DNA from: an uncultured virus (IMG/VR IMGVR_UViG_3300025459_000001)
Taxonomy: Duplodnaviria > Heunggongvirae > Uroviricota > Caudoviricetes
IMG/VR virus record: IMGVR_UViG_3300025459_000001
Direction: 5' to 3' (one strand)
Length of the DNA stretch: 64,000 nt
In this document: positions 1 through 64,000 of the stretch, one piece after another
How the letters are laid out: every line of letters starts with the position of its first letter
Position numbering within the stretch: position 1 is the stretch's first letter
Made by a program: the position numbers and the translations under genes
Notes under the pieces: model-generated
Databases searched by the model: none
Told to the model about the DNA's origin: nothing
Seen by the model: the letters and a program-made list of their open reading frames with translations, nothing else

Positions 1-36
1 CGCGGCTGAAGCCGGCGGCTTTGTAACTAAGCCATG

Positions 37-1122
37 CTAAACAGCAGCACAACTCGCTACGTTCGGCCCGCTTACAGTGGCCCTGCCAGCTATTACCCTG
101 GCAGCGTTGGTATCCGCGTGCGCCGCGAAACCGCATGTAGCGCAACGGAATGTCGATTGGTTGGGGCGGTTGCCCTTGTCGGTGTGCCCGCAAAGGGAAC
201 ACTCCCGGCTGCTGTTCCTGGGATTCACGGCGACCAGGCAAACACCCGCCCGTTTCGCCTTGTACTCCAGGAACGCCCGCAACTGAGCGAAGGCCCAACT
301 GTGCAGAACTCCCCGTTGCCGCCGTGTAGCCCTTATCCGTTCGCGTATCCCCGTCAATTCCTCGACGGCGATCCCGCGCCCGGTGCGTTCTGCGGCGGCA
401 ACGATCTGCTTAGAAATAACATGGTTGACGTGCTTGGCAAAGCGGCGTTCTTTGCCGGACAGTTTCTGCAACCGCCGCTTGGCCGAGCGGGTCCGCCTGG
501 CTTGCAGTTTGGCGCGAAGCCTGCGCTGGCGGTGCCGAACCGATTTGATCTCGCTCCCGCTGTACAGGTTGCCATCCGAATCGGCGGCGATCTGCGCTAC
601 CCCGAGATCGACACCCAAGAAACCATCGGGCTGCGCCATCTTCGGATTCGGAGCCGAGCAGTTTGCCAAGACGTACCACTTGCCGCGGACGTGGGCCAAA
701 TCGGTCTCGCCTTTACGATTTGCCAGCATGGTCCGTTGATGCTCGCCGCAGACGAAAGGGATTTTCAAGCGGCCATCGAGAGACCATATCGAGATAGTAG
801 AGGCCTCCAGGTCGTAGGACAGGATGCGCTGGTCGTAAGCCGCCGAACCCATGGCGCGAAACGTGCGCTTCGCCTTGCGGTCCAACTTGTAGGCGTCGGC
901 TACTTTGGAAATACAGCGAACCGCCGCTTGTGCGGAGACACCGAAGAGATTCCGGGCCTCCCGATAGCAGAGTCGGTGAAGGTCGAACTGCCGGAACGTC
1001 TTCGATTCCCACGCCACACCGCTTATGTAGTTGCAGGCGGCATTGCAGGCGGCCAACGTGCGGCTCAGCACCGCGCCCTGCTCGGCAGTAGGTTCGAGTT
1101 TGAGTTGGGCCGTCAGGTTCAC
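37..1122 (-). CDS. tnpB: RNA-guided endonuclease TnpB
   Basis: RuvC motifs GVDLG, IAVEEL, HADTNAARVI; Zn finger CSLCG...CATCG; N-terminal LKLEPTAEQ motif. Confidence 0.95.
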   Translation of the reverse strand: MNLTAQLKLEPTAEQGAVLSRTLAACNAACNYISGVAWESKTFRQFDLHRLCYREARNLFGVSAQAAVRCISKVADAYKLDRKAKRTFRAMGSAAYDQRILSYDLEASTISIWSLDGRLKIPFVCGEHQRTMLANRKGETDLAHVRGKWYVLANCSAPNPKMAQPDGFLGVDLGVAQIAADSDGNLYSGSEIKSVRHRQRRLRAKLQARRTRSAKRRLQKLSGKERRFAKHVNHVISKQIVAAAERTGRGIAVEELTGIRERIRATRRQRGVLHSWAFAQLRAFLEYKAKRAGVCLVAVNPRNSSRECSLCGHTDKGNRPNQSTFRCATCGFAAHADTNAARVIAGRATVSGPNVASCAAV

Positions 1123-1524
1123 TCAGGATTCCTTCTGCCGCTCGATGTATTTCTGAATGGTCGCGGTGGACACAGCGCCCGCGCTGCCTACGTAATAGCT
1201 CCTGCTCCACATCGAAGGCAGCCGCGACTTCAGGGCCGGGAACTTCTCCCGCAATTCGTGCGACGTGTAGCCCTTGATCTGGTTGGCGATGTGCTGAGGT
1301 GCGTGCGTCGGGGGAGCCTTCAGGAACAGGTGAACATGGTCAGGCCTCACCTCAAGAGCGACGATCTCACAGTAGAGTTCCGCCGCCTTTGCCACAATCA
1401 GCGACCGGAGGGCGACTTCAACCTCGCCCACGAGAACTTTACGCCGATATTTTGGGCACCAAACGAAGTGATACGTCAGCGTCGAAACACTGCCCCGAAG
1501 ATGCCGGTAACGTTCAACGCTCAC
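1123..1524 (-). CDS. tnpA: Y1 HUH transposase TnpA (probable GTG start at 1524; ORF track extends to 1569)
   Basis: YHFVWCPKYRR, DHVHLF (HUH), KGYTS, WSRSYY, IQKYIERQ. Confidence 0.95.
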   Translation of the reverse strand: MSVERYRHLRGSVSTLTYHFVWCPKYRRKVLVGEVEVALRSLIVAKAAELYCEIVALEVRPDHVHLFLKAPPTHAPQHIANQIKGYTSHELREKFPALKSRLPSMWSRSYYVGSAGAVSTATIQKYIERQKES

Positions 1525-1531
1525 AGTTCCT

Positions 1532-1560
1532 ATTATACTCTGCCATTCGATAGCTGTCAA
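1532..1560 (-). promoter_or_regulatory. Consensus sigma70 promoter for tnpA, likely leaderless mRNA
   Basis: TTGACA-17 nt-TATAAT on minus strand; 7 nt separate the -10 box from the GTG at 1524. Confidence 0.75.
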
Positions 1561-1652
1561 CCAAAACAAAGCGAGAAGCAGGCGACCAATGCGGTCGCCG
1601 CGCTATCCCTCCGCATGGCTGAAGCCAGCGGTTTCTCGCGCAAAGGAGTTTC

Positions 1653-2006
1653 ATGAAAACCCAGCGTAGGCTGAAGCCACGGCGCGGGCCTCCAGGGATA
1701 CCAGAGCAGGAGTGGAGGAACCCAGCGTACTTGGCGTTTCTTCGTCGTGAAGGACTTTGCATAGCGTGTCTTAAGACCGGGAAAAGACGTGCGGGACTGG
1801 GTTCCTGCGACCCTGCTCACGGTTCCGTAAACGGCATGGGGTCAAAAGGGCCCGACAAAGAGGCCGTCCCTCTGTGTCGCATCCACCACGACGAAATGCA
1901 CCGTATCAATTGGCCCCTGTTCCAGAATTTCTACGAGTTCAACCGTTACGATGTTGCGGCATACTGGTGGGAGAGGTTTAAGTCATGGCAGGAGACTTCG
2001 ACGTAA
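1653..2006 (+). CDS. DUF968/HNHc-like Zn-binding phage nuclease
   Basis: CIAC...DPAH...GMGSK..D..AVPLCRIHHDEMH motif pattern. Confidence 0.7.
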   Translation: MKTQRRLKPRRGPPGIPEQEWRNPAYLAFLRREGLCIACLKTGKRRAGLGSCDPAHGSVNGMGSKGPDKEAVPLCRIHHDEMHRINWPLFQNFYEFNRYDVAAYWWERFKSWQETST

Positions 2007-2202
2007 GCCGGGATGAGGAAAGGTTGCGTTTTGACCTGAACGCCTATGTTATCGGGAAAGAGGTCATCGGCCTTGCCGCTCGCCATGACCGGGTAGAGCT
2101 TTACCTGAGCGACAACCGGATGGTTGCGTTTGAGGTTTGCGGACCTGATATTGTGATTGCAATCGCGGTCCCTAGACCGTTGATTGAGACAGGGAGGGTG
2201 CA

Positions 2203-2586
2203 GTGAGCGACGAGTCCCACGTTGTACCGATTAACCTAGCGTCCAAATCAGCCCACAATAAAGAAACCCGGCCTCTGTATAACGAAGAAGGTGAGCAGAT
2301 TGGGATGGCCACCTTGGAATGCGAGATAACCTACTCGCGGGTCATCCAAGCGGGGGAAGACACCTACCTCATGGTGGACGAAAAGAACTGGGATGTAGCG
2401 CGCGGACGGTTTCCCTGGAAGATGACCGCGCGCACCCTCCCTGTGACGGCTCGCAAGTTAGGAATGGCTATGGTGGCCAAAACGGATTACGCTGGCTATG
2501 TTCTGATTGAGATCGGCGAGCATATGTTCGTGGTTCCTGAACGGCACACGGAGGCGCTATGCAGGATGTACCCACAGAACCCATAA
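2203..2586 (+). CDS. hypothetical protein
   Basis: Overlapping start/stop within a + strand operon; protein-like composition. Confidence 0.5.
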   Translation: MSDESHVVPINLASKSAHNKETRPLYNEEGEQIGMATLECEITYSRVIQAGEDTYLMVDEKNWDVARGRFPWKMTARTLPVTARKLGMAMVAKTDYAGYVLIEIGEHMFVVPERHTEALCRMYPQNP

Positions 2587-2954
2587 CAATTAGATTCTTG
2601 GGGTTCGCATCGAAAAAGAACTTCTGGCGTCCCGGCAAAAACGGTAGAGGAATCTACCTCGACAAGAAGACTCGCGCCTTAGTCGAGCGTATGGAGCTTC
2701 AGGTGCCCGCTGAAGTTAGAGACTTGCGATTGGAAAGCCCTGACATGATCTGGACCTTCCGGTATACCAACGGTCACGCTGACCGCGATGGGATCATGGT
2801 CACAGTACTCGATATCCTACAGAAATATGGTGTGCTGGTCAACGATTCGATCACAAGGTGTAATGGTCTGTGGACGGTTCACCCGGCTGAACGTGGGGAG
2901 TACGATGAAGTTGAGGTGACACTGATACCGAGAGAGCCCCGTGTCCCACATTGA
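2559..2954 (+). CDS. RusA-like Holliday junction resolvase
   Basis: SKKN motif and DRDG...LDILQKYGVLVNDS resembling RusA DxDN...D.L...G...DD. Confidence 0.6.
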   Translation: MQDVPTEPITIRFLGFASKKNFWRPGKNGRGIYLDKKTRALVERMELQVPAEVRDLRLESPDMIWTFRYTNGHADRDGIMVTVLDILQKYGVLVNDSITRCNGLWTVHPAERGEYDEVEVTLIPREPRVPH

Positions 2955-3187
2955 GCACATCCGAGACAAGTTAGCTAATCTGGAGGTCCGCCAACTACTG
3001 CGGGACGCCTCACGCCGACAGGCTAGCATCTTAAGGAAAGCCTACCGTTTCCGCAAGCTGGGAAGATTCGACCACCTCTTACATTTACAATGTGGGATGA
3101 CCTTGTGCTACGACAGGGCAGGAAAGTTGTGTTGGGCAAGCGCACCCAGAATCACTCAGGATAACAATCAGCAGTGCGAGATGGAGT

Positions 3188-3373
3188 TCATCTCCGACTC
3201 CGACCCCGCTTTGCCTTCCGTTTCTTCACCACAGAGTTAGCCGCTCTTATGGCGGCACCCTCTGAGTACCCGCGTTCCAACATGCTGTTCGAAACGTGGC
3301 TCCATTGTCTCTGGGCCTTTCGGCTTTTCGCTTTTTTCGTGTGGCGCTTGGCATCACTTGGTTTCCAGGGCAT
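3188..3373 (-). CDS. small basic phage protein
   Basis: MPWKPSDAKRHTKKA...AIRAANSVVKK; RBS GGAGGA upstream; last gene of the minus-strand arm. Confidence 0.65.
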   Translation of the reverse strand: MPWKPSDAKRHTKKAKSRKAQRQWSHVSNSMLERGYSEGAAIRAANSVVKKRKAKRGRSRR

Positions 3374-3382
3374 AATATCCTC

Positions 3383-5308
3383 CTAATTGTGACCTGTTAG
3401 GGGCGGATTTTGGATTACGGTGCCGTTCAAAAACTTGGTCCACTTCCGAATTCCGGCCTTATTGCGCCCGAGTGGTTCTACTTCAATGCTCTTGATCTTG
3501 CCGCCGTATCGAGAAAGCATTTTAGAGACATTCGCTGGGGCTTGGTCTGAATCGTATTCGAGGGCACTGATCGTTTTCCCGCTGGCGTCTTTGGCTGTCA
3601 GTCGTATGCCCTCAAGGTTTACTTCGGTGGCCTTCTCGAATATAGATCGCACGGCTTGATGTAGTTCCTGTTGTTCTGACGTCTCGGGAGCGCTGGAGCC
3701 CTTCTGCGCCCCCTCAGTTTTCGGAGGGGCGGTCGCCGATTCGGGCGGAAGATTGGCTAGCGCTCCCGAATCCTTTTCACGTCCTTTTGGAGTCCCACGT
3801 TGTACTTCAGGTGGTGGGGAAGGCTTTTCTCCTGCCTTTAATTTCGCTTCCAGTTCCGCGATCCGCTTATTGTTAGCCGCAATCTTGTCCTCGGGGGATT
3901 CCTTTGCGACAACGGGTTCAGGAGGAAGGGAGGGCTTCCCTGCGGGTTCCCCCGTTTTTGGCATTTCCACCACATTCTGCTTGTGTGGAGGATTTTCCAG
4001 CACACCCATTTTCTCGGGACTCGGGACTGGCAAGACAGGCTCTTTCCCTTGGCTTGCCATGGCCTCCCTACGCACTCCAGAAACCTGAGAACGGCCTATG
4101 GATTCCGGGGTGGGCTCAGGTGGCGGGGCCGCAGTCGAAGCAGTGGCGGGCTTCTGTGGGCCAGCAGCGGGGGTTTCCTGGGAAACCGGGGTAGGAATAG
4201 ACTTCGGGGATGGCTTGGCGGGTGGTTTGGTCTCCTGTACTCGCTCAGGTGGCTTCGCTAAAGGCTTTCCCGCTGCTGGGGTCTTGGCTTGTCGAGCTTC
4301 AAACTTCTTCAGGGCGTCATCAAGAAGTCGTTGCTTTTCCGCTTCGGTGGCGTTGGCGACTTTGTCCCAGGCGGTTTGGGCGGGTGACAGCTTGGGAGAT
4401 TCAGTCTTGGCCTCTGGAGGGGGTGGGGCGGGCGGACCAACAGGACCTTCTGGCCCCTTCGGAGTTTCCACGGTGGGCTTCGCTTCGACTGGAGGCTTAC
4501 CGGCCTTACCGCCTTTGGTCGCTGCTGCAATTAGGGCTATGTCACCTAAAGCGCGAGCGGCCTGCTTTCCGACTTCACGGTAATTACCAGATTGGAGCGC
4601 ATCTGCCGCCTCTGGAAAAGACTGAATAAAGTCATAACTCTGTGCGCCGATAAAGCCAGTTTTTATCATTTTACCTAGAACGTTTATGGCTTTGGCCGCT
4701 CGCGGAAAATTGGCGAGTTTGGATTCCGGTAGCAGTATCGACCCAATAAGAAAGGCTGCGTTGAGCGGAGATGTCATACTGAGTCCGGTGTCGGCCAGTC
4801 CTTCACCTAACCCCGCCGAGAACTCCTGAACATTCTTAGGCGCTCCAGCTACTTTAGGGATTTCCTGGGCAGCCCAAGCGGCACCTTTCTCAACAGCAGG
4901 CTTGACGACTCCCTGTACTACCTCAGACGGCAGAAACGCCAGCCCTGGGAGTACGGAACCGCCGGTCAACTGGTTCTTGATTGCCGTGCCTACCTCGGAC
5001 AAGGAGGGAAAATGTGCTTTGCCGGATGGTTCAGGCGGACTCTCAGGCTTACCGTTGGCGGATTTCGGGGCACCGTCTGACGGCTCAAGGCCCTTGATAC
5101 TGTACAGGTTGTTAAACCCAGGAACGTGCCCTTGCATGTACTGGGCCCATTGTTGTGGGGTTATTTTACCCGGAGTCTCCTTAAGCATCTGCTTGGTGGC
5201 CTGCCGGTAGACGTCGTACTTCGGGTCACCCGATGTCACAGCCTGTTTCATCTTAGTCGCGAACTCTTCTGCGGTGACTTCGCGAGGTTTCTGGGGCTGA
5301 GGGGTCAT
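3383..5308 (-). CDS. probable internal virion/DNA ejection protein, Pro/Lys/Glu-rich
   Basis: 641 aa; position after the tail nozzle gene in a podovirus-like order; low complexity. Confidence 0.5.
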   Translation of the reverse strand: MTPQPQKPREVTAEEFATKMKQAVTSGDPKYDVYRQATKQMLKETPGKITPQQWAQYMQGHVPGFNNLYSIKGLEPSDGAPKSANGKPESPPEPSGKAHFPSLSEVGTAIKNQLTGGSVLPGLAFLPSEVVQGVVKPAVEKGAAWAAQEIPKVAGAPKNVQEFSAGLGEGLADTGLSMTSPLNAAFLIGSILLPESKLANFPRAAKAINVLGKMIKTGFIGAQSYDFIQSFPEAADALQSGNYREVGKQAARALGDIALIAAATKGGKAGKPPVEAKPTVETPKGPEGPVGPPAPPPPEAKTESPKLSPAQTAWDKVANATEAEKQRLLDDALKKFEARQAKTPAAGKPLAKPPERVQETKPPAKPSPKSIPTPVSQETPAAGPQKPATASTAAPPPEPTPESIGRSQVSGVRREAMASQGKEPVLPVPSPEKMGVLENPPHKQNVVEMPKTGEPAGKPSLPPEPVVAKESPEDKIAANNKRIAELEAKLKAGEKPSPPPEVQRGTPKGREKDSGALANLPPESATAPPKTEGAQKGSSAPETSEQQELHQAVRSIFEKATEVNLEGIRLTAKDASGKTISALEYDSDQAPANVSKMLSRYGGKIKSIEVEPLGRNKAGIRKWTKFLNGTVIQNPPLTGHN

Positions 5309-8300
5309 TTCTTCACCACATTCCCAAAGGCATCGTATTCAACTTGAGAGCCAGCAACTTGCCTCTGCTTTTTTCGTTTATCCGAACGGTATCCCCGAAT
5401 CACCGAGCGCGGATCAACCTTATTTATCGCAGCCGCTGCCAACACTTCCGAGGCCATATCCCAGTTATTTAGGTCGGCAGCGTTGCCGTATTCCTTAATG
5501 GCGGTAGTCAGACTCATCCCCCTACGTGTCGGGAAGCCGAATAACTGGGAACTGGCCGTGGGGGCCGCAATGGTTTCAGGGAACAACTTGTGGGCTCCCT
5601 TCTGGATTACTCCACGAGCAACCAAAGGGATTCCCAATGCCTCCGCGCTCGCATAGAGACGCTGTGTGGCCTGTTCTCCGCCGCTTGCTCGTGGGTTGAT
5701 TTCTTCGAAACCGCTGCCCGGTTCGTGATAACCAAGTTGTACGATACTCCAGCGAAGCGGCAGGGATAACTTGTTACCCAGTGTCTCAATTGGCGACATC
5801 AGCCAACCCATTGGCTCACGAAACCCCTTGCCTAATTCGAGATAACGCTGCGAGCCATCTGGATTATAACCGACAGATACATTAAAGGCATTTGTGGTGA
5901 GACTGTCGAGGTATTGATCTCCTACACGAGCGGGGGGGCCTGGGTTGTCCCAAGAAAAATGTGCTCCTTTTTTACCGCTGCGATCTTCCGTTTTAAAATA
6001 TCCACTTAAGGCGTAGTTGAGTGCTTGCGTCGTCAGAAACCAGGATAATGCCGCTCCCGTCACGTATTTGCTTGTAATTCGAGAAGCCGCTTCGTTCTCG
6101 AACCCACTGGTTAGCACGCGAAGCCTCGATACTGACCAGCCAGGAGCAAGCATAAGGAAGTTCAACGCCTGTCTCGCCCGTGGACTAATGAGCATTTTCT
6201 CCCAACTGACGGCCCCGTAGGCGTTATTTACATGATTGGCAACGGTGCGCCCCAGGTCGTCGATTCGTTCTGGTGTTGCATCCTTGCCTAACTTTGGGAG
6301 TTCATCGGCCATGATGGTTTCATAAGCATCCAGCATCGTTCCTTGGTGATAGTAGTCCCAAAGAGCGCTATCCCATGAGGACATCAACGATGCCATCGTT
6401 CTGACAGGACCACCGGAGACCTTGGCAAAAATGTTATTACTGGCCGTCATGTCTCTCAGCCGGTCAATCAGCCATCCCTCACGTTCTTCGCTGTTCAGGT
6501 TAAGGCCACGCCCTAATGCCTCGCGCACAATTGAAGGGTCCATGCGCATCACTGGGGGGCGATCACCTGATCGACCAATGGCTTCGTAGACGCCAGACTT
6601 CACCCCACTAAAGAAGTGCGGATTAAATAAAAAGGTTTGCCGCAAGGCATCTCCAGCACGAACTCCTTTTGGCGTCTTGCCGATCCCCGGCAGCGGCTTA
6701 CGGAGAGCGTAGATCGCCCGACCCTGTTCACTCAGCGTGTTGTAGTGGAACATCGAGAAAGTGAATATCGCTCGCTTTCCGAGGGCTCGCATCGTGTCCA
6801 GGGCTCCGAACAGGGTCGTCTTACCGGATTCTCCTATTGTCGGTAGGCCGTGACCGAATACAGAGTTTACTGCCATGTCGAAGTCTGGGTGGACATAAAC
6901 GGGACGGCGCTCAAAGTACGGCATGTGTTCTTTGGTGGTAGTGCCAGCGTAAGTCACGCGGTAAAGAGCCTCGGCATCCGTTGCCCGCTTCCATCCATTT
7001 AGGCCAAGGTCCTTTGCTTCCGTTTCAGTGACAATTGTTCCCATGCTACGGAGCCAATTCGCCATCCTAACGTTCGCAATCACCTGAGTTGCGGTATCCG
7101 CACGAAGTTTTAAGACATCTGCGACGTCGGTATATTTAGGTTTTAACCCGTACTCCTCGATTCCTGTTTTGTACCCTGGAATCTTACGCTCCTTAAGATA
7201 GGGGTCGTGCATCAGCGTGCGAGACACCCCGGCGCGAAATGCGGGGTCGCGTCCCTTAAAGTCCCACATCTGGGTCAGATACGCCTCGGATTCCTGGAGA
7301 GACACTGAGTCTCCCCACGCGGCGCGCAGTAAATCGTCCTGCTCTTTAGTCCACTTACGAAGTTCTGGCAACCATTGCCGCGCTTCCTTTGAAAGGCCGA
7401 CTTCATCTGCTGTTGCATCGCCCTGTATGACGTATCCTAACTTTCGAATATCCCTATCGGCAACTGGAACCTCTGCTTTAAAATCGTAGAGGAAGCTGTT
7501 GATGTCAAAGTTTCTTATGGCTTTAAAGGCTGCTCTGTCAGCGACAATGTCAGCCGATATTTGCAAAAGCTTAGGTTTCGGCACGTCGAATACATCCGCT
7601 ATGTCCCTGGCACCTTGGTGTTCGTAAAGTTTTTGGAGTCCCTTTGACGGCGCTTCAGCTTTGGCTTTTTCGAGCATCGGAATCTTAGCTTCGTCGGGAG
7701 CCTGAGCGATCTGCTTCCGCAGGGCCGATCTTTCCTCTAAGGGAACGAGGCGATACCCAGCGGTCCTAGCGACTAGGGTTTTAGCCCCCGCCTTAGCCGC
7801 TCCTAGCGACGTGACAATATCAGCAATCGCATCGGCCCAATCCTCAGGCGAGCCACTCTTGAAAGCCTTGGTTGATTTAGGGGCGGCCTGCATCAACCCC
7901 CCGAAACCAATTCCGAGGTCTACAATACCAGCTACCGGCGCAGTAGCAGGGAATAAATGCGCTGCCGTCAGGGCCAAGCCCACCGGAGAGGTGACGAAAT
8001 CCACAACCTCAGGAGGGGCCTTGCCGAGTTCGACAGCAAAGCGAGACATCCAGTCAGCACCCTTGGATCTCTGGATGGAACGAGGGAGTATGGTTTTTGC
8101 CAGCTTGTCGTAGGCTTCTGTGACCGTTGTTCCTTTCCCAAAGTACTTTAATAGAGATGTCGTCGCTATGTTCCCCTTTGGGGCGTTGGGTTGCGGTGCG
8201 GCTTCTTGTTTGGGTGCCGATTCGAAGATATCCGGCAACGATGGAGTAACTGTCTTGTTTTCGGCAGACGAACGAGGAGGAGGGCTCGGCGGAAGGCTCG

Positions 8301-8340
8301 GTGGTTTCTGCTCGAAAATGTCAGGGAGTTGGTCTGCCAC
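5305..8340 (-). CDS. large internal virion/DNA ejection protein
   Basis: 1011 aa helical protein in the ejection-gene position; coupled to neighbours. Confidence 0.55.
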   Translation of the reverse strand: MADQLPDIFEQKPPSLPPSPPPRSSAENKTVTPSLPDIFESAPKQEAAPQPNAPKGNIATTSLLKYFGKGTTVTEAYDKLAKTILPRSIQRSKGADWMSRFAVELGKAPPEVVDFVTSPVGLALTAAHLFPATAPVAGIVDLGIGFGGLMQAAPKSTKAFKSGSPEDWADAIADIVTSLGAAKAGAKTLVARTAGYRLVPLEERSALRKQIAQAPDEAKIPMLEKAKAEAPSKGLQKLYEHQGARDIADVFDVPKPKLLQISADIVADRAAFKAIRNFDINSFLYDFKAEVPVADRDIRKLGYVIQGDATADEVGLSKEARQWLPELRKWTKEQDDLLRAAWGDSVSLQESEAYLTQMWDFKGRDPAFRAGVSRTLMHDPYLKERKIPGYKTGIEEYGLKPKYTDVADVLKLRADTATQVIANVRMANWLRSMGTIVTETEAKDLGLNGWKRATDAEALYRVTYAGTTTKEHMPYFERRPVYVHPDFDMAVNSVFGHGLPTIGESGKTTLFGALDTMRALGKRAIFTFSMFHYNTLSEQGRAIYALRKPLPGIGKTPKGVRAGDALRQTFLFNPHFFSGVKSGVYEAIGRSGDRPPVMRMDPSIVREALGRGLNLNSEEREGWLIDRLRDMTASNNIFAKVSGGPVRTMASLMSSWDSALWDYYHQGTMLDAYETIMADELPKLGKDATPERIDDLGRTVANHVNNAYGAVSWEKMLISPRARQALNFLMLAPGWSVSRLRVLTSGFENEAASRITSKYVTGAALSWFLTTQALNYALSGYFKTEDRSGKKGAHFSWDNPGPPARVGDQYLDSLTTNAFNVSVGYNPDGSQRYLELGKGFREPMGWLMSPIETLGNKLSLPLRWSIVQLGYHEPGSGFEEINPRASGGEQATQRLYASAEALGIPLVARGVIQKGAHKLFPETIAAPTASSQLFGFPTRRGMSLTTAIKEYGNAADLNNWDMASEVLAAAAINKVDPRSVIRGYRSDKRKKQRQVAGSQVEYDAFGNVVKK

Positions 8341-8343
8341 CTT

Positions 8344-9951
8344 TTATCCCCCAGGCAGACGATCTACGTCTTCGCTAGTGAACCCGCTTGACGAATCCCC
8401 CTTGGCCCGTTGTTTCTTGTGCTGGTTGTAGAGGACGTCAAGCATATGATCGCGATCTGTTTCAGCTTGTTTCAGTTGCTTTTGCTCGGCTTCGTTATTG
8501 AGTTTGTCAGCCGCCGCCCGATCACTTGGGGGAGCCATGGAAAGGGAAATCCTGGTAGCTTCGCTGTCGTGTCGAGAGTTGATTCTTTCTACCTCGTTCG
8601 CATATCGCCCGTAAATCGACTGCTCACGGTTAAAAAAATTCTCGTCCTGGCGTAAGTCGGCAATCTCTGACGATGCGCTTCGTTCATACGCCTCTCCAGG
8701 AGTCAAGATGTATTGTTTAGTATTCGGGTCGTACATCTGATATTTATTTTCACCCTTTGCGCCCTTAACGACTCCGATCTTTTCTAGTGGATTACGAGGT
8801 GGATGATACACCCCGGTTTCCTTGAGCCAACCTTGCATGTCAGCAGGAAGCGGCAGTTTGGTCATTGGGTCAACCATCGTATCCAGTCGTGGGTCATATT
8901 CCGCTGCCACTTGTTGCGTTGGGTCCTGTGGGTTAGACAGGTTCACACGTTCACGTTTTCCGTACATCTCGTCAATAGCTACGTCCCGCAGCGACCGTGG
9001 GCTCCCTGGTACTTGCCCGGTTGTAACAGGCTCAGGAGGCTGCTGGGGACGGGAGGCTCCGCCCTGATACATCGGGCTGAAATTAGCGTTGGCGACCGGC
9101 TGTCGCCGCGCTACGAGGGACGGGGGGCCTGCGGGATGACTCCCTCTCCGAGCCGCCTCTTGTTCGTCAATAATCTTTTGCTCCAAACGCTTCATTGGGT
9201 CGGCCGGAAGCGGTGGATACTGCGCCAACTGCCTGGATTCCCATTCGGCAGCTTGTTTTTGATCGCCGCCAAAGATCTGAACGACCTTATCATGCAATCC
9301 CTTAGTAGCCCCATAGGCTTCTTCTAGGTTGGAGACTCCTTTGGTTGCGTCTTGGTACTGCTGCGTAATTGTCGAGAGCGCCTTAGTCTTCGAGAACTCC
9401 GGTTTCACGCTGCCATCGGGATTGTAATAGGTGGCCTGAAGTATGTCTCCTGTTTTTCCAGGATCGGGTCCGCCTTTGGGCATCTTGCCGCCCGTCAGAC
9501 CTTCCGCTAAGTCGTGCAAGGCATGAATTACCAGCCCATGCTGGTTCTTCTGCGTGTCATCCTTCCCCTTCCCCGCGCTCTTGTCTTTCCCTGATCCCTT
9601 TGGGAGTACTTCCTTGATGGCGTACCCTTGCTCTTGAAAGAACTGCTGCCGGATCTTATTTTTGGCCTCTTCGCTCAACTCAGGGTCCTTGAGCATCATA
9701 TTGACCTGGCTCACGAATCCCTGTTGCCGCTTGAATTTCTCATCTTCTTGTTGGGCGTATTTGGCCTTGCGGCCTTTCGTTACGCCTTCAAGGAATTTCT
9801 CGATTCCGTAAGCGATGCCCGCAGCCTTACCGGGATAGGCTTGTGGTGCCTGAATTGGCTGTTGAGGTTGCGGTTGTAGCCAGTTTGAGAACGGCCCAGC
9901 GTAAAAATTCGGATCAGGAGGAGAGAAAACAGACTGGTTGTTGTCAGCCAT
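8344..9951 (-). CDS. probable DNA ejection protein
   Basis: 535 aa, Gln-rich coiled segments; synteny. Confidence 0.5.
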   Translation of the reverse strand: MADNNQSVFSPPDPNFYAGPFSNWLQPQPQQPIQAPQAYPGKAAGIAYGIEKFLEGVTKGRKAKYAQQEDEKFKRQQGFVSQVNMMLKDPELSEEAKNKIRQQFFQEQGYAIKEVLPKGSGKDKSAGKGKDDTQKNQHGLVIHALHDLAEGLTGGKMPKGGPDPGKTGDILQATYYNPDGSVKPEFSKTKALSTITQQYQDATKGVSNLEEAYGATKGLHDKVVQIFGGDQKQAAEWESRQLAQYPPLPADPMKRLEQKIIDEQEAARRGSHPAGPPSLVARRQPVANANFSPMYQGGASRPQQPPEPVTTGQVPGSPRSLRDVAIDEMYGKRERVNLSNPQDPTQQVAAEYDPRLDTMVDPMTKLPLPADMQGWLKETGVYHPPRNPLEKIGVVKGAKGENKYQMYDPNTKQYILTPGEAYERSASSEIADLRQDENFFNREQSIYGRYANEVERINSRHDSEATRISLSMAPPSDRAAADKLNNEAEQKQLKQAETDRDHMLDVLYNQHKKQRAKGDSSSGFTSEDVDRLPGG

Positions 9952-10045
9952 AAAGGGCCTCTTCGGTGCTACAATACAAGTTGGGCCACGGGAACGCTGT
10001 TGACGTTCTCATGGCCCTGAACACCCGATCCACTGGAGGGATCAG

Positions 10046-10549
10046 ATGCCCAAGACCAAGTGTAAACCACTTCCTGAAATCCCCCAACGCTACATCGATA
10101 AATTCCGCTCGCTCATCGAAGTCGGGGGACCAGATGAATGCTGGCCCTACAGGGGCAAAAAGAACAACAAGGGATACGGGCAGGTCGTTATCTATAGAAA
10201 CGACATCGAGCGCAAATTGCTGGCGAACCGCATCGCATATTTCCTTCACTATGGCGAAGATCCGTACCCGTTTCTGGTGTGCCATACTTGCGACAACCCA
10301 CCATGCTGTAATGGAAAACATCTGTTTAAAGGAACGCACCACACCAACCACGAAGACATGGCCAACAAAGGCAGAGGAACTCGCGGCGAATGGGATGCAA
10401 TGGCTAAGCTCACCGCTCCTAGGGTGTTGAAAATCAGGGAACTCTGGGCGAGCGGGAGATGGAGTCAGCCGACTATTGGGAGAATGTTCGGCGTTACTCG
10501 ATCGACTATTGGCCAAATCGTCAGACGTGAACACTGGAAGCATATTTAA
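10046..10549 (+). CDS. free-standing HNH homing endonuclease with C-terminal HTH
   Basis: DECW...GYG...ANRIAY...VCHTCDNPPCCNGKHLFKGT; C-terminal SQPTIGRMFGVTRSTIGQIV; opposite orientation to flanking genes. Confidence 0.9.
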   Translation: MPKTKCKPLPEIPQRYIDKFRSLIEVGGPDECWPYRGKKNNKGYGQVVIYRNDIERKLLANRIAYFLHYGEDPYPFLVCHTCDNPPCCNGKHLFKGTHHTNHEDMANKGRGTRGEWDAMAKLTAPRVLKIRELWASGRWSQPTIGRMFGVTRSTIGQIVRREHWKHI

Positions 10550-10552
10550 CCC

Positions 10553-11173
10553 TCAGAACTTAAAGTTTGGGTTCGAGAACGCTCCCCCGGCTGCGGTTCC
10601 CAGACCGCCCAACCCTTCACCAATAACCCCAAGCTTCGCGGCCTGCTGCTGCTCCTGCACATTCATAACGGCCTGTTCGCTCTGCGAAGCCCCGCTGTAG
10701 CCACTCAACGCTGCGCCTAATTGTTGAAGTCCGAATGCCCCTACGCCAGACCCGATGTTTGCCAGAGTGGTTGGGGCCTGGTTAATCATCCCGGCTTCGG
10801 TATTCGCCGTCGTCGTTGCCCGTTGAGTCTGGAGATTTGCCAACGCCGCATCCCTTGCCGGTCCTGGCGGGATGTTATTCATGATTTGTTCTTGCGAAGC
10901 GTTAAACCCGCTGGTGATAGTGGAAATAGTGGGCATCGCCGCCGCTAGAGCCGCTGAACGATCACCTGAGGCTAAAGCCGTCTGCTGAGCGATGAGCGGC
11001 TGTTGAAGTTCTAGGGCTTCGGTCTGATTGGCCATGGCTTGCGGGGTTTCCGCTGTGGCGACGGCTGTCTCCTGGTTGGCTGTGTTGGTCACCGGCTGCG
11101 TGGAAGGCCCACCGCGGGTGATTAGGCTGAGACGGGAGACGTACCCGAATCGCCTCCATTGCGAATTGGTCAT
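10553..11173 (-). CDS. small DNA-ejection (pilot) protein, P22 gp7-like architecture
   Basis: Ala/Gln/Gly-rich, basic N-terminal leader then GGPST, Gly-rich C-terminus. Confidence 0.55.
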   Translation of the reverse strand: MTNSQWRRFGYVSRLSLITRGGPSTQPVTNTANQETAVATAETPQAMANQTEALELQQPLIAQQTALASGDRSAALAAAMPTISTITSGFNASQEQIMNNIPPGPARDAALANLQTQRATTTANTEAGMINQAPTTLANIGSGVGAFGLQQLGAALSGYSGASQSEQAVMNVQEQQQAAKLGVIGEGLGGLGTAAGGAFSNPNFKF

Positions 11174-11176
11174 GCT

Positions 11177-11803
11177 TTAACCCCCAGTCCCACGTTGTAC
11201 TCGCCAGTCCTCCCTAGTCAGGTAGGACATGACGGCGTCGGCAGGAACTCCATGGTACGATGCGAACTTTGGCAGAGGGGGTAAAAAAGTGAAGCCGAGC
11301 CGTCTCCCAAAAATCAGGGTGGCCCGGTTGTCAGCGAGGCTCAAGCCGTACAGGATATCAAGGTTTTCCGTTTCAAACGAATACTCAAGGGTCTTCTCGA
11401 TCAACCGCAAAGGAATCCGGTGGTGCATGTATTCCCTGAATATTACGAACCCGCAATCGGCTTTCCGTCCTCCAGAACCTCCCCGGATGCTCCAGAGCCA
11501 CGCGAGACCGGCCAAGCGTGCTTCATGGGCATCGTTGCGGATAAAACAGCCGAGATAGCGGTTGTCCTTGGCTTCAAGCCACCCGATGAACTCTTTGAGA
11601 GTGGGGACGTGGCTGAAGAAGACTGTCTCCAGAAGGTTATCGGCCTCCATCTGAATATAGGCTCTGGCCATCAAACTCTGAGAAATGTCGCTGGCTACGA
11701 ACACCTCTGGGTGCGCTTTTATCTGGAGTACGCTGGTAGCGGTAGCCATCACTTTCAACTTTAGTCTTATGTCGTTAAAAACACAATCTAAGCCCTCAAC
11801 CAA
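11177..11803 (-). CDS. GNAT-fold acetyltransferase-like protein of podovirus tail modules
   Basis: LYGLSLADNRAT..FGRRLGF GNAT motif B-like; position before ejection genes. Confidence 0.65.
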   Translation of the reverse strand: MVEGLDCVFNDIRLKLKVMATATSVLQIKAHPEVFVASDISQSLMARAYIQMEADNLLETVFFSHVPTLKEFIGWLEAKDNRYLGCFIRNDAHEARLAGLAWLWSIRGGSGGRKADCGFVIFREYMHHRIPLRLIEKTLEYSFETENLDILYGLSLADNRATLIFGRRLGFTFLPPLPKFASYHGVPADAVMSYLTREDWRVQRGTGG

Positions 11804-12891
11804 AACGAACAGGTGAAGTACGCCGGTAACCCACCGTTTGCCACAGTTGGCGGATTGATGAGCGCCTGTGAAACCGTCACGTTATGGGTGTGCGTCTTCA
11901 GCGTGACCTGATTTCCGGTCCCTGTACTCACGGCAACGTCCGCGCCGCTTTCGCTGATAGTGCTGGCGCTTGCCGGTACTTCCAGTGTTGGGCTCGTAGC
12001 GGGGTTAACTGTTTCGCCGTAACCTCCGCCGAAGATGGCCGCTACGGTTCCGTTATAGTTGGGCGGAGTAACGCTAGTCGTTCCCCCAGTTGCCGTGGTG
12101 CAAGTATGTGCAGCCCCATCGCACGGGTACCATACCCCGCCTGGGGGAGCCGCCGCCGCCATCACGATGAACTGGGAACCGGGATCTCCCGGCGCATTAC
12201 CCCAAGCAGTGCCGCTCCAAAGCCATTCGTGCATGTAAGTCTGATCGCTGAAACGAAATCCCGCATCGCTGCTCGACAAGTCTGTGGGCATATTCGCGTA
12301 GGAAGACGTAAACACACCGCTTTGGTAAACCCACACATTTGTCCCCGAGATTTTTTGGACGACGTAGGTTACTTGCCGGTCGCTGAATGTGGAATTGCTT
12401 TCGAAGAATTGTGTCCCGGCCGGATACTTGGATGCCGGATAATGGGCTAGGCGGTTGGCATGGGTGTCGATCAACGTAAAAGGACCACTTGTTGAGATAC
12501 CCGCTCCCGATGAAGGGGTCACATCCTGCCATGCCGATCCGCTCCATCGGTATAACTTGACCGGGGTCGTGCTGGTCAATAGCAAGACTCCCGCATCACT
12601 CGATATCAGATTTCCACTCCCCGAAGTCGTGCCGTAGATGATCCCCGCGACATAGGCCCACTGAGATGCACCGCTTATCATCTGCGATTGGTAGGCTACA
12701 TTCTGATCGGTAGCCACGAAGATGCTTTTCGGGTATTTGGCTGCCGGGTAATTGACCCGGTTGGCGTAAATGTCCGAATACACTACCCCGTCATCGGTGA
12801 CTATCTGTTCACAGATTCTTTGAATGAGTGTATTGAAGCGGGTGCAGGCTCCAGTGAAGTCGGATTGAGTACAACCGAAGGGGACGTTCAT
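11788..12891 (-). CDS. tail fibre/collar-like structural protein
   Basis: APPGGVWYPCDG collar-like motif, HTHNV, Thr/Ser/Gly-rich. Confidence 0.55.
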   Translation of the reverse strand: MNVPFGCTQSDFTGACTRFNTLIQRICEQIVTDDGVVYSDIYANRVNYPAAKYPKSIFVATDQNVAYQSQMISGASQWAYVAGIIYGTTSGSGNLISSDAGVLLLTSTTPVKLYRWSGSAWQDVTPSSGAGISTSGPFTLIDTHANRLAHYPASKYPAGTQFFESNSTFSDRQVTYVVQKISGTNVWVYQSGVFTSSYANMPTDLSSSDAGFRFSDQTYMHEWLWSGTAWGNAPGDPGSQFIVMAAAAPPGGVWYPCDGAAHTCTTATGGTTSVTPPNYNGTVAAIFGGGYGETVNPATSPTLEVPASASTISESGADVAVSTGTGNQVTLKTHTHNVTVSQALINPPTVANGGLPAYFTCSFWLRA

Positions 12892-15800
12892 CAGCCGCCG
12901 CCTTCCCCGAGAGTCATCATTTCGCTGAAGGTGATTTGTTTGTAAACCGCGTGCCGGTCAGATCCCAAGTATAGAAGTTCCAAGCCGCTCCCTTCCGCAA
13001 AAAACATAAACGGCGATGAGGAGTCCAACTGGACCCGGTAAGTCTTAGACTTGTTCAACCCGCTCCCCCATACGCTAGGGAGAAGGAATCTCTCCTCTGA
13101 ACGGGTAGCGTGGGCAGGAAGTGTTACTTCAAACGTGCCAGTGTCAGAAATAAGCGTCAGCGTCACCGGCGCCGGACACAGGTACTTCCACCATCCCTGC
13201 TTGACCAATTTCCAAAACTTCCAGCCACATGTCTGCTCGTAGCTATCCCAGTGGGTGACGGCGGCTGGCTCTTTGACGTGATCGAGACTCCAGTCCCAGA
13301 GTTTGAAGGCCCCATTCGGGATAATCACTAATCGCCACTGCGTCCCACTCAGATTCGATGGGCAGGCTACCACAACCCTACGGTTGTCATAGGTGGTGTT
13401 CACTGGGAAGGTGGCGACTGTCCCAGCTTCGCCAGTTTGTAGATTGACTCCGGCTAAAGTTCCTTCTGTGTCTACGGTTAGAATTAGATTTCTCGCCAAC
13501 TTTAAGAACGGCCACCCGAACGAGTTCCACGGCGTACACAGTATGCTGTCAGGAGGATCTGGGGAGTTCTCCTGGTTGAATGGTGCCCAACGGGAAACTC
13601 CCCAATTATAGACTTGGGATAGTCCTCCACTACCAGCCGTAACAAGCAGTCTCCACATCTTTCCGAAGACGTCCACCGGAAGCGCGTAATTGACCTTTCG
13701 ACTTGTAACTACACCAGTGTGGGAGAAGGAGAAGACCGAGCCATTCTCGTTTTCAAGAACGATATTCGCGGCGATCCCTCCCGTGTTCGCATCCAACCAA
13801 ACCCAAGTAGGGTTCTTGTCATCCGGGGTTTCAGCGTCACGCCACGGTAACCACAATATCTGGGTCGGAGGGGCTTGAGATGTTCCCTCTGTAAACGGCG
13901 TCCATCTTGCTAGTCCCCAATCGAACACCTGTGCTTTACCCTTCGTTCCCGGCGTTAGAATAAGCCGCCACATCTTACCGAACGTGTCTGCTGGTATCGG
14001 GTAAGAGTTCTTGCGGTTGTCCACCGTTCCCGTATGCGTAAATGGGAACACATCTCCAGTCTCGTTTACCAACTGACATGCACAAGCGATGTTAGCCGTG
14101 TCCATATCAACCCAGACCCAAGTCGGGTTTTCCTCGACTGGTCCCTGTGCTGGCTTCCATGGGGTTGAGTAGATGATGTCCGCAGGATAGTCCGTCTTGT
14201 CGAAGGTGTACTTCCACTGCTTGAAACCGATTGGCAGAGGGGTTGTGATTGGATACAGACGGATCAATTTGGCAATCGTATCCACAGCGATGGGGAAGGT
14301 ACACTTGCTTCTGTCGCCAGTCAGCGTAAACTGTCCCACGTTGGACACCAGCGTTCCACCACCGATTCCATTGATGATGTCGAGTTGCAGGACTACGTTA
14401 GTGCCCGTAGCGGCAAGCGACAGATCCCATTCGACCGTCACTGTCCTCAAATACTTGTCGTAACCATGCCCGAGATCATCCCAATCTCCAGAGTGAACCA
14501 CGTCGGCCTTGTCCGCCTTCTGGAAAGAGAACCGATGGCTGAACAATTGAAACATCCCGCCGTCAGTGGCAATCGAGGTTTGAGTGGTGTCCACAAATAA
14601 CCGCCACTTTTTACCGATCAGTCCAGGGGGTATGGTGATGTTTCTGCGCCGGTCTTTTTCTGTAGTGGTTACAGTGAAGGTCCAGGGATTTCCACCAATC
14701 ATCACATTCGCTCCGTCTGCCTGGACGTTAACGGTGACCGGCCAGTTATTCGTATTCACTTCCAGGTCAATCTGGTTGGCGTATTTGTCGTACTCGTATC
14801 CGTCGTCCTCCCAAGGGGTATAGGACACAATGTCGGGCGGGTAATCCTCCTTTTCAAAGTCCACATTCAAGATGCGGAAGAAGAACGTGGAGGCCGTATT
14901 GAGAGTGAACCCACCCTCAGGACCCCCAAGAGCAATGGGCCGCAGGCGAACTTCCTTGACAATGGTTCCATCGGCTATCGGGAACGTCTTCAATGTCCGA
15001 CCAGCTCCGCTGATGTCGGCAGTGAGGAGGGTAAACGACTGGACAGCTTCTCCGTACAGGAAAGAATCGCGTCCCGTGAGGACGTCCATGACGATGGTTT
15101 GGTCAATTCCCCGAATAACGTCAAACTCCACCGTCATTTGGTAAAGCCGCTTGTCGTACTTATAGCCAAGGTTCATCCAATCAGTAGCCCCGCTGGTCGT
15201 CTGGATGCCAACGTCGTAATACTTCATGACCAGCGAATAGAAGGTCATTCTGGCCGGATAAGCTTGACCATAGATTCGATACGAAAAGGCCCTCGCTTCC
15301 TGACCATAAACCGTGGGTGGAGTTCCAGCAACCATGCCGGGGAGAAGCGAAATTAACTTTCTTCCAACAGTGCTGCCCGATTGGTAGTCGCTGAGGGGAA
15401 GAGTCACCGTGATCGTATTCACTGCCACATCGGAATAGTTCAACAGGATGTCGATACTTAGAGTCGCGGTTGCAGTATTCCCGGTGACATCGAGATCAAG
15501 CAAGGCTTCCTGTAGTACCTTCTGTGATTCAGGAGAGCCGAAATCAAACCACGGCAGAGAGACCGAGAATGCGATGGGGCCTCCCTGCGTCGTTGGATCG
15601 GTCGTAAATGAGTCGCTAGTGAAGTTATAGTACGCGACGGTGGGCGGAAATCCAGGAACAACAGTGACTGGCACGATGGTTTCCTGGTCGTGCATCACGA
15701 ACGATACGTTATCCAGCCCGGTCACTGACTCGATCATCATGCCAGTATCGGGTTCCGTGTAAGCGACAAAATCCAGATTGAATCCAACACTTACAAACTC

Positions 15801-17939
15801 CTTCCACCTATCCCCAAACCTTGGCTCACAGATCAAGCGCAAATAAGACCCCCCAACCGCTGGGTACAGGAGATGGACCTCTCCTCGGACATATTCCATC
15901 AAACATTGGGACCAGCGTGAGGTATCTATTGGAAAGAACTGATTTTCAGTCTGACCCATCGACACCAGGCCGACTGGACCGCCGCCGTGGAAGATATTAT
16001 CAATCGCCTCCGATCTCTTTCTGAGGTTACCTCCATCCCATGAATACACTCCGTCAACCGCCAGAAACCAAATTTCGGTATCCGTCTGGCACCATGCCCT
16101 GCGCCCGACTACACCCCTATTGGTAACCTGAACTGGCTGCACCAGAGATCCGTCGAGAATCAGCGTCTCGAAGAGCGAGTAAAGATTAAGCGAAACAATC
16201 TGGCCGCGAAACACGCAGAGATCTTTAATAGGATTGGACGGTGTTCCAGCCGCCACCACAGCTACAGATCCATCGGCGGGAGTGACCGCAACGGCTTCTG
16301 GCTGATCGCCTTTGGTCCGGTAAATGTAGTGCGGATTATTGGGATCTCCAGCGATGACCAAGAACTGTTGGTACGGAATCACCGTGAAGCATGGTTGGTT
16401 ACAGATAGTGTCGATCTCGAAAGCGCCTTGCGGATACGCCGAATGAGTATGCTGAAAAAATGCGATGAACTGATTCGCTCCTGTTATCTTTTGGATGATA
16501 ACGTCCTCAGGATTGTCGTAGTACAAGTGCATCAGGGTTCCGGCTGTCACCCCAACTAAACTCCCATAGCCCGTAGCTAAGGTGACTGTCACCCAACCAG
16601 GGTTAGGTCCTGTGGTTAGTTGCGCCGTGGTAATCGCTGCGGAGAAATTTCCCGTGATCGGTTGAGGGGGGCCGCTTGGGACTGGCGGATCGTTGTCCGT
16701 AACCAATAGCCGATTCGGCTCCAAGTCCACATCGGCGACATTATCGATAAACGCTACCTGTGTGGGCGGCGACGTTATGGGCGGGTTCGCCAAGGACCCA
16801 ACAAGCCTCCAAGCGTCGTAAAGTAACCCGCCGCGCCGGTAGATGTTAATGGTCCCAATTTGCGGGTCGCTGCTACCGTAGACCAAAACTTTGACGGCCT
16901 GGAACAGAACGGACGCCGGTTGGCCAGAATAAGACAGCCCGTCCCCACCGAATCCAGCTTGAGTGGCCGCGCTGTCCGTCAGCATTGTCTGGGAGGGGTT
17001 GCCTTCGTTATTGGTGTCTGAGGCCACGAACGTGTAACGGTAATCATAAGGAGTCGAACTGCTCGGGCTGTTGGGTGTGCCGCCGTTCAAATTACCCGTT
17101 CCACCGATCGTGAACACTACAGTGCTTTGACCAGGATTCCCTACTAGTCCGCCGCCACCCTGAAATTGGATTGTAGGTTGTGAGGTATAGCCCGTGCCTC
17201 CGCTTATCATCGTGAAAGACGTTAGACTTCCGGCAGAATCTCCAGGTTGGATGATTGAAGTGAATGTCCCGTTGGCTCCAGTTCCTCCACCACCAGTGGT
17301 TGTCCAAGTTCCGTATGGGACGAAGCAATCGTCATGCCCTGCCGTGAAGACCAATGAGATTAGGCGGCCTTGTGAGCTTGATGCGTTGTACGCCGCGACC
17401 AGAGGCACTCCCGCCGCTGGCAAGATGCCCCAGTTATGCAGGACGTTACCATTTGGGAGCGTAGTCGAATACGGGGATGCTCCGTTATCCTTGAGCATCT
17501 GAAGTTCACTGGCGATGAAGGCCCAACTTCCACCCACGTTACCAGCCGCGTAGGCGGCCATTCGGAAAGACTTGCTCGTAAAGTTCGATAAGGTATTGAT
17601 GTTCGGAGCGACTTCAGTGAAGGTGTTGTAATCTAAGGTCCTATATAGACCTGTTACCCCAATCAATGATGTCGCTCCAATGTACCTAGGATTGGTCGAA
17701 GGGACTAGCGGATTCTCCCCAGGGGTATTAACCAGTTTTTGAATGCCGTAAGCGAAGCTGGGTCCAGAGAGTGTACCGCCGATTGATCTCCTGCCGGACC
17801 TTGTGGAAAGCGAGCCCTCCTGCTTGACTTCGCAGTTAGACATGGATCGGTACTGACTGTCCTTGAGAAGGTTCGCGGCCTCCTTTGTTATGAGACCATT
17901 GGAACCGAATTGAAACTTCACCGACTTTGGATCAGCCAT
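12891..17939 (-). CDS. tail nozzle/stabilisation protein (tail tubular B / P22 gp10-like) with extended C-terminal repeats
   Basis: GSLSTRSG N-terminal motif; IWFLAVDGVYSWDGG...SEAID propeller motif; 1682 aa. Confidence 0.7.
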   Translation of the reverse strand: MADPKSVKFQFGSNGLITKEAANLLKDSQYRSMSNCEVKQEGSLSTRSGRRSIGGTLSGPSFAYGIQKLVNTPGENPLVPSTNPRYIGATSLIGVTGLYRTLDYNTFTEVAPNINTLSNFTSKSFRMAAYAAGNVGGSWAFIASELQMLKDNGASPYSTTLPNGNVLHNWGILPAAGVPLVAAYNASSSQGRLISLVFTAGHDDCFVPYGTWTTTGGGGTGANGTFTSIIQPGDSAGSLTSFTMISGGTGYTSQPTIQFQGGGGLVGNPGQSTVVFTIGGTGNLNGGTPNSPSSSTPYDYRYTFVASDTNNEGNPSQTMLTDSAATQAGFGGDGLSYSGQPASVLFQAVKVLVYGSSDPQIGTINIYRRGGLLYDAWRLVGSLANPPITSPPTQVAFIDNVADVDLEPNRLLVTDNDPPVPSGPPQPITGNFSAAITTAQLTTGPNPGWVTVTLATGYGSLVGVTAGTLMHLYYDNPEDVIIQKITGANQFIAFFQHTHSAYPQGAFEIDTICNQPCFTVIPYQQFLVIAGDPNNPHYIYRTKGDQPEAVAVTPADGSVAVVAAGTPSNPIKDLCVFRGQIVSLNLYSLFETLILDGSLVQPVQVTNRGVVGRRAWCQTDTEIWFLAVDGVYSWDGGNLRKRSEAIDNIFHGGGPVGLVSMGQTENQFFPIDTSRWSQCLMEYVRGEVHLLYPAVGGSYLRLICEPRFGDRWKEFVSVGFNLDFVAYTEPDTGMMIESVTGLDNVSFVMHDQETIVPVTVVPGFPPTVAYYNFTSDSFTTDPTTQGGPIAFSVSLPWFDFGSPESQKVLQEALLDLDVTGNTATATLSIDILLNYSDVAVNTITVTLPLSDYQSGSTVGRKLISLLPGMVAGTPPTVYGQEARAFSYRIYGQAYPARMTFYSLVMKYYDVGIQTTSGATDWMNLGYKYDKRLYQMTVEFDVIRGIDQTIVMDVLTGRDSFLYGEAVQSFTLLTADISGAGRTLKTFPIADGTIVKEVRLRPIALGGPEGGFTLNTASTFFFRILNVDFEKEDYPPDIVSYTPWEDDGYEYDKYANQIDLEVNTNNWPVTVNVQADGANVMIGGNPWTFTVTTTEKDRRRNITIPPGLIGKKWRLFVDTTQTSIATDGGMFQLFSHRFSFQKADKADVVHSGDWDDLGHGYDKYLRTVTVEWDLSLAATGTNVVLQLDIINGIGGGTLVSNVGQFTLTGDRSKCTFPIAVDTIAKLIRLYPITTPLPIGFKQWKYTFDKTDYPADIIYSTPWKPAQGPVEENPTWVWVDMDTANIACACQLVNETGDVFPFTHTGTVDNRKNSYPIPADTFGKMWRLILTPGTKGKAQVFDWGLARWTPFTEGTSQAPPTQILWLPWRDAETPDDKNPTWVWLDANTGGIAANIVLENENGSVFSFSHTGVVTSRKVNYALPVDVFGKMWRLLVTAGSGGLSQVYNWGVSRWAPFNQENSPDPPDSILCTPWNSFGWPFLKLARNLILTVDTEGTLAGVNLQTGEAGTVATFPVNTTYDNRRVVVACPSNLSGTQWRLVIIPNGAFKLWDWSLDHVKEPAAVTHWDSYEQTCGWKFWKLVKQGWWKYLCPAPVTLTLISDTGTFEVTLPAHATRSEERFLLPSVWGSGLNKSKTYRVQLDSSSPFMFFAEGSGLELLYLGSDRHAVYKQITFSEMMTLGEGGG

Positions 17940-17960
17940 GTTATTACATCGACCACACCG

Positions 17961-19904
17961 TCACTGAATCCAACTGCCCATCACCAGCGGAGGGAGAGCG
18001 CCCGGCATCGTGCCATCGCTCGCGGCGTTCGCCTGGTTGATGTTAAGCGGCTGGTACCAGCTCGCCATCGTCGCGTAAATGATGTGCGGATCGCACTTCG
18101 ACGGGGGGGCTACGCTGGTGATCCCCGCTGTCGCCGCTAGCGGAACATTGAACAGCGCCATGCAATTGGCTAGGTCCGCCATCGTTCCCGGCCCTCCGAT
18201 CAGCGCATCGTAGTCCACCAAGCCCCGGTAAGGACCCACTCCTGCATAGCCGGTGCTCGATCCACTCGGCATATTCGACCACACCGGGCTCACGCTGGAG
18301 ATATCTCCATAGGTCGCGCTCGGATGGGCTGCCGTGCCGTTGTCCCAGTGGTTGCCTTGAGCCGCCGAAGGCCAATAATTATTCGTGTTCCCCGCCGTCC
18401 AGTTGTTGCATGCCGCACCGCCCCACGTGCAGGCGGTTGCATTGTAGGTATTGCTCGTGTCCGGCTCGATACCGTAAGTCCACCCGAAGACTAGGTTGTC
18501 TTTGGCAATCACGTTGACATCGGCGTTGCCGGTAGATTCGCCGGGGGAGAGCCCTTGACTTTCGCCTGCCGCGTCGGGCAGCGATGCGATGACCGTGTTG
18601 TGAGACTCGGTGGTCCCGTTTGTGCCGCCGTTGCCGATGGAGTGAAAACAGATGTTTGTGTTGACGGGCTCGCTGCCGATTACCAGACCCACGTTGCGCG
18701 TCACGCAGACGTTGTGGGCGAAGATGAAATTCGTCGTGTTCGCCGAGCCATTGTACTGAAGCACTCCGCCGCAGCCCTGGCACGCGTTGACGCTCCGCAC
18801 GTTCGGCGTGATGCCGATGTTGTATTGGTAGATTGCAGTGCCCGTTCCGCCCGCCTGTCCCGTGCCGTCGTAAATCTCGTACTGATCGGTGTGGATGTTG
18901 GTCGTGTTCGATGGAACCAGCACGATTGAGTCGGGAGTGTTCGAATTGGAATAGTACGTGGTAGCCACGTCGCCGACCACGTTGTATTGGGTCAAGATCG
19001 GGCTCAGCAGATTGCCGCCCCAGGAACCGGCTCCAAGCAACGGACCTTCATGGGCGCTCGAAGAAAACCACCCGTTCCCGCTGAGCGTCAGAGAAAACGC
19101 CTCATTCGGACTGGTCGCACCCTGATAGAACGTCATGGCGCTTTGCGGATTCATTGCCACGTTGTTCTCGACCAGAATGGGCTTTTCACTGTAGTTCGTG
19201 TAGTCGCAGATCAAGGCGGTGGTCGAGTTGCATCCCGTATCGGCCGAAAAGCCGATCCAGAGGTTGTTCTCAATAAGGGTCGAACCCCCATTCCCCCAGA
19301 CGCTATGGGCTTGGATCGCGTCCCAGCCGCCGCCGGAGAACACCGCGTCGATCAGCTGAAAGCCCGGGGTGCTGCCGCTGTTCCCGAAACCGACGTTGAT
19401 ACATTGAATGCTCGCGGCGGAAGAGCCGCAGGGCGACGCAACGATCACGTTTTGCAGATTCCAGACCGCATCGCCGTAAGATCCGCAACTGCTATCGGCG
19501 TGAAATGCGATGGGAGACGTACCGTTCACCGAGTTGACCGTGACGTAGTTGGACGGGCTTGCAGCGCTGAAATCGAGCGTTCCGCTCTGGCAGACATCGA
19601 AGCCGAACATACTGGTGCCCCAGACCGTTCCGGTGCTTGCAAAGAGATAGTTCCGAATCCCGGCACCGTCGAGCTTCAGATCTCCTTGAACCTTGATCAG
19701 CCCCCCCACCGTCCATGTGGGAATGTTGTTAGTCACCGTATCGCCAGCAGCGATTACGACGGCATAGCCCGTCCCGTTGGGCACAACTCCCCCAGCCCAC
19801 GTTGACGTGCTGTTGGCCGGGCCGCCGCCACTGCCGTTCGACGTAACGGTGGTGACGGCGAAACTGAGCGAGCAGAAAGCGAAAATGGCAAGGATGGTCT
19901 TCAT
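17961..19904 (-). CDS. signal-peptide-bearing beta-helix-like protein (true start MKTILAIFAF at 19904)
   Basis: ATG overlaps the upstream TGA (ATGA). Hydrophobic leader ending SFA. Asn/Gly-rich beta-helix-like repeats. The ORF-track extension to 20408 overlaps the upstream gene. Confidence 0.7.
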   Translation of the reverse strand: MKTILAIFAFCSLSFAVTTVTSNGSGGGPANSTSTWAGGVVPNGTGYAVVIAAGDTVTNNIPTWTVGGLIKVQGDLKLDGAGIRNYLFASTGTVWGTSMFGFDVCQSGTLDFSAASPSNYVTVNSVNGTSPIAFHADSSCGSYGDAVWNLQNVIVASPCGSSAASIQCINVGFGNSGSTPGFQLIDAVFSGGGWDAIQAHSVWGNGGSTLIENNLWIGFSADTGCNSTTALICDYTNYSEKPILVENNVAMNPQSAMTFYQGATSPNEAFSLTLSGNGWFSSSAHEGPLLGAGSWGGNLLSPILTQYNVVGDVATTYYSNSNTPDSIVLVPSNTTNIHTDQYEIYDGTGQAGGTGTAIYQYNIGITPNVRSVNACQGCGGVLQYNGSANTTNFIFAHNVCVTRNVGLVIGSEPVNTNICFHSIGNGGTNGTTESHNTVIASLPDAAGESQGLSPGESTGNADVNVIAKDNLVFGWTYGIEPDTSNTYNATACTWGGAACNNWTAGNTNNYWPSAAQGNHWDNGTAAHPSATYGDISSVSPVWSNMPSGSSTGYAGVGPYRGLVDYDALIGGPGTMADLANCMALFNVPLAATAGITSVAPPSKCDPHIIYATMASWYQPLNINQANAASDGTMPGALPPLVMGSWIQ

Positions 19905-22900
19905 GGGTGTACGATGGTGAGCCGCGCGCTCAGCAGCGACGCGGTAGCCGAAGAACCGAGCGTATCGGAACCGTTGCGGTAGATCCTGCCGAATAGCATC
20001 GGCCCTGGCGTGCCTGCAACGCAAGCGCTGGGCAGCGTGAGGGTCTGCGGCCCAATGGCGTTCGAATAGCTCGCCGTAGTCTGCGCGGTGCTGGTGTACG
20101 ACCGCGCCGAATCCCAAGCGGGATCGAGGCTCGCGCCTGTCGCGGGAACACAGGCCAATTGCAGATACCACGTGGCCGCACCGCTGGTCGCCGTGGTCAA
20201 CCACTCCAGATCGAAGGTCACTGAGGTCCAGGAGTTTGAAAGCTGCGTCTGAAAGACCACCGCTGCCTGCGTTCCAGTCGCCGCGCCAAGGAAATCTACC
20301 TGGCCGAAAATGTTGTTGGTGAGTCCTGCGTGGGGGTTGAATTGCACCTGGTTCGTCCCGGCCGCGAAAGAGAAATTGCAGCCCGCCACTCCCAGTTGCG
20401 AGAGACACTTGAACTCGCGCAGATCTGTCGTAGTGCTGACGGGGATCTCCGCACTCACGTTTGAGCCGCTCACTTGGAACGTGGCGTTTTGATAACCGGA
20501 TGCCGCCGCTGGAGTCGTGCCGTTGAAGTTCGGCGACGTTACAGCGGAGCCATTCACGTTAACACTTCCGCCTCCTCCGCCTCCACCACTTCCGCCTCCG
20601 CATACAGCCGCTCCAGCTACCCACGTGACATCCGAGCCGGTGCCCGAGGTGGAACATGCCCCAATCGTACAGTTCGAACAGTACATCTTCGAGCCGTTGC
20701 CGATCTGCCCGTTGGCGGTCAATTGGCTGATCTGCGAGTAGGTCTGCGGCTGGTAGGAGTGGACAAAGATTTTCCCTGGATTCCCCTCGCTGTTCATGTT
20801 CCAGGCAAGTGCTCCGTTCGTGATGGTGCTCGTAAGGTTGTCGAACTCGCCGATGGTGCCGATGCCGTACTCGAAGATCTTATAGCCGGTCGGCGTGGAT
20901 TGGTCATCGAGAATCGTAAGATTGCGGACGTGGAACTCGGTTGTAACACCGAGAGCGAGCGCATAGTTTGGGCCGCCGTAGAATGAACCTGCCCCAGCAC
21001 CCCACTTTCTGGCCACGTCTCGCAGCGTCAGGCCGTTGACACTTACCAGGCCGCTCGATGTTTCCGACAGCCCAATGTCGTCCAGATTCTCAAAGTAACT
21101 ATTGGACACTTCGAGGCGGTTCACGTAGGCATTCACCCCATAGGACGGACCACCGGAAATCGTCACGTTGCTCAGTTGGAGGGTGGAGGTGTTCCCAATT
21201 GCAGCCCAGTCCACAATTCCTCCCATCATCGACTGCGGATTCGTGGAAAGAATTTGCACGTTCGTCATCTGAACGAACGGGTTACTTCCAAGATAAAAAT
21301 TCGCGGTGCATCCCAACCACCGGCATTGAGGTCCTGCCATCCCACCGCCCCGGATAATAATATTAGAATAAGAAATGCTGGAGTTGGTCGGATTGTACGG
21401 CGCCTGACGCACCGGATCGTCCACCATGCCCTCTAGTAGTCCATTGCTCCATGCCACGTTACTAAGTTGGGTCGTGTCGATATTTTCACCGTTCTTGACG
21501 GTGAAATTGCTGACCGTCGCGCCGCGCTCCTGATCTATCCCGCCAGGAGCGTTGTGGATTGAGATCGATTCATCACTTGAGTTGGTCACCTGGAGATCCG
21601 AGGCGACTAGATCGACATCACCATTGGAGAGTAGACAACCCGCTACATTCAAACATTGCACACCCTGAATCAACGGGTGATCGTTGAATTGACTAATCAG
21701 GACGTTCCCAGTGCCACCCGTGCTGCGAAAGTTCGTGACGGTCGGGTAATAGGCATCCTGGATCTGGAAGGCCAACGGAGCCTCAGATGTGACCACCGCG
21801 CGCGTCGTCCAAACCCATAATCCATCCACCGTCCAGTTGGTAAACTTGGCCCGCGTGCCGCCTTCGAAGTAAAATCCATCGGCGTTTTGTTGATTGTCGA
21901 GCACGAAACGAGCTCCGCCAGACATCGCCCACTCCTGAGAGAATCCGGTACAGGTTGCAATGTGGAATGGAGCCGATGCTGGTGTGTAAATATGATAATC
22001 GCCATCTGGCATATAAATGCTGGTGCCTAGCGAACAAGCGGCGGCAACTGCGGCTGAATTGTCTGGAGCATATTGATAGGTCGCTCCCGCCGGGAAATCG
22101 GGTGAGAAGGACGGACTCACCGTAAGCGTCGTGTTGTTCGTCACGCTCTGGACTACGCTTCGCTGCGGGTGGTGCTGGTAGGTCCAGCCCGCACCGATCA
22201 GCACAGCGGTGTCGGCGCAGGTCCCGTTGGACACTCCCGAGGTCGCAAAGGTGAACGTCTTCGGGTAATCGCCAGTACCCACGCCGGTGATCGTGTGTGC
22301 GCCATTCATGTCGGCGCACGTCCCGGTCGAGCCGTTCACGTAGTAGACCGAATCGCCGACCGTGAACCCAGGCCATTGAAGTGACGTACAGGTGGCCACG
22401 TTGGAAGTGATCGAGCAACTGAGGTGAGGGGTCGGCGTCACACCGCTGAGAGTGATCGAGTCGGACGCGTAAAACCCATTTGCCACGCCGCTGGTGGTGA
22501 TTTCAAAGTTATAGCTTGATGTGGGATCGTTCGTGAAAAACGCTGGCTCGTTGGTGATCGAGTAGGTCCCGTTCAAGGAGCTATTGCCGGTGCCAGCGAT
22601 GGTGACGTTGGCTCCGCTCGCCAGTCCATGCGGACTGTTGCAAGTGACGTACCCGACGTTCGCCGCAACCACTATGTTGCAGGCGTACTGACCCGCGCCG
22701 ACTTGCGGGTACATCGTGTGCTGCGTGGTGACGTGATAGGTGTCCACCACCTGGTAGATGGTCCAGCATTGGCCGGGGGCATTGTTGAGGGTGCCCCCGT
22801 AGATCGTCGAGCAGATAACGTCGCCTTTGCTCAACCCGGTGGTGGTCGCGCCGCCGAAGAAAGTGACAATTGAGCCGATGGACTGGATGCCCAATTCGTC

Positions 22901-23947
22901 CGGGCCGCTGGGCTGGCTGGTGATGTAGCCCGTTCCCGAGTGAACGGTGTCGTAAACGATGATCGGCTGATTAGCCGAAAACAACGTCGTGAAGGAGGTC
23001 CCTGTTCCGGTGACGGTAGCACCGCTTGTTGCCACCGTCCCGAGTCCGGCGAGCGCCGCTTGTCCGCCGACAATTGCCGAGGTGAAACTCGTAGGAGAGC
23101 TGGAGGTTTTGCCGCCCTGTCCGGGGCACCCCGAGGTGGTGTCGTTTCCGCTGGCGTCCAAACATAGCGGGGTGCCTGCCGACCCCGACACTGTTCCCGC
23201 CATTTGAACTTTATTCGTATACGTTCCCTGCGAGTTACCATTGAGCAAATTGGCAAGTCCGCTCGCCGCAGTGGTACCACCCGTGCCGCCCTGGCCTACG
23301 AGTAACGGAAAACTAAGGACGAAGCACCCCGAGGTGGTGTCGTTTCCGCTGGCGTCCAAACATAGCGGGGTGCCTGCCGACCCCGACACTGTTCCCGCCA
23401 TTTGAACTTTATTCGTATACGTTCCCTGCGAGTTACCGCTCAAGAGATTTGCGAGTCCTGTGGCGGCGGTAGTCCCCCCGGTTCCTCCCTGAGCAAGGGT
23501 TAACGGAAAACTAAATGCCCCTACTCCGGTTGAAAAGAAGGGGGTTCGCAGGGCCGTGTAAGTCACCACGGCATTGCCAGTGATTGCAATCTGGATGTAC
23601 TTGTGGTTCCCGTTTCCGTAGGCGATAGGCGGGCTGCTCGATTGAGTTATCTGTGAGGCCGTCCCATAACTCGTCCATGGACCCGAACAGGATACATCGG
23701 AGTAATTGAGGGCAACGGTCCAAGTGCCAGACCCGGAGACAACGCCAACAGAGTGGTAATAGTTGGAGCGTGAAATTGCCGACACATTGGACACCACACC
23801 AGGGCATCCAGGGATTTCTCCCGCCCAGCTAGAACTGATTCCGTAGATGACCGTTTGCAGGACAGCCTGTTGCACGGACTGTGCGAACAGAAGTCCCACG
23901 TGGGACGCCGCGAGGAGGGATATCAGGGCAAGTTTGCGCATCGGCAC
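19901..23947 (-). CDS. tailspike-like protein with pectate-lyase-like beta-helix and N-terminal signal peptide
   Basis: DNSAAVAAAC...IYMPDGDY beta-helix entry motif; fibre motif LAQGGTGGTTAA; leader MRKLALISLLAASHVGLLFAQ. Confidence 0.7.
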   Translation of the reverse strand: MPMRKLALISLLAASHVGLLFAQSVQQAVLQTVIYGISSSWAGEIPGCPGVVSNVSAISRSNYYHSVGVVSGSGTWTVALNYSDVSCSGPWTSYGTASQITQSSSPPIAYGNGNHKYIQIAITGNAVVTYTALRTPFFSTGVGAFSFPLTLAQGGTGGTTAATGLANLLSGNSQGTYTNKVQMAGTVSGSAGTPLCLDASGNDTTSGCFVLSFPLLVGQGGTGGTTAASGLANLLNGNSQGTYTNKVQMAGTVSGSAGTPLCLDASGNDTTSGCPGQGGKTSSSPTSFTSAIVGGQAALAGLGTVATSGATVTGTGTSFTTLFSANQPIIVYDTVHSGTGYITSQPSGPDELGIQSIGSIVTFFGGATTTGLSKGDVICSTIYGGTLNNAPGQCWTIYQVVDTYHVTTQHTMYPQVGAGQYACNIVVAANVGYVTCNSPHGLASGANVTIAGTGNSSLNGTYSITNEPAFFTNDPTSSYNFEITTSGVANGFYASDSITLSGVTPTPHLSCSITSNVATCTSLQWPGFTVGDSVYYVNGSTGTCADMNGAHTITGVGTGDYPKTFTFATSGVSNGTCADTAVLIGAGWTYQHHPQRSVVQSVTNNTTLTVSPSFSPDFPAGATYQYAPDNSAAVAAACSLGTSIYMPDGDYHIYTPASAPFHIATCTGFSQEWAMSGGARFVLDNQQNADGFYFEGGTRAKFTNWTVDGLWVWTTRAVVTSEAPLAFQIQDAYYPTVTNFRSTGGTGNVLISQFNDHPLIQGVQCLNVAGCLLSNGDVDLVASDLQVTNSSDESISIHNAPGGIDQERGATVSNFTVKNGENIDTTQLSNVAWSNGLLEGMVDDPVRQAPYNPTNSSISYSNIIIRGGGMAGPQCRWLGCTANFYLGSNPFVQMTNVQILSTNPQSMMGGIVDWAAIGNTSTLQLSNVTISGGPSYGVNAYVNRLEVSNSYFENLDDIGLSETSSGLVSVNGLTLRDVARKWGAGAGSFYGGPNYALALGVTTEFHVRNLTILDDQSTPTGYKIFEYGIGTIGEFDNLTSTITNGALAWNMNSEGNPGKIFVHSYQPQTYSQISQLTANGQIGNGSKMYCSNCTIGACSTSGTGSDVTWVAGAAVCGGGSGGGGGGGSVNVNGSAVTSPNFNGTTPAAASGYQNATFQVSGSNVSAEIPVSTTTDLREFKCLSQLGVAGCNFSFAAGTNQVQFNPHAGLTNNIFGQVDFLGAATGTQAAVVFQTQLSNSWTSVTFDLEWLTTATSGAATWYLQLACVPATGASLDPAWDSARSYTSTAQTTASYSNAIGPQTLTLPSACVAGTPGPMLFGRIYRNGSDTLGSSATASLLSARLTIVHP
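23126..23437. repeat. direct repeat, 114 nt identical, 198-nt period
   Basis: 23126-23239 equals 23324-23437; encodes duplicated GNSQGTYTNKVQMAGTVSGSAGTPLCLDASGNDTTSGC. Confidence 0.9.
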
Positions 23948-23991
23948 TCCTGTCTCACGGCGAGAGGGAAGCGCCTGAAATCAGTATACTT

Positions 23992-24735
23992 CTATCCTTT
24001 ATCCTCTGGTAGGGGGATTTCGCCCGTGATGGCTTGGAGTGCCGAGATCGTTTCCCGATACTGCGCATGGGAGAATGCCGCTGCCTGCGCATTCTTCAGT
24101 TCATTATCCCCGCTATAGACCCGCTCGTGGATGCCCCAAAGAAGCCCTACGAGGGCTATGTCGTCCGGCAGCAGGGGAATTGTATCGTTCACCGTCGCCA
24201 TCTGCGTGTTGGTCTTTCTGGTGCCCACAATGGTCAATCCCCGGTGCTGATCGGGAGTCCACACCACGCTATTTCCATCCGTGATGCTGAACGAGTCGTA
24301 TTGCCCATGTGGAGGGTCTGGCTCATTCGGGCCTGGGATGTAAACAGAGTCGTAGTTTGGAGCCGGAGCCAAGCCGATAGTCTTCGGAGGCAGGTTGTCG
24401 GTGTAGTACCCAATGGGTATATCCAACTCGCGCCGCCATCCTCTTCTCGTGTTGTTCATGTCGGAAACGGTAACTTTCGGCAGCCACCGACCCGCAAGAA
24501 AGACCTGCTCGATCGCCATAATGTCGTCAGGGACGGTGTAGGTCGGGACGCCCGCGAACACCGACATGGTCCACACGCGCTTGATACAGCCGGTTTGTTT
24601 GAGGAAATCGAGGAGGGTCAGATTGGCAAGATCCAAGAATTGAGCTGGCGTAATGCAACCAAGAACAAGACCGTTTGGTGGATCTTCTAAATAGTCGTAG
24701 CAAAGTCGATTATAGATGTCGGTCAGCGTTGCCAT
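23992..24735 (-). CDS. head-tail adaptor (tail tubular A-like)
   Basis: MATLTDIYNRL...AGVPTYTVPDD...IGLAPAP adaptor pattern. Confidence 0.6.
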   Translation of the reverse strand: MATLTDIYNRLCYDYLEDPPNGLVLGCITPAQFLDLANLTLLDFLKQTGCIKRVWTMSVFAGVPTYTVPDDIMAIEQVFLAGRWLPKVTVSDMNNTRRGWRRELDIPIGYYTDNLPPKTIGLAPAPNYDSVYIPGPNEPDPPHGQYDSFSITDGNSVVWTPDQHRGLTIVGTRKTNTQMATVNDTIPLLPDDIALVGLLWGIHERVYSGDNELKNAQAAAFSHAQYRETISALQAITGEIPLPEDKG

Positions 24736-25008
24736 CAGGACTCACCTGGTTCGATCTCTCGGCTTTCCTCGATCCGTTCGATCAAGTCGTCGGCCTCTTC
24801 CTCAGAACAGTCCGTCGTCTTCCCCCAGCCGTCATAGAACCCTTCGTCAGTGAACCAGTGCTCCAATCCTGTTGCATCCGTGAGATGATTCAGAACCTTC
24901 CCCAAGGACGCGCTGACGGGAGGCACTAAGGTTAGGATTTCAATCATTCCGCTTTCCCACTGAACACGCAGCTTCATGCTGCTTCGCTCCATACTGGAAG
25001 TGCTTGCT

Positions 25009-25674
25009 TCACAACGAACCTTTCCCCTCAGCGGGCTCAAGTTCCTTGGCCAGGAAATAGCGAGGGAATACCACAGACTCATACAGGAGCATCGCTTTTA
25101 TACCCCGCACGAATTCTTGGTACACAAGGCTGGCCGCATTGAACGGCGCTCCCACCTCCTTCAACATGATTCTTCCGCGCACATATTTGACTAGTACTTC
25201 CGCCAGTTCGTCATTCAGATCCACCACGTCTCCAGCGTTCACCAGCGGCGTTATGGGGGCCACTCCCTGGACTTCCAGCAGCCCGCCTCCATTCGCGTCC
25301 AAGGGGTGAATCCCGAAGACAGTCAATCCCAAAGGGAACCAGCGGGCTACCTGACCTTCCCATTGGTTTGAATCCACGGCCCAGTTCCGAAATCTCTGCG
25401 CGAGTTTGGCGAGGCTGTATTTTTCCAATTCCTGCTCTTCGTAGTAAACCTTCGTCGGGATCAAGATACCAGAAGGGATCGAGTAGAGCAGTTGGTTGGC
25501 AACGGTGAATCCGGGGACTGGTATGGTGTTCTGGTTCCAGCCGACCAAAAGGTTAGTGCGTCTAAGGACCTCGTTTAAGATTGACGTGACCTGCGCAGGC
25601 ACATAGAGGCCAGTGTTATTGTCCAACCCGTCCCATACGAGTTGCTGAAGCGTACTGAGGGTGAACGTGGGCAC
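25009..25674 (-). CDS. head-tail adaptor-like protein
   Basis: TLSTLQQLV...ILNE...ANQLLYSIP...FGIHP adaptor pattern. Confidence 0.55.
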   Translation of the reverse strand: MPTFTLSTLQQLVWDGLDNNTGLYVPAQVTSILNEVLRRTNLLVGWNQNTIPVPGFTVANQLLYSIPSGILIPTKVYYEEQELEKYSLAKLAQRFRNWAVDSNQWEGQVARWFPLGLTVFGIHPLDANGGGLLEVQGVAPITPLVNAGDVVDLNDELAEVLVKYVRGRIMLKEVGAPFNAASLVYQEFVRGIKAMLLYESVVFPRYFLAKELEPAEGKGSL

Positions 25675-25905
25675 CTAATTCCTCACCCCTTCGTAAAGTC
25701 CGGGAACATGGTCCGGTTCTGAGTACTCTCGGAGGTCCGCAGAGTGGTGGATCACTGCTGGCGGATTCAGTTCCTCATCTACGAACGGCAGGCATTGGCA
25801 ATGTCTTGAGCGAGCATGAACCATCCAGTCATCGACGGGAACAATGTGGTTTTCGTTTTCCACAACCCACACTTCCCAACCTGAATTTGACTGGCTCACG
25901 TAGGC

Positions 25906-26124
25906 TCACCGCCTTGTTGCGCCGCGCTTCCTTTTCCGGTGCTGCGCCGCCCGCTTGAAGTTCTCGGCCATAACAGCCTTACGCTTTGCTAGCCCACCCT
26001 TGCGTTTCGCTGCCGCGATCTTGGAACGAGTCGCCTTACCAAAGCTCCCAACGGTTCCGCGTTTCTCCATGGATTCGCGGGCTGCCTGCATCCACTTGCC
26101 GCGCTTCTTGCTCTTGCGTGCCAT
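25906..26124 (-). CDS. small basic protein
   Basis: MARKSKKRGKW...KRKAVMAENFK; RBS GGAGGA. Confidence 0.65.
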   Translation of the reverse strand: MARKSKKRGKWMQAARESMEKRGTVGSFGKATRSKIAAAKRKGGLAKRKAVMAENFKRAAQHRKRKRGATRR

Positions 26125-26157
26125 GCTTCCTCCCTGATCTCACGGCAGTTCAGAGAG

Positions 26158-26436
26158 TCAATCACAGACCGAATCGCCGCTCCTAAAGGTCCCTCCGCCG
26201 CGAGTCTTTCGTTTTGCCATGACGCCGATAGCCTTCCAGTCATGTTTGCGTTGCTTGATTTCGGCGTCGGTAGGCGGAGTCCAATGGCCAAGTTGAGCAG
26301 GGCCGTTGAATATCACCTTGTCTCGGTCCTCGATCCGTTGCTTGGCTTGCATCGCCGCCTGGTCTGGTCCTTTCAGATTCTTGCCGTAAAGCGGCGTCAG
26401 ATGGCTGATGTGCCGTTCGAAATTTGCTTGTCCCAT
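26158..26436 (-). CDS. hypothetical protein
   Basis: RBS GAGGA; in operon. Confidence 0.5.
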   Translation of the reverse strand: MGQANFERHISHLTPLYGKNLKGPDQAAMQAKQRIEDRDKVIFNGPAQLGHWTPPTDAEIKQRKHDWKAIGVMAKRKTRGGGTFRSGDSVCD

Positions 26437-26750
26437 AATGGTTATCCTCTTTCCGATGTCCCCAGCGCACGCAAGACGTAAACGGCTTCGTCGGCCATGT
26501 AGTGCTTAGCCATAAATGCTGCCAGTCGATTGGCTATCGTCCCGATGCTTTCCGAAGCGACTCCATTTACATAGGGGATTCTCTTTATCCCTCGGCGATT
26601 AGGCATAGCCACCAATTGGGACATGGCCCGACTGTCGGTACGGATGTAGCGGTACTTTTCGTTCTCGGCAACCGTTTCCGATTTACACTCCGCGCTTCGT
26701 CCCACGTTGAACCTCCTAACTTGATTGTACCGAAACGCACGACACGGCTC

Positions 26751-27929
26751 CTAGTACGCACCCGGTTGATAGGCTGCATGATTGACATACCAGTTCCACG
26801 TCGGAGCGAATTGATTCATCTGTAATCTGTAATCCTGAAGGTCAGTAAGATAACGACCCTGATCGCTCTGGATCGCATTTTCCATCAGGCGCTCGAATTC
26901 TTTTTCCCAATACATCGCTCCCTGCGGATCATTAAAAGGGTCCTTTGATCTGTCGTTGGGGATGACACGAGTCCGAAGACAATCAGCCACGGCTCCGGCG
27001 ATAAAGATTTGCGGGTTAAGAAACGGAGGGAGCATGTCATTTGGCTGTTTTAGAGTAGGCCACCCGTCTTCGTACACAACCCCGATACCGTATGCGCCGG
27101 TTTGTATCGGCCAGATGGCCCACTGCATACAACCACCTGGGTCTGGAGGCATACTTATCAGTTCCTCCGGGTTTCCGCCCTGCTGTAGTTGAGGATCTTG
27201 GAATGCTAGCCAGTCGCTAGTCTTCCCTATCCCGACCACGTTCCCCGCGATCGCATCGTAAGCGTACAACATTCGTCTGGCCGTTGAACTCGGGATCGTT
27301 GATCCGGCAGGTATAGGCTTAGCGTAAAGCATGAAAATGTAGTACGTGATCCCCGTCTGTGGAACCCCACCATACGGCATGTCCGTTTGAAGCGTTGTAC
27401 TTGAAGTCACTGCTTGAACGGTCGGCACGTATGTTCCAGTGTTCAACTGAAGCCCCGCCAAACTCGATGCCTGCAACGTCACGCCAGTTGCGTGAGGATA
27501 TTGGCAATACGCCGTGAATTTATTTCCCCTGATGCTCTGGACACTAATTACTTCGGTGCTCGCGGGAGTTCCCTGATCCAGCAGGAGATACATGCCCTGG
27601 TTAATCCCGGTAAGCGAACCTGGTTGAATTTCCACGTACCCCGGTGAGTCGGTGATCGGAGTCGCCAAGACCGTATTCACAGCGTCGTTTACTGGCCAGT
27701 TCGTCCCAACCCCCACAACTTGATTAGAGCCTGAGGTGAGAGTCAGAGTCCCTCCGTCGTTATACTGGGCGGGGACCACCATGATCCCCATACGCATCAG
27801 GTCCGACCAGTTATGCGCATCAACTACATTGGAGATTCTGCGATTGATGAGATTCTTGACTAGCGTTTCTGGACGGGGACAGATTTCCCTGACTTGGCCC
27901 TGCGCATCCCATAGCGAGATTCCCGACAT
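26751..27929 (-). CDS. head-tail adaptor-like protein with inserted beta-domain
   Basis: LVKNLIN...W..L; WAIWPI; helical C-terminus. Confidence 0.55.
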   Translation of the reverse strand: MSGISLWDAQGQVREICPRPETLVKNLINRRISNVVDAHNWSDLMRMGIMVVPAQYNDGGTLTLTSGSNQVVGVGTNWPVNDAVNTVLATPITDSPGYVEIQPGSLTGINQGMYLLLDQGTPASTEVISVQSIRGNKFTAYCQYPHATGVTLQASSLAGLQLNTGTYVPTVQAVTSSTTLQTDMPYGGVPQTGITYYIFMLYAKPIPAGSTIPSSTARRMLYAYDAIAGNVVGIGKTSDWLAFQDPQLQQGGNPEELISMPPDPGGCMQWAIWPIQTGAYGIGVVYEDGWPTLKQPNDMLPPFLNPQIFIAGAVADCLRTRVIPNDRSKDPFNDPQGAMYWEKEFERLMENAIQSDQGRYLTDLQDYRLQMNQFAPTWNWYVNHAAYQPGAY

Positions 27930-27932
27930 CGG

Positions 27933-28217
27933 TTACTTCCTTGGGGGCCAAAACCACTTCCCCGGTTCGGGGGATTCGGAATACTGAACTGAAGTTTTCC
28001 AAACCAGCCCAAGAGGTTGCGGGGTGGCGCTCGCGTAGCTGTAGAACCCGTTGTTGGACCAGTCGGGGAAGACGCTCAGGTTGACCGTTCCTGTGTCTTG
28101 GACCACGGATACCACCATGGCCGCGACTACTTCTCCGGCATGATGTTTCTGGTCCGGCCTGAGGTCCTGTTCTTGAATGCAATAGTAAACGATCCGTCCG
28201 ATGACCAGCCCGTCCAT
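27933..28217 (-). CDS. conserved phage hypothetical protein
   Basis: IGRIVYY...AAMVV...VNLSVF...W.WPPR pattern common in phages; RBS AGGAG. Confidence 0.65.
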   Translation of the reverse strand: MDGLVIGRIVYYCIQEQDLRPDQKHHAGEVVAAMVVSVVQDTGTVNLSVFPDWSNNGFYSYASATPQPLGLVWKTSVQYSESPEPGKWFWPPRK

Positions 28218-28503
28218 TGAATACTCCTAAGCGAAGCGTATCACTAATTTACAGGGAAATGAAGGGGCCCAACGTGGGACTATAAGCCTTTGTCGAACAT
28301 CGCTGGGTTTACTTTCCTGTCTCCAGAAGGCTTATGCCATGGTCCATCAGGTGAGCGGTCCTTTAATCTCCGCCATGCTCCACACACGTAACACCACATC
28401 GCTAAACCTCCAAGGATAATCCAGCAGTTCCTTTCGTGACGACAATACTGCCTTCTCCTGCAAGCCATATTATCCCCTGCCAAACGCGCGTACCCCTTGA
28501 AGA

Positions 28504-28785
28504 CTACTCCACGAAGCCGTAGAGTGGTTCAATTTTGACGTTCAAGGCGTTCTGAAACGTCCCAGTCGCTTTGCCACCTGCTCCGTAGATAGCGCTCTGG
28601 TAACCTCCCGCCGTCACAGCGACGGCGGAACTTGGATCTTGCGCTGCAAGACACGCCGCGATCAGCGCCGCCGCCGCCTGTCTGACTGTTTCTTCTGGCT
28701 CGACACACGGGTTCTTGGCGAACTGCGTGGCGAGTTTGGCAGCTACCGGAATTGGTCTGCCAACACTGCTTACTCCCCAAGACAT
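28504..28785 (-). CDS. hypothetical protein (start MSWGVSS)
   Basis: RBS AGGAG before ATG at 28785. Confidence 0.55.
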   Translation of the reverse strand: MSWGVSSVGRPIPVAAKLATQFAKNPCVEPEETVRQAAAALIAACLAAQDPSSAVAVTAGGYQSAIYGAGGKATGTFQNALNVKIEPLYGFVE

Positions 28786-28804
28786 ATTGTTTCTCCTTTG
28801 TTTT

Positions 28805-29170
28805 TTAGATGCTCCTGCCGATGCCCGGGATAACCCCACTGAACTCCGGCAAGACCTTTCCGTCTCCTTCCATCATTGCCCACAAATGCAAACAGTGCGC
28901 ATGGATGTTGACGTAATTCTCCTCTGGCGGGAAGACCGCGTAAGCATAGAGGTCACTGCCTATAAAAGCGTTCTTGATCTTCACGGTGTCATCGTGGTTT
29001 GGTGTCCAAGACTTGCGAGAATAAGACACATGTAGCCATTGGCGACCATCCTCTTTCTCTTCGCAGTCCACCAGGACCCGTAACCCGCCATCTTTCTCGC
29101 GAACGGCATAGCCGTCTCCCCACTTCTGGATGACCTCCCATCCTTTTGGGCACTCGAATTTCCAGTCCAA
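28805..29170 (-). CDS. conserved phage hypothetical protein (WLHVS...YVNIH.HCLHLW family)
   Basis: Recognisable His-rich motif; probable TTG start. Confidence 0.65.
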   Translation of the reverse strand: MDWKFECPKGWEVIQKWGDGYAVREKDGGLRVLVDCEEKEDGRQWLHVSYSRKSWTPNHDDTVKIKNAFIGSDLYAYAVFPPEENYVNIHAHCLHLWAMMEGDGKVLPEFSGVIPGIGRSI

Positions 29171-29181
29171 CGTGGGACCCC

Positions 29182-29883
29182 CTATCTCTTTCCGATCACC
29201 ATCTCCCCACCTGTGGGGATCGGCATCGTCTGCACGGCGCTTCGATCGTAGTCTGCATTCGTGACCTTGTGGGTTCGCAAATGGTAACTCTCGATTAGGG
29301 GAGAGATGTAGGTCTTGATCCCCAACCTCCGCAGGCGTATAAAGAGCGAGAAGTCCTCGGACCATTGGCCGATGATGTCGAACGGCTGTTCCCCTAATTC
29401 GTTCTGAATCCGGTCGAATACCCGGCGTTTTACCAACAGGCATCCGGCCCCCACACACGATACTTGCTGGAGCATGGCGTTCCAGTCCAGTTCCGCGATG
29501 GTCACGAAGCCTTGGGTTTCTTCGTTCCAATGAAAGGCCACTGGGAGGTGAGGGTAGACCTTGTACCTATAGAGGGCCGAAAGCACTTCCACATCGCACT
29601 TCTTCATCAACTGAATCATACGAACCGCGATGTCGGGGTCAAAAGCATGATCGGTATCCAACATCAGCAGCCAGTCTCCCATCATCCCCTTCACAAGCTG
29701 ATTTCTCGCGGAGGAATGGTAAGAAGTGCTCGGGGCCATCAAGTGAACATACTCACCGGGCTTACAAAGGAACTCGGAGTCGAACTGTATCATTTGGGCA
29801 AGGGACCAGCAGAACTCCCACGGCACCGAGGGAACGGATCCCATGATCCCAAGGGTCCCAATCGGCTTATTCATCAGCAGCAT
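29182..29883 (-). CDS. glycosyltransferase, GT-A fold (family 2-like)
   Basis: SARN, LLMLDTD (DXD), GAGCLLVKRRVF, SEDFSL. Confidence 0.85.
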   Translation of the reverse strand: MLLMNKPIGTLGIMGSVPSVPWEFCWSLAQMIQFDSEFLCKPGEYVHLMAPSTSYHSSARNQLVKGMMGDWLLMLDTDHAFDPDIAVRMIQLMKKCDVEVLSALYRYKVYPHLPVAFHWNEETQGFVTIAELDWNAMLQQVSCVGAGCLLVKRRVFDRIQNELGEQPFDIIGQWSEDFSLFIRLRRLGIKTYISPLIESYHLRTHKVTNADYDRSAVQTMPIPTGGEMVIGKR

Positions 29884-29886
29884 GGT

Positions 29887-30555
29887 TCACTCCAGTGGCG
29901 GCAGGTCTTCGTGCTCAAATCGTTCAATCTGTTGTTTGGACCACTCCGGGTCATACAGATGACGGAAGGGGTGCTCCCAAAACGCATCATGGTTTAAAGC
30001 CACGGCGGGGTTGTCGATCAGATTCCAGAATTTCCACCCCCGCTTGCTCGCCCGAAACGCGACGCTTTGATTGTCGCAAGCCCATTTCTGGTCCATGCGC
30101 TCATCGAACCCGCCGATGTCCTTCAATGCCTTCAGTGGTGCCGCTGCCCAATCGGCCTCCCAGTTCATCCAATGCGGTTCACCGCGATTTTCAGATCTCC
30201 ACTCTTTGACTAAGGGTGTCTTGTAGAACATCTTCCCGTTCATCTCCCAATACCCAGGAGCCTTCGGGACAGGGGCGGTGAAGAAGTACCCCGACATGGA
30301 TCTGAATGCCTCAACAAACTTCTGAAGTCCGTCGCGCTCAAACCAGAGCCAGTCCTCAGCTACCACCACCAGTTTCCCGCGCGCCCTACGGAGCATCGAG
30401 TTGAATGCGGCGTTGAGCCGATGCTCTTTTCCGCTGTCGATCTCCACCAGCCATTCAAAATCTTGGCACGTCTGATCCTTCAGGGATTGCTCGATGGGCC
30501 GAAGGGCCTGAAGCCCCCTAATTGTGGGGCTGAGAACACTGACCAGAGGCGTCAT
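29887..30555 (-). CDS. glycosyltransferase, GT-A fold (family 2-like)
   Basis: VSVLSPT...SLKDQT..DFEWLV; IGGFDE. Confidence 0.85.
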   Translation of the reverse strand: MTPLVSVLSPTIRGLQALRPIEQSLKDQTCQDFEWLVEIDSGKEHRLNAAFNSMLRRARGKLVVVAEDWLWFERDGLQKFVEAFRSMSGYFFTAPVPKAPGYWEMNGKMFYKTPLVKEWRSENRGEPHWMNWEADWAAAPLKALKDIGGFDERMDQKWACDNQSVAFRASKRGWKFWNLIDNPAVALNHDAFWEHPFRHLYDPEWSKQQIERFEHEDLPPLE

Positions 30556-31016
30556 TAGAAATTACCGTCCGCAACTTGAAAGACCCGTAGGCCACGAGCG
30601 CGGTACATGTCCACTACTTGCTTACGATCCTCAAAGACTCCACCGATTTCAACTCCTCCTGGCCTGTCTTTAATGAGTTGGTCGAGCAACTCCGATTTCA
30701 CAACGGAATCTTCTCGGTGGTCCCCTTGCTTGCGCATGTACAGGCCGCTAAACTGGACATCGTGCTTCACAAGCCATGAAGTAGTCGCGGCCTCCACTTC
30801 GTCGCTTCGCCCCGATATGAGGACTATTCCGTATCCGGCATCCCATAGAATCCTGGCGACTCGGATCACTTCATCTATTGGCTTATCGTTGGGACAAGCC
30901 GCGAAGAAAGCGCGCCAATCTGCCGCGTTTGGTGTGTGGTCTGGCTTGCGAGTGATTAGGTGAAGGCGATGCGATAAATCCGCGAGGGTACCGTCAATGT
31001 CAAATATATAAATCAT
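30555..31016 (-). CDS. HAD phosphatase (T4 polynucleotide kinase 3'-phosphatase-like), stand-alone
   Basis: FDIDGTLA, SGR, K, FEDR..VVDM...GL.V.QV. Confidence 0.9.
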   Translation of the reverse strand: MIYIFDIDGTLADLSHRLHLITRKPDHTPNAADWRAFFAACPNDKPIDEVIRVARILWDAGYGIVLISGRSDEVEAATTSWLVKHDVQFSGLYMRKQGDHREDSVVKSELLDQLIKDRPGGVEIGGVFEDRKQVVDMYRARGLRVFQVADGNF

Positions 31017-33220
31017 CTCAGCCATCCTCCGGGAGGCTTGGCGTGATCCCACTTCTTCTTGAAGATCTCCATGTTCCGGTCGTACCTTCGACGAAACTCT
31101 TCTTGGTCATAATACGAGCGGAAGGTTTGGCCTTGAAGGTGTTGGGCTCTAACGGGTTTAACGGCGATTGTAAACCCGGCGATTCTGGCTCGCGCCAGAA
31201 AATCGTCATCGAGAAATCCGTATCCTCCGTTGAACTCCTCGTCATAAACGTATCCGCCGACAGCCTCGTAGACGTTTCTCGGGATGCACCACAGCGAGGT
31301 TTCCAGCTTCATCTGGCCAGTCAATACGAAGGTCTCAGGTGCCCACGAAGTAACCGTTTCTGGGACTGCCATTGTCTCCAGCCAATCGGGATCTTCGATC
31401 ATAACGTCATTGCACACGATGAAAATAAACTGCCCTTGCGCTTTTTCGAAGGCTAAATTGATGGCGGTGGCCTCTCCTTTCTGATCGGCAACGATGATCT
31501 CGATCCCTTCGGGGGAGTTCTGTTTGATTAACCCAAGGCTTCGGGCCGACATCTCCCTGACTTTACCTTCTGGATCGTAATCCACAAACACTACAGAGTA
31601 CTTCGGTCTGTCGTCCACTGCTACCACCCCTTCCCCACATACTGGGTCAAATCCATACTCGATTGGGTATCGGACAATTGCCTTCAAATGCGCTTCCCTC
31701 AGCCACGAGTCGATCACTTCAGGAGGACAGTGATGGTGCTCACCATATCCCGATGGTGCTATGGAGTCGTCTGGATTCGGATGCCGCGTGTCATTCGGAA
31801 CAGTGAAGACAATCCTGCCACCGGGTTTCAGCAGTTCCTTGAACTTCAAGAGTTGCTTGGGAACCGCGTCCGTGGGAAAGTGCTCCAGAATCTCTGTCGC
31901 GGCCACAACATCGAACGAATGCCGCTGAAACGGTCGGGGGAGGTCGCGGGCGTCTGAAATGATGTCCGCTGCGTTGGGTTTACAAAGGTGCTTGTCGAAC
32001 TCGTACTTGTCAAGATTAACGGCACCGATCTTCCGCATTTCTCCGCCATCGTCGCAACACCCTACATTCAGAATCTTCCCCTGACCCTTAGAGTGCTTGA
32101 GCGCAAAGATGAACTGTGCGCCGGTGTTTTTGTGATCCTCGACACCATACATCCATGTCTCGATGAAGTCGATGTACCGCTCCCAGTTGAAGGTAGATCT
32201 TGCCCACGGCATCATGTCGGCGCGGATCTGCTCTTGCAGTCCCACGTTGGACGCCAGCTTGTAAATCTCCCCAACATACCGGGCCTGCGTTAACGGATCT
32301 TCTGGATCACCAAAGATCCAGATTCCATGAAGGCAATAGTCTCCCGCTGCCCATGTTGGGGAAATGATCGGGATGGCACCCAGCGCCATTTCTTCGATAC
32401 CAGAAATAAACCCCGTTTCCGTAAACAGCGTCGGGTGAGCCGACATCCCACAGGACAATTTCTCCTGGTATAGCCGCTTCTGCCCGATCCTGCCCAGATG
32501 AGTGACCCCCGGTTGTTTCATCTCCCGCATGGCCTCATCGTAAATCAGCTTCCACTGATTGGTCGGCGGGTTCGAGGCGATGATCTTCTCCATGTTGTCG
32601 AACCCGTAGGCAATGACCAATTCAAGGTCATGCACCCACTGACGCGCTTTACGGAAGATCTTCAACAGGGGGAGGAGTCCGCGATCAGGAGAACTGGCAA
32701 AGATGATCTTCCTTGGATTTCTCGTGGGCACGCCTTCGGCCTCGATCTCCCGTATCAAGTCGTTTCGGATGCCATTGAACCCCTGGCACACCTTCTTGGC
32801 GTATTTGGGGTACTCTTTCATCGTGAAACTGGCATGAGTCGGGCAGAGAGCGATAAAGCGGTCTAATTTCTCCCACCGTTCCTCGGTAAGGTGGGGGTAG
32901 AACACATCTTGGCTAACCAATGACAAGACCTGTCCGGGATGCTCAAGGGGGAAATTATCGAGGACCTCTGGGCACCGAGACACGAACCACCATCCAGGCC
33001 GGGTGTAATCGGCCTCAGAAAGGGGTAGCCAGCGCGTCCCTAGCCACTCAGGGGGCGTATCCTGCCGCAGGGGGGCGTAGACCACCACCTCGTGCCCGCG
33101 CCTCGCCAAGCGCCTAGAAACCTCCACAACGGCGGTCTCCGAACCGCCTATTCCGGGGTCCTCAGGGTTGCGCATATCCCAAGGCTCGAAAGTGACGGGG
33201 CTGATGATCGTTACCTGCAT
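31013..33220 (-). CDS. multidomain glycosyltransferase: GT-B (GT4-like) + SAM methyltransferase + GT-A
   Basis: GIGGSETAV, SSPDRGL, ETGFISGIEEMALG; ILNVGC...FDVV..EILEH..LLKPGG; CNDV...YDEEF..GFLDDDF. Confidence 0.85.
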   Translation of the reverse strand: MQVTIISPVTFEPWDMRNPEDPGIGGSETAVVEVSRRLARRGHEVVVYAPLRQDTPPEWLGTRWLPLSEADYTRPGWWFVSRCPEVLDNFPLEHPGQVLSLVSQDVFYPHLTEERWEKLDRFIALCPTHASFTMKEYPKYAKKVCQGFNGIRNDLIREIEAEGVPTRNPRKIIFASSPDRGLLPLLKIFRKARQWVHDLELVIAYGFDNMEKIIASNPPTNQWKLIYDEAMREMKQPGVTHLGRIGQKRLYQEKLSCGMSAHPTLFTETGFISGIEEMALGAIPIISPTWAAGDYCLHGIWIFGDPEDPLTQARYVGEIYKLASNVGLQEQIRADMMPWARSTFNWERYIDFIETWMYGVEDHKNTGAQFIFALKHSKGQGKILNVGCCDDGGEMRKIGAVNLDKYEFDKHLCKPNAADIISDARDLPRPFQRHSFDVVAATEILEHFPTDAVPKQLLKFKELLKPGGRIVFTVPNDTRHPNPDDSIAPSGYGEHHHCPPEVIDSWLREAHLKAIVRYPIEYGFDPVCGEGVVAVDDRPKYSVVFVDYDPEGKVREMSARSLGLIKQNSPEGIEIIVADQKGEATAINLAFEKAQGQFIFIVCNDVMIEDPDWLETMAVPETVTSWAPETFVLTGQMKLETSLWCIPRNVYEAVGGYVYDEEFNGGYGFLDDDFLARARIAGFTIAVKPVRAQHLQGQTFRSYYDQEEFRRRYDRNMEIFKKKWDHAKPPGGWLR

Positions 33221-33508
33221 CTAAAGGTACTCCGCAGCGGTCGGCTGCACGGTTATCATTTTGACGGGCTGGAGTTTCTGGTGGAAAGTCATCTGCTGAA
33301 GCCAGAGGTTGCCGGAAAATAGAACATCGAAACGTTCTTTCCATGTGAACCTCCACCGGGTGGTCACTACCCCATCTGGCCTAGAACTGATGATCGACGG
33401 AAGGGGCAAGTACTCAGGTTGGTCCTTGGCGATGACTGTCTCGTTGTACATCTTGGCGTCTGCCATCGACGGGTGACGCAACAAAACTGGTGAACACGGG
33501 TATGGCAT
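33221..33508 (-). CDS. conserved phage hypothetical protein
   Basis: AKDQPEYLPLP...RW..TWKER...LWL.......QP pattern; RBS GGAGG. Confidence 0.65.
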   Translation of the reverse strand: MPYPCSPVLLRHPSMADAKMYNETVIAKDQPEYLPLPSIISSRPDGVVTTRWRFTWKERFDVLFSGNLWLQQMTFHQKLQPVKMITVQPTAAEYL

Positions 33509-33550
33509 CTAATTTCCTCCTGTGTGCCCCGAGAATAAGCACTCGTGGGA

Positions 33551-33889
33551 CTACTTCTCCATTTGATTCGGCGTAGTGAGAGGTTTCACAACCCCCTTGG
33601 GAGCTTCGGGTGGCCTGACCAACTCCAACTTGTCGGTCAGCGTGCAGTTCTCGCATTTAGCCGCTTTCCGTGCAGCGGTCGCCGCTTGATCGAAGGCCGA
33701 TTGCGCCACTTCGTGTTGCTTGTACAGGCCGTTGAACTGAATCTGGATTTGCGCCATCTGGTTCTCGATGGTCAATAAAGTGATCTTGGCGTCCTGAAGC
33801 TTCACTTTTTCCGCATCGGGAATCTTGGGCTGTTCTTGGGATTGAGCAAAAGCGAGGGAAGCCAGCAGAGAGAGAAGGACCGTTTTCAT
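33551..33889 (-). CDS. signal-peptide coiled-coil protein
   Basis: MKTVLLSLLASLAFA-Q; heptad-rich; C-terminal CENC; own promoter TTGACT-17-TATACT (33897-33925). Confidence 0.7.
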   Translation of the reverse strand: MKTVLLSLLASLAFAQSQEQPKIPDAEKVKLQDAKITLLTIENQMAQIQIQFNGLYKQHEVAQSAFDQAATAARKAAKCENCTLTDKLELVRPPEAPKGVVKPLTTPNQMEK

Positions 33890-34191
33890 GACTCTGAGTA
33901 TAGGGATTTACGTTGGTAGAGTCAAGAGACTTTCTCCGGCATATCCCAGATCAAGCGTGTACTGCGGCAACCAGTAGCAGGCGCTTCCCGGCTCAATCAC
34001 TCGATAACCTTATGGCGGATCGCGGTGGCCACCGCCGGATGCGCCGGGTGAGCAGTACGTGCTGCTGCGAATCGGTGACCAATTATTCCGCGTGTGCGTC
34101 AGCGTAACTGCCGAGGAAATTGAGGGGGACGCCCGCCTTCTTGCAATCCGCCAACCCGCCCCCGGACCCGACAGAAAAGCCTAGTTCTGTC

Positions 34192-35793
34192 TTAGTGAAA
34201 CGCCGTAATCAGCATACCTAGCGATTGACTCGGATTGACAACAAAATTGAAGCTTAGTTGTGTCTGCGCTGTGTCAAAGAAGTGGAGGCCGACATCGCCA
34301 TTTGTGAGTCCACTCGAATCACCGCCGCAAACCCCGGCAGTCGTGACGGAACAAGCGTTGATGGCGGTTGGGCACGGGAAATCGTCCACTACACCGGTCG
34401 GACCTGAGACAGACAGAACAGGCCCCGTTCCCATTGTGCCAGTACCAATCAATAAATCATTGGTTTCGCCTGGAGTTATCAGTGGCACCCCGGATATCGA
34501 GGCACCCGTGGATGGAGTGCTGCCCGCTGTCGTGTCCTTAAAGACAGATGAGGATGTGATTTGAGTACTGCCAGAGCCAGCCGTTGCTGCCGTGTCGAGA
34601 GAGGTAGCTGTGGTGCAGTAATAAGTCAGAAGGTCGTTGCCTCCGCCAGCGCTGACGGCACTAATCGTATAGGTATTGGGGTTTGAGATCGTGACGCTGT
34701 GGTACCAGACCGTCCCACTTCCACCACCATTTGACACGCTGGAAAAATTATTACTGAGACTATCCGAGACACTTGTCACGTAAGAAGCATCGTCGGTGAC
34801 AACCACCATGGTTGTATTTGTGGGACACGGAATGTTTTGCACATATGTAGCCGCCACATTAGACATATTCTGCGAGGATGCGAGCACCTGTGCCCCAGAT
34901 CCAGTCGGGGCCGACCCTCCCGAACCGGGCTTGAACGCAGCAGCCATGATAGTGAATGAATCATGGGTTGTTTGAGAGATTGTGACCGCGGGAGTAAAGC
35001 TCGTCGCCGTGGCTATGCAATACATCTCCAGATGACCGGCAAATGTATTCTCATCCAATAGAGTGCAGCCGGAGGGTATCGTGATCGCGCCCCAGGCGTT
35101 GCCCTGCTGTATCGTGTTGTTTTCGCTCTCATCATCCACTTCGATATAGACAAGATCGCCCACCACCACGGTGATCCCTGTGCCGGAAATGTTCGGAGCC
35201 GTGTTATTGGTTGGAACTACAGCAGTCTTGCAGGAACTAGTTCGCAGGGCACCCGTCGTAGCAATATTATAGAAACTTCCAAGGCCGAAATAAAAATCTC
35301 CTGTTTTATGCCCCCACGTCACGGTTACTTGTGTTGGGGTGGTGGTTGCAGGGGGGACGAAATTCATCGCGTAGTAGATGTTATGATCTGCTCCATTTGG
35401 AATCGCAATCCCAGCGTCCTTGCAACCTGAACCGACCGTGAAAGTTGAGTTCCACGTATTCCCGCTTCCGCTGTTGCCATTGTCCGTCAGAGTTGGCGTG
35501 CAGGGTGACGCGCACGTTTGGACATATCCATTGCCGGTAGTGGGATTGTTGGGCCATTCCCCCGAGACGATTACGAGGGAGCCGGTGGTCACGCCGTTGG
35601 GCCAAGCGGTCGGGTCTAGCGTAAAAATAGGAGCGTTCATACCAGTGGTTGTTGAACGCGTGATTACATTCTTGCCGAAAAATTGGGTCAACGACGGAGT
35701 ACCACCTGAAGCATGGGAGCCCATCGTCCCTGGACCCGGCATTGGAATCTGATGCCAGGACAGCGAGAGGAGAACAAGAGAAAGTAAAATCAT
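34192..35793 (-). CDS. Ser/Thr/Gly-rich beta-rich protein with hydrophobic leader
   Basis: 533 aa; MILLSLVLLSLSW; overlaps the upstream stop codon. Confidence 0.7.
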   Translation of the reverse strand: MILLSLVLLSLSWHQIPMPGPGTMGSHASGGTPSLTQFFGKNVITRSTTTGMNAPIFTLDPTAWPNGVTTGSLVIVSGEWPNNPTTGNGYVQTCASPCTPTLTDNGNSGSGNTWNSTFTVGSGCKDAGIAIPNGADHNIYYAMNFVPPATTTPTQVTVTWGHKTGDFYFGLGSFYNIATTGALRTSSCKTAVVPTNNTAPNISGTGITVVVGDLVYIEVDDESENNTIQQGNAWGAITIPSGCTLLDENTFAGHLEMYCIATATSFTPAVTISQTTHDSFTIMAAAFKPGSGGSAPTGSGAQVLASSQNMSNVAATYVQNIPCPTNTTMVVVTDDASYVTSVSDSLSNNFSSVSNGGGSGTVWYHSVTISNPNTYTISAVSAGGGNDLLTYYCTTATSLDTAATAGSGSTQITSSSVFKDTTAGSTPSTGASISGVPLITPGETNDLLIGTGTMGTGPVLSVSGPTGVVDDFPCPTAINACSVTTAGVCGGDSSGLTNGDVGLHFFDTAQTQLSFNFVVNPSQSLGMLITAFH

Positions 35794-38700
35794 CGCTCCA
35801 CCCTCCAGTTTACCTCAGCCCCGCTTGCCACGGTTAAAGATCCAGTGGACCAGTTGCAGACTTGGAAGTTCACGTTGTTTGTCGTTGGATAAGCAGTGAT
35901 TGCTAAGCCACCCGTAGTAGCTGGAGTGAATCCGGTGACCGCTCCCCACGCCGCATTCGGGGTGAACGAGATAACATCAGTTGAGGCCACTCCAGATGCC
36001 GAGATGGTCAAAGTAGCACAACTTGTGCTAGTAATCGCCCCTAGACTATTCAATGATCCAGTCGAGGATGATGCAGTCGTACCCGTGGCAATAGTTTGGG
36101 GAATGTTGTACGCAGTACCACCTGCAAGGGCGAGGGTAGCGGCTCCAGATACTCCTGCCGTTCCCGAGCCACTCTTGGCACCGCCCGCTCCAGTGACCAA
36201 CGCGATATTCCCTCCCGCGCCACCAGAATCATTACCCGCCCCGCCTGCCCCGCCAGTGCCCGAGGTGATAGTGATTGTCCCACCAGCACCTCCCACTGTG
36301 GAGGTGGTGCCCGAGCCGGTCGCTGCACCTCCTGTACCGCCTGCGATGGCCGGAGAACTACCAACGCCTCCAGTGTTGGTCCCAGTTGACGAGGTAGCAC
36401 CGCCCGCCACGCCACTGATATTGAAGAGGGTTGTGGCTGTCGTACCGTTGCCGCCTGCGCTGGCTGGAGCTGTTCCTGCTAGTGTCAACCCAGAACTGGA
36501 AGTAATAGGATACGTGAAGGTAGCGTCGGCGGTGGGGTTGGCCAAGCCAGATGTTGACTTATCGAGCGTGATTGCAGGTAGATCACCGGAGGCAATGGTT
36601 CCCCATACTGGCGCTGCACTGACCGTCCCGTTGCCCGTCTGGACTAGGAAGTTTTTAGTACTGGTGGTGTTGCCCGCCAGACGGGTGGGCGCTGGAGTAG
36701 AGTTCTCATAAATCAAATCTCCGAGGGTGTTCATCGGGTTAGTGAGAATGTTCGACCATGAGGTTGTGCCTGATCCATTGGTGGTGAGGGAGTACCCATT
36801 TGTGCCCCCGGTGGGCGGCAGGGTGAAAGTGTAGTTGGCTGTTGCCGCGCTAGCTAGGATTGTGTGGAAGGCGGCACTGGGGTTAGCCAGTTGGAGAGTG
36901 CCGCCCACGCTGTTGTCCACGCCCAGAGTTACAGCCGCCGTCCAGGAGGATGCGGAGGTGCTGGAAGCGTTGGGAACAGTTCCCGCCGCAGCGGAGGTGG
37001 CGTTCGTGCCACCCTGAGCGATGGTCACATTCGCTTCACTACCAACCGCGTAAGTCGAACCGGCAAAGGTCGCTATTCCAGCACTAGGTTGGCTAGTAGC
37101 ATACACCAATCCACTAGCAACGATTGGACCTATTACAGTAATACTGCTAGCAGGAGCGGCAAAGTTTAGCGTAGTAGTGTTAGTCGTGCCCAACACTAAC
37201 TGGTTTGTAGCAGCCGTAATAGTCTGAGCAGCAGTAAACGTATTAGCTCCCAGCGTGGCAAGAGTACTTGTAACGTTAGGAGCAGTAACAGTCACTGCTC
37301 CAGAACTAGTGGGGAACGACAAAGTGGTCAGATTAGAACCAGCACCAAATATCAACTGGTTAGACGTAGGGGAGAAAGTCTGTGCGGTACTCCAGGTATT
37401 TGCTTGCCCGATACCAGGAATAGTTTGAGAAGTCGTTGGCATGGTAAAGGTTGCTGTACCACCCAACGCAAACGTAGCGGTATAGGCTCCTGTCTCTGTT
37501 ATACCGCCGCCACTTGCGATAGACAATCCAGTAACCGTAGTAGCCGCAATCGCTCCAGTACCAATCACTGCCAACGCACCAGCGGAACTCATTTGTACCC
37601 CGTTACCGTTGCTGTCGAACCGGACGGGGTGTGCCGCTGATCCAGACGCCGTACTAACTCGAAAGATATTACCAGTACCTGTGTTACTGGCCGTATCCGT
37701 CAACTCAAATAAATCTATAGCAGATCCAGTCGTAGAATTGTAGGTAAGAGTGGTAGTGTCGGCCGCCATTGTAAGCGATAGATTGCCAGTTGGATTTCCA
37801 ATAGAACTCCAGCCTGGACTACCTCCCGATGGACAGGTCTGGAAAGATGGGGTAGTAGTCCCATAGCTAGTTGCACCAGACATCAAACATTGTCCATTAC
37901 CTGTGGGAGTTACCCATGTTGGATTTGTTGCACCAGACATCAACGCACTATACGCGGTCGTTGCTAACCCGGCAAGTGCTGTTGGGGATGATCCATATAC
38001 AAGATATCCTGCGGTCATTGACGTTGGGTAGGCAATGGTTGAGAAGATTGGATTCGCCGCTCCCTGTCCAATGAGAGGCATATTAGATGCCCCCTGTGCC
38101 GTGGACACCGGGGATGACCCAGAAGCTCCGGCAAGCACCACCCCGTATTGCGTGAGGAGACTTCCGCAAGATATAGCTGTCGAGGTCGATCCGTAAAGAA
38201 TGCCGCCCTGCGTACAGGAGCTTGGGTGAGAAACCGTAGAGTACGCCGGAGTTGCAGATGCCCCTTGGCCGACCAACGGCATATTTAGCGCTCCTGCTGC
38301 AAGCCTTGCCGCCGCTCCCGACGAACCACCAACAAATAAGTCCCCGGTCGTCGTTAAGGGGTAATTCGTGAGTGATGCGATGGCTGGAACGTAGGAAGCC
38401 GTAAGCGCTGTCCCATTCCATACTCCAGAGCTAATCGTACCAACCGATGTCAAGCTTGATCCAGTGCCACAAATCCCAGTCTGCGGGTTTAATAGTTCCC
38501 AGTAAGTTCCATCATAAGTGGCAATGGCGACAGCGGTTGTCAATATATCGTTGGCAACCAAAGCGCTCTGCCCGCACTTGGTAATCGTCGGAGAGCTAAG
38601 GCCGTTGACCGTTAAGGTGGGAGCGGCGGCGGTATTAGCTGCCGTAGCCTTCCACATCACCGTTAATCCAGCGACCATTAATGTAGCTGGCGGAGCCAAC

Positions 38701-39863
38701 GTCACGGTTTGCGCCTGAGCGGTCCCGCCACCCGCAGCGTACTCTGTTGAATCCAAGTCAGCCCAGCTTTTATATGAACCAACCGCTGAAGATCCGCCAC
38801 TCGCCAACATCTGGTTAGCCGTGCCCGCCGTGCCTGATTGCACTGCCCCAGTCGAAGTCGTGCCTCCGAACAGAGGCGCATAGGCCGTCAGGGATGTCGC
38901 TCCCGTACCTCCACCAGCGACAAGAGCCGTACCAAAAGAAGGGGTCGTTGAAGACCCGCCAGAGACTAAAGGAACTCCGCTGGTTCCGCTGGTAGCAATC
39001 CAAGTAGGGTTCGTCGCTCCAGCCCCAAGAACCCCATAGGCCGTAGTGGCTAAGTTGGCGAGTGCTGTAGCGCTCGACCCATAAACGAGTCCCCCTGCGG
39101 TCATTGCAGTTGGATACGCGATCGAAGAAAAGACCGGATTCGCCGCGCCTTGGCCTATTAGCGGCATGTTAGATGCCCCCTGTGCACTAGCTGTGGGAGA
39201 TGACCCAGCACCACCACCAAATAACACCCCGTATTGAGTTAATGCCGCTGAACTAGCCCAGGAAGATGCACTGCTGAAATAAGGGATACCTCCGTTGTTG
39301 CCTGCTACAGTCAACGCAGGAGTGGTCGTTGCTGAACCAACCGAGATCAATCCGCCCGTAAAGCTTACACTAGTGACGGTCCCGTTTATTGCCGAGGTCG
39401 TTAATAGATCCCCGTTCACATCATGAAATTGCCAGCCCGCTGCCGTGCTCATAATCGCCGAGGTGTTCGCAGCCATCGTCATTGGCGCTAGAATCTCGTA
39501 TGCGGCGGTTGTGCCATTTACGTAGAGCGTGACAGATGACACTGAAGAACCACTCGCATTTACCAACTCGATTGAAGTTATATAGGTGTTCACGGTGGAT
39601 GTGCCCGTATAAAGAGCGCTCCCGGTAGATGTCGGCAGTTGGCCTTGGGCTAACACGCCGGGAGTTGTTATGTATGGGGCCGACGTGCTCACAGTGGTGC
39701 CAAAGATGGTGTAGGTGACCGCACTTGCGGTCCCCGCAGATCCATAGATTGTGCCGCTAGGTGCCAGCGTGAATAGTTCATTGTATGGCACGCCGACCGT
39801 CGAGATTGGCTGTTGCGCCAACGCTGGCAAGCACAATACGAGGATAGGCAGGAACTTCCTCAT
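35790..39863 (-). CDS. long fibre-like Ser/Thr/Gly/Ala-rich protein with signal peptide
   Basis: 1357 aa; MRKFLPILVLCLPALA-QQP; fibre motifs VAGGGTGATSLT, IAQGGTNAT, GTVTSV; internal repeats. Confidence 0.75.
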   Translation of the reverse strand: MRKFLPILVLCLPALAQQPISTVGVPYNELFTLAPSGTIYGSAGTASAVTYTIFGTTVSTSAPYITTPGVLAQGQLPTSTGSALYTGTSTVNTYITSIELVNASGSSVSSVTLYVNGTTAAYEILAPMTMAANTSAIMSTAAGWQFHDVNGDLLTTSAINGTVTSVSFTGGLISVGSATTTPALTVAGNNGGIPYFSSASSWASSAALTQYGVLFGGGAGSSPTASAQGASNMPLIGQGAANPVFSSIAYPTAMTAGGLVYGSSATALANLATTAYGVLGAGATNPTWIATSGTSGVPLVSGGSSTTPSFGTALVAGGGTGATSLTAYAPLFGGTTSTGAVQSGTAGTANQMLASGGSSAVGSYKSWADLDSTEYAAGGGTAQAQTVTLAPPATLMVAGLTVMWKATAANTAAAPTLTVNGLSSPTITKCGQSALVANDILTTAVAIATYDGTYWELLNPQTGICGTGSSLTSVGTISSGVWNGTALTASYVPAIASLTNYPLTTTGDLFVGGSSGAAARLAAGALNMPLVGQGASATPAYSTVSHPSSCTQGGILYGSTSTAISCGSLLTQYGVVLAGASGSSPVSTAQGASNMPLIGQGAANPIFSTIAYPTSMTAGYLVYGSSPTALAGLATTAYSALMSGATNPTWVTPTGNGQCLMSGATSYGTTTPSFQTCPSGGSPGWSSIGNPTGNLSLTMAADTTTLTYNSTTGSAIDLFELTDTASNTGTGNIFRVSTASGSAAHPVRFDSNGNGVQMSSAGALAVIGTGAIAATTVTGLSIASGGGITETGAYTATFALGGTATFTMPTTSQTIPGIGQANTWSTAQTFSPTSNQLIFGAGSNLTTLSFPTSSGAVTVTAPNVTSTLATLGANTFTAAQTITAATNQLVLGTTNTTTLNFAAPASSITVIGPIVASGLVYATSQPSAGIATFAGSTYAVGSEANVTIAQGGTNATSAAAGTVPNASSTSASSWTAAVTLGVDNSVGGTLQLANPSAAFHTILASAATANYTFTLPPTGGTNGYSLTTNGSGTTSWSNILTNPMNTLGDLIYENSTPAPTRLAGNTTSTKNFLVQTGNGTVSAAPVWGTIASGDLPAITLDKSTSGLANPTADATFTYPITSSSGLTLAGTAPASAGGNGTTATTLFNISGVAGGATSSTGTNTGGVGSSPAIAGGTGGAATGSGTTSTVGGAGGTITITSGTGGAGGAGNDSGGAGGNIALVTGAGGAKSGSGTAGVSGAATLALAGGTAYNIPQTIATGTTASSSTGSLNSLGAITSTSCATLTISASGVASTDVISFTPNAAWGAVTGFTPATTGGLAITAYPTTNNVNFQVCNWSTGSLTVASGAEVNWRVER

Positions 39864-39864
39864 A

Positions 39865-40479
39865 TTACTGGTAGTACGCCGTCAAAGACATTGTAGTGCA
39901 ACCAGTTGTGGTTGACCCAGCATCCGCAGTAGCCGCCGCAAAGCCAATGCCGCTAGTAAAATTCTCCAGCGCAAGCTGTCCAGGCGCAATGGTAAGCCCA
40001 AGTCCAGCCTGTACCATATAGGAATCCACTACTCCCGTTCCAATGCTCGGCACGCCAGAGTTGTTATAAAACTGAAGGAAACACGTCACGGTGCCATAGT
40101 TGCTTGCGGAAAATCCGTAGAGGTTCCCGGCACTGCCCTTAATGTTTAAGGCCGTTCCCGTGTAGGTATGGTGATACATAGTGAAAGCATACGTGGCCGA
40201 GGTGCTGGGAGTAGTCGGTGAAACCGACAGGGCATTCGTCACGTAGGCATTCACCCCGATGACATTACCTGACGGGGCCGACCCATAAGCGGTAGGAGTG
40301 GCTGTAATTGAAGAGCCTCCTTCTTGTGATAAATTGACGCTCACGGGAATCATACTGGAGATGCCTTGCACGGTGATTACTCCAGGCGCAGCAGTGCCCG
40401 CCGTCCCAGATCCAGTTACGGGTTGCTGCGCCAAGGAGACACCGGCACAGAGAGTGAGTGCCGCGAATAATTTTCTCAT
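39865..40479 (-). CDS. signal-peptide protein with C-terminal beta-sandwich (decoration-like)
   Basis: MRKLFAALTLCAGVSLA-QQP; IKGSAGNLYG...FLQFYN...FTSGI. Confidence 0.7.
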   Translation of the reverse strand: MRKLFAALTLCAGVSLAQQPVTGSGTAGTAAPGVITVQGISSMIPVSVNLSQEGGSSITATPTAYGSAPSGNVIGVNAYVTNALSVSPTTPSTSATYAFTMYHHTYTGTALNIKGSAGNLYGFSASNYGTVTCFLQFYNNSGVPSIGTGVVDSYMVQAGLGLTIAPGQLALENFTSGIGFAAATADAGSTTTGCTTMSLTAYYQ

Positions 40480-40790
40480 TTCTGTTTCCTTTCAATCCAT
40501 TCGAAGTCGTCGTTAATGTCCCAGTGCTTTTCATCGGCGCGGCAGAGTTCACGTACTTGTTTTCGCCAAACCTCAATCTTTTCGTTAAGCTCCTTCAGTT
40601 CTTTTTCGGCTTCCTTTTGGTCTATCTGGGCTTGGAGGATTTGATTCCTGTCCGTCATGACACGCTGGAGGGCTACGTAAGCCTTCCTAGTAAGTTGTAG
40701 CACTTCCACTTTTTGCGCGTCCGTCACGGGGGCTGGCTTCTCATCGGAGAATGCCACCAGCGAGGCGAGCAGGAGGATAAGCGTTCTCAT
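40476..40790 (-). CDS. signal-peptide coiled-coil protein
   Basis: MRTLILLLASLVAFS-D; heptad-rich; similar architecture to 33551-33889. Confidence 0.7.
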   Translation of the reverse strand: MRTLILLLASLVAFSDEKPAPVTDAQKVEVLQLTRKAYVALQRVMTDRNQILQAQIDQKEAEKELKELNEKIEVWRKQVRELCRADEKHWDINDDFEWIERKQK

Positions 40791-40918
40791 AGGCTATCTA
40801 GATGCCTCTTGTGGATACGGCGGCGGTCGGCGTAATTACGTATCGCCCGAGTCCACCGGCCAATCGGCTCTAACGCAATCAAGATCGCGCAAGCCATAAT
40901 GACATCTACCTGCCACAT

Positions 40919-41275
40919 TTACGTAAACTCCGTTACCGAGAGAAGGCCACCGATGGCACTACTGACCGCAGCAATCGATCCCTTCCAGCACGCATCCTGG
41001 TAGATTCGGCTACTACCGTCTCCAACGGTTCCGCCAGCAGGGAGTGATATATGAAATGCGCTCGATGTAGGATTTGCCCCTAGCCCGATGTAGATCACGG
41101 TTGTCCCTAAGTTCTGGAGCATGAAACTCAGTCGGGCTGGGTTGGCTGGTAGGACTGTCGCGGCCCCAAGTCCAACCGTGGTTTGACTCGGGGCGCTGGC
41201 TGTCGTAGAAATAGGCCCTTGCGTTATCGAAATCCCGTTGAGGGGGTTGACGCGAGGTGCCGGACAATAACCCAT
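40919..41275 (-). CDS. small beta-rich structural protein
   Basis: ANPAR...LQNLG...IYIG pattern typical of phage decoration proteins. Confidence 0.6.
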   Translation of the reverse strand: MGYCPAPRVNPLNGISITQGPISTTASAPSQTTVGLGAATVLPANPARLSFMLQNLGTTVIYIGLGANPTSSAFHISLPAGGTVGDGSSRIYQDACWKGSIAAVSSAIGGLLSVTEFT

Positions 41276-41350
41276 ACTGCCCTTCCTAAGCCGTCCAACG
41301 TTGGACTAATTTAATGGTATTGCCTTGCACAATCACGGTCAAGCAATACC

Positions 41351-41398
41351 AAAAATAACGCCGCGCCCATCGGATCATTGACCCGACAGACGCGGCGC
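41351..41398 (-). terminator. rho-independent terminator
   Basis: Minus strand GCGCCGCGTCTGTCGGGTC-AAT-GATCCGATGGGCGCGGCGT followed by TATTTTT, just after the capsid/decoration genes. Confidence 0.7.
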
Positions 41399-41421
41399 TT
41401 TCCCTCTGCCGTGAGAGCCTG

Positions 41422-41880
41422 TTAGATGTATTCAAGCGTGACCGTGACGCCGCCTACCGGAGGCAACGCACCGGGAATTGACCAGCGCCAGCCGAGGCCG
41501 TCACCGACCGCCAATACAGTCAATACGGTCGAGTTGAACAGCGTGCCCTGCTGATAAACGTCCACCGCCGAGAAGTGAGATATGGTGGAAGCCAACACGT
41601 TCGCCGAAGACCCGAGTGGCGTTGAGCCAACCGCGTGAACCAGCATACCGGCGGTCGAACCCAGAACGCTGTGGCGCTCCGTCACCGCCACCACTTGACA
41701 CGGCGCATCGGCGGTAAAGATGTGATTGGTGATTGAGGTCTGGTAGGACGATCCAGCCGGGGAGCTTCCCGTCAATTGCCCCTGCCATGCGATTGTGTAC
41801 GAGACCTGCGACGGAGTGACTGGGTTGTATGCTCCAGCCGGGTTGAACTGCGATCCGCTTTGATAAACGTTGGTAATCAT
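41422..41880 (-). CDS. capsid decoration-like protein (start MITNVYQ)
   Basis: RBS GAGAGGA; beta-rich; downstream of the capsid gene. Confidence 0.55.
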   Translation of the reverse strand: MITNVYQSGSQFNPAGAYNPVTPSQVSYTIAWQGQLTGSSPAGSSYQTSITNHIFTADAPCQVVAVTERHSVLGSTAGMLVHAVGSTPLGSSANVLASTISHFSAVDVYQQGTLFNSTVLTVLAVGDGLGWRWSIPGALPPVGGVTVTLEYI

Positions 41881-41899
41881 AATCCTCTCTTGACCTCCA

Positions 41900-42448
41900 T
41901 TAACTGCTCGTCGGGGCCGGGCTTGAGCTAGTACTGGTGCTGGCATCTTCCACTTGCCACTGCGTTCCGTCCGACAGCAGCGTGACTGCCGATTCGTCCG
42001 AGTGGAAGGTGATCGTGGTGTGGGCGTTCCCGAGATTCTGCCCCGACTGGCAGACCACAGTTCCGTTGCCAGCACCCACTCTAGCGATCGTGATGGACTT
42101 GCCGACGAAAACCGTGGCATCGCACAGCGTTACTGCAAACGCGCTGGTTCCAGTCATGACGACATAATCGTCGGTGGCTCCGTTGACGGTGTACGCCGCC
42201 GAAACCGAGGTAGGCTTGGACACCCACGCAGCTATCTTCTGCCAAGCCCCGCCAGGGTAGGTCGTGCTGGGAGCGCTCACCAACTTGTAAATAAGCGGCT
42301 GGCCAGCGGAGGCGGACGTGATCCAGATCAGGTCCCCGAGTTTGAGGTTCATCCCGGTCACGTCCGACGAAGCCGTAGGCAGCGTATTGGCGTAGAACAT
42401 CTGCTGTTCGCTGGGAAGATAAGCCGGAGTCGCAATGAAAGACGGCAT
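41900..42448 (-). CDS. structural protein (fibre/decoration-like)
   Basis: AYTV..TDDYV...VTL...GKSITI...TLLSDGTQW motif; RBS AGGAGG. Confidence 0.6.
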   Translation of the reverse strand: MPSFIATPAYLPSEQQMFYANTLPTASSDVTGMNLKLGDLIWITSASAGQPLIYKLVSAPSTTYPGGAWQKIAAWVSKPTSVSAAYTVNGATDDYVVMTGTSAFAVTLCDATVFVGKSITIARVGAGNGTVVCQSGQNLGNAHTTITFHSDESAVTLLSDGTQWQVEDASTSTSSSPAPTSS

Positions 42449-42457
42449 GAATCCTCC

Positions 42458-42982
42458 TTAGAGCACGCTCGAATTGAGCACGATGTTGTTGGCAACGTAC
42501 TGTGACGGAGTCGTCACACGGAACATGGCGACGTCGATATTCAACACGCCAGCCGTGCAGTGAGCCAAGGTGTCACCTGTTGGCGTAAAGGTCACCTGGG
42601 GGGTGACCGCCGACAACTGACCCATCGGCTGTGCGAACGTCTCCTGGATGGTCGTGTCGGCCACCGCCTGGAACACATTGAACGGCTGAGTGAAGAAGTT
42701 GGTTGTCCCGCCCGACTTCCCTACACTGACCGTCATCCCAGTGAGCGAACCGCCGGTGAACGATGTCGAGTGCTTGACCCGCATGTAGAGCAGAAAACTG
42801 CCCTGCGGGAACGTCATCGCAGTGCTCGTGTTATACGGCGGCCCGCTCAGCGTGTTGTAGAGATTGAACGTGTACGCCACGCCGGAGCTGGTGCTCGTAG
42901 TCTGGAGGTCCAGATAGGTGAACTGGAAACTCCAAAACTGGATTGTGCCGCCGAGATTGCCTGCTAATCCTTGTTGTGTCAT
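42458..42982 (-). CDS. capsid-associated structural protein
   Basis: Immediately downstream of the capsid gene; beta-rich. Confidence 0.6.
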   Translation of the reverse strand: MTQQGLAGNLGGTIQFWSFQFTYLDLQTTSTSSGVAYTFNLYNTLSGPPYNTSTAMTFPQGSFLLYMRVKHSTSFTGGSLTGMTVSVGKSGGTTNFFTQPFNVFQAVADTTIQETFAQPMGQLSAVTPQVTFTPTGDTLAHCTAGVLNIDVAMFRVTTPSQYVANNIVLNSSVL

Positions 42983-43033
42983 TTACATGATCCTCACTTC
43001 TTTTTCCTCTGCCACGCAACTCATTGAAAACAC

Positions 43034-44503
43034 TCAGAAAAGCGTCGAGGCGAGTTTGAAACAGGTCCGGGGGCTTGGCACCATTAGATTTGAGCCGCTA
43101 AGGAACTGGCCGCTCACATCGATCGAGTTGTTCACGCCCTTGAATCCGGTAAACCCGAATTGAAACAGGTCTACCTGGGAGAAGTACCACTCCACGTAGG
43201 CCGTGTTCAATCCGAACATCTTGCCGATCGGCGAGCTACCCGAAGGAAGATACCGCGAAATGACCACATCGGCGGCATTGAACCTGAAGTTCTGGAATCC
43301 CACGTTGGCCAGATCGTTGTCTTTATTCTCATACCGCATTGCAGGCTGCGTGCCCTGCCAGATCAAGTTCCAGCCGTTCTGTGTGACCACTATCAGGTCC
43401 GGGTGATCCGAGCCCCAACAGGCGTTTCCATAGGCCGTGTTGAGTTGTGCCAAGGTGAACGTGGTCACCGTGGCCTGATAGGCATTCAGCCCGCCAACGG
43501 TGCCAGTCGTCAAACCATTGATATCGGTTCGGTTCTGGCCGCCGACTTGGGAGTAATTTGTTCCGTCGTCGATCCACTCATCAAATCCGTTCAGGTATTT
43601 AGCCCGCGCACCCTGCCCGTTCTGGTACATATTGACGGCCAGGATCTTCGCCATCTTCAATGAGGCGTTGAGGAACTTCATCTCTACCTGATTGAAAATC
43701 GCCTCTTGGCCATCGTCGTTCATCGCGTCCCATCCGTATAGCGTGATGTTTACCCACGCTACCTTCAGGTCCACCGTGATCGCCGCGTCGGTCGTAACGA
43801 AGTTGATGTCCATCGTTTCGCCCTTGCCCATAAAATCGCCGAGGAGTTCCCCAACAATCACGGGCCTCCTTACGCGGCTGTTGCCCGCGAATCGTTCTGC
43901 TCTCTGCTGACTGAGCCTAGTAAATGCAGGATCTGCACCGTAGATGATCGTTCGTGTTGCGACCGGGTTCGCTATTCCCGGCCTTCTCACACTTTCATGT
44001 GAGACCAGACCATATCATCACCCCGAAGGGTGCCGCGCGCTTCCGAGCACTTGCCCGTACTCCCCGAAGGGATGGCCGTTGAACGTTCCCATTTCTGGGC
44101 TTCGCTGCTGATTACCCCGAAGGGCTTCCCAGCAATTCACGCGGTTTTCGAGGCGGCTTTCACCGCCAAGGGACTATCAGTTAATCCGTTGTCTTCTCTA
44201 CGATGTAATCGTACACATCCTTGATGTTGCGACCGGGTTCGCTATTCCCGGCCTTCTGCAAGTTTCCCAGCAGAGCAGATCATCTCATCGGCCCGCTTCG
44301 GGTCGCCTCGCGCTTCGGGCCGCTTGGCCCTACTCCCTCTCGGGATGATCGTTGAACCTTCCGACTCTCGTCGGCTTGGCTGCTGATTGCCTTGCCCGCC
44401 AATTCGGGTTTAGGTGTCCCAGCAATTCACGAGGTTTGCATAACCGATCTCTCGGCTAAGGCCCTATGTCTAAGGCGTCCAGCTCCGTTAGCTGCAAGGC
44501 CAT
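43034..44503 (-). CDS. major capsid protein, spliced: join(44473-44503, 44184-44218, 43034-43948), 326 aa
   Basis: RBS AGGAGG (44512-44517). Spliced N-terminus MALQLTELDAYVYDYIVEKTTDIIYGADPAFTRL is in frame. Capsid-like motifs LNGFDEWID, VGGQNR, PDLIV, GFQNFRFN. Lies between scaffold and decoration genes. Confidence 0.85.
43949..44183 (-). ncRNA. group I intron 2 (235 nt, IA2-like, no ORF)
   Basis: P1 GGAU/UA..UAGUCC with U.G at the splice site. P GAATTGCTGGGA, Q AATCAGCAG, R GTTCAACGGCCAT, S GATATGGTC. P3 CCGCG/CGCGG, P7.1/P7.2, terminal G, P10 UGAU/AUCA. Confidence 0.92.
44219..44472 (-). ncRNA. group I intron 1 (254 nt, IA2-like, no ORF)
   Basis: P1 GCCU/UA-GACA-UAGGGC with U.G. P GAATTGCTGGGA, Q AATCAGCAG, R GTTCAACGATCAT, S GAGATGATC. 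P3 CCTCG/CGAGG, terminal G, P10 ACAU/AUGU. Confidence 0.92.
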
Positions 44504-44523
44504 TCTACGTACCTCCTATTTCA

Positions 44524-44552
44524 TTGACATTGAGTAGGGGTTGGCGTACACT
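44524..44552 (+). promoter_or_regulatory. sigma70 promoter for the endonuclease VII-like gene (leaderless)
   Basis: TTGACA-17 nt-TACACT; ATG at 44559. Confidence 0.65.
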
Positions 44553-44558
44553 AAACGT

Positions 44559-45266
44559 ATGGAACAACCCCAGCAAACAAAGATCAGACTGAGTACTCGC
44601 GTGTACAAGGCCTGTCCTCACTGCGGAGAACAACATTCCGCCAGAGAAATATGGCCGCACCGAAAACGGTGCGAGCTTAACCCTAAGAACCTGCCGAAGA
44701 CGATAAAAGAGGCCCCAAAGAAAGGTCCGGGAATGCCTGTGTCTTGCAACTACTGCGGACACAAGACCGTGCAGTTGCTTCTTCAGAGACATTTCGCAAC
44801 CTGCCCGAATATCACGATCCTCGAAGGACAGAAGGTCTGTACTATCTGCCAATCCATCCTGTCGATAGATGACTTTTCGGCTCATTGCAGATCTCCGGGC
44901 GGAAGAAGCAACATCTGCAAGAAGTGCGCCTGCGCGAGATCTACGACTTGGTATCACACGCCGAAGAATCACATGTCCCGTAGAGAACGTATGGAATACA
45001 AACTCTACGGCCTCAGTCCAGAAGGACGAAAGTCCCTTGAGACTGCGCAGAACGGTCTGTGCGCCATTTGCGGTAAGCCGCCCAGCGGAGGACCGAAGAA
45101 CGAGAGGCTGGCCGTCGATCACAATCACAATTTCCCCGGCACTCACCGAGCACTCCTTTGCGAGAAGTGCAATACAGGCCTCGGTGGGTTTTTGGACGAC
45201 CCGGCCTTGCTCGTCAAGGCAATCGCTTACCTTGCGAGTCACCGAAAGATCGCCGCTGTTTCCTAG
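44559..45266 (+). CDS. endonuclease VII-family (homing-type) nuclease with N-terminal Zn fingers
   Basis: YGLS...AQNGLCAICG...LAVDHNH...RALLCEKCNTGLG.F.D...L..AI.YL; several CxxC pairs. Confidence 0.9.
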   Translation: MEQPQQTKIRLSTRVYKACPHCGEQHSAREIWPHRKRCELNPKNLPKTIKEAPKKGPGMPVSCNYCGHKTVQLLLQRHFATCPNITILEGQKVCTICQSILSIDDFSAHCRSPGGRSNICKKCACARSTTWYHTPKNHMSRRERMEYKLYGLSPEGRKSLETAQNGLCAICGKPPSGGPKNERLAVDHNHNFPGTHRALLCEKCNTGLGGFLDDPALLVKAIAYLASHRKIAAVS

Positions 45267-45289
45267 CCTCATCTTGCCTTTCGGGAGCG

Positions 45290-46213
45290 CTATACTGCGC
45301 TCCCGCTCATTTCCTTCTCTAACTTCTTCTGGACGTACTGCTGCGAGATGATCCCTTTACCTAAAGGCGCTTCAATGGCGTCGCCTTCCTTGGGCTTCAA
45401 CCGTTCCAGTTGGCGCCGCTGCAAAGGTCCCAGCTTCCTTCCGCCACCGCCGCCGTCCACAATCGTCGGACTGTGCCCGCTCAACGCCGCTGCTTGCTTG
45501 CGGCCCTCCGCAATGCCTTCTTCGCGAGCCGCCTTCTTCTCCGCTTCACGGGTCGCCGTATCGCGTGCTGCGAACTTATCCTTGTAGAAGTCGTTGTAGG
45601 CTTCGTCTGGGTCGATGTTCGCCATCGATGTTTTCTTAGCTTCGGCCAACTTCTTCATGTGCTCGAAGACGGCGGGCGCATCCAAGGCCTCTCCGAAGGT
45701 CTTCTCGTGCGCCCCGAATTTCGGCGTCAATTTCTGGTAGACCTCCTGGAAGCGATTGCCCCAACCGTTGATAGTCGAGTTCAGTTCGGGGCGGATTTCC
45801 TTGTCCCGAAATTCCGTCAGCTTCGAGGTCAGCGTGTTCACATCCACCACGCCCTTCGCGGTCAGCGATTCATCGATCAACTTCTTTACGTCTTCGGCGG
45901 TCATATCAAGTTCTCCACGCGCCCGCAACTTCTCCACCTCTGCGGTGGCTTCGGCTAGTGATGTCCGAACGCGGCTGTGTTCTTGTTCCCACATAGGCCA
46001 ATCTGTTTCCTTGAAGTGCCGCCATTTCTCCAACTCCTCGACTACCGGAGGCAGAGTTTCGTATTGAAGTGCTTTGACCCTGGGAAGTAATGGTTCCACT
46101 TGCTCCCCAAGTTCGGCATATCGTTTCACGGCAGGATACTTCTCGGAGATGGCCTTGAGACTGTTGCGTTCGCCGTCATCGGCGATCGCGGCTAATAGGT
46201 TCTCAAAGGGCAT
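45290..46213 (-). CDS. scaffolding protein
   Basis: Charged, helical, 307 aa, upstream of the capsid gene. Confidence 0.65.
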   Translation of the reverse strand: MPFENLLAAIADDGERNSLKAISEKYPAVKRYAELGEQVEPLLPRVKALQYETLPPVVEELEKWRHFKETDWPMWEQEHSRVRTSLAEATAEVEKLRARGELDMTAEDVKKLIDESLTAKGVVDVNTLTSKLTEFRDKEIRPELNSTINGWGNRFQEVYQKLTPKFGAHEKTFGEALDAPAVFEHMKKLAEAKKTSMANIDPDEAYNDFYKDKFAARDTATREAEKKAAREEGIAEGRKQAAALSGHSPTIVDGGGGGRKLGPLQRRQLERLKPKEGDAIEAPLGKGIISQQYVQKKLEKEMSGSAV

Positions 46214-46225
46214 CTTTATTCTCTC

Positions 46226-46594
46226 TTACATCACCGGACTGGGAGGTCCGGCTGATGGGTTAGACGGCGGTTGCGGCGGCACTACCGGGCTACCCTTGGC
46301 CATTCCGCTCCGCTGTGCTTTCTTCTGGATCTCTTCGGCGAGTTTCATGCCCGCTTCGGCGATCGGTTTGAACAGTGGAACCAATGAGGGGTCGAAGGAT
46401 TCCAATAGGGTTTTCGTCTCACCCACCCACTGGTCGAGCTTTTGAATCTGCCCCATCACCTGTTGCACGACCTGCATCCCATCCTGGGGCTGATTGACGC
46501 CTTGCGCTGAGAATACCGATTGCTGCTGCTCTGGAGGGGCCTGCTGTTGCTGGATAATGTCAGGAGGCAGCGGAGGTGTGGTGCCCGTGGCCAT
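46226..46594 (-). CDS. Pro/Gln-rich hypothetical protein
   Basis: Operon-coupled between portal and scaffold. Confidence 0.55.
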   Translation of the reverse strand: MATGTTPPLPPDIIQQQQAPPEQQQSVFSAQGVNQPQDGMQVVQQVMGQIQKLDQWVGETKTLLESFDPSLVPLFKPIAEAGMKLAEEIQKKAQRSGMAKGSPVVPPQPPSNPSAGPPSPVM

Positions 46595-46903
46595 TTACGC
46601 CTTCTTGGTCCGATTCTTCCCTTCGAACGAGTGCTGCATAGTTGTCTCGCTCATCCCGTCCTTGTCGTATGGGCTGCTTGCCTTCCTCGACAAATTGACA
46701 AGCGTGGCCCCGTCGTGCGAGTGCTCGCCATGACTCTGCCTATCGCCGAAGGCGGCGACTGGATTCGGTTTACGGCTGAGGGAAACCTGGGTTGCCGTGA
46801 TATGGGCGTTCGGTTTGGGACCGCCTCGATCCGGCATATCTTTCGGGCCTTGGGCTAACTTCTCCTTGCTCGAAGTTGCGTGAAAGTTTTGAGGGTATTT
46901 CAT
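46595..46903 (-). CDS. basic hypothetical protein
   Basis: Coupled ORF in the head operon. Confidence 0.5.
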   Translation of the reverse strand: MKYPQNFHATSSKEKLAQGPKDMPDRGGPKPNAHITATQVSLSRKPNPVAAFGDRQSHGEHSHDGATLVNLSRKASSPYDKDGMSETTMQHSFEGKNRTKKA

Positions 46904-46906
46904 AGA

Positions 46907-46969
46907 CTATCTCCGGTACACGCGCTTGTTACGGCGCGATGCCTTCTTCCTGCCCTTCTTTCTGGCCAT
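46907..46969 (-). CDS. 20-aa basic micro-peptide MARKKGRKKASRRNKRVYRR
   Basis: ATG to TAG, stop 3 nt before the next ATG; weak RBS. Confidence 0.5.
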   Translation of the reverse strand: MARKKGRKKASRRNKRVYRR

Positions 46970-47061
46970 AAATTTTTTCCGTGGTCATGCTGGAATAAAG
47001 GGTGGCCTATTTTCTTGACTTAGGCACGCCACCGGGCCACCCCAGCGGGAGGCGTGTTGGG

Positions 47062-47106
47062 TTACTTGCGACCGTGCTTGCGGCCTTTCTTTCCCCGACG
47101 TGCCAT
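47062..47106 (-). CDS. 14-aa basic micro-peptide MARRGKKGRKHGRK
   Basis: Strong RBS AGGGAGG just upstream of the ATG. Confidence 0.6.
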   Translation of the reverse strand: MARRGKKGRKHGRK

Positions 47107-47235
47107 GGTGGGCCTCCCTTCGTAAAAGTCCTCAAACGGAACCTGAGGCTGTAATAAACGTACTACAAGTCAATGAAAGGGGATGCTTCCCAACGTGTCT
47201 AGACAGTTGCTCACTTTCTGGCTATTCTTGGATCA

Positions 47236-47475
47236 GTGGCTACCCCTAAAGACTTGAAACTATGGACTTCCGAGATTCCTCACTTCCCATTCGTAGACCC
47301 TAATCTTGAGTACATCGGAACTAGCAAACTGAGGCTTCTAAATGCTAAGGCGCTGCGCCAACTAAGACGACCAATAGTTGTTCAGGACCAGATCACCAAC
47401 AAGCCATTGGTAGTGATCGTCAAGTACGAGCACTACCTCCAGGTTCAAAGGATTCTCTTGGAGGGATACGAGTGA
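47236..47475 (+). CDS. Phd/YefM-like antitoxin-fold protein
   Basis: RPIVV......KPLVVIVKYEHY..VQ pattern; promoter TAGACA-17-TATTCT with GTG 7 nt later. Confidence 0.5.
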   Translation: MATPKDLKLWTSEIPHFPFVDPNLEYIGTSKLRLLNAKALRQLRRPIVVQDQITNKPLVVIVKYEHYLQVQRILLEGYE

Positions 47476-47645
47476 TGGCGGTAGTCCCACGTGGGACTCA
47501 ACTCAGCGATAGTTCGAGCATCGTGCCACCGCGCTCTCCGTTCGGATGCTTCCACTGACCAAGATCGCGTACCACAACCATGTACCCCCAACCCCCTCTT
47601 TGTACGTGAAGGTAGAGAGACATCAAGGTGAACGGGGTCCAGGCG

Positions 47646-49514
47646 CTATACGGGTGAGCCCTGTCGCTGACTTCTCGTTTGACGCGGCGTTCTTCCTGCA
47701 CCCTTCGGCCCTCCACCAATACCCGCCTCGTGTTCTTTCTGCATTTCCTGTATGACAAGGTCTGCGTTCTCCGGGAATTCCGCTTGCCGATAAAGACCGT
47801 GAAGTGACAGAGCGCCCATCTTGAAATACGTGGCCGCCCTCACCTCCTTCTGCATTCTACTCGTTCCGTGAGTCGATCCAGGAGCGATCTTCATACTGAA
47901 TGCCCGCCAGAAATCCTCCTTCGGTGCCGAGGAAGGAACCATGGTCCCAGCGTCGTAATCGAAGTCTTCCGGCGTCATCCCGTCTGCCCCCAGCACTCTC
48001 ATACGTCCGCTTAAAGTGGCGTACTGGAAGACGTTCGATACCATCTGTGACCCAGCTTCTTCTAATGCGATCTCAAGGTAGCGGCTTTCCAATTGGAATG
48101 GACCGCTCAACGTCTCCCTCATCTGTTCGATGGCTTCACCTCCCGGCACTTGCTTTTTCTTGGCGATGCCGGAGATGTCCAATGATCCAGAACGTTTCTT
48201 GATCGTCTCGACGAGATACCGGAGAAACTCTCCGATGTACGGAGGCAGATTCGGCGGGTCCATGTAGCGGAAGTCACCGGGTTGGGCGATTGGGTTCATC
48301 AGAATTTTTTGCGCCGGTTTAGCGGGTTGGAAGGCATCCCACACCACTTCGGCCATCGCACCACGCTTGCCCACTACGTTCAGGTTCAACGCTCTCTTTA
48401 CGGCTTCCTCTACTCCGGCACCGATGCTATTCGTGGCTTGGCACTGTGGGATCAATCTTCGGTACTTCGAGATTCCACCGGGGCTCCACACGCAGGGATT
48501 CAACTGAAGCATCGTGAAAGGATACAGTCCGTGCCAGAAGGGGCTTGGACCGTCGTACATGATCCGATCCCCGGCGAAAATCACCAGCCTCTTACGCGGG
48601 AATAATCTTGCTCCTGGGGGCACAAGATAGTGGTAATTGTACTGACTGGGATGAAGGTCCTGATTCTGAACGAACACTTCATTGCCAGATTCATTGATCG
48701 ACCAATCGTCGAAATAGACCTCCTTCAACTCGATCACTGGGAACGGTACGTAGGTCCCTTCGGATTCTCGAACTGGACCGCCGCGCTGCGACATCTTGTG
48801 CTTCATGGCGGGACTCATCGCATTCCACGTGTACTCAGGCACGCTAGAAGGTCGAACGTACTTGTCCTGAGAAAGTGACCGGCTCAGGTTGACCGTGTAC
48901 TTTTCCAGCCCTTGGCATTTCTCTTTGCCGAACTTGGCGTAGAAGTACGGGAGTGGTTTGTAGTTCTGATAGATGACCGCTGCCGATTCCTGTATCTTTC
49001 CGTTACAGAGAACCGGAATCACCTGATCGGCCCCGTGCGCTGAAAACTGGAATTGGTTTTCTCCGGCTACGTGCTTCAGGAATCCTGTCCCAAATAGCGC
49101 ATGGTCCAGCCACTCCACCACAATCGCATCCAGGTTCATGTTGAACCACAGCGACCGGATGTACTTGTGAACCGTCTCGGCTTGCTTTTTGTACGCCTCG
49201 ACCGATGACGTGATGTCGATAGTAGGGCGGATCTGACTCAATGACGACAGGGCTTCTAAACGCATATCACCCATGTAATCGTCATAGTACTTTGACCTGT
49301 AGTCTGGACGTGTCGAGGGATACCAGTTGCCGTCCAAGTAGTCCAGGATTCTTTCGATCTCTTGCAGGTCCCGCCAAGAGCGCATTTCCTCCATCCCCTG
49401 GCGGAGAAGGGCGTCGCGCCAACCTAGAAGTTTTCTAGAGTATTGGTCAGGGAAATCGCGCGAGCCAGAATTGCGTTCGACGGATGCGCGAGGAACGATC
49501 GCTAACGAAGCCAT
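47646..49514 (-). CDS. portal protein
   Basis: 622 aa; HALFGTGFLK, YDGPSPFWHGLYPF, SG..DISG; position between terminase and scaffold. Confidence 0.85.
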   Translation of the reverse strand: MASLAIVPRASVERNSGSRDFPDQYSRKLLGWRDALLRQGMEEMRSWRDLQEIERILDYLDGNWYPSTRPDYRSKYYDDYMGDMRLEALSSLSQIRPTIDITSSVEAYKKQAETVHKYIRSLWFNMNLDAIVVEWLDHALFGTGFLKHVAGENQFQFSAHGADQVIPVLCNGKIQESAAVIYQNYKPLPYFYAKFGKEKCQGLEKYTVNLSRSLSQDKYVRPSSVPEYTWNAMSPAMKHKMSQRGGPVRESEGTYVPFPVIELKEVYFDDWSINESGNEVFVQNQDLHPSQYNYHYLVPPGARLFPRKRLVIFAGDRIMYDGPSPFWHGLYPFTMLQLNPCVWSPGGISKYRRLIPQCQATNSIGAGVEEAVKRALNLNVVGKRGAMAEVVWDAFQPAKPAQKILMNPIAQPGDFRYMDPPNLPPYIGEFLRYLVETIKKRSGSLDISGIAKKKQVPGGEAIEQMRETLSGPFQLESRYLEIALEEAGSQMVSNVFQYATLSGRMRVLGADGMTPEDFDYDAGTMVPSSAPKEDFWRAFSMKIAPGSTHGTSRMQKEVRAATYFKMGALSLHGLYRQAEFPENADLVIQEMQKEHEAGIGGGPKGAGRTPRQTRSQRQGSPV

Positions 49515-49548
49515 AGGTGCCTCAAATCGTCCTCACGGCAGGGGAGAT

Positions 49549-49650
49549 TCAGCGCCGCGCCTTTAGTTTGCGTTCGGCGCGATGAGGGGCATTTGGCTGG
49601 CGAGGGCTGTTGCCTCCCTTCACCTTCCGGCCTTTGTGGCCTCGTTTCAT
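49549..49650 (-). CDS. 33-aa basic micro-peptide MKRGHKGRKVKGG...KLKARR
   Basis: RBS AGGAGG; directly upstream of the portal gene. Confidence 0.55.
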   Translation of the reverse strand: MKRGHKGRKVKGGNSPRQPNAPHRAERKLKARR

Positions 49651-49788
49651 AGAGGAGCCTCCTGCGCTTATCCTAAGCTATTTCTTTGGATTCGGCAACG
49701 TTACCTACACTGTTCAGCCTACATCAAGTCCCACGTTGGGCCCATGTTCGCTTAAGGAGCATTCCATAATCTACCACCAAATGGCTAA

Positions 49789-50340
49789 TCACGGTTTGCG
49801 CCACGTCAAACCGGCGTGCGAGCGGCGGATGGCGCGGGCCAGCGCGGAGATCACTTTCTCGCTGAATTCCGACAGTAGGGAGCTTTCCTTGGGCCGGGTG
49901 GGAGCTTTCTCGCTCTGCGAACGTTGCAATTCTTCGCGGATGGTGGCAAGGCGCAGGCCGCGCTCATGCAGGATTCCGGCGGCGAAACACTTCTCCTCGC
50001 GCAGCAGGCCGAGCAGCAGGTGCTCGGTGCCGATGTGCTTGTGGTTGAGGCGCTCGACTTCCTCGGCCCCGTAAGCGAGCACGCGCTTGCATTCGTGGCT
50101 GAGTGGCAGCTCGACGGAAGTGGAGACCTTTTCCCGGGGCGCGGTATGCCCCTCGATCTGTTTGCGGATCGATTCCACCGCGCTGTCCGAGCGCAGAAAG
50201 CGGTTCGCCAGCGCCTTGTCCTCGCGCAGCAGGCCCAGCAGCAGATGCTCCGTCTCGATATAGGGACTGCCGAACTTCCTGGACTCATAGCGGGCGACGA
50301 AGATCACCCGCCTCGCTTTTTCCGTGTATCGCTCAAACAT
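49789..50340 (-). CDS. ClpC N-terminal-domain mini-protein (host-derived, internally deleted)
   Basis: MFERYTEKARRVIF, two TEHLLLGLLRE repeats, then EKVISALARAIRRSHAGL; no Walker motifs. Confidence 0.85.
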   Translation of the reverse strand: MFERYTEKARRVIFVARYESRKFGSPYIETEHLLLGLLREDKALANRFLRSDSAVESIRKQIEGHTAPREKVSTSVELPLSHECKRVLAYGAEEVERLNHKHIGTEHLLLGLLREEKCFAAGILHERGLRLATIREELQRSQSEKAPTRPKESSLLSEFSEKVISALARAIRRSHAGLTWRKP

Positions 50341-50378
50341 AGGATTTGCGAAGCCCCCGGTAGATCGTTTCACTGTCG

Positions 50379-51242
50379 TCAGGATACATCATTATCGACG
50401 TTTGGTTCTGGCTTTGCGGGGATGTCCTCTTCGAGAAAATCTTCAGCAAAGGTGATCTTTGGAATTTTGTATGGTCGCAATTTATTTTCGAAATACTTAA
50501 AGCCTTTATCGCTGATGCTGTACTTTTGGGCACCGCCAACAATAATGTCAACGCTAGTTCCGGTTCCAACATCACGACTCCGCTCCGCCGCAAACTTGGC
50601 GCGTAGTAGTTCATAAATGCAGGCCCCAAGCGTTATAGTGTCGGGATCGTACATCTCATTCTGACAAAGAAACGCCTGAGCAATGTCTGACCCAGTGCCG
50701 ATTGTTGAATAGTCGTTTTCCCAATGTACTTCGCCGGAAAGATCAACACGAACGATCTGTCCGTATTGTTCCGCATCGAATAACGCAATCAACAACTCTG
50801 CGCCAAGGTTCAAATGGCGTATCTCGTGCCACACATCGTCGTAGTGAGATTCTCGGAGCCATTCCCGCCCGTGTTTAGAGAATTCCTCAAAGTCCATGTT
50901 AAGGGTCATACTAACGAAGTGATTTACTAATTTACGCTTCACATTGCGGCACGCCGCTCTCAATCCCTCAAGTAAGGCGTCGATATGCAAATCGGTATCT
51001 GCCGGATTAGACTCTCGCATGTATCCACGTATCGCTGGATCACAAGCGTTAAGTAATTGATCGGCGCGTGTCGGTTGTCCAGAAATCAAGATCGAGCAGT
51101 GCGATTCTCCTTCTTCGATTTCTCGTAGCTTGTCTGCATCGTCCGAAGTTATTAGCGTGCCTTTGTTAACCTGCCAGTCACGGCACAAAACTAGCGTTGA
51201 CTTTGCTTGGTAGGTGCAGGTTGCGGCAATACACAGCGTCAT
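50379..51242 (-). CDS. proteasome beta-subunit-like Ntn hydrolase (probable start MTLCIAA at 51242)
   Basis: N-terminal Thr, LVLCRD, conserved K, STIGTGSDIA, RDVG; RBS GAGGAG. Confidence 0.65.
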   Translation of the reverse strand: MTLCIAATCTYQAKSTLVLCRDWQVNKGTLITSDDADKLREIEEGESHCSILISGQPTRADQLLNACDPAIRGYMRESNPADTDLHIDALLEGLRAACRNVKRKLVNHFVSMTLNMDFEEFSKHGREWLRESHYDDVWHEIRHLNLGAELLIALFDAEQYGQIVRVDLSGEVHWENDYSTIGTGSDIAQAFLCQNEMYDPDTITLGACIYELLRAKFAAERSRDVGTGTSVDIIVGGAQKYSISDKGFKYFENKLRPYKIPKITFAEDFLEEDIPAKPEPNVDNDVS

Positions 51243-51310
51243 GGCCTCAGGCTCCTCTGTGTATTGATCCTCACAGATTTCCTGTGGGTGTGTCGAGTAT
51301 ATTTGTGCCG

Positions 51311-51769
51311 TCACGACGCCTCTTTGGCTTCGGCAACCTGTTGTTTCTTTTCGGCTTCCTTGAGGTCACGTAATGTGGCGGTAGCTTTCTGCAATTTCCT
51401 CCCATCTTCGGAGGCTTCACAATTGCTTGGGAGTTCGGATGGGAGGGCCACACCATTGCTGCGGCACCACTCTTTTTGCTGTTGGAAGGTTTCTATGTAG
51501 CGGGGCTTAGGTTTGCCGTCCGGGGTATTCCTGTCCCAGACCCAGTGGTGAAGGTCCTGGCGGTCGCCATCGTCTAGGGATCTGTCCACGTATTTCCGTC
51601 CCATATCTCCCATGAAGGGACTGGCGAACGAACTGGGTATCTTCTCCGTTCTTTCCCCGCACTCTTCGCAGGGCTCAGTCGGATCGTCCCAGTGTTTATA
51701 GAAGTGCTCCACAATCAGACCACGGTTGCCGCAGGTCTTGGAGACGCACACTGACTCAAAAACTGGCAC
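51311..51769 (-). CDS. FmdB-like zinc-ribbon protein
   Basis: MPVFESVC...C...CEECG...KIPS. Confidence 0.6.
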   Translation of the reverse strand: MPVFESVCVSKTCGNRGLIVEHFYKHWDDPTEPCEECGERTEKIPSSFASPFMGDMGRKYVDRSLDDGDRQDLHHWVWDRNTPDGKPKPRYIETFQQQKEWCRSNGVALPSELPSNCEASEDGRKLQKATATLRDLKEAEKKQQVAEAKEAS

Positions 51770-51772
51770 AAT

Positions 51773-52267
51773 CTACTCCTGTCCCACGTGGGACTCCTGA
51801 ACTGGCCGTAAGGCCATCTCCAAGCTTTCTATTGCCGCCTTAGTTGCTGCGGCTACCTCGCACAGATCAGCAAGGCTTTCTCGTGGTATATTAATTGATC
51901 GGAACTCAGCCAAACGGATGGCTGGATATATCTGACCAGTAAACGGTCCTTCGTGACCTCTCTTGAAGCCAGTGAACCCGTATTTAACAGTCCTGCCAAG
52001 GGTTCTATTGGCGATCATGCGCCTTACCAATTCATTAGCCGCTGGGATCAGGATAGAGTCTTCTTGTTTCCGACGAGCAGCCTCATTTTTATCAATGAGG
52101 TAGAACTCAACGTCTATGGTCTTGCAGGAGGCTACCGCCTCAATATCCGCTCCTTCAAGGTTTTCAGTCGCACAGTCTGATCCGTACAACGTTATGTGGC
52201 CTTCGTTCCTGCGAAGAAATTCAAGTGCGAGTAACCTGTATTTGTCCTTGTCGAGTTCGAACATCAC
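51773..52267 (-). CDS. hypothetical protein
   Basis: Coupled ORF. Confidence 0.5.
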   Translation of the reverse strand: MMFELDKDKYRLLALEFLRRNEGHITLYGSDCATENLEGADIEAVASCKTIDVEFYLIDKNEAARRKQEDSILIPAANELVRRMIANRTLGRTVKYGFTGFKRGHEGPFTGQIYPAIRLAEFRSINIPRESLADLCEVAAATKAAIESLEMALRPVQESHVGQE

Positions 52268-52839
52268 ACCGCCTCCGTATGGCTCTCTGCGATGTCCTGG
52301 AACAGCCCGCCGCCCAGAGACTCCTGAATCAGTTTGACCAGATCGGTGCCTGTCTCGAACTTACCGCCCAGAAGTGTTTCTAGGGCCTGCTTGTCTTTGG
52401 GCATCATGCGGACCAAGTGAGGATAGCCGGAGTTTCCCATATTGTATTGCATCGGGTCTCCGTCTATGAAGATGTCCCAGATGTCCTGGATCAGCTCTTT
52501 CACGGTTCGCCCTTGAGATGTTGCGGCCTCCTGGTAATAGTCTTCGTATACCGGGTCCACGGAGCACCGGAACGTCAACTTGCCCTCTTCGCGGCCCGCC
52601 GCCTCCGCCAATAGCGGCAAGAGTTCTTCGCCGGAAGTCGGTTCTAAGCCGGTGGACTCCGTGATGCGCGCCATCTCGTTCGGGGTGAGCATCAGCCCGC
52701 CGCCTGAAACGTCCTTTAAGAGTGTCTGGATGATCTGGGTGAGCTTCTGAACTTCGTTCTCATCCCCCTCGACCATGGTCATTAGGGGTCCGATGTCGTT
52801 CTCGGATAGCTCAAGTTGAATGTTGTACTTAACGCTCAC
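52264..52839 (-). CDS. hypothetical protein
   Basis: Acidic helical ORF with RBS. Confidence 0.5.
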   Translation of the reverse strand: MSVKYNIQLELSENDIGPLMTMVEGDENEVQKLTQIIQTLLKDVSGGGLMLTPNEMARITESTGLEPTSGEELLPLLAEAAGREEGKLTFRCSVDPVYEDYYQEAATSQGRTVKELIQDIWDIFIDGDPMQYNMGNSGYPHLVRMMPKDKQALETLLGGKFETGTDLVKLIQESLGGGLFQDIAESHTEAV

Positions 52840-52881
52840 GGCTTTCTCCTTGGGTTTTATAGTACTCCCGTTTCCCCTTGA

Positions 52882-55128
52882 CTACAAGTCCTCAATCCTC
52901 GGTTCATAAGGCTGGCCTTCCGGCTTCTTCCCCATCAACGTCATCAGTCCTTCAAAACCCAACGAGTTGGGCAGTTGGATTTCCAGCGAAATAGCCTTCA
53001 GTTGGATCGAGCCGCATTGCGGACAACGGTATTCTCGTTCCGGGTTATCGCAGACCCACGGCCATTTGCCTTCCGAGTCCACCGTCTCCCCGTACCGGCA
53101 AGTCTGACAGTAACACCGATACCGCGCGGGCTTCTGGACTTCCACTACGCCTGGAACGCGAACGCGGCCTCCTTCGTCACAGTCCATTTCATGGGCGCAG
53201 TAAAGAGAGATGAGACCGGCAAGGAGTTCGTCGTCGTGAAACGTTTCCTCAGCCCCGAAGGTCCGCGAGTCAGCCTCTTCTTTCCGGTAAGTGGTCATTT
53301 CCTCTGCAAAGTTTGCTGACCTAATTACCCAAGTGTGAGACAAGAGCCAGTCCACTCCCGTCTGATGAAGGTACGCCTTCGTATTCACTTTGGTGTACCA
53401 ATGCCATTTCCCGGACAAAGGGTGCAGGGAGTCCAGATGTTTCCACCGGAAGACATTTGGGTACTGATAAAAAATCAGCACATCGTCACCAACAGTCTGA
53501 TAGACGTTGTACTCGATGCACATCAAGGCGTCGTTGTACCACCTTCCAATGACGTTACAGTAGAAGGCCAATTCCTTGGGCTTGGTGTGGTTATCCCTCC
53601 AGACCGCCACTTGCTCATCGGGCTGGCCAAACTTACCGATCTTGTTGACGAAGATCACACTGTAGTCTTGGCCGATTCCTTCGCTCGGGTCCACTCCAAC
53701 TGAGTACTCAACGCCCAGTAGCGGCTCCTCCCAGACCCAAAAAGGGGTCTCGTCTTGGCGATGATCGACATTGCACCCCTTGATGTAACACCGGCCATCT
53801 TCTCCGCCCGCCCCGTGGATTTCGCCGGTTTCCCGATAAATCTTTCCCTTCCTGACTGGATTCCGATCTACGGTCGAATTCACCCACTCGCGGCAGGCAT
53901 CGTTGAACATCACGAAACCACTTACCTGCCAAGCGTCCTCGGCGGTGACGGCCATTTCCTGAAGCCACTGTTTCTTGGCCTTCTCCCCCTGTTCTTCAGC
54001 TTGCTCGCGGTTGTCCTGATGCCAATAGCATTGCTCGTCCGTCAGCACCATCGGTTGCAAGGTTCCCGTGTCACAGTCGGGGCACTTTGCTCCACTGACC
54101 GATTCTCCGAATAACGCGGCTTTGCGCCACTTCCGACAATTCGCGCACGTCAGCCATTCCTTCTTGGCCCGCTCCCGCATCAGTCTCTCTGGTTCTTGAA
54201 TGCACCAACCGTTCGGAGGAGCCAGAACTCTGGTTGTCTCGAAGAAGCTCGGAAGAAACAGTGGATACCAACGTGGCCATTTGCCTTGATCCATACGCCG
54301 CTCACACGCTCTCCAGATTCGATGCGCAGCGGTTCCGGCTCCTTCACCCGTCCCTTCGATGAATCCGAAGACTTGCGGTTTATCAGCCATCGAGTTGCCT
54401 AAATCGGCGTTGACAATGCGCTCTAAGTCGTCCTCAAGGTAGCCACAAAACTCTGAGACGTGGGCCGCGTCTACAGCGATCCCTTGTCCTACTCCAGAGT
54501 ATTGGTTCGACCATTGCACCATTACACGAGAGTTCATGCCAGGATGTCTTAAACGGAGTAGCGGGTCCTCATTCTCGAAGAATAAGCCCGTCTCTTCTTT
54601 ACGGCTGGACTGCATCGGCTTCAACCACCACGGCATGTTGTCGTAGATGTACAGCATATAGCCGAATAAGTAAGAAGAGTGCGCCCGATCAACCGAGACT
54701 ACGATGGCTCTCGTATTTGGAAAGAACATCGCCCGCCAAGCGATCATCGCTTCAATCAAAGTCGAGCAGCCCAATTGGCGAGCTTTCAAAATCAAAATCT
54801 TCTGTGCTCTGCCCTTGGCCTTCAGTTCGTAGTACTTATCGAGAATGATGAACTGGCTTTCCCAGAGTGATAGGAGTTGTCGCTTCAGTTCCTTCGTAGT
54901 GATCCAGAAGTAATTTCTCGCGGCGTAGCTGAAATCGTTTCGGCAGGCACGGGCTTGTTCGACGATGGCCGCTTTGAGCTTCTTCCCGTCAGCCAACCCC
55001 TCAATCAGTTCAAATCTTTCGATAGAGGGGATCAGGTCCCAGTCTTCTTCCCTAATCTTCAGTTTTAAGGGGAGGTCCCGATCCAAGTACTCGATCATGG
55101 CGGATACGCCAGGGTCGCGTCGCCACAT
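52882..55128 (-). CDS. terL: terminase large subunit
   Basis: Walker A ILKARQLGCST, Walker B AAHVSE, FIEGT, nuclease VGVDPSEG...DYS, IEYN, HDDELLA. Confidence 0.92.
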   Translation of the reverse strand: MWRRDPGVSAMIEYLDRDLPLKLKIREEDWDLIPSIERFELIEGLADGKKLKAAIVEQARACRNDFSYAARNYFWITTKELKRQLLSLWESQFIILDKYYELKAKGRAQKILILKARQLGCSTLIEAMIAWRAMFFPNTRAIVVSVDRAHSSYLFGYMLYIYDNMPWWLKPMQSSRKEETGLFFENEDPLLRLRHPGMNSRVMVQWSNQYSGVGQGIAVDAAHVSEFCGYLEDDLERIVNADLGNSMADKPQVFGFIEGTGEGAGTAAHRIWRACERRMDQGKWPRWYPLFLPSFFETTRVLAPPNGWCIQEPERLMRERAKKEWLTCANCRKWRKAALFGESVSGAKCPDCDTGTLQPMVLTDEQCYWHQDNREQAEEQGEKAKKQWLQEMAVTAEDAWQVSGFVMFNDACREWVNSTVDRNPVRKGKIYRETGEIHGAGGEDGRCYIKGCNVDHRQDETPFWVWEEPLLGVEYSVGVDPSEGIGQDYSVIFVNKIGKFGQPDEQVAVWRDNHTKPKELAFYCNVIGRWYNDALMCIEYNVYQTVGDDVLIFYQYPNVFRWKHLDSLHPLSGKWHWYTKVNTKAYLHQTGVDWLLSHTWVIRSANFAEEMTTYRKEEADSRTFGAEETFHDDELLAGLISLYCAHEMDCDEGGRVRVPGVVEVQKPARYRCYCQTCRYGETVDSEGKWPWVCDNPEREYRCPQCGSIQLKAISLEIQLPNSLGFEGLMTLMGKKPEGQPYEPRIEDL

Positions 55129-55130
55129 GA

Positions 55131-55634
55131 CTATTCCTCGACCGGCTTGGTCTTCTCGTACTCCACGGGGGTGGCAACCAGATCCACCACTCTGCGAGCT
55201 GGTCCTAACTGGCGGGTTTCCTGTTCGTCAGCCAACATGCGGAAGATAGCGTCCGGTGTAGCCAGCCCCTTGGAACCTGAGGCGCTGATATTGGCTGTCT
55301 GATTATTGTTGTTCTGTTGGACGTTGACAACCGTGCCCGCCTTGCCACCTTCTACTAAGCCGTACATCTGGGCCACAAGTCTCATCGCCGCCACATCTCC
55401 CGCTTCTACGCTAATCTCCAAGTTATGGAATAACTTAAATAGGTGCTTGATGGCGTGAAAGGCCTGGATTTTCCCTTGAATGGAACGGCTGGAGAGGTTC
55501 TTGGCGGTGACCTTGATGCCAGCGAATTTCTCGGGAATAACCAGTGGGGGAGCGGGGTTCAACGTGGGACTGCTGGCAACCTGCTTGATCTGGGTTGCGA
55601 TGGGGGTCACTTTCGGCTTCTTTTTGTCCGCCAC
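55131..55634 (-). CDS. probable terminase small subunit
   Basis: Directly upstream of terL; GDVAAMRL...VNVQQNNN pattern. Confidence 0.55.
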   Translation of the reverse strand: MADKKKPKVTPIATQIKQVASSPTLNPAPPLVIPEKFAGIKVTAKNLSSRSIQGKIQAFHAIKHLFKLFHNLEISVEAGDVAAMRLVAQMYGLVEGGKAGTVVNVQQNNNNQTANISASGSKGLATPDAIFRMLADEQETRQLGPARRVVDLVATPVEYEKTKPVEE

Positions 55635-55675
55635 GACCCCAATATAGCAGACTTACTTTAAGAGTCAATCTGAAC

Positions 55676-55718
55676 AAAAAAATCGGCTGTGGCCGCAACG
55701 GAGGATGCAGCCACAGCC
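55676..55718 (-). terminator. rho-independent terminator
   Basis: GGCTGTGGCTGCA-loop-TGCGGCCACAGCC followed by a T run on the minus strand. Confidence 0.75.
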
Positions 55719-55741
55719 AGATCCAGACGCGGATTGAAAGT

Positions 55742-56083
55742 TTAGGTGGCCGATGTTGGTAATTCCGCTACGGCTGCGTCGGCGGCGGTCTTTGCGGTTG
55801 CCGCCTGCGTGACCAGATTCGTCAGGATCGTCTGCGTCGCGGGACTCAATACGTCCCCTTGGTTGGCGATCGACTGCTGAAGCTGTGTAATGGTGGCCTC
55901 CAGGCCGGTGATGCCGGTTGCAAGCGTGGCTACATCCCCTTGCAAGGCTGTGATGGAACCTTGAATTGCCGTCAGTTGCGTTGCGATTGCGCTCATTTGT
56001 CTCTCCAGAAACGATTGGCCTGCTAGTATAGCAGCGAGTTGAATCCCGATGCCTGCCAGCGGATTTTGAATAGGCCAGTTCAT
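55742..56083 (-). CDS. coiled-coil hypothetical protein
   Basis: Ala/Thr/Gln heptads; followed by a terminator. Confidence 0.55.
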   Translation of the reverse strand: MNWPIQNPLAGIGIQLAAILAGQSFLERQMSAIATQLTAIQGSITALQGDVATLATGITGLEATITQLQQSIANQGDVLSPATQTILTNLVTQAATAKTAADAAVAELPTSAT

Positions 56084-56474
56084 AGAACGATGGTACTACA
56101 CCTTGGGACTTATACTATATAATTCCCTTCGTTTTCGTCGGTTTCTACTCTCATTTCCTAACCTCTCTGCCTGACCCTCTACTGCGTAATCTCTTTGACT
56201 CTAAGGAAGCGGTAATCGTCATACGCTCCTTCCTTAAAATACTTGTCATGGTTATGACCGGCGTTATCTACCGCCGATAGATATTGCTCTTTCGTGGCAG
56301 TCCCAGTGACCTTAAAGGTATGACTGGCGATCGTCACCAAATCATCAATTTCGGGGGCCAGCCCTGCCTTGAATGCTATGATCCCTATTCGGGAAAGCTC
56401 TTCAGCAATACGATCCGTTGGCTCACGTAACCGGGGATCATAGCATTCAGGGCGCTGTCCCATCTATTTGCCCT

Positions 56475-57266
56475 TCACTCTGGCAACGCCTGGACCATTT
56501 CGCGCACGTCGCGCATACTAACGCCAGCAGCCAAGAGGTCGCGCGTACTGACGCCAGCGGCCAAGAGGTAGCGCGCACTGACGCCAGCAGCCATGAGGTC
56601 GCGCGCACTGACGCCAGCAGCCAAGAGGTCGCGCGTACTGACGCCAGCGGCCAAGAGGTAGCGCGCACTGACGCCAGCGACCCAGAGGGCGCGCGCGATA
56701 ACGCCAGCAGCCACGAGGTCGCGCGCGATAACGCCAGCAGCCAAGAGGTCGCGCGCACTGACGCCAGCAGCCAAGAGGGCGCGCGTACTGACGCCAGCGG
56801 CCAAGAGGTAGCGCGCACTAAAGCCAGCGACCCAGAGGGCGCGCGCACTGACGCCAGCGACCCAGAGGTCGCGCGTACTGACGCCAGCGGCCAAGAGGTC
56901 GCGCGCACTGACGCCAGCAGCCAAGAGGTCGCGCGCGATAACGCCAGCAGCCAAGAGGTCGCGCGTACTAAAGCCAGCGGCCAAGAGGGCGCGCGCACTG
57001 ACGCCAGCGACCCAGAGGTCGCGCGCGATAACGCCAGCAGCCACGAGGTCGCGCGTACTAGCGCCAGCAGCCCAGAGGTTGCGCACATTAGCGCCAGCGG
57101 CCAAGAGGTCGCGCGTACTAACGCCAGCAGCCAAGAGGTCGCGCGCGATAACGCCAGCAGCCACGAGGTCGCGCGTACTAACGCCAGCAGCCCACTTTTC
57201 TTTGATGGCTGATATATCAGCTTCCAGTCGATCCAGTTCCTTCAATAACTCAGATTTCGTTTGCAT
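56475..57266 (-). CDS. decapeptide-repeat protein
   Basis: About 23 copies of xAAGVS(A/T)RDL; RBS AGGAGAG. Confidence 0.75.
   Translation of the reverse strand: MQTKSELLKELDRLEADISAIKEKWAAGVSTRDLVAAGVIARDLLAAGVSTRDLLAAGANVRNLWAAGASTRDLVAAGVIARDLWVAGVSARALLAAGFSTRDLLAAGVIARDLLAAGVSARDLLAAGVSTRDLWVAGVSARALWVAGFSARYLLAAGVSTRALLAAGVSARDLLAAGVIARDLVAAGVIARALWVAGVSARYLLAAGVSTRDLLAAGVSARDLMAAGVSARYLLAAGVSTRDLLAAGVSMRDVREMVQALPE
56505..57194. repeat. 30-nt tandem repeat array (about 23 units)
   Basis: Unit ACGCCAGCAGCCAAGAGGTCGCGCGYACTR with scattered variants. Confidence 0.95.
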
Positions 57267-57332
57267 CGTCTCTCTCTCCTAAACATGTGGCGTCCGTCCA
57301 TTCGATCTTGCTGTGGCTGTCCCATCTACTTC

Positions 57333-58301
57333 CTAACCTCCTGGCCTGGGGGGAACCAGCCGTGAATTGGCCACACTCTGATCCCTCAAGGATGACTGCA
57401 AAATCGAATCCTCATGCTTAGAAGCTCTAGGGTCGGATATGGACCGAAAACCTTTTTGCATCTGCCCTTCTTGCTTTGTAAGCCGGTCGCCCATCGGAAG
57501 GTTGTCAGTGTCGAAATTTCCAATCTCCCTTAATGGAGGGGAATCACCGATCTCCGCCGGAGACATGTACTTCGGGCGGGGCTTGTACATTGCCTTCAAT
57601 TGCTCCAGGATTTCATCGAGCGCCGCGCTAATGTCCTGCTTTTCGTCGTAGACGCTGAAGGTCTTGCGAGCTACCAATAGGCCAAGAGATGTAGGCTGTC
57701 CTTCAACAGCTCCCCCGCCAGCACTATCCGACACGGCATCGTGCTTGTAGGTCAAATGAACCAGTCCCATCCCGGCCTGGTTGAGGACATTCTTGCGCGC
57801 CCGTAAAGTCAACTTTCCTTCCAGCCCCCTCGGCTCGAATTCGATGTAGTCCGGTGAATTATCGTTAATAAGAGCAATCAGATCCGACACGTCCCACTTA
57901 GGGTTTTCCGTTAGGTTTGATGGCCTTTTTCCTGTGACTGCCCGCCTGCGGACGGTTCCCGCCGTGAATACCTTACGCTTTATATCGGCGGGCTTATGCT
58001 CGTCGAATCCCGGATCTCCCGGCATTAAAATTACGCTCTTGGCCTCTCCGGGGTCCGTAGCAACGTCTTTATGGAGCACCACGGCTCCCAGTGGCGGGGG
58101 AGGGTGAACGTCCAACGTGGGACTCGGCACGCCCGGTGGAACCGTGGCAATACCGGATTCCTCCGTGTTCATGTCATAGAGCATTTCCACCGTGTCCACC
58201 ACGTCCTCGGTGAGTAGAATAGAGTCCTGGGTCTTCTTCAGCCCACGGTCGAGGGTCTTCTGAATGTAGCGGGCGAACTTATCCTTGAGTGCTTGGTCCA
58301 T
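57333..58301 (-). CDS. hypothetical protein (start MDQALKD)
   Basis: Long protein-like ORF. Confidence 0.55.
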   Translation of the reverse strand: MDQALKDKFARYIQKTLDRGLKKTQDSILLTEDVVDTVEMLYDMNTEESGIATVPPGVPSPTLDVHPPPPLGAVVLHKDVATDPGEAKSVILMPGDPGFDEHKPADIKRKVFTAGTVRRRAVTGKRPSNLTENPKWDVSDLIALINDNSPDYIEFEPRGLEGKLTLRARKNVLNQAGMGLVHLTYKHDAVSDSAGGGAVEGQPTSLGLLVARKTFSVYDEKQDISAALDEILEQLKAMYKPRPKYMSPAEIGDSPPLREIGNFDTDNLPMGDRLTKQEGQMQKGFRSISDPRASKHEDSILQSSLRDQSVANSRLVPPRPGG

Positions 58302-58612
58302 GCTTCCTGGCGTCTCTTTCCTTGCAGAGCCTTGAAATTCAGCGCACCCACCTCCCCAGAAATTAGTCCGCCTCACTCCAAGGCTCTGCACGGCCCTCTA
58401 TCCGCTAGAGGGTTGCGTTTGTACTCCAACCGGCTGCGGTGTATTGTGTTTTAGACTGTCGGGTGTTTTCTCCTTTCTTACTGGTTCAGATTACTCGTCG
58501 TCGTTTGCGACATATTGGACAGGGTTGCAACGTTGTACGACATGGCCCCGACCGGAGCTTTCCCGTAGAAAACGGTGGCTCCACTAGTGGTCGTGGGGAA
58601 TAGACCGCCTTG

Positions 58613-58782
58613 CGTCTCGACGAGATACCGGAGAAACTCTCCGATGTACGGAGGCAGATTCGGCGGGTCCATGTAGCGGAAGTCACCGGGTTGGGCGATT
58701 GGGTTCATCAGAATTTTTTGCGCCGGTTTAGCGGGGTGTAAAGCATCCCACACCGCTTCGGCCACCACAGCACTCTTGCCCC
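58613..58782 (-). repeat. duplicated portal-gene segment
   Basis: 58613-58735 is identical to 48204-48326 (123 nt), with about 45 nt of diverged continuation. Confidence 0.95.
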
Positions 58783-58818
58783 AGGGGCTATCTTGCTCCA
58801 CCGCCTTCTGGACGGTGG

Positions 58819-59019
58819 CTAGGCGAAAGGGCGGACCAGTACCTCCGCCTTCTGCATATCCACTTTGGGTGCTTCACCACCCATCACGGCAGCAAGGGCG
58901 GCGGACTGTCCATCTCGGGCAATCACAGCCTTGGGGCCAAAGACCAACTTCTCGACGGCCCCTTCTTCGGCTTCTTTCTTGCTCGGCTTCTCGATGATCG
59001 CTACTTCAAACAACGGCAT
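58819..59019 (-). CDS. conserved phage hypothetical protein (MPLFEVAII...VLVRPF)
   Basis: RBS AGGAG; recognisable small phage protein pattern. Confidence 0.6.
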   Translation of the reverse strand: MPLFEVAIIEKPSKKEAEEGAVEKLVFGPKAVIARDGQSAALAAVMGGEAPKVDMQKAEVLVRPFA

Positions 59020-59033
59020 TGCACTTCTCCTTT

Positions 59034-59576
59034 TCAGACTTGATCCTTCATTCTTGCGTTTGGCTCGTATACTAAAGTCTTCTTGGCCCGGTCCATGGCT
59101 TCTGCCCAATCTACCCCGTAACGTCGCCGGATTCCTTCCGCCCGTTCGCGGAGTTCCGCCTCCTGATCGGTCATGTCCGTGTAGCCGCTTCCATCTCCAC
59201 CCAGAATCTTAGTCAACCAGTTGGTCTGGCTCCTGGTGAACTTCTCGAAGGAGAGGGACAGGGAATCCAGGGCGGCGAGTTGCTTGGATGCTTGATCTGT
59301 CCGCTCGACACGCCCGCCAACAAGACCATCACGAACTAAAGCGAGATTGTCGTTGATCGTTGAAAGATGCGTTCGGGTTATGCCCGCCTGCTCCTGGATG
59401 GCTGCGTTCACTTTGCAAATCTGGTCGCGGATCTCGGTGAACTCCAGCGATGGCTGGTACACCGTGGGACTGCGCATGACCCTCACGGTGGAGAGTACCA
59501 TCTTGTAGACGGCCACTACCACCGCGATCGCCACGATCCCGTAGCCAATCCACGACATCAAGACTTGCAGCGTCAT
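59034..59576 (-). CDS. N-terminal membrane-anchored coiled-coil protein
   Basis: TM segment IGYGIVAIAVVVAVY then heptads. Confidence 0.5.
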   Translation of the reverse strand: MTLQVLMSWIGYGIVAIAVVVAVYKMVLSTVRVMRSPTVYQPSLEFTEIRDQICKVNAAIQEQAGITRTHLSTINDNLALVRDGLVGGRVERTDQASKQLAALDSLSLSFEKFTRSQTNWLTKILGGDGSGYTDMTDQEAELRERAEGIRRRYGVDWAEAMDRAKKTLVYEPNARMKDQV

Positions 59577-60310
59577 TTCGCAACCTTCTTTTTGTGGCTT
59601 TTCCTGACCTCGACGAAGTAACCTTGGCTCAATAGAAAGTCCGTGCCCGACTTCACATACTGTTGTACGCGGGCCTTGGAGATATCCAGCGCTTGAGTGT
59701 ACTTCATCCCGATTAAATAAGCCTTGGTTTCCGGCCACTCCGAACCCTGCAAGAACATAATGGCGGCATTGATCGCAACCTTCAATCGAGTCCGTTTACG
59801 ATGTGACCAGTCTTCGGGAGGTTCCGGCGCGCGTTTATAGATACGCGGGTCCGATGCCGTCATACGGCCTTCGCGGATCGCCTTCCTCAGGTCGCGAGGG
59901 GTCATTCCAGGATGTCCTCGGCTCTTTCCAGCCATTCGGGAATCGGTTTGCCGTGGTAGATGAACTCCAAGAAACGAACCGCCATTTCATTGCACGACAG
60001 TTCGCTTTGGATGTGGACAACGTCGAACACGCTCTCGATGGAGGCGAACCGCTCGATGGCGATGCCGATCTTGTTTGGTCCTTGGCATCCTACTTCATAG
60101 CAGAGCCCCAAGGTTTTGATGATCTCAAGGGTGAGTTGGAATTTGGTCATTGCTTTGGATGCTCCTTCCAATACTTCGCCGTTGCTATAATGGTGTACCC
60201 ATCTTGGTCTTCGACATTTTCCCAGCGCCCTGTCGAGATCAAGAACTTCTTCGCCTCATCGTAGGTCATCCCCATTGCTATTTCGAAATCGCTGGGCCTT
60301 TGCTCGGGCT

Positions 60311-61129
60311 TCATCCCAACACCCCTACCTTCCCATCGCCTTCATACTTTAAGATGATCTCGTCTTCACTGATTTCCTTGACCACCACATTTGTTTCCAG
60401 TTGTACCCTGCCCGACTTCCCTACGACTTTAAGAGCGGCAATCATCCCCGGTTTTGCTGACCACTGCCACGCTGCCTTCGGCCCCTCCATCAACTTCACA
60501 ACTTCGGCTTCGTCAACCACGTCGTTGGTCAAGTAGTCCTGAATTTGGCGCAAAATCATGGCTTTGGTGGGCCGATCGTCGGGCTCCTCGCGTTCGCGGG
60601 CCGTCACTCCCCTAGTCGAGGCTTCCCGCTTGGCCTTCCGTTCCGCCACTTTCTTTTTCTTGGCTTGCTTGGTTTCGCCTCTTCGAATCTCGCCGACCAA
60701 CGATAAGGAGACGCCAATGTACTTGGCGATCTGGGTGTCTTTCCACTCCCCAATCTTCTCGTCGGTTACCGCCAATTCAACGGCGCGTCTTTTGTCGGCA
60801 TTGGTCAGCCGTGCGCCGTGATGGGAGTTTTCCAATAGGGCGTACTTCAGTGCATCGGAGGCGTCCCCATCGTGTATGACGGCGGGGATTTCCAGCTTGT
60901 TTTCCTGCCGGTAGGCTTCGATGCGATGGAAGCCGTCCGCGACACGGTAGGAGTTGTCTCCGTTACGGAAGATATGAATGGGGTCCATATTCCCGTGCTC
61001 CTGAATTAAGGAGCGGTACTGATGGACCAATCTGGCGTCGAGGGTGATGCGAATTTGGACGGAATTAGTTTCGTCAATTTGCTCGATGGGAACCAGCTTA
61101 ACGGTTTTCTTGGTGGCAGAGGGTGTCAT
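60311..61129 (-). CDS. ParB-like protein (ParBc domain + HTH)
   Basis: VQIR...DPIHIF...VADGFHRIEAY; ENSHHG..LT.ADKRRA; HTH KDTQIAKYIGVSLSLVGEIR. Confidence 0.8.
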   Translation of the reverse strand: MTPSATKKTVKLVPIEQIDETNSVQIRITLDARLVHQYRSLIQEHGNMDPIHIFRNGDNSYRVADGFHRIEAYRQENKLEIPAVIHDGDASDALKYALLENSHHGARLTNADKRRAVELAVTDEKIGEWKDTQIAKYIGVSLSLVGEIRRGETKQAKKKKVAERKAKREASTRGVTAREREEPDDRPTKAMILRQIQDYLTNDVVDEAEVVKLMEGPKAAWQWSAKPGMIAALKVVGKSGRVQLETNVVVKEISEDEIILKYEGDGKVGVLG

Positions 61130-61136
61130 TGTCTTT

Positions 61137-61188
61137 GTCCCACGTTGTACTCGATCTATAGGGTACGCGGAGTCAAGAGTGAAGTCAA
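61137..61188 (-). promoter_or_regulatory. parB-like promoter plus 14-bp operator-like site
   Basis: TTGACT(61183-88)-17-TACCCT(61160-65); GTCCCACGTTGTAC at 61137-61150 before the ATG. Confidence 0.55.
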
Positions 61189-61501
61189 GAGGTGTTTTAA
61201 TACCTTCTCAAGACGTTTCCCTGGATCATCAGTTCAGCCTCCCGTAACACCACGAACCCATGGATTTGCTGAACTTCTTTTTTGGAGTATCCAGAAAGCA
61301 GCATGATCTTAGCCGCACGCACCCTGGACTCATAGACGGGGTTCGCAGGCTTCGGTCGGCGGTCCTCCACATCATCTTCAATTTGGTGGATCATATAAAT
61401 GTCGGACATAGGATAAGATCGTTATCCAGAGCCAGAGCCATCGCAATAGCCATGGCCACCGCCATCGCCAGAGCCGTAATCCGGGTCGGAGTTTCACGGC
61501 C

Positions 61502-61834
61502 TCAGTCCTTCAGCGCCTCGCGGAGCTTGTCAAGTTCCACTGTGTAGGTCGGTTCTGTGTATTCCCCGCCGTGAATCTTGTACAGAATCCAGACCGACTG
61601 GTAGCGCTCATCGGCGTGAACCGCATCCAATCTGTTCTTCAAGTCTTCCGCCGCCCGCGCGACGGCGAGCAGGCCTTGCCGCTCTCGTTGGAGTTTCAGG
61701 ATCTCATCCCGCAGTAGGGGATAGCTGCGAAATGCTGCAATGGACCACTTTAAGTCAGCCGATGGCCATTCCTGTGCCACCGCAGCCAGACGCAGTCGGT
61801 CCAACTCCGCGATGATCTCGTTGATGTCAGCCAC
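61502..61834 (-). CDS. hypothetical protein
   Basis: RBS GGAGG; helical. Confidence 0.5.
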   Translation of the reverse strand: MADINEIIAELDRLRLAAVAQEWPSADLKWSIAAFRSYPLLRDEILKLQRERQGLLAVARAAEDLKNRLDAVHADERYQSVWILYKIHGGEYTEPTYTVELDKLREALKD

Positions 61835-61917
61835 GTTCTACCTCCTGCCTCAGCACTTGCGCCAACGCTGGGACTTATATACATGATATAGATTGAGATT
61901 CAGGGAGTGTTTCAACA

Positions 61918-63024
61918 TCAACTTGTAGCCCGCTGTTCTGAGGGGCATAGCCCCGCAAGGCTCATCCCGAGCCTTTTGATGTTTAGTGCCGCGTTGTGAT
62001 CCCGCCCCAAAGTCAACCCGCATGAACAGGAATGCACCCGCTCGCTAAGTTCCTTTCGGATGATGACACCACAGCCGCTGCACTTCTGAGATGTCCCCTT
62101 CGGGTTGACCGGCACCATCCACTTACCAGCGTATTCTGCTTTGTAAGTTACCTGCCAGATCAACAGCCCCCAGGCTGCATCCATGATTGACTTTGCTAAC
62201 TTGGATCGCACCATATTTCGGATCTTCAGATCCTCGTGAGCAATTAAATCGTAGTTCGCTACCAGCCACTTGCTGACGTGGTGGATGTAGTTCAACCGCG
62301 CACTTGCGGCCCGTTGATGAGCGCGGCGCAACGCCTCACGCGCACGGAGGCGGTTATGTGACCCGCGCGTCTTGGTTGCTAACGAGCGATTGGCGGAGGC
62401 GATCCGATTTTCGTGCTGACGTATCCAACGCGGATTCTCAATCTCGGTTCCGTCACTCAGTGTCGCCAGGGTAGTCAGGCCAACATCAATCCCTACCGGG
62501 TGCATTACCACGCACTTCTCTGGGGCGGGGCCGATATCACAGACTACGTTAGCCGTCCATCTCTTGCCATCACGCTTTACCGTGCAGTATTTTGCGCGGC
62601 CCCAAATAGGACGCCCACCACGCGCCCGAATATCCCCCACGTTCGGTATTTTGATCGAACGCTCGCGGACTACGGGCAAACTGAACCCGAAGGAATCGTA
62701 CCTGAAACGTGAACGATAACGCGGGAACCCCGGCTTCTCGCCAGCCTTGCAACGGCGGTAGAACGCCTTGAATGCCCGGTCAACCCGACGCAACGGGTCA
62801 CGCTGGATATCACAGGCGATCCACTGGAATGCCAGGTCTTTGCGGAGTTCCGTCAACTCCTTCTGCTGGTCATAGTACGTGATCGACTTGTGCTGGAGTT
62901 TCCATGCCTCTTTTCGCTCCTGAATACAGGCGTTCGCAGTCTCGCAGTTATCCTCAAGAATCCGATTCAACTCCGCAACCTGCGTAGCGTTTGGACGAAG
63001 ACGAAACTGAAAGGTTCTCAGCAT
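61918..63024 (-). CDS. tnpB: TnpB (solo, IS1341-like, no tnpA)
   Basis: FRLRP, KPGFPRYR, GIDVG, IAHEDL, TSQKCSGCG, CSCG, RDHNAALNI. Confidence 0.95.
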   Translation of the reverse strand: MLRTFQFRLRPNATQVAELNRILEDNCETANACIQERKEAWKLQHKSITYYDQQKELTELRKDLAFQWIACDIQRDPLRRVDRAFKAFYRRCKAGEKPGFPRYRSRFRYDSFGFSLPVVRERSIKIPNVGDIRARGGRPIWGRAKYCTVKRDGKRWTANVVCDIGPAPEKCVVMHPVGIDVGLTTLATLSDGTEIENPRWIRQHENRIASANRSLATKTRGSHNRLRAREALRRAHQRAASARLNYIHHVSKWLVANYDLIAHEDLKIRNMVRSKLAKSIMDAAWGLLIWQVTYKAEYAGKWMVPVNPKGTSQKCSGCGVIIRKELSERVHSCSCGLTLGRDHNAALNIKRLGMSLAGLCPSEQRATS

Positions 63025-63047
63025 GTTTCAGCGCACAGGGGAGTCAA

Positions 63048-63455
63048 CTATATAATTCCCTTGACTTTCCTGGGGACCACCCGTCTGACCGGCTTGGATG
63101 GATCGGAGATCGGGCCGGAGACCATGCGATTGTCGATCTCGGCATTCCCCAGTTTCGGCAGTTCCCCCGTGACTTTCTCGATCGTCTCCGCGATATGCGC
63201 CTGAGCTTCGGTTACGGCCACCGGAAGGTCCGGTGCCGGGATGTCCCACGGCATCTCCAGATCTTCACCGTCGAATGCCGTCGATTCCACCGGGGTCTCG
63301 GCAGGGGAACTCTCCGCAGACTTGATTGGCCTTCCGGCTCCCCTCTTCCTTTTTCTGGGGACGTCCCACAGAGGCGACCCGCACTCCGCACAACGTTTCG
63401 GAGTTTCCAGGGTAGAGTCGAAGTCCTCTTCGCAACGAATACAGTGGTAGGTCAT
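63048..63455 (-). CDS. Zn-ribbon protein with basic AT-hook-like segment
   Basis: CIRC...PKRCAECGSPLWD..RKRKRGAGRP. Coding strand is minus (ATG reads as cat at 63453-63455). Confidence 0.6.
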   Translation of the reverse strand: MTYHCIRCEEDFDSTLETPKRCAECGSPLWDVPRKRKRGAGRPIKSAESSPAETPVESTAFDGEDLEMPWDIPAPDLPVAVTEAQAHIAETIEKVTGELPKLGNAEIDNRMVSGPISDPSKPVRRVVPRKVKGII

Positions 63456-63459
63456 TTAC

Positions 63460-63945
63460 TTATGTACCCTCCCTGATTCGCTTGGCGGCTTCCTTCAAGA
63501 CGTCCCGCCACCCAATGCAGGAATCTGGTTTATTCCCGGAGACCATCGTGTCTAGAATCTTTGCGCAGCGCTCGGAGATCACTTCACGACCATCAAGCAA
63601 AGTGATCCTCTTTTCCGTAACCTTCTTAATCATGCGTTTCCTCTTGTTTCCATTGTTCCGCCTCGCCTTCCCGGACGCCCTCTCCACGGTGAGCAACTCG
63701 AACTCCTCGGGGGATATGACCTTATCGATCTCGACAAATTCGATCGGGCCATCCTCATTATTAATCGACGCTACAAATGGCCAATCGTCAGTGAGTGAGT
63801 CCGTCCGAAGTCGATCTCGGAACCAACAGCAGCCGTCTTCTACTGCGATCTCCAAGTTGAGTTTCGCACCTTCCTCTTGGATTAGATTCCAAAAACGCGC
63901 CACGCGCTTAGCGCATTCATCAGTCGCTATTCTGATCGATTTCAT
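63460..63945 (-). CDS. hypothetical protein
   Basis: RBS AGGAGG. Confidence 0.5.
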   Translation of the reverse strand: MKSIRIATDECAKRVARFWNLIQEEGAKLNLEIAVEDGCCWFRDRLRTDSLTDDWPFVASINNEDGPIEFVEIDKVISPEEFELLTVERASGKARRNNGNKRKRMIKKVTEKRITLLDGREVISERCAKILDTMVSGNKPDSCIGWRDVLKEAAKRIREGT

Positions 63946-64000
63946 GATTGGTCCTCCTAGGAGCCTCGATCATCTTGAACTTGGTCTCGGTCAGCCATTG

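Follow-up and report, generated by a model that had tools for sequence, protein, structure and literature searches.

The complete 96.5-kb phage genome analyzed here carries a 14-bp dyad word at 27 sites with no more than 2 mismatches, 16 of them in the window (the 64,000-nt stretch of DNA that was analyzed, which is part of this genome), and these sites are very probably docking sites of a dimeric DNA-binding protein. For the identity of that protein, sequence and predicted structure point to a ParB-fold protein of 272 aa encoded at 60311-61129 (minus strand), which we consider about equally probable and improbable as the docking-site binder; the explanation as a whole, with this candidate included, likewise stands about even. 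In outline, a symmetric dimer would read the two inverted half-sites. At the 3 sites on promoter start points, bound protein would repress by occlusion, and the other 24 or so sites, mostly at gene borders in long co-directional operons, may be roadblocks or loading points. Loading at the border sites would then produce a genome-wide layer of control or organization.

Form and placement of the 14-bp word

The word is built of inverted half-sites, GTCCMA and TKGGAC, across a 2-bp gap. Over the 27 sites, the better half (positions 1-9) reads GTCC, then C in 26 and A in 1, then ACGT, and is otherwise invariant, whereas the partner half is degenerate yet far from random (T18/G9, G27, G19/T6/A2, A25/G2, C24/T3); 7 copies in the complete genome are perfect and 20 are imperfect. 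Orientation bias is absent, the better half being on the coding-strand side in 9 cases, on the opposite side in 10 and symmetric in 8. The mean gap between sites is 3.5 kb, and only one site adjoins the ParB-fold gene. The phage has no nucleotide match to cultured phages beyond short stretches.

Enrichment is evident however the word is written. The pattern GTCCCACGTKGNRC gives 18 strand-matches in the window, which are 15 distinct positions since 3 are perfect palindromes and hence counted on both strands, against a mean of 0.00 over 100 dinucleotide-preserving shuffles. The 9-mer GTCCCACGT occurs 18 times in the window against a mean of 0.63 (shuffle maximum 3), and when up to 3 mismatches are allowed GTCCCACGTGGGAC is matched 19 times (shuffle mean 3.7). 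Of these 19 matches, 16, including GTCCAACGTTGGAC at 41293, have at most 2 mismatches; the 3-mismatch matches at 26793, 43297 and 59457 are at chance level and were dropped. A sequence-only reading of the same DNA had listed 16 copies, 4 of them perfect palindromes, and had made an excess over background one of its tests. All 16 were recovered at its positions (the 15 of GTCCCACGTKGNRC plus 41293), the 4 palindromes are indeed perfect (exact GTCCCACGTGGGAC at 23893, 47484 and 51781; GTCCAACGTTGGAC at 41293), and the excess is as just described, with not one GTCCCACGTKGNRC position in the 100 shuffles.

Placement relative to genes is equally far from chance. With ORF borders taken from a crude longest-ORF greedy caller written for this analysis, for which reason some start positions are uncertain, 19 of the 27 sites in the complete genome are no more than 60 nt away from an ORF border, where 6.2 are expected (p <= 2e-4); 11 fall outside ORFs (2.5 expected) and 16 within. 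Synonymous-codon shuffling retains a mean of only 3.07 of these 16 in-ORF sites (maximum 6 in 100 shuffles), and the word is read as S-N/H-V-G in 3 genes and as P-T-L-D in a fourth. Selection acts at the DNA level, as seen in the varied frames, in synonymous codon choice and in the replacement of residues kept in orthologues. The earlier statements that sites occur in different frames and near starts or stops, along with the codon-shuffled comparison proposed there, are borne out by these figures.

Many window sites are at or near gene starts. The copy of GTCCCACGTTGTAC at 2214-2227 lies 12 nt past the GTG start of ORF 2203-2586 (plus strand) and 8 nt past the stop of ORF 1985-2206. The site at 11187-11200 is in the last codons of ORF 11177-11803 and precedes the ATG (11173) of ORF 10553-11173 (minus strand) by 14-27 nt, and the intergenic site at 26699-26712 contains the GTG start of ORF 26442-26705 (minus strand), with AGGAGG before it. 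The perfect palindrome at 51781-51794 is directly upstream of the AGGAG-N6-GTG (51769) of a conserved 152-aa gene, and in the related phage G014 the orthologue still has a site 15 nt ahead of it. Other sites follow stops. The intergenic site at 28267-28280 abuts the stop of ORF 28280-28483 (minus strand), 50-63 nt upstream of an ATG at 28217; that at 29165-29178 is 4 nt past the stop of the GT2-like ORF 29182-29883 (minus strand) and holds an in-frame TTG, a possible start of a DUF7694 gene. Around the portal gene there are two sites, an intergenic one at 49728-49741, which is 214 nt upstream of the portal start and 48 nt past the stop (49789) of a Clp_N gene, and a perfect palindrome at 47484-47497, which follows the portal stop (47646) by about 150 nt; G014 also has a site just past its own portal gene.

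Further sites are inside genes. A second copy of GTCCCACGTTGTAC, at 3792-3805, is within ORF 3383-5308 (minus strand), about 410 nt from the stop, and the site at 55557-55570 is 64-77 nt inside ORF 55131-55634 (minus strand), which directly precedes the gene for the large terminase. At 14333-14346, within the 1682-aa ORF 12891-17939 (minus strand), the word is read V-S-N-V-G-Q. The perfect palindrome at 23893-23906, read S-H-V-G, falls in the signal-peptide-like N-terminus of a 1348-aa ORF; its position is kept in G014, and the counterpart in a second relative, G016, is 9 nt upstream of the start. At 32239-32252, within a 735-aa GT4/methyltransferase ORF, S-N-V-G stands where the orthologues have R-Q-P-E (G014) and K-D-P-E (G017). 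The site at 58110-58123 is in a gappy, variable stretch of a conserved 352-aa ORF, read x-P-T-L-D in a frame different from that of the S-N-V-G sites, and G014 has a site at the same place. As to conservation in relatives, proposed earlier as a check, several positions are common to the window phage and G014, including a one-mismatch copy at the 14333 place, where G016 has none.

Two rival explanations were weighed at this point. One, already largely refuted and barely credible, makes the word either a selfish REP/MITE-like repeat or a small RNA hairpin that serves in termination, processing or stability. Perfect copies do fold into a 5-bp stem, copies in a Vulcanimicrobiota MAG (G022) occur partly in REP-like clusters and also between A-runs and T-runs, and in two Myxococcota MAGs the word is inside one repeated element, the G026 part of this resting on an unpublished genome. 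However, a reading of the 16 window folds finds at least 6 sites at which the two halves of the word are left unpaired, and none of the 16 folds beats shuffles at z < -2. Moreover, the sites lie in both orientations, 16 of the 27 are inside ORFs, positions are kept at orthologous places, and the phage flanks are unique, with nothing conserved save that A is preferred before the word and T behind it, which sets the array apart from REP/MITE-like repeats. The other explanation, which is very improbable, sees in the word a motif for DNA chemistry, related to modification, nicking or restriction. Sequences targeted for restriction or modification tend to be avoided or to be neutral, and this word is instead enriched at gene borders and on promoters. 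The phage has glycosyltransferase/methyltransferase-like, nucleoside deoxyribosyltransferase and PNKP-phosphatase genes, and the word centre in G016 varies only as CG or CA/TG; against this, family scans of the phage ORFs found no complete DNA methyltransferase or nickase, and the centre behaves as a spacer, since the central two bases in another relative, L744, are GA or TA.

Promoter-associated sites and arrays in related phages

Only 15 TTGACW-N16-18-TAnnnT elements are present in the genome, and 3 of the 27 sites are centred 14-22 nt past the -10 of such an element (random mean 0.46, p = 0.012). The 3 sigma-70-like promoters serve the ParB-fold gene, the gene starting at 41275 and, outside the window, a recT-exo operon. 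Before the gene at 41275, the perfect palindrome GTCCAACGTTGGAC (41293-41306) lies 18-31 nt upstream of the ATG and starts 7 nt past the -10-like hexamer of TTGACC-N17-TACCAT (41314-41342, minus strand), promoter-like by pattern match only. Before the ParB-fold gene, the site at 61137-61150 is 8-21 nt upstream of the ATG and 9 nt past the -10-like hexamer of TTGACT-N17-TACCCT (61160-61188, minus strand), again a pattern match only and too weak for the sigma-70 scan to call. The latter arrangement is the same in G014 and L740, where, as in the window phage, the ParB-fold gene's own promoter carries a site; in L741 the site is about 40 nt upstream. In G014, 2 of 11 sites are on promoter-like elements, at the same two genes as in the window phage. 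The remaining 24 sites have no recognizable promoter alongside, and sigma-70-type matches are not enriched (9 against a shuffle mean of 9.9 in the 16.5 kb scanned). Among 9 lineage members, a TTGACT/TTGACA box was seen upstream of the ParB-fold homologue in 7, and not in G017 or L746. No site was found upstream of the homologue in G016, G013 or L744, and when the count is widened to remoter members of the family, one is present in only 3 of 29 loci.

The lineage as a whole carries arrays built on the half-site GTCCMA, with 29 sites in G016, 11 in G014, 15 in G017 and 4 (of a 16-bp form) in G013, and further arrays in L746 and L744. This is so although G016 has homologues of only 31 of the full phage genome's 131 ORFs. 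Spacing in G016 is more even than chance (CV 0.55), a value reached by none of 5000 random placements and none of 3000 random-border placements.

A ParB-fold protein as candidate reader

The 272-aa protein is the best candidate binder because it joins a ParB/Noc/KorB fold, with DNA-binding domain, to a predicted C-terminal dimer. It is laid out as an N-domain (with DGFHR in place of GERR), a helix-turn-helix, a basic linker and, at the C-terminus, a domain for dimerization. Foldseek matches, spanning the N-domain and the DNA-binding domain, are headed by M. xanthus ParB (7bnk), Noc (7nfu/7ol9), Caulobacter ParB (7bm8/6t1f) and KorB (8qa9), and a PDB profile search returns the same proteins. 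The homodimer model scores 0.76 (best control 0.00), with interface residues 186-272, at least 73% of contacts in common between runs and pLDDT of at least 71; the mark was reached by 20 of 30 proteins solved as pairs and by 1 of 23 solved as single chains. ParB proteins dimerize via the C-terminal domain, and the pass may for this reason partly reflect likeness to solved ParB dimers.

The nucleotide pocket is another matter. G66 and R69 of the DGFHR box are invariant in the family, and box I retains its Q-x-R (Q25, R27), but in the alignment Phe stands opposite the hydrolysis Glu of M. xanthus ParB and His opposite its first Arg, which makes a CTP switch doubtful. The box II change, as read from the alignment, argues against NTP hydrolysis, and NTP-gated sliding from the sites would be an unlikely addition to the scheme. 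Nor is there a recognizable partner: no ParA/CbiA family was found in Pfam scans of 70 + 54 ORFs and no KGGxGK[ST] in 131 ORFs, the ParA-binding motif [LFI]G[KR]G[LFI] is not in the 272-aa protein, and no KorA-like partner was recognized. Hence the phage ParB/parS-variant system proposed in the sequence-only reading survives in one part and not in the other. A real dyad array, the fold with its DNA-binding domain, the predicted C-terminal dimer and a site on the gene's own promoter in three lineages all speak for it. Partition of the ParABS type is not supported; the N-domain, helix-turn-helix and (predicted) dimer are those of ParABS, but the GERR box is altered and neither ParA nor the ParA-binding motif was found, with the sites dispersed instead of clustered near the gene.

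Whether the protein and the word belong together can be approached through the recognition helix. Loci with an S-H-x-x-[VI] helix (44) have 1.33 NNAACGTTNN palindromes per 10 kb, where "other" and "no homologue" loci have 0.45-0.49, those with SPQLV (7) have 0.96 NNAAATTTNN palindromes per 10 kb against 0.12-0.49, and those with S-x-[ST]-L-[VI] (15) have the window-type word at 1.05 per 10 kb against 0-0.04, a covariation in which the helix classes were defined post hoc and for which shared descent is a confounder. In L746 the recognition helix differs (STGFIANVRAG) and yet the word is the same. Six loci with the helix of array-bearing loci (L125, L136, L139, L152, L155 and L164) have no array within 6-14 kb. 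Among 80 loci fetched via a neighbouring helicase, and with a crude detector (at least 3 copies of one quasi-palindromic 12-mer), arrays are not enriched with the ParB-like gene (6 of 58 loci with it, 4 of 22 without).

Such weak or negative association tests, the 3 of 29 upstream sites among them, lend something to the notion that another phage-encoded dimeric protein, for example a small repressor among the family-less ORFs, is the reader, with the ParB-fold protein serving, for instance, in packaging or DNA modification. Most phage ORFs are without a Pfam or PHROG family, and phage ParB-like proteins can have another role, as activators of thymine dioxygenases in a published account (bioRxiv 10.1101/2025.08.14.668559). 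We nevertheless judge this quite improbable. Few genes are common to all array-bearing lineage members; besides those for packaging and morphogenesis they are the ParB-fold gene and two neighbours whose fold is unknown, and among them the ParB-fold protein alone has a recognizable DNA-binding domain. The dioxygenase-linked ParBs are described as being without such a domain, and Pfam scans of the phage ORFs found no dioxygenase family. The ParB-fold gene in fact heads a block (ParB-fold, 234-aa, 352-aa, terminase) kept in all lineage members.

The word in bacteria and comparison with known systems

A host-encoded protein that binds DNA site-specifically, whether a chromosome organizer or a global regulator after the fashion of Noc, SlmA or MatP, could read the word, the phage having accumulated host sites to recruit or exploit it. 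In keeping with such a reader, the word is abundant in two MAGs and present in an unrelated phage fragment. The Armatimonadetes MAG G027 (4.4 Mb, GC 0.55) has 21 perfect 14-mers with unique flanks, located within or between housekeeping genes, alr, obg, plsX, proB and guaA among them; its GC equals that of the phage (0.549 vs 0.548), and it has two extra tandem ParB_N paralogues beside canonical parAB. G022 has 20 perfect copies, and in these MAGs the canonical parS form GTTTCACGTGAAAC coexists with the word. The phage fragment, P22-like, has 3 copies of the word, some 20 nt ahead of gene starts, and its 16 kb hold no homologue of any window-phage ORF and no ParB_N. We still think a host reader unlikely. 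The MAGs are candidate hosts only, and the tetranucleotide correlation is only 0.66-0.67, with no background distribution alongside. G022 has a single ParB_N gene, no relative of the 272-aa protein was found in representative genomes, and bacterial copies (G027, G022) are all perfect whereas 20 of 27 phage copies are imperfect. Furthermore, every variant word in the related phages would require a host to go with it, and the G016-type 16-mer matches 80 loci with no genome appearing more than twice among the matches listed. Equal abundance in the host, which the sequence-only reading had said would undo a phage system, is not seen in these candidates, where the word occurs about once per 210-345 kb against once per 3.6 kb in the phage.

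A broader synthesis is offered tentatively, as something we hold improbable in full. A partner-less ParB/KorB-fold protein with a degenerate nucleotide pocket would lay one layer of control or organization over a 96-kb virulent-type genome via some 27 border-placed sites, with the same word marking candidate-host chromosomes of two phyla; either the phage protein would also engage the host chromosome, or the phage would borrow an undescribed host chromosome-site system. If true, either alternative would tie the control of phage genomes to bacterial chromosome organization in a new way.

Set beside chromosomal ParB-parS and Noc (7bnk, 6t1f, 7ol9; survey PMC12704722), the protein fold is the same and the site is likewise a 14-16-bp palindrome. 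The word shares with GTTTCACGTGAAAC the outer GT..AC and the central CACGTG and differs from it at positions 3-4 and 11-12; unlike the chromosomal systems, the phage is without ParA and the ParA-binding motif, and its sites are dispersed at gene borders. Cluster A stoperators (PMC6550527) are 20-30 genome-wide repressor sites, few of them true promoter operators and most not at promoters, with a motif that varies between related phages, and in these respects the phage array is alike. They are also 13 bp long, asymmetric and aligned with transcription, and the immunity repressor binds them, whereas the sites here are dyad-symmetric without orientation bias, and no integrase or immunity repressor was recognized in the phage. 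The stoperator-like network suggested in the sequence-only reading, taken strictly, therefore falls away. Closer in distribution are the Cluster O mycobacteriophages (Corndog), for which a published account (PMC4351075) gives more than 30 copies of a 17-bp dyad repeat of unknown function, about a third intergenic, a third near gene 5' ends and a third in genes, with no meaningful orientation and most sites not at promoters; its authors expect the repeats to be bound by a dimer, and a protein with a ParB-like domain is encoded in the genome. The array is not one of these repeats, since word and spacing differ (7-bp arms with a 3-bp spacer there, 6-2-6 here), and Corndog gp90 is only weakly similar to the phage ParB-fold family (hhalign probability 14.7% over 66 columns). 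The host phylum also differs, and here 3 sites are on promoter start points.

The nearest parallel is a plasmid system. RK2 has 12 OB sites, and the phage has about twice as many, many of them written into coding sequence. The phage further differs from KorB-OB in its word, in having DGFHR for GERR, and in that no ParA/IncC partner was found. In KorB-OB (PMC11790492), both the ParB-fold architecture of N-domain, DNA-binding domain and C-terminal dimer and the dispersal of a short palindrome over a replicon of tens of kb, at promoters and at distal sites, are as here, where one palindromic operator is at promoter-like starts in 3 of 27 cases and elsewhere in 24. Since the most likely binder is a partner-less ParB/Noc/KorB-fold protein, the phage system would operate as KorB does at the OB operators of RK2.

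Selection on a 14-bp word as DNA

The array of 14-bp palindromes is real, selected at the level of DNA, conserved across a deep phage lineage and placed partly on promoters, and its most plausible reading is a collection of docking sites recognised by a dimeric DNA-binding protein. The pattern GTCCCACGTKGNRC returns exactly the 15 distinct window positions that the sequence-only reading had listed by eye, and the claimed enrichment over background is borne out, with 15 positions against 0 in 100 dinucleotide-preserving shuffles; the 9-mer GTCCCACGT occurs 18 times in the window against a shuffle mean of 0.63. Once mismatches to GTCCCACGTGGGAC are allowed, the palindrome GTCCAACGTTGGAC at 41293 is added, and the three-mismatch matches (26793, 43297, 59457) were set aside as chance-level. 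Over the whole genome, 23 sites fit the strict pattern and 27 lie within two mismatches of the perfect palindrome; 7 of these have no mismatch, and GTCCCACGTTGTAC is the commonest imperfect form. The flanks are unconserved, save for a preferred A before the word (20/27) and T after it (13/27). One half is essentially invariant in every site and its partner is degenerate yet clearly non-random, which gives the sites the look of dimer sites. The better half shows no preference with respect to the coding strand (9 sites on the same side, 10 opposite and 8 symmetric).

Other identities of the word were tried and rejected. As an RNA hairpin or terminator it fails, since the halves are unpaired in at least 6 of the 16 window sites by our own reading of the folds, and at none of the 16 does the z-score fall below -2. 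No known RNA family lies at the sites, the only Rfam matches being two group I introns elsewhere, and no tRNA genes were found. Nor is the word canonical parS, GTTTCACGTGAAAC, since canonical parS-type words coexist with it in metagenome-assembled genomes (MAGs).

The case for selection on the sites as DNA comes from the genes that contain them. A comparison with codon-shuffled sequence, which the sequence-only reading had proposed as a check, gave 16 in-ORF sites observed against a mean of 3.07 (maximum 6) in 100 synonymous-codon shuffles, and the same treatment of the relative G016 gave 23 in-ORF sites against a mean of 5.97 (maximum 10). The word reads S-N/H-V-G in the genes for 1682-aa, 1348-aa and 735-aa products, and in the 352-aa gene it is read in another frame, as P-T-L-D, within a gappy linker. 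In the 735-aa gene it stands in place of the RQPE/KDPE of orthologues, with conserved sequence around it; its location in the 1348-aa gene is a signal-peptide-like N-terminus. Such in-gene sites are a measure of how far the phage bends protein sequence to retain a DNA word.

Placement is likewise non-random. In the complete genome, 19 of the 27 sites fall within 60 nt of an ORF border, against 6.2 expected, and 11 lie outside ORFs, against 2.5 expected (p <= 2e-4 for each), with borders taken from crude in-house ORF calls. The genome holds 15 TTGACW-N16-18-TAnnnT elements, and 3 of these have a site whose midpoint falls 14-22 nt past the -10, against a random mean of 0.46 (p = 0.012). By pattern match, these putative promoters precede the ParB-fold gene (element at 61160-61188, with site 61137 on the start point), the gene that begins at 41275 (element at 41314-41342, with site 41293 on the start point) and, outside the window, the recT-exo operon, again with a site on the start point. 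Two of the 11 sites of the relative G014 likewise lie on start points, at the recT operon and the ParB-fold gene. The window phage, G014 and L740 have TTGACT-N17-TAnnnT and then the word ahead of the ParB-fold gene; in L741 the word lies further downstream, and in G016, G013 and L744 a TTGAC box precedes the gene without the word. The other 24 of the 27 sites have no recognisable promoter, and sigma-70-type matches show no excess in the 16.5 kb scanned. Spacing in G016 is more even than chance (CV 0.55, matched by none of 5000 random placements and none of 3000 random-border ones); for the window phage (CV 0.76) the corresponding fractions are 0.105 for random positions, which is not significant, and 0.038 for random borders, which is marginal.

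Related arrays and a candidate binder

Arrays built on the GTCCMA half-site occur in every distinct lineage member whose DNA was examined. G014 carries 11 sites of the form GTCC(A/C)ACGT(G/T)GGAC; G016, a complete genome of 94.6 kb, carries 29 of the form GTCCAAC(A/G)TTGGAC (here GTCCAACATTGGAC); and G017 carries 15 of the form GT(A/C/T)CAACATTG(G/T)AC. Shorter records have 4 sites of the 16-bp GTCCAACATGTTGGAC in 18.8 kb (G013), 3-4 of the GTCCAACGTTGGAC type in 8.2 kb (L746) and 3 of the GTCCAAGATTGGAC type in 18 kb (L744). Since the centre of the word differs among lineage members, its central two bases behave as a spacer. G016 and the window phage have 31 of 131 ORFs in common, and site density is about 1 per 3.3-3.6 kb in both. 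G014 has sites at several of the same positions: two lie 5' of genes (the ParB-fold and 152-aa genes), one follows the portal gene, two are internal to the 352-aa and 1682-aa genes, and one is at the 5' end of the 1348-aa gene. Many phage contigs with more distant ParB-fold homologues (L112-L175, L659-L738), in which the homologue adjoins a DEAH helicase, have dense arrays of other palindromes, such as TGGCAACGTTGCCA, TGGAAACGTTTCCA, TGGTAACGTTACCA, CCCATAACGTTATGGG, GAAACGGCCGTTTC and GTTAAATTTAAC.

The leading candidate for the binder of the word is an orphan protein of ParB/KorB fold. The product of 60311-61129 (-), 272 aa long, matches Pfam ParB_N and the PHROG "ParB-like partition protein", so the phage does encode a ParB-like protein as had been proposed. 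Full-length homologues at 39-61% identity occur on long viral contigs, and representative bacterial genomes yielded no relatives of the family. A 19-member family profile matches M. xanthus ParB, Noc and Caulobacter ParB in the PDB, in some cases over residues 4-151 with the helix-turn-helix included. The AlphaFold model (mean pLDDT 76.6) has as its best Foldseek matches these three proteins and KorB (8qa9), in alignments of up to 227 columns. Q25, R27, G66 and R69 are kept throughout the family, DGFHR replaces the GERR of ParB, and the hydrolysis Glu of ParB is aligned with Phe. A basic linker leads to a C-terminal domain, through which (residues 186-272) the protein is modelled as a homodimer with a score of 0.76 against 0.00 for the best control; the runs have at least 73% of contacts in common at a pLDDT of at least 71. 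Modelling thus supports a predicted C-terminal homodimer, with a score that may reflect likeness to known ParB dimers, the mark having been reached by 20 of 30 proteins whose solved structures are pairs and by 1 of 23 whose structures are single chains. The block of ParB-fold gene (first), 234-aa gene, 352-aa gene and terminase is kept in all lineage members; the Protein Atlas gave no usable lead for the 352-aa and 234-aa neighbours. The phage yielded no ParA and the protein no ParA-binding motif; a parABS partition system was thus not sustained, and the array does not belong to that class.

Two observations favour a link between protein and word. In three lineages the word lies on the promoter-like element of the ParB-fold gene itself. 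Moreover, across dereplicated loci surrounding members of the family, the class of helix and the class of palindrome vary together: NNAACGTTNN reaches 1.33 per 10 kb at the 44 loci with helix S-H-x-x-[VI] (0.45-0.49 elsewhere), NNAAATTTNN 0.96 per 10 kb at the 7 loci with SPQLV (0.12-0.49 elsewhere) and the window-type word 1.05 per 10 kb at the 15 loci with S-x-[ST]-L-[VI] (0-0.04 elsewhere), for classes that were defined after seeing the data and among related phages that share everything by descent. This apparent covariation is a lead rather than a test. Counting against the link, L746 has the same word despite a different helix, six loci with an "array" helix have no array within 6-14 kb, and a site lies upstream of the homologue at only 3 of 29 loci. 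Among 80 helicase-neighbour loci, a 12-mer detector found no enrichment (arrays at 6 of 58 with the homologue vs 4 of 22 without), this detector being crude and so insensitive that the window's own locus scores only 3. In the reverse test from TGGCAACGTTGCCA, the four multi-copy records among the matches listed are fragments, 7-26% complete, without ParB_N. DnaB, used as query for a control set, had the same phage as its sole match. Corndog gp90 shows weak similarity to the family.

A host-encoded protein as the reader of the word is also in play, because perfect copies occur in bacterial MAGs and in an unrelated phage fragment. The perfect 14-mer GTCCCACGTGGGAC is present 21 times in G027, an Armatimonadetes MAG of 4.4 Mb, 20 times in G022, a Vulcanimicrobiota MAG of 6.9 Mb, 9 times in each of two Myxococcota-type MAGs and at most 5 times in the other genomes counted, with reverse-word controls at 0-2 and a chance expectation in G027 and G022 well below 1. 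In G027 the copies have unique flanks and lie in and between housekeeping genes, two of them just before a Shine-Dalgarno and ATG, as in the phage; this MAG has canonical parAB and two tandem extra ParB_N paralogues (L445). Many of the G022 copies lie in REP-like clusters or between A-runs and T-runs; G022 has one ParB_N gene, and phage ORFs had no tblastn match at E <= 1e-4 in the 175 kb of it examined. The copies in the two Myxococcota MAGs belong to one repeated element (the part from G026 rests on an unpublished genome). The phage fragment, G010, is P22-like (16 kb, GC 0.485) and has perfect copies at L325 9396, 10244 and 11057, each about 20 nt 5' of one of three successive leftward genes that a small terminase gene adjoins; in these 16 kb there is no ORF in common with the window phage and no ParB_N. 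Sixteen-letter extensions of the word match 45 and 87 loci in representative genomes, and the G016-type 16-mer 80 loci, where by our own reading no genome is listed more than twice. A tetranucleotide comparison of the phage with two MAGs gave 0.66-0.67, a figure that comes without a background distribution. Against a host reader stands density, the word being 60-100 times denser in the phage than in the MAGs, and the phage's ParB-fold protein stays the leading candidate. That bacterial chromosomes carry the word too prompts the question of whether host and phage share site-specific DNA organisers.

The phage genome and its other features

The window corresponds to positions 14-63593 of virus record G004 (96,503 bp), which has 127-bp direct terminal repeats and a completeness rating of 100%; between window and record there are 52 mismatches and a length difference of 420 bp in a repeat-rich gene. 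This 420-bp difference from G001/G004 lies in the decapeptide-repeat gene (Pfam PF25296, window 56475-57266 (-)), which has a shorter paralogue at G004 69432-69833. Recognised genes include those for the large terminase, portal, major capsid and SU10-type adaptors, glycosyl- and methyl-transferases, an O-like initiator with DnaB, RecT and an exonuclease, TnpB, and the 272-aa ParB_N protein; no RNA polymerase, DNA polymerase, integrase or ParA was recognised among the phage genes. Nucleotide searches of cultured phages gave matches of at most 105 nt only, and a protein search yielded 9 records, at 30-33% identity. Of the words in a 10-kb stretch, at least 96% are contained in 22 DNA runs that bear the label peat or wetland metagenome, and 19 of these runs carry a mark as possible source of the phage sequence; two RNA-library runs contain small shares. 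TnpB (61918-63024 (-), OrfB_IS605 plus a Cas12f-like TNB) adjoins the ParB-fold gene; it was uninformative for naming a host, its best bacterial matches being at most 51% identical and scattered over many phyla.

The two Rfam group I introns lie at 43986-44193 (-) (82.2 bits) and 44256-44482 (-) (51.8 bits), and because both are just upstream of the major-capsid ORF at 43034-43990, the capsid gene is probably split. An RNA-library contig joins 44218 to 44473, skipping 254 nt, and the joint is absent from the two DNA runs. The terminal-repeat sequence (window 1-127) has a third, internal copy in the G004 77655-77836 region, followed directly by a copy of window 1596-1657; since these internal copies adjoin, the 540-aa ORF at 34-1656 looks like an insert-bearing duplicate of the internal spot. 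A 169-bp piece of the portal gene (48204-48372) is repeated at 95% identity at 58613-58781, in a 107-aa ORF (58478-58801). Between the terminase and portal genes lie Clp_N-domain and proteasome-subunit-like genes (49789-51314 (-)), and to the Clp_N stretch deep contigs from other organisms cross-match. The 1348-aa gene contains a tandem 191-bp repeat (23126-23316 and 23324-23514, 87% identity).

Comparison with known systems

Orphan ParB-fold proteins are common in phages. The papers found held no description of their DNA targets, and full-text searches returned no account of a phage ParB-like protein with an array of sites across the genome. The 272-aa protein and the 14-bp word make a concrete, testable pair, with three putative promoter operators besides, and the relatives offer natural specificity variants in their different centre bases and 2-bp vs 4-bp spacers.

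A survey of the ParB-CTPase fold covers phages, and by term count the stem "palindrom" is absent from its accessible text (PMC12704722). Phage ParB-like proteins without a DNA-binding domain are described as activating thymine dioxygenases, and differ in architecture from the 272-aa protein (preprint 10.1101/2025.08.14.668559). The stoperator-like network offered as the other reading does not fit: Cluster A stoperators are described as asymmetric and oriented (PMC6550527), whereas the sites here are dyad-symmetric, with the better half on either side or neither. Among phages, the nearest precedent comes from Cluster O mycobacteriophages, whose array of 17-bp dyad repeats, with 34 copies, was reported in 2015 and left unexplained; as described there, these phages have the same three-way distribution and encode a protein with a ParB-like domain (PMC4351075). 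On plasmid RK2, KorB is described as a ParB-fold clamp that loads at dispersed palindromic operators, OB, and with its partner KorA silences promoters up to 1.5 kb away (PMC11790492). By analogy, KorB-OB would be the closest working model for the array of the window phage.

Follow-up and report, generated by a model that had tools for sequence, protein, structure and literature searches.

Results

The window, a 64,000-nucleotide stretch of DNA from an uncultured soil virus (IMGVR_UViG_3300025459_000001), belongs to a complete 96.5-kb phage record with terminal repeats. The phage is podovirus-like and short-tailed, and its host is probably acidobacterial. The head, tail and accessory-block genes and sites described below lie on the minus strand. 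The head and tail core genes are leaderless and comprise the major capsid protein (43034..43990; phrog_9953, E 6.9e-17), which served as the anchor for finding relatives, two SU10-type adaptor paralogues matching PF24175, the first at 25009..25674 (E 9.2e-08) and the second at 23992..24735 (E 3.9e-10), directly upstream of the fibre gene, and a 1682-aa large tail protein (12891..17939) that follows the leader-bearing genes. The large tail protein has an orthologue in one relative, L014 (37% identity over ~1570 residues, directly after the adaptors), and its position appears to be nozzle-like.

A sequence-only reading of this DNA had proposed that seven genes between the capsid and tail genes encode proteins with Sec-type signal peptides. 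We evaluated the leaders using a crude, home-made rule: an uncharged 9-residue window must begin between residues 2 and 13 and reach a Kyte-Doolittle mean of 2.0 or more, the n-region must not be acidic, and the -1/-3 site must be small. The seven ORFs are all on the minus strand at the places proposed and 7/7 pass the rule, versus 1/58 of the other ORFs listed in the window. Six of the seven proteins carry a full type I signal by a home-made rule (basic n-region, uncharged hydrophobic core of about 8-15 residues, small -3/-1); the 533-aa protein (start 35793) has neither an AxA site nor a basic residue in its leader, and GGAGG lies upstream. The start of the 1346-aa gene had been placed at GTG 23947, and we revise it to the likelier ATG 23941, which has AGGAG 6-10 nt upstream. 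Shine-Dalgarno-like sequences precede the starts at 23941, 35793 and 40479, the start at 33889 has a weak ribosome-binding site only, and those at 19904 and 39863 have no recognisable site and depend on coupling. In four of the seven (204, 1357, 1346 and 112 aa), the first residue after the predicted cleavage site is Gln. The seven proteins contain 15, 28, 11, 9, 3, 2 and 1 cysteines, and after removal of the leader the count is even in five. The sole other ORF to pass the leader rule, at 55742-56083, has no basic residue and a core that starts from residue 12.

The leaders are retained among homologues, in kind rather than in sequence. In the family of the 1346-aa fibre, 15/16 homologues have a leader and the exception begins inside the domain; the leaders diverge, the invariant columns of the family lie behind them, and the alignment has no conserved internal Met after the leader. 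A leader is kept in 55/119 homologues of the 1357-aa protein and in 63/134 Met-starting homologues of the 204-aa protein. Across three sets of leader-bearing homologues, +1 Gln occurs in 50/55, 14/15 and 50/65 (77-93%), as against 11/59 and 17/71 in leaderless controls. Cysteine content also follows the leader. For the 1357-aa protein, the median is 1.49% in homologues with a leader versus 0.16% in those without (p 3e-12), and for the 204-aa protein it is 1.33% versus 0.52% (p 2e-10), with even counts in 44/53 versus 20/51 and 55/65 versus 30/57, respectively. Judged by these sequence measures, the leaders resemble genuine export signals. Export is well supported as a prediction, and the seven genes probably encode true Sec and signal-peptidase-I substrates.

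The 1346-aa protein (19901..23941) has a leader of about residues 1-20 with a predicted cut before Gln, 28 cysteines, two neck motifs, a conserved jelly-roll N-domain (~28-135) and a variable distal part. Its family alignment has 20 invariant columns, all within residues 30-152, and no column is conserved past about residue 260. In 6/6 distinct relatives, with 35-75% N-domain identity, the fibre gene follows the adaptor genes at a distance of no more than 1.5 kb and precedes the gene for the large tail protein. Fibre ORFs on unrelated viral contigs match residues 141-232 (E 3e-5 to 9e-4), and the neck motif is common to classical leaderless phage fibres. Together these data identify the 1346-aa protein as the predicted tail fibre of the clade. 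The family was detected on viral contigs only, and a single-pattern search for N-domain relatives found none in one genome per species from 185,579 species. Structural matches to the jelly roll were at noise level (best Z 8.1). In L014 the large tail protein follows directly after the adaptors with no fibre gene between them, which indicates that the fibre is not indispensable at that position. No long-fibre-like leaderless protein is present elsewhere in the genome.

The start of the gene for the 647-aa leader-bearing protein (17961..19904; 15 Cys) overlaps the fibre-gene stop. This protein is probably a right-handed β-helix of the tailspike or depolymerase type; its sole homologue is 96% identical, and its Atlas neighbours, at 0.88-0.91, are β-helix families, a result that serves as a lead only. 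The leader-bearing window proteins have no Pfam or PHROG matches, and some of their homologues carry PF12708, PF13229 or PF13884. The AQGGTG motif that had been attributed to the large proteins occurs twice in the 1346-aa protein and once, as a variant, in the 1357-aa protein; the 647-, 533- and 204-aa proteins lack it.

Four of the leader-bearing genes lie in an accessory insert, 34192-41275, which is absent from seven loci (six distinct phages) with 55-87% capsid identity. Its first gene encodes a 118-aa leaderless protein (40919..41275) that is unmatched in relatives. This is followed by a 104-aa helical protein with a leader and one cysteine (40476..40790), the first leader-bearing gene of the block, and by a 204-aa protein (39865..40479) in which the leader is followed by a Gly/Thr/Ala linker of low model confidence and, at the C terminus, by a jelly-roll knob (residues 100-204, pLDDT >95). 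The leader-bearing, fibre-like 1357-aa protein (35790..39863) shares 49% identity over residues 929-1240 with the distal part of the adaptor-linked fibre in a relative; distal segments are swapped between fibres. The last gene encodes the 533-aa protein (34192..35793), with an atypical hydrophobic leader and 11 cysteines. Its one homologue, on another viral contig, is 56% identical, has a hydrophobic leader and lies beside two leader-bearing genes, and its Atlas neighbours are viral. The upstream bound of the block is a terminator-like hairpin after the head genes (41357..41399; 20-bp stem with 12 G-C pairs, T-run), next to a promoter-like site at 41314-41342. A 300-nt gap after the block contains a second promoter-like site (33897..33925; 10/12 matches), just before the gene for the 112-aa protein, and no terminator-like site was found at this downstream end. 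As the insert has promoter- and terminator-like sites of its own, host-surface or free-enzyme roles are possible for the block.

Morons and other exported phage accessory proteins, such as λ Lom and Bor, T5 Llp and the spanins, carry export signals and are encoded in or beside the late operon; those named are small membrane proteins or lipoproteins. The accessory block resembles them in its promoter- and terminator-like bounds, and absence from relatives combined with such bounds is a pattern typical of morons acting on the host. In contrast to the proteins named, those predicted to be exported here are 204-1357 aa long and fibre-like, and one family is fixed in the tail module.

The 104-aa protein and the 112-aa helical protein (33551..33889; leader, C-terminal CxxC) had been described as bracketing the block and as possible chaperones or spanin-like proteins. 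The bracket does not stand for the 112-aa protein, a backbone gene with an orthologue in relatives that lack the block. A spanin identity also found no support. Neither protein has a lipobox, a home-made regular expression found no lipobox ORF on either strand of 33000-41600, and Cys at +1 is absent from both proteins and from their look-alikes in relatives. Similar small leader-bearing proteins come after the fibre gene in two relatives, and a role for the 104- and 112-aa proteins as co-exported helpers is possible. Outside the virion module, the phage encodes at least five further small leader-bearing proteins.

Discussion

Podovirus fibres and tailspikes (T7 gp17, P22 gp9, SU10) dock through a conserved N-terminal part, vary in their distal part and are encoded beside adaptor or nozzle genes. 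To our knowledge, signal peptides are absent from classical podovirus fibres, and cysteines are few. The 1346-aa fibre resembles them in its docking-type N-domain, variable distal part, adaptor-adjacent gene and shared neck motif. Classical leaderless fibres differ in that 0/7 control ORFs, taken from unrelated viral contigs sharing the neck motif, pass the leader rule, and in the low median cysteine content (0.16%) of leaderless homologues. Given the secretion signals and paired cysteines on the fibre and other host-recognition proteins, these probably fold outside the cytoplasm, where the remaining virion components are assembled.

These data allow us to propose a route, to which we assign a probability of about 0.5, whereby the appendages formed by the seven proteins are exported by Sec and signal peptidase I, fold in the periplasm and dock late; we infer both the periplasmic folding with late docking and the joining to the virion at lysis. 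Late in infection, host Sec would carry the fibre and the tailspike-like proteins through the inner membrane, and the leader would be cleaved, in four of the seven just before Gln. In the periplasm disulfides would form and the proteins would fold, probably as trimers. The leaderless capsid, portal, adaptors and large tail protein would assemble in the cytoplasm, and the two sets would meet only at lysis, once the envelope is breached, when the jelly-roll N-domain of the 1346-aa fibre would dock on the adaptor/tail hub. Further receptor-binding or sugar-cutting appendages, namely the 647-aa protein and the cassette proteins (204, 1357 and 533 aa), may use the same route, with the small helical leader-bearing proteins as potential helpers. 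We found no account in the literature of such an export-then-docking route for tailed-phage fibres.

The only experimental analogue for joining the virion at lysis comes from the cultured, short-tailed Cellulophaga phage phi18:3 (NC_021794.1, Pachyviridae). Three consecutive proteins of this phage, gp085, gp086 and gp087 (547-785 aa), have textbook leaders with +1 Gln, and its record lists them as virion structural/tail proteins 'based on experimental MS/MS proteomics analysis'. This label could also reflect co-purifying secreted proteins. phi18:3 differs in its Bacteroidota host, its crAss-like tail with a muzzle domain and the low cysteine content of gp085-087 (0-3 Cys), and it has no BLAST-detectable similarity to the 18 window proteins tested. 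We found no paper that discusses the leaders of gp085-087. More tentatively, and at slightly worse than even odds, the window may represent a two-compartment clade of podoviruses from soil that probably infect Acidobacteriota, in which the head and tail core is cytoplasmic and all receptor-binding fibres and tailspikes are periplasmic, disulfide-bonded, leader-processed and docked at lysis, perhaps with the aid of small helical proteins exported alongside them. If true, this clade and the leader proteins of phi18:3 would together point to a way of assembling tailed phages that is widespread and undescribed.

It is rather unlikely, in our estimate, that the exported proteins are not virion parts and instead act on or from the envelope of the infected cell. 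They could do so as MAT-like surface fibres, through receptor masking or superinfection exclusion, or as enzymes that, once released, cut glycans and so help progeny to escape from slime, and this may apply to the accessory block alone or to all seven proteins. The absence of the block from six relatives, its promoter- and terminator-like bounds, the additional small proteins with leaders encoded away from the virion module and the missing fibre gene next to the adaptors of L014 are consistent with action at the envelope. A location on the cell surface also has a precedent. In PMC10769870, MAT fibres of Bdellovibrio bacteriovorus are described as having a signal peptide, an invariant β-rich N-domain of ~130 aa, a fibre and a variable, swappable tip; they are related to phage tail fibres and displayed on the cell surface. 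The 1346-aa fibre shares this layout, a likeness of architecture only, and MAT genes, as described there, lie on the chromosome of a predatory bacterium and serve its own surface, whereas the window genes lie in the tail operon of a phage whose genome is complete and has terminal repeats. Similarly, PMC10367356 reads Q-rule leader proteins of P. gingivalis phages, which are small and of unknown function, as modifiers of the host surface; those proteins are not fibres. Several observations argue instead for virion appendages: the 1346-aa family is encoded within the tail operon beside the adaptors in 6/6 relatives, with the next gene overlapping its stop codon, it was found on viral contigs only and not in the genome collection, the genome offers no leaderless long-fibre-like protein, and the phi18:3 analogues were found in virion preparations.

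Wholly cytoplasmic assembly, with hydrophobic N-termini that serve as a tether to the cytoplasmic face of the membrane, in trimer formation or as a target for trimming by a phage protease, seems improbable. Such assembly is the default in tailed-phage biology, the 533-aa leader lacks the basic n-region and AxA site, and, according to PMC10367356, the predicted 'signal peptides' of P. gingivalis phage capsid proteins are probably cut by the prohead protease. However, the n-h-c layout, small -3/-1 residues and +1 Gln are kept here despite sequence drift, the high, even cysteine content that tracks the leader is hard to explain for cytoplasmic proteins, and the same families include leaderless homologues, which are poor in cysteine. 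That the leaders are gene-calling artefacts with real starts downstream is very improbable. The poor or missing ribosome-binding sites at 19904, 39863 and 33889 would fit downstream starts, but the Shine-Dalgarno-like sequences at the other starts named above, the leaders of independently called homologues from many sources and the lack of a conserved internal Met in the fibre family argue against them.

The Q-rule, Gln at +1 in signal-peptidase-I substrates, is described for Bacteroidetes in PMC5837995, which does not mention Acidobacteria, and four of the seven window proteins and most of the leader-bearing homologues follow this pattern. The one MAG holding a related capsid gene, which is incomplete, has no match to PF05096, searched for as a sign of a glutaminyl cyclase. 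In 300 kb of this MAG, +1 Gln was found in 10/23 leader-like ORFs versus 48/271 controls.

Gene order places leader-bearing proteins beside head and adaptor genes

Nearly every gene in the window lies on the minus strand. In transcription order, the listed minus-strand features run from the large terminase (52882-55128) through the portal (47646-49514) and the major capsid protein (43034-43990), which is followed by two small head-proximal proteins, to a leader-bearing block (33551-40790), a glycosyltransferase/methyltransferase cluster (29182-33220), two SU10-type adaptor paralogues (PF24175; 25009-25674 and 23992-24735), two further leader-bearing genes (17961-23941) and a 1682-aa leaderless tail protein, behind which lie Cys-free proteins resembling internal proteins. 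A near-identical public virus record (G002; 99.9% identity to window positions 1-56772) is 96,503 bp long, with direct terminal repeats and a completeness rating of 100%. Because this record is complete and carries direct terminal repeats, we regard the window as belonging to a whole phage genome rather than to a bacterial island. A search of the window for tRNA genes was negative, and across the full phage record the lysozyme family PF00959 was not found and the lysis cassette was not identified. The one hint of a host is a weak one towards Acidobacteriota, from a capsid gene with 67% identity on a 3.7-kb contig of a metagenome-assembled genome (MAG) labelled Candidatus Sulfotelmatobacter.

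Seven proteins begin with signal peptide-like leaders

The sequence-only reading had assigned Sec-type leaders to seven genes, encoding proteins of 647, 1346, 1357, 533, 204, 104 and 112 aa. Our own crude rule for hydrophobicity, the n-region and small residues at -1 and -3, which is not SignalP, agreed with this assignment, being passed by all seven and by 1 of 58 other ORFs. In all seven a short N-terminus leads into a hydrophobic core free of charged residues, and six have a basic residue. The claim that most leaders end in an AxA-like site also stood, with a small-x-small end in five of the seven; in four of them (the 204-, 1357-, 1346- and 112-aa proteins) this site is directly followed by Gln. 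The 533-aa protein has an atypical leader, yet GGAGG precedes its start, and its sole homologue (56%), on a different phage contig, has a hydrophobic leader and lies next to two further leader-bearing genes. For the 1346-aa gene, 23941 is a better start than the earlier 23947. None of the classical fibre ORFs with the neck motif that were taken as controls from unrelated viral contigs passed the rule (0/7; match-spanning ORFs were obtained for seven of the nine loci L040-L048). Beyond the window, at least five more small proteins with textbook leaders, mostly with Gln next, are encoded at 70077-70412, 86153-86908 and 90193-91454 of G002, and one of these adjoins a 612-aa papain-family protease. 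About a tenth of the phage's proteins seem to be exported.

Leader conservation, Gln at +1 and cysteine content point to export

The interpretation of the leaders as signal peptides was strengthened by a comparison over residues 1-260 of the 1346-aa protein, in which 15 of 16 homologues kept the leader; the odd one starts inside the conserved domain and is apparently truncated. The family has 20 invariant columns behind the leader, and the leaders themselves are conserved in kind rather than in sequence. Gln occupied the +1 position in 50/55, 14/15 and 50/65 leader-bearing homologues of the 1357-, 1346- and 204-aa proteins, respectively, as compared with a comparable Gln motif in 11/59 and 17/71 leaderless homologues, counted without leaderless rows lacking an initial Met. 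Such a preference, the Q-rule, is described for signal-peptidase-I substrates of Bacteroidetes in a study that did not include Acidobacteria (PMC5837995). In 300 kb of the Sulfotelmatobacter MAG, Gln was found at +1 in 10 of 23 leader-like ORFs versus 48 of 271 controls, a signal that is suggestive only; glutaminyl cyclase (PF05096) was not found in this incomplete MAG.

Abundant, even-numbered cysteines linked to a leader are a mark of disulfide-bonded exported proteins. In the 1357-aa family the median Cys content was 1.49% in leader-bearing and 0.16% in leaderless members (p 3e-12), and in the 204-aa family 1.33% and 0.52% (p 2e-10). Even Cys counts were likewise commoner with a leader than without, at 44/53 versus 20/51 (1357-aa) and 55/65 versus 30/57 (204-aa). 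The mature window proteins contain 14, 28, 11, 8, 2, 2 and 1 Cys. Because leader conservation, Gln at +1 and cysteine are three independent signatures, we consider the leaders to be real export signals; judged from sequence, export of the leader-bearing proteins is very likely. Among the homologues of the 1357-aa protein (P0001-P0120), all 14 listed bearers of the Peptidase_S74 chaperone domain (PF13884) were leaderless, and the domain was absent from every leader-bearing homologue.

The 1346-aa protein is a likely adaptor-linked tail fibre

The 1346-aa protein consists of the leader, a jelly-roll N-domain (residues 28-135, pLDDT ~90), two neck motifs and a variable distal part. A direct duplication within its gene (23126-23316 and 23324-23514; 87% DNA identity) accounts for both neck motifs and the Cys-containing segments behind them. 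In all six distinct, non-identical viral contigs with a related N-domain (35-75% identity), the adaptor genes are followed by the fibre gene at a distance of no more than about 1.5 kb. The gene immediately before it is the second adaptor in three contigs, another leader-bearing gene in one and an endolysin-family gene in one; in the sixth, only the first adaptor was seen. The leader is present on all six of these fibres. No relative of the N-domain was found in the bacterial genome collection in an alignment profile scan of contigs with one pattern only. Prediction of a complex between both adaptors and three N-domain copies scored 0.02 and gave no usable model. The circumstantial case for the 1346-aa fibre as a likely part of the virion is strong. 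In L038, one of the related viral loci, the endolysin-family gene (9468-9959; phrog_7, E 6e-39) separates the second adaptor from the leader-bearing fibre, and a 273-aa leader-bearing protein and a 70-aa membrane protein are encoded upstream.

Accessory block, 647-aa protein and small helical proteins

Five proteins, of 118, 104, 204, 1357 and 533 aa, are encoded by an accessory block on the minus strand (41275 to 34192). This block is absent from seven loci, representing six distinct phages with 55-87% capsid identity, in which the 112-aa orthologue and the glycosyltransferases come straight after the head genes. Upstream of the block are a strong terminator-like hairpin and a promoter-like site, and downstream a further promoter-like site. 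The 1357-aa protein and the adaptor-linked fibre of L028, a related viral locus, have a common 300-residue distal segment (49% identity), while the 204-aa protein comprises a leader, a linker and a knob that recurs C-terminally in many longer proteins. The accessory block is therefore a fibre-type cassette, and its products may be carried on the virion.

The sole relative of the 647-aa protein is a 96% copy. Its language-model neighbours are right-handed beta-helix families, a lead only as to its fold. In L028 two unrelated proteins with leaders, one of 852 and one of 544 aa, stand in its place, which is the usual pattern of swappable tailspikes.

Four small proteins share a plan of leader, Pro-rich stretch, helix and two Cys near the C-terminus: the 112-aa protein, its L007 orthologue and, encoded behind the fibre gene in L029 and in L039, proteins that look unrelated. 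A single Cys is present in the 104-aa protein, which matches the 112-aa protein weakly (E 0.049). The suggestion that these two are spanin-like was not supported, because no lipobox was found in the small proteins or in any nearby ORF searched as a spanin partner. From their position only, they may be co-exported helpers.

No Pfam or PHROGs family was found for any of the seven proteins. A PDB sequence search with the 647-, 1346-, 1357- and 1682-aa proteins gave nothing meaningful, fold searches with two jelly-roll models stayed in the noise range (best XepA, Z 8.1, and Ena, Z 7.8), Foldseek against the PDB with the same models gave no hit below 1e-3, and tblastn with the 1357-aa protein found no match in cultured phages.

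A proposed route for late docking of exported fibres

These data allow us to propose a route in which host Sec would export the fibres late in infection, the leader would be cut, and the periplasm would be the site of disulfide and trimer formation. Head, adaptors and large tail protein, all leaderless, would be put together in the cytoplasm, and we infer that docking would come after a breach of the inner membrane. Such late docking is plausible on physical grounds, since fibreless T4 and P22 particles take up fibres or spikes in vitro. The only experimental analogue that could be verified is the cultured Cellulophaga phage phi18:3, whose gp085-087 start with textbook leaders, carry Gln at +1 and are annotated in the GenBank record as structural or tail proteins from MS/MS. 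The likeness is one of analogy, as no match emerged when 18 window proteins were compared by BLASTP with 16 from phi18:3.

The main alternative, less likely than the proposed route, is that the exported proteins work at the host surface or as free enzymes. Bdellovibrio MAT fibres have the same layout as the leader-bearing fibre described here, which favours this alternative; S74 and a signal peptide co-occur in them, whereas the two are mutually exclusive in the listed homologues of the 1357-aa protein (PMC10769870). The moron-like setting of the accessory block points the same way, as does the related locus L014, where both adaptors are present and no fibre gene lies between them and the large tail protein. 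Q-rule leader proteins of P. gingivalis phages, of unknown function, are read as host modifiers in their description (PMC10367356).

In the textbook view, assembly of tailed phages is wholly cytoplasmic. Full-text searches that covered few subscription journals turned up no account of tailed phages routing their fibres through Sec. Were fibres Sec-routed, with oxidation in the periplasm, the final step of assembly and hence infectivity would rely on the host's secretion, signal peptidase and disulfide machinery and on when lysis occurs. Disulfides could harden the fibres for harsh soils, and fibres could act on the envelope from inside before release. Receptor-binding proteins with leaders would be mistaken in annotation for host or moron genes, and their cytoplasmic expression for engineering or host prediction would yield misfolded protein. 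Cultured phi18:3 offers a system for testing the idea directly.

Other features of the genome

The cluster at 29182-33220, between head and tail genes, encodes a 735-aa fusion of GT4, methyltransferase and GT2, together with two GT2-like proteins and a HAD/PNKP-type phosphatase; the relatives L007, L017, L023, L027 and L029 have a conserved counterpart. Fibre glycosylation at NxS/T sites by these neighbouring glycosyltransferases was considered and dropped, because sequons are not enriched in the fibres (z <=2.0). Three consecutive large proteins (641, 1011 and 535 aa; 3383-9951) have zero Cys and about 13% Lys+Arg, the opposite of the leader-bearing set and consistent with internal or ejected virion proteins. 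Between portal and terminase (49789-51314) are a Clp_N-domain protein (PF02861, E 3e-20) and a second protein with a proteasome-subunit match (PF00227, E 3e-07). The phage genome also has a TnpB/IS605 OrfB-type gene at 61918-63024 (PF01385, PF07282; phrog_506, E 9e-92). A 169-bp repeat (95% identity) occurs at 48204-48372, in the portal gene region, and about 10 kb away at 58613-58781. Within a plus-strand ORF (56418-57212), a 30-bp unit is repeated in 22.8 tandem copies (56508-57192; 85% matches); its copy number differs in G002, where a related inverted array lies at about 69.5-69.8 kb.

Follow-up and report, generated by a model that had tools for sequence, protein, structure and literature searches.

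Organization of the capsid locus

The window analysed here is the whole 64,000-nt stretch of DNA from an uncultured virus of the Caudoviricetes (IMG/VR record IMGVR_UViG_3300025459_000001). The virus record is about 66 kb long, and the contigs of its relatives are about 100 kb. We found that the major capsid gene is encoded on the minus strand in three exons: exon 1 has 31 nt and starts with the ATG at 44503 (44473..44503; placed by sequence, reading frame and an RNA contig), exon 2 is a micro-exon of 35 nt (44184..44218; placed by frame, the RNA contig and the intron-less relatives L008-L010), and exon 3 has 915 nt including the stop codon (43034..43948) and encodes the bulk of the protein. 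A ribosome-binding site, AGGAGG, was read directly on the same strand 8 nt before the ATG (44512..44517). The exons are separated by two group I introns without open reading frames, also on the minus strand. Intron 1 of 254 nt (44219..44472) follows coding nucleotide 31 and is placed by RF00028, the RNA contig and covariation; intron 2 of 235 nt (43949..44183) follows coding nucleotide 66 and is placed by RF00028, the RNA contig and the occupation of the same site in relatives. An earlier reading, made by a model from the DNA letters (the sequence-only reading), had proposed these exon and intron coordinates, all of which were correct.

The spliced product matched PHROG 9953, "major head protein" (E 6e-17), and reached 13.9 bits with Pfam SU10_MCP, which is below the cut-off. 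A sequence-profile search of PDB with the capsid alignment gave no match at E up to 1, so a fold search was needed. Using the AlphaFold2 model (pLDDT 81), the best PDB matches found by Foldseek were phage capsid proteins (E 4e-11, TM about 0.6). Judged by the PHROG match, this modelled fold and the place of its gene in the head module, the product, mostly exon 3, is an HK97-fold major capsid protein.

Upstream of the capsid gene lies a head module with terminase (52882-55128) and portal (47646-49514) genes. A conserved late gene of 307 aa (45290..46213, minus strand), located by tblastn, had no Pfam or PHROG match and is scaffold-like by position only. Between it and the capsid gene, a free-standing endonuclease VII-motif gene of 241 aa lies on the opposite strand (44541..45266, plus strand), its first base 38 nt away from the ATG of the capsid gene.

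Both introns must be removed to produce the capsid protein

The sequence-only reading claimed that the exons join in frame only when both introns are out, that the 5' end of each intron brings an in-frame stop, and that skipping exon 2 shifts the frame, and the translations bore this out. The joined exons of 31, 35 and 915 nt encode 326 residues; unspliced RNA meets a stop at codon 16, RNA from which only intron 1 is removed has a stop directly after codon 22, and RNA lacking exon 2 is frameshifted and stops after 20 residues. Because each intron carries an in-frame stop, the capsid protein requires both splicing events. The same reading described capsid production as gated by two GTP-dependent steps. 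The obligatory splicing stood; the guanosine dependence would follow from the known behaviour of the group I family, and no regulation was seen.

The N-terminus predicted by joining the exons is shared by relatives. Among the 120 homologue clusters listed, 89 begin with the same N-terminal pattern as the spliced product. The sequence-only reading had named intron-less homologues as the place where this N-terminus could fail, and we found that L008-L010 encode it unbroken, with exon 2 continuous with its neighbours and 96-97 of the first 126 coding nucleotides identical to the spliced window.

Splicing was detected in metatranscriptome run X1, where one contig of 357 nt (depth 9.3) bridges both introns. 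It lies on 43786-43948, 44184-44218 and 44473-44560 (286 nt matched, zero mismatches) and omits exactly 235 and 254 nt, and its joins, 44473/44218 and 44184/43948, are unambiguous and are exactly the expected junctions. All of the RNA evidence comes from this single assembled contig of a single run, and contigs give no strand, abundance or unspliced share. Four RNA runs cover the capsid gene in patches, the uncovered parts being uninformative, and among their few contigs there was no exon-skipped RNA. RNA libraries can contain DNA, but it is extremely improbable that the contig stems from carried-over DNA of a variant of this phage that lacks the introns, since it matches the window exons and 5' leader perfectly, 6/6 distinct DNA contigs of the window's lineage (L003-L007 and L027) have both introns, 29-30 of the first 126 coding nucleotides are different in the nearest relatives without introns, and none of the four runs contained a contig on either intron, yet the joining contig spans both. 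That two ORF-less group I introns are real and are spliced out around the 35-nt exon is, in our judgement, practically certain. Both presumably self-splice without the help of proteins.

The introns have a group I fold that fits class IA

The RF00028 model, a check that the sequence-only reading had proposed, gave 82.2 bits for intron 2 (E 2.3e-19) and 51.8 bits for intron 1 (E 2.9e-10); both exceed the gathering score of 50, intron 1 narrowly. No further RF00028 match was found in the window or in the 65,989-base virus record. In P1 of each intron the U.G pair falls on the last exon base of the 5' splice site, and a G closes each intron; these claimed features were read directly and seen in the Rfam alignment. 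The internal guide of each intron pairs with the end of the upstream exon (P1) and with the start of the next exon (P10), and the final 6 nt of exon 1 form the 5' strand of the intron 1 P1.

For covariation we used an alignment of 10 related introns, with a structure drawn from intron 2, which somewhat favours the intron 2-based fold. The results showed standard pairs in 92.9% of 687 cells, while pairing in slid controls was at most 44%. Both sides had changed in 43/69 pairs, a count reached by 0/500 shuffles. Paired cells made up 98.6% in P3, 95% in P4, 100% in P7 and 98% in P8, including the P3/P7 pseudoknot, and the compensatory P3 and P7 differences that had been pointed out between the two introns are present in the sequence and concern pairs that covary across the 10 introns. 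All 10 introns have the U.G pair at the 5' splice site as well as the terminal G, and in P1 the exon bases covary with the guide. P7.1 (95% paired) and P7.2 (100% paired) both covary, which fits class IA. Within this class, subgroup IA2, which the sequence-only reading had suggested, is one candidate beside IA1 and IA3.

The two introns had been called twins. They are not recent twins: they are 72% identical, no closer than to introns of other phages (66-78%). In the core, they are 71-75% similar to introns located in DNA polymerase and terminase genes of phages. Given the overall identity of 72%, we rejected that one of the two recently arose by duplication of the other or underwent gene conversion with it. 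They share an identical 33-nt run near the 3' end, and such runs reach 40 nt between different genomes, so this run does not support a recent event either.

One intron family occupies six sites at the start of the capsid gene

The same ORF-less intron family was found in 11 lineages at six capsid-gene sites, nt 27, 31, 42, 57, 66 and 155. All six sites lie within 155 nt at the nuclease side, with none elsewhere in the 981-nt gene, and only the window's lineage among the 11 has two introns at once. The nt-66 site is occupied also in L011-13, L082, L039 and L122. At each site the guide is matched to its own exon, and the L017 intron (nt 27) shares its guide hexamer with window intron 2 (nt 66), both exons ending in GGAT. 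L033 carries a probable intron, judged by a profile match of 142 bits, with RF00028 giving nothing at E up to 0.01. Insertions inside the capsid gene, of about 734 nt (L058/L134) and about 790 nt (L041), match neither RF00028 nor the intron profile.

A divergence break that would fit DNA exchange was found in one close pair of relatives. L121, with an intron at nt 155, and L038, with none there, differ at 32/155 coding positions before the site and at 36/760 after it. This break concerns relatives and not the window's lineage, and the L038 contig ends before the nuclease position. Around the window's lineage, we looked among L007, L008, L011 and L032 for two nearly identical DNAs of which only one has the nuclease and intron unit, and found none (DNA identity 69-82%; L032 and L008, 99% identical, are both without the elements), which leaves no recent gain or loss to be seen there.

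An endonuclease VII-motif gene accompanies the introns

The translation of the neighbouring gene matched Pfam Endonuclease_7 at residues 154-232 (E 4.4e-18) and PHROG endonuclease VII families at up to E 2.8e-30. It contains the pattern CxxC...DHxH...R...CxxC-N, which is also present in homologues at 12 other loci, and the DHHRN-type pattern is given as CX2-4C...DHxH...R...CX2C...N in the accessible text on F-CphI (PMC6083498). The catalytic domain is C-terminal and is preceded by a 150-residue extension with several CxxC pairs. By motif and family match, the gene is a candidate F-CphI (DHHRN)-type homing endonuclease.

The gene is an optional insert between the 307-aa gene and the capsid gene, absent there in 56/58 intron-less lineages; in L008-L010, which lack it, tblastn placed the end of the 307-aa gene 49 nt before the capsid start. 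Between lineages its protein is 28-65% identical, compared with 57-88% for their capsid proteins. The best match of the window endonuclease is that of L011 (65% over 241 residues), and the second-best is a site-155 nuclease. The two site-155 nucleases are mutual best matches and the site-66 nucleases form no clean group, suggesting that nuclease similarity tracks the intron site only in part.

To compare presence of the two elements, we scored 66 lineages (95% nucleotide clusters) with at least 1000 nt upstream, setting the rows of L025 and L121 by hand; the upstream DNA of the intron-bearing L033, L039 and L041 was too short to score. An adjacent endonuclease gene was found in 8/8 intron-bearing and 2/58 intron-less lineages (Fisher p 8e-9), and in 8/8 and 2/20 at protein identity of at least 50% (p 1.4e-5), p-values that overstate independence because the counted lineages share ancestry. 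The gene occurs without an intron in the L014 and L019 groups and in L062 (818 nt upstream only), indicating that the nuclease needs no intron to be tolerated.

Collaborative homing as the preferred explanation

The co-occurrence of the two elements and the divergence break at nt 155 point indirectly to collaborative homing. Both introns are excised from the late transcript and the exons joined to give the 326-residue HK97-fold capsid protein, and we propose that the introns most likely persist and spread with the divergent endonuclease VII-motif gene upstream, by collaborative or trans homing. Capsid alleles without introns would be cut by the nuclease close to the sites that introns occupy elsewhere, the nuclease gene and the introns would be copied across during repair, and the introns would shield their own genome from cutting; the activity of the nuclease, its target and the protection by introns are predicted. 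Taken as a whole, spliced capsid introns that spread with a neighbouring nuclease are the best explanation and a reasonably probable one, and for the collaborative homing by itself the balance tips slightly in favour. In the accessible text of PMC6083498, F-CphI of cyanophage S-PM2 likewise has an Endo VII motif and adjoins a gene that contains an intron, and this intron blocks the enzyme.

It is possible, though we think it doubtful, that introns and nuclease are independent selfish elements sharing a neighbourhood, the nuclease having arrived by intron-less homing at the scaffold-capsid junction and the introns by reverse splicing at short sites complementary to their guides, or riding in co-conversion tracts without protecting. 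One family at six sites with exon-matched guides would suit such independence, and the hexamer shared by the L017 and window sites is as expected if an intron had reverse-spliced into a similar-looking site, a process discussed as unproven in the accessible part of a review (PMC3984707). The L014 and L019 groups with a nuclease and no intron agree with it as well, and homing nuclease genes are described as clustering near essential genes, capsid included, in the portion available of PMC10448857. However, 8/8 against 2/58 exceeds what a shared neighbourhood alone would lead one to expect. The confinement of all six sites to 155 nt at the nuclease side fits linkage to a cut site, and also fits hitch-hiking in short co-conversion tracts.

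It is improbable that the endonuclease VII-like gene is instead the phage's own Holliday-junction resolvase for packaging, like T4 gene 49, and unrelated to the introns: its catalytic domain is an Endo VII domain and it lies close to terminase and portal, among the genes for head and packaging, but it is missing beside the capsid gene in nearly all intron-less lineages, is inverted relative to the late operon, has its long N-terminal extension and C-terminal catalytic domain as in F-CphI and unlike T4 Endo VII (PMC6083498, accessible text), and is more diverged than the capsid proteins of the same lineages.

Comparison with known systems

The literature already contains introns in capsid genes, phage genes with several introns and collaborative homing; what is new is the six-site intron family, its co-occurrence with the nuclease and the divergence break at nt 155. 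The sequence-only reading had framed the capsid gene as an uncommon host for group I introns, and this framing went too far, because capsid-gene group I introns are known from lactococcal phage Tuc2009 and mycobacteriophage LittleE (PMC3706429, accessible text; Tuc2009 as cited there). As described in that text, these share with the window a self-splicing-type intron in the major capsid gene that is spliced efficiently during late expression, shown for LittleE by RT-PCR and N-terminal sequencing. LittleE differs in having a single 819-bp intron with a bottom-strand endonuclease ORF, whereas the window has two short ORF-less introns and an external nuclease.

The closest likeness to the proposed partnership is S-PM2 psbA with F-CphI, which has an ORF-less intron and an adjacent free-standing Endo VII-motif nuclease with a C-terminal catalytic domain that is optional among relatives (PMC6083498, accessible text). 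The window differs in its host gene, the major capsid gene, in having two introns 35 nt apart and in the six sites across relatives. The part of the review available describes only two systems of an ORF-less intron with a free-standing nuclease (PMC3984707). The introns of T4 td, nrdB and nrdD (PMC3984707) resemble ours, as do other phage introns of the IA type, in being small, with an in-frame stop near the 5' end, P7.1 and P7.2, and U.G at the splice site. They differ in the class of the host gene, and window intron 1 follows only 31 nt of coding sequence. Multiple group I introns in one phage gene, which make it possible to skip an internal exon, have a parallel in orf142 of phage Twort, which reportedly has three group I introns and exon skipping; a skip in the window would shift the frame.

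Implications for capsid annotation and intron biology

The introns cause automatic gene callers to truncate the capsid protein: the window's product is on record as 275 aa, against the correct 326. Among the 120 related protein clusters listed, 7 have false N-termini derived from intron ends and 24 start late, some perhaps because the contig ends there. Surveys that rely on capsid proteins as phage markers, as is common, are therefore distorted by hidden introns. With the splice site of intron 1 so near the ATG, ribosomes translating an unspliced RNA would cross the guide before they meet the stop at codon 16, so that this intron lends itself to a sharp test of the known conflict between translating an RNA and folding its introns.

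The locus is a natural series, with six sites, lineages with and without the nuclease and close intron-less relatives, from which one may learn how ORF-less introns and free-standing nucleases team up. We tentatively suggest, as a possibility still rather unlikely, that a lasting battle is fought over the 5'-terminal 155 nt of these capsid genes, in which diverged F-CphI-type nucleases inserted upstream cut different positions and one family of tiny ORF-less introns has been recruited repeatedly, at six or more sites, as armour that disrupts the target of each nuclease, the two introns of the window serving to resist, or ride with, two specificities. If so, one could read from the number and position of introns how strongly nucleases press on an essential structural gene, and the family would be the first multi-site, multi-lineage natural series for the onset of collaborative homing.

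Two group I introns divide the capsid gene

In the window, the capsid gene was read on the minus strand from an ATG at 44503, preceded by an AGGAGG box (44517-44512), to a stop at 43034, as pieces of 31, 35 and 915 nt separated by breaks of 254 and 235 nt. Using the Rfam group I intron model RF00028 (gathering score 50), a check proposed in the sequence-only reading, we found that both inserts exceeded the threshold: intron 2 (44183-43949) matched at 44193-43986 (82.2 bits, E 2.3e-19) and intron 1 (44472-44219) at 44482-44256 (51.8 bits, E 2.9e-10), both on the minus strand. The model gave no third match in the window or in the 65,989-base virus record containing it, which the collection estimates to be 85% complete. 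In the RF00028 alignment, the U.G of P1 falls on the final base of the exon at each 5' splice site, and each insert has a terminal G. The three exons (44503-44473, 44218-44184 and 43948-43034), joined computationally, gave a 326-residue product. Computed translation stopped at codon 16 when both introns were retained, and immediately past codon 22 when intron 1 alone was removed; joining exon 1 straight to exon 3 shifted the frame and led to a stop after 20 residues, as had been predicted for skipping of exon 2. Every element of that first description (exons, introns, P1 U.G, terminal G, stops) is present in the sequence.

We aligned both window introns with eight from relatives, ten in all, on helices P1, P2, P3, P4, P5, P6, P6a, P7 (a pseudoknot), P7.1, P7.2, P8, P9 and P9.1 drawn from intron 2. 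Standard pairs occupied 92.9% of 687 cells and 43 of 69 pairs had changes on both sides, results that are somewhat biased towards the structure because it was derived from one aligned sequence. None of 500 shuffles reached any of five measures, and pairing fell to 32-44% when the 3' partners were displaced by 1-3 columns; P9 aligned poorly (69% paired). The differences in P3 and P7 first noticed between the window's two introns were among the covarying pairs. The splice-site U.G is present in all ten introns, and the internal guide covaries with three exon-side P1 pairs, indicating that every intron is matched to the exon that it adjoins. The presence of P7.1 and P7.2 points to class IA. Introns 1 and 2 are 72% identical, within the 66-78% of all family pairs, so they belong to the same family and were rejected as recent copies of each other; the 33-nt identical run that they have in common is of unexceptional length. 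Only chance ORFs of 40-66 codons and no nuclease gene overlap the two introns, which are too short for one.

Identity of the interrupted gene

The assignment as the major capsid gene is well supported. Pfam gave only an SU10 capsid match below threshold and a PDB sequence-profile search gave none, and PHROG 9953 ('major head protein') matched the protein with E 6e-17. An AlphaFold2 model of the exon-3 protein (41-sequence alignment) had a mean pLDDT of 81, and its top PDB fold matches were phage capsid proteins, including that of SU10 (E 4e-11, TM about 0.6). The portal (47646-49514) and terminase (52882-55128) genes lie upstream on the same minus strand. Elsewhere, the window holds a transposase ORF near its end (61918-63024, minus strand; PHROG 506, E 8.6e-92) with an adjoining ParB-like gene (60311-61129), a polynucleotide kinase-like gene (30555-31052, minus strand; PHROG 415, E 1.7e-43) and a small ORF that weakly matches an HNH endonuclease (1653-2006, plus strand; PHROG 96, E 2.8e-6), while most remaining large ORFs, three of them longer than 1300 codons, had no family match in the PHROG search.

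The spliced product is real

Three independent lines, from homologues, intron-less relatives and RNA, show that the predicted spliced product is real. With the exon-3 protein (304 aa) as query, 239 proteins were found at E up to 1e-3; among the 120 matches listed, 89 open with the N-terminal pattern of the predicted exon 1 plus exon 2 peptide, 24 begin further in and 7 have unrelated N-terminal extensions. These seven extensions resemble translations of intron 3' ends, and so does the mechanically called ORF of the window. The window's capsid protein is recorded in the protein collection (43034-43990, minus strand; P0002, P0003) as a 275-aa product, which starts 51 residues too late.

The sequence-only reading would have fallen had intron-less homologues lacked this N-terminus. 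Three related loci on viral contigs (L008-L010; capsid 89% identical) are intron-less and code for it without interruption, with identity to the spliced window sequence at 96-97 of the first 126 coding nt; apart from a GTG start and a single conservative substitution, the first 31 residues of L009 are those of the predicted peptide.

Five metatranscriptome runs contained parts of the stretch, and contigs of four were compared with the window. A contig of one run, X1 (357 nt, depth 9.3, 0 mismatches), covers 43786-43948, 44184-44218 and 44473-44560 and omits exactly 235 and 254 nt with positionally unambiguous junctions, so that both predicted exon junctions were seen exactly, in a single assembled contig of one run from which strand and abundance are not derivable. 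Such a contig could derive from an intron-less DNA variant; this is unlikely, because all six distinct DNA contigs of the window's lineage carry both introns and the closest intron-less relatives show 29-30 differences within the first 126 coding nt. Two group I introns are thus excised from the capsid transcript exactly where predicted, and the frame is closed unless both are removed. The X1 contig has 286 of its 357 nt within the compared stretch and is flagged as overrunning its end; this suggests for the capsid message a 5' leader of at least about 57 nt, and probably of about 128 nt, which is antisense to the start of a neighbouring nuclease gene.

One intron family occupies six sites

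Loci with a related capsid gene were surveyed in two scans of viral contigs (24 and 80 loci) and one of metagenome contigs (80 loci); introns were scored by RF00028 and a family sequence profile, and splice sites were placed by eye. The results showed that one intron family occupies six coding positions of this gene, with 12 introns in 11 lineages: after nt 27 (L017), nt 31 (window intron 1, L033), nt 42 (L041), nt 57 (L025), nt 66 (window intron 2, L011-13, L082, L039, L122) and nt 155 (L040, L121). The probable L033 intron was matched by the family profile alone, RF00028 giving none, and among these 11 lineages only the window's has two introns in the gene. The guide hexamer of the nt-27 intron equals that of window intron 2, and both exons end in GGAT. 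Further insertions in the capsid gene, of about 790 nt near residue 277 of the full protein (L041:1353-2147) and about 734 nt near residue 92 (L058:1866-2601, the same as L134), had no match to RF00028 (E up to 0.01) or the intron profile and could represent introns of a different type or an inserted nuclease gene. At L025:2695-2697, an ACG behind a good ribosome-binding site aligns with the capsid start codon, which could reflect non-standard initiation, a variant or an assembly error. At L017:5698-6745, six tRNA genes cluster about 1.8 kb downstream of the capsid gene.

L121, with the nt-155 intron, and L038, with none there, show 32 differences over the 155 capsid-gene positions up to the site and 36 over the next 760 (blastn, 74% vs 94.5%), with five differences clustered in the 25 nt directly past the site. 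A recombination boundary at the insertion site is the expected trace of homing with one-flank co-conversion and does not itself identify the causal element; this break concerns relatives, the window's lineage having no pair close enough for a comparable analysis.

A predicted nuclease gene accompanies the introns

A 241-codon ORF (44541-45266, plus strand) has its start 38 nt away from that of the capsid gene. In its product, an endonuclease VII domain lies at the C-terminus (Pfam E 4.4e-18; PHROG up to 2.8e-30), and the sequence shows the pattern CxxC...DHxH...R...CxxC-N, which, according to PMC6083498, defines the F-CphI family. F-CphI is described there as a free-standing homing endonuclease adjoining the intron-containing psbA of cyanophage S-PM2; it cleaves psbA without the intron, which blocks cutting, and the process is termed collaborative homing (PMC6083498, PMC3984707). 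Similarly, the window's predicted F-CphI-type gene adjoins an intron-containing gene.

This gene is optional in relatives; at L008-L010, only 49 nt separate the end of the conserved upstream gene from the capsid start, which leaves no room for it. All loci were grouped into lineages at a nucleotide identity of 95%, and adjacency was scored by a distance rule, with two rows corrected by hand, in the 66 lineages whose upstream sequence reached 1000 nt or more; three intron-bearing contigs fell short of this. The nuclease gene was adjacent in 8/8 intron-bearing lineages (window, L011, L017, L025, L040, L082, L121, L122) and in 2/58 intron-less ones (the L014 and L019 groups; Fisher p 8e-9), and at 50% or more capsid identity in 8/8 vs 2/20 (p 1.4e-5), p-values that are generous because lineages share ancestry. 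L062, whose upstream sequence spans 818 nt, is intron-less and carries the nuclease gene; the short Endo VII-like genes of L137 and L148, which lie about 1.8 kb upstream, were not counted as adjacent. Between the nuclease and capsid genes, L121 (1958-2102) and L038 (24-165, minus strand) have an ORF of about 48 codons that is absent from the window; in L121 its stop overlaps the nuclease start.

We somewhat favour collaborative homing with the neighbouring predicted nuclease. The introns would self-splice and interrupt the target of this candidate nuclease; where the nuclease cut an intron-less allele, an intron-bearing genome would serve as the template for repair, so that introns and nuclease would persist and spread together. 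It is possible, at clearly lower probability, that the two are independent elements in a common hot spot. Nuclease similarity tracks intron site only partly: the two site-155 nucleases are mutual best matches and site-66 nucleases form no clean grouping; homing nuclease genes cluster near capsid genes, according to PMC10448857. That the endonuclease VII-motif gene is a housekeeping resolvase is very improbable.

Group I splicing is initiated by attack of a free guanosine nucleotide bound in P7. The sequence-only reading called capsid production gated; the closed frame bears this out only in the sense that both removals are obligatory, and nothing supports the use of splicing to regulate capsid output. 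In unspliced RNA, a ribosome would cross the intron 1 guide before the codon-16 stop, so translation and the first splicing step must compete very near the start codon.

Phage capsid-gene introns, multi-intron phage genes and collaborative homing are already in print. Twort reportedly has several introns in a single gene, with exon skipping. PMC3706429 gives a capsid-gene group I intron in LittleE, shown by RT-PCR and protein sequencing, and cites one in Tuc2009; metatranscriptomes confirm many small ORF-less introns in phage genomes (PMC12880540). In literature covering few subscription journals, we found no account of the window's phage group, of a capsid-gene micro-exon between two introns or of an F-CphI-type nuclease with capsid-gene introns. 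The most useful features of the finding are the multi-site intron series and its link to the nuclease.

Follow-up and report, generated by a model that had tools for sequence, protein, structure and literature searches.

Recent capture of a motor-less host ClpC N-domain by a tailed phage of peat and wetland soils

Motor-less proteins built on the ClpC N-domain are already known, also in phages. Mycobacterial ClpC2 (Rv2667) is described, in the available part of its report, as a partial homologue of ClpC1 that lacks the motor and acts as a cyclomarin sponge (PMC10030653). The same part presents it as an old cellular paralogue with an extra N-terminal domain for dimerisation and promoter binding (PMC10030653), and proposes that it competes with ClpC1 for N-domain ligands. 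The original prediction for the locus described here had cited stand-alone mycobacterial N-domains as decoys; for ClpC2 this precedent is indeed in print, and 'ClpC3', which it also cited, is named nowhere in the part of PMC10030653 available to us. Gp53 of phage SPO1 is, as far as the accessible text of its report goes, an adaptor-like phage protein acting on Bacillus subtilis ClpC (PMC6873191). Phage-borne proteasome homologues, PPH and AAH, have also been published (PMC8665760, available in part).

The window analysed here, 64,000 nucleotides of a 65,989-bp IMG/VR virus record, covers a structural region of a tailed phage, with a terminase-like 748-aa ORF, a portal gene, SU10-type adaptor domains and very large ORFs. 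It contains a short gene that we call mini-ClpC (Table 1). It is near certain that about 550 nt of clpC from Bryobacterales (Acidobacteriota) entered this tailed phage, which occurs in peat and wetland soils, by a recent capture. With the same near certainty, the captured DNA comprises an 18-nt leader, codons 1-160 and 18 codons of the first D2 helix, the frame closing five codons later. The capture most likely left the D2 stub and the TWRKP tail as by-products.

Table 1. Features of the mini-ClpC locus (positions in the window; L006, the best-matching host clpC locus).
Feature	Position	Strand	Basis
Mini-ClpC coding sequence (P0001), 183 aa and stop	49789..50340	minus	ORF list and translation
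ClpC N-terminal domain, residues 1-140, two Clp_N repeats	49921..50340	minus	Pfam PF02861, solved structures
Native linker between ClpC N-domain and D1, residues 141-160 (...QRSQSEKAPTRPKESSLLSEFS)	49861..49920	minus	Protein equal to the L006 ClpC linker up to S160
18-residue stub E161-L178 (EKVISALARAIRRSHAGL), host ClpC residues 506-523, helix preceding the D2 Walker A	49807..49860	minus	50 nt, 94% to L006 4049-4098
TWRKP, five residues without clear clpC homology, then TGA stop	49789..49806	minus	Pairwise view of the 3' boundary
Host clpC leader, 18 nt, captured along with the gene; without phage-type Shine-Dalgarno	50341..50358	minus	blastn match, upstream regions compared
Accessory insertion, ~1.65 kb: peptidase gene, mini-ClpC and about 140 nt without assigned origin	49666..51310	minus	Comparison with relatives
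Proteasome/Anbu-like Ntn-peptidase gene	50379..51242	minus	287 aa from an internal ATG (start used by gene callers); ORF list gives 311 aa from GTG 51314
Conserved 152-aa ORF (orf152), weak zinc-ribbon match, upstream anchor	51311..51769	minus	TIGR02605, E 0.004; relatives 56-57% identical
Portal protein gene, downstream anchor	47646..49514	minus	phrog_156 portal, E 1.8e-6; 77-83% identical in related phages

The mini-ClpC ORF is intact from its ATG, and its product begins with MFERYTEKARR. An alternative GTG start 33 nt upstream, which would give 194 aa, is unlikely, as it adjoins the stop of the neighbouring gene. The head of the protein is the complete double Clp_N unit that had been proposed: Pfam Clp_N (PF02861) is matched by two stretches of it (E = 2.7e-20; 72.7 bits, the cut-off being 20.7), and in a phmmer search residues 1-138 align end to end with residues 1-138 of solved ClpC and ClpC1 N-domains (6ucr, 9q5p, 3wdc and others, E about 1e-25). 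The Pfam scan returned no AAA family. The AF2 model, built on a shallow alignment, is poor (pLDDT 48.8) and hints at low confidence at a single helix over residues 153-175. The gene stands out in composition, as originally noted: its GC3 is 0.81 against 0.49-0.73 in eight neighbouring genes, and its overall GC content 63% against 47.6-56.2%. Along the gene GC is 61-64%, and on the flanks 46-57%. Our promoter and terminator scan revealed nothing beyond chance, and PADLOC gave no hits.

We searched for the donor with one genome per species. Nearly all of the 80 loci returned are labelled Bryobacterales, Bryobacteraceae, Terriglobia or Acidobacteriota, and the best of them, L006, is the clpC of a Bryobacterales MAG, encoding an 825-aa ClpC (89% nucleotide identity); a donor from Acidobacteriota had been anticipated. 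Window 50358..49861, which includes 18 nt ahead of the ATG, corresponds to L006 2516-3013 (89.2% over 498 nt), and window 49860..49811 to L006 4049-4098 (94% over 50 nt). The two blocks adjoin in mini-ClpC while those of L006 do not; L006 3014-4048 is therefore missing, that is 1035 nt or 345 codons, in frame. The deletion junction is thus mapped exactly, to codons 161-505, and the DNA alignment bears out the direct jump from ...LLSEFS to EKVISALARAIRRSHAGL. The junction peptide reads ...SEFSEKVISALAR. The junction has no clear microhomology; in L006, a 6-nt repeat (TCAGCC) is offset from register by 3 nt.

Host residues 161-505 hold the D1 ATPase module, including the Walker A motif GEPGVGKT at residue 201, and the M-domain, a UVR-type coiled coil whose motif lies at residue 424; both are absent from mini-ClpC. 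The D2 Walker A (GPTGVGKT) begins at host residue 537, beyond the retained stub: homology stops at host residue 523 (clpC homology ends at about window 49806-49811), and the 302 C-terminal residues, with the D2 Walker A and the ClpP-docking part, are missing. The architecture first proposed, with NBD1 and the middle domain lost in frame and NBD2 cut ahead of its Walker A, is therefore correct. Having no ATPase module, M-domain or ClpP-docking part, mini-ClpC cannot unfold or deliver anything.

The phage gene and L006 clpC pair as nearest neighbours in a tree of 66 sequences, on terminal branches of 0.071 and 0.074 substitutions per site. The closest host ClpCs in a collection of 5.8 billion proteins (P0155, P0156, P0158 and P0270) are identical at 150-151 of 160 positions over residues 1-160 and, where named, belong to Bryobacteraceae. 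A metagenome scan for donor DNA nearer than L006 gave at best 82.7% nucleotide identity, besides one further identical phage copy. One locus, L161, came up as a match over residues 1-183 and was rejected as an ordinary full-length clpC. The 161-505 deletion occurs in no host genome examined. The GC3 of mini-ClpC, 0.81, is close to the 0.83 of host clpC; being unameliorated, it indicates that the capture is young, which counts against the gene working as a decoy.

Comparison with related phages delimits the inserted DNA. In all seven related loci that have both anchors, 159-183 nt separate the orf152 homologue from the portal gene downstream, and neither mini-ClpC nor the peptidase upstream of it has a match in any of the seven. 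At the DNA level, homology to these relatives breaks off near window 51345 and resumes at 49665. The short spacing in relatives and the gap in homology together identify the ~1.65 kb as an insertion. Both inserted genes are co-oriented with terminase and portal. Elsewhere in the same genome, at 58613-58781, lies a stray duplicated fragment of the portal gene, 170 bp long.

The upstream gene encodes a proteasome-fold protein that matches Pfam PF00227 (E = 3e-7). Its family of 22 sequences has an invariant Met-Thr-Leu-Cys start, D22 and K38; the AF2 model reaches a pLDDT of 80, and its top Foldseek matches are Anbu (5nyg, 5nyw) and 20S subunits. In IMG/VR, the loci with this peptidase are those of this phage only. 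Of 401 Acidobacteriota genomes searched, 399 gave no match to the family; the remaining two gave weak matches at 28% identity, one of them in an unpublished genome (G051). With a GC3 of 0.49 against 0.81 for mini-ClpC, the two genes arrived separately.

The insertion is found well beyond a single assembly. Five further contigs, four from IMG/VR (with four metagenome ids) and one from JGI, are 100% identical over 6.5-12.5 kb around the gene, and 22 contigs on record carry the exact mini-ClpC protein. In 19 of the 24 listed sequencing runs, the share of sampled words present is 83% or more; all 19 are labelled peat or wetland metagenome, and nine may be the source. Logan contigs of three DNA runs cross window positions 49806 and 50358 without differences, and one crosses the internal junction 49860/49861. 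In RNA run X20, which holds a share of 0.09 of the sampled words, the matching contigs are host clpC, with an end at 49861 that runs on into host D1; phage cover in this run is a single 227-nt contig, at 50597-50700.

Diverged orthologues of mini-ClpC in other phages were sought in IMG/VR with the protein itself, a tandem N-domain protein (P0002) and the peptidase alignment as queries, and none was found. The original prediction regarded uniqueness to this genome as evidence against a function. In essence the gene is indeed so confined: it occurs on many contigs of one phage lineage only, and all seven related phages that could be checked are without it. A single carrier lineage offers no diverged orthologue on which selection could be measured, a further point against the decoy reading.

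Within the lineage, the gene is polymorphic. The 90% protein cluster has 21 members, and among the 15 listed there are at least six more 183-aa alleles, with residues 134-183 identical to P0001 and the same joint and tail. The minor alleles differ from the dominant one almost only in having the host residue at some of nine sites, at which the dominant protein departs from the nearest host ClpCs: F15V, A20S, S21R, Q22K, H52D, A53S, D77E, A95V and E122G. Two alleles have the host residue at one site each, D77 and E122 respectively. Another has host residues at sites 15-22, P0272 has them at sites 15-53, and P0273 at 15-22 and 53, with Ser, a host variant, at 52 and five more N-terminal differences, including H32Y. 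One allele, on a 105,040-bp contig, has host residues at all nine. The recorded alleles thus carry 0, 3, 5, 8 or all 9 of the phage-specific changes. At the protein level, this block-wise pattern fits either recombination with host clpC or assembly mosaics at shared k-mers, and does not fit stepwise mutation. All seven recorded 183-aa alleles keep frame, junction and tail, within a length class outside of which broken forms would fall. Two minor alleles alter the invariant His of a TEH motif (H32Y, H107L), which counts against a working decoy.

At six of the nine substituted sites, all 65 full-length host ClpCs from genome loci and all 93 ClpC-type proteins from the protein search have the same residue. 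Changes at such invariant sites have the look of relaxed constraint, which counts against the decoy reading. The nine are also clustered, forming three adjacent pairs (P = 0.006 against random placement), and several of the changed sites vary among phyla, R21 being the residue of M. tuberculosis ClpC1; both observations are suggestive of a retuned decoy. Three M. tuberculosis ClpC1 residues named for the cyclomarin site in the accessible source text are F2, F80 and E89. Only F2 is shared, and host and phage alike have L80 and A89, so the comparison is uninformative.

Pairwise dN/dS and outgroup counts mix changes made in the host before the capture with those made in the phage afterwards, and the following values are to be read accordingly. 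Between phage and L006 we counted Sd 38 and Nd 12, which gives a dS of 0.48, a dN of 0.0375 and an omega of 0.078; five host-host pairs at a dS of 0.2-0.7 have a median omega of 0.010 and a maximum of 0.027. With eight outgroups, the phage lineage shows 8-11 unique non-synonymous and 6-22 synonymous changes, and the L006 lineage 1 and 8-25. Taken as 10:14 against 1:18 non-synonymous to synonymous, the two lineages differ (Fisher P = 0.012). The raised omega and the excess of non-synonymous changes on the phage lineage indicate that the copy has left the constraint of a working ClpC. The omega of 0.078, low in itself, can be due entirely to evolution in the host prior to capture, to which the synonymous changes may date back. 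Against the nearest host-like contigs in the peat runs, a hand count gave about 10 non-synonymous and 12 synonymous differences, where neutrality predicts ~3:1 (binomial P = 0.002), a comparison that is confounded by host divergence before the capture. In a BLOSUM test, the substitutions do not exceed random missense changes in conservativeness (P about 0.21), and the chance of meeting no stop in 11 hits is about 0.55. The dN/dS analysis that had been proposed, taken with the clustering and conservativeness tests, neither shows nor rejects neutral evolution.

What a free N-domain could bind depends on the host. The L006 genome, one incomplete MAG, encodes ClpC, a ClpS homologue above the cut-off and three ClpB-like proteins; McsB and MecA were not found in it, nor was any ClpA above the cut-off. 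Of the known N-domain ligands, this leaves ClpS alone in view. A 337-aa protein of the same genome has an N-domain and a UVR-type motif and lacks ATPase modules (L198:919-1932), and Acidobacteriota have many tandem double N-domain proteins of 300-320 aa (P0002-P0017). Such cellular paralogues show that motor-less N-domains are a retained theme in the host clade.

Of what the original prediction offered as function, a decoy or adaptor on one side and a recent remnant on the other, both stay as the two leading readings, and the data do not separate them. We put a little under an even chance on a free N-domain that competes with host ClpC for its ligands. Transcribed alongside the late genes, mini-ClpC would yield a free ClpC N-domain that lacks the motor. 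It could bind only what the host N-domain binds, which in the closest host genome would be ClpS. During infection, proteolysis by ClpCP would be dampened or redirected, as mini-ClpC titrates ClpS-type ligands or substrates docking on the N-domain; the logic would be that of the mycobacterial ClpC2 sponge, and the tactic opposite to that of SPO1 Gp53. The nine substitutions would tune or narrow the binding of the free domain. A point against this reading is that, in the upstream regions compared, the ATG has only the host leader and no phage-type Shine-Dalgarno. That same leader, along with the host-like GC3, would be expected if the gene were a neutral passenger, which we regard as somewhat less likely: a very young fragment of host clpC, brought in by illegitimate recombination and not yet purged, whose open frame, in-frame deletion and early stop are luck, and whose protein, if made, is useless. 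Its restriction to one lineage with relatives that are free of it, the six substitutions at invariant sites, the 8-11 non-synonymous changes against 1, the resemblance to random missense in the BLOSUM test and the probability of about 0.55 of escaping a stop are all in keeping with such a passenger, as are the accidental look of the D2 stub and tail and the presence in this genome of another stray fragment, the 170 bp of portal at 58613-58781. Phage genomes are compact, however, and yet the frame is kept in the seven recorded 183-aa alleles and on the 22 contigs. The deletion takes exactly the motor and spares the whole docking domain with its linker, and the substitutions group in clusters instead of being spread out (P = 0.006). 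In the comparison with the nearest host-like contigs, there are fewer non-synonymous changes than the neutral 3:1 would give (P = 0.002, with the confounding by earlier host divergence), and motor-less N-domain genes are found repeatedly, both in other phages and in the host phylum.

Other explanations engage the neighbouring gene or the assembly itself. Plant ClpT N-domain proteins act on the ClpP core. By analogy, the insertion could be a two-gene proteolysis module in which the free N-domain serves as a receptor bringing ClpC ligands or adaptor-bound substrates to the peptidase, or as its assembly factor; we consider this unlikely. The genes are adjacent (38 nt apart), co-oriented and both missing from all seven relatives, their products belong to protein-degradation families, the peptidase family has the invariant Met-Thr start, Asp and Lys of active Ntn proteases, and double Clp-N proteins related to plant ClpT match mini-ClpC weakly (4y0b, E = 2e-4; 4y0c, E = 6e-4). 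Set against these are the strong difference in composition (GC3 0.49 and 0.81), hence the separate arrival, and the start of the clpC-derived tract 20 nt past the peptidase stop. Moreover, the only IMG/VR loci of the peptidase are from this phage, so that no relative could show a Clp_N neighbour, and no member of its family turned up in 399 of the 401 Acidobacteriota genomes searched. Equally improbable, in our estimate, is a proteolysis-hijacking module in the making, whose docking head is retuned at one surface patch (residues 15-22 and 52-53), which pulls ClpS or other ligands away from ClpCP or hands them to the Anbu-like peptidase, and which keeps exchanging sequence with host clpC; if so, the continued exchange would explain the mosaic alleles. 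An assembly artefact, with phage and host reads wrongly joined and the gene present in no phage, we hold to be barely credible. Logan contigs do break within the segment, which they do because host clpC shares k-mers with it; two IMG/VR contigs stop 24-49 nt past the peptidase gene, and the minor alleles resemble mosaics of phage and host. Six contigs of different assemblies are nevertheless identical across both boundaries and the internal junction, the DNA-run contigs cross 49806 and 50358 without differences and in one case 49860/61, and no examined host genome has the 161-505 deletion. The artefact is already contradicted by these observations, which exclude the chimeric assembly that had been a concern from the outset.

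Whatever the product does, near-identical DNA links this abundant, uncultured phage of peat with Bryobacterales as its host clade. The capture is caught early: the sequence resolves the donor, the breakpoints on both sides and the internal deletion to single-base precision, and the alleles form a natural series. Should the free N-domain be active, they would provide a ready set of natural variants to test; should it be idle, the locus would be a clean example of how such accessory genes begin. In the improbable event of a hijacking module, it would document in nature, stepwise and with a date, how a phage turns part of a host machine against that machine.

Among known proteins, the closest to mini-ClpC are the ClpCs of Bryobacterales and Bryobacteraceae (L006; P0155, P0156, P0158, P0270), with 150-151 of 160 residues identical and 89% DNA identity to L006 including the 18-nt leader. 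In contrast to the donor protein, the phage copy has no D1, no M-domain and no D2 past its first helix, thus no ATPase and no ClpP docking, and it bears the nine substitutions. The motor-less paralogues of the host phylum share with it N-domains that are 58-82% identical and the lack of AAA modules, whereas they are cellular, have other architectures and in no case show the 161-505 junction or a D2 stub. Plant ClpT1 and ClpT2 (4y0b, 4y0c) have a stand-alone double Clp-N fold and are distant in sequence, as the weak E values of 2e-4 and 6e-4 reflect.

Phages also have N-domain-only proteins of their own: phrog_35667, gp251 of mycobacteriophage Myrna (235 aa), a protein of Phabba and a 220-aa frame in a 595-kb uncultured phage (LR756511.1). 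Phrog_35667 matches residues 1-142 of mini-ClpC (E = 3.7e-24), covering profile positions 11-152 of 235 and leaving the last ~80 unmatched. At 29-39% identity, these proteins represent independent, older acquisitions in other host phyla. Our literature search found no functional study of phage N-domain-only genes. Separately, three of five checked hits in phage collections were dropped as precedents, being full-length ClpC-like ORFs in UNVERIFIED records.

SPO1 Gp53 resembles mini-ClpC in being, by the available account, a phage product aimed at host ClpCP. It is unrelated in sequence and, in that same account, binds ClpC in the manner of an adaptor, whereas mini-ClpC is a copy of the receptor itself. 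Mycobacterial ClpC2 is motor-less and has a ClpC-type N-domain, like mini-ClpC (9p2p, E = 6e-13; 8ad9, E = 1e-12). Unlike ClpC2, mini-ClpC starts directly at the N-domain (MFERY), is a very recent derivative of host clpC and ends in a D2 stub. An active free N-domain would make mini-ClpC a phage counterpart of the ClpC2 sponge and, after SPO1 Gp53, a second phage route against ClpCP.

Beyond the dominant mini-ClpC allele, six more alleles of 183 aa were recovered (among proteins P0267-P0273), and the junction and the tail are common to all of them. Their N-domains carry host-type residues in blocks; the alleles arose either by recombination with host clpC or as mosaics of assembly. Two IMG/VR contigs of the same phage, L088 and L090, end 24-49 nt past the peptidase gene, where the clpC-derived tract starts; sequence common to phage and host is evidently where the assemblies break.

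The interior of the portal gene likewise points to illegitimate shuffling of DNA in the phage genome, and is the second such sign: about 170 bp of it (48204-48372) are duplicated with 95% identity at 58613-58781, 10 kb from the original and within an ORF of 107 aa (58478..58801). Elsewhere in the window, at 43947-44437, a unit of roughly 200-220 nt occurs in two copies, 73% identical to each other, between an ORF ending at 43990 and another starting at 44505.

The proteasome/Anbu-like protein encoded next to mini-ClpC belongs to a family characterized by an invariant Met-Thr start, Asp and Lys, together with an acidic C-terminal tail. It matched no PHROG family, and only 2 of 401 Acidobacteriota genomes gave matches, both weak; G051, which is unpublished, is one of the two genomes.

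Positions of individual genes in the phage window and in the nearest host genome
Feature	Location	Strand	Remarks
Proteasome/Anbu-like protein gene	window 50379-51242	minus	phage-borne
ORF with 'Decapeptide repeat region' PF25296 and DUF7409	window 56475-57266	minus	PF25296 match strong (E 1e-52)
TnpB-type gene	window 61918-63024	minus	within phage; OrfB_IS605 and Cas12f1-like TNB domain
Gene of 337-aa protein	L198:919-1932 (genome G002, contig 22)		nearest host genome

The nearest host genome, G002, holds a second clpC-like copy on contig 162 (4987-7349), 88% identical to the phage N-domain. Three open frames, of 557, 214 and 366 aa, share this copy between them, which could represent a paralogue that has been broken, a variant from another strain or contamination of the MAG. 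The same genome encodes a protein of 337 aa, in which a ClpC N-domain, 80% identical to that of the phage, is combined with a UVR/M-domain motif resembling that of ClpC and with a C-terminal part that is unrelated, the ATPase module being absent. Many Acidobacteriota also possess proteins of 300-320 aa (P0002-P0017) that consist of a tandem pair of ClpC-type N-domains, both complete. A search with P0002 found none of these tandem proteins in IMG/VR viral contigs; their N-domains are 58-82% identical to the phage N-domain.
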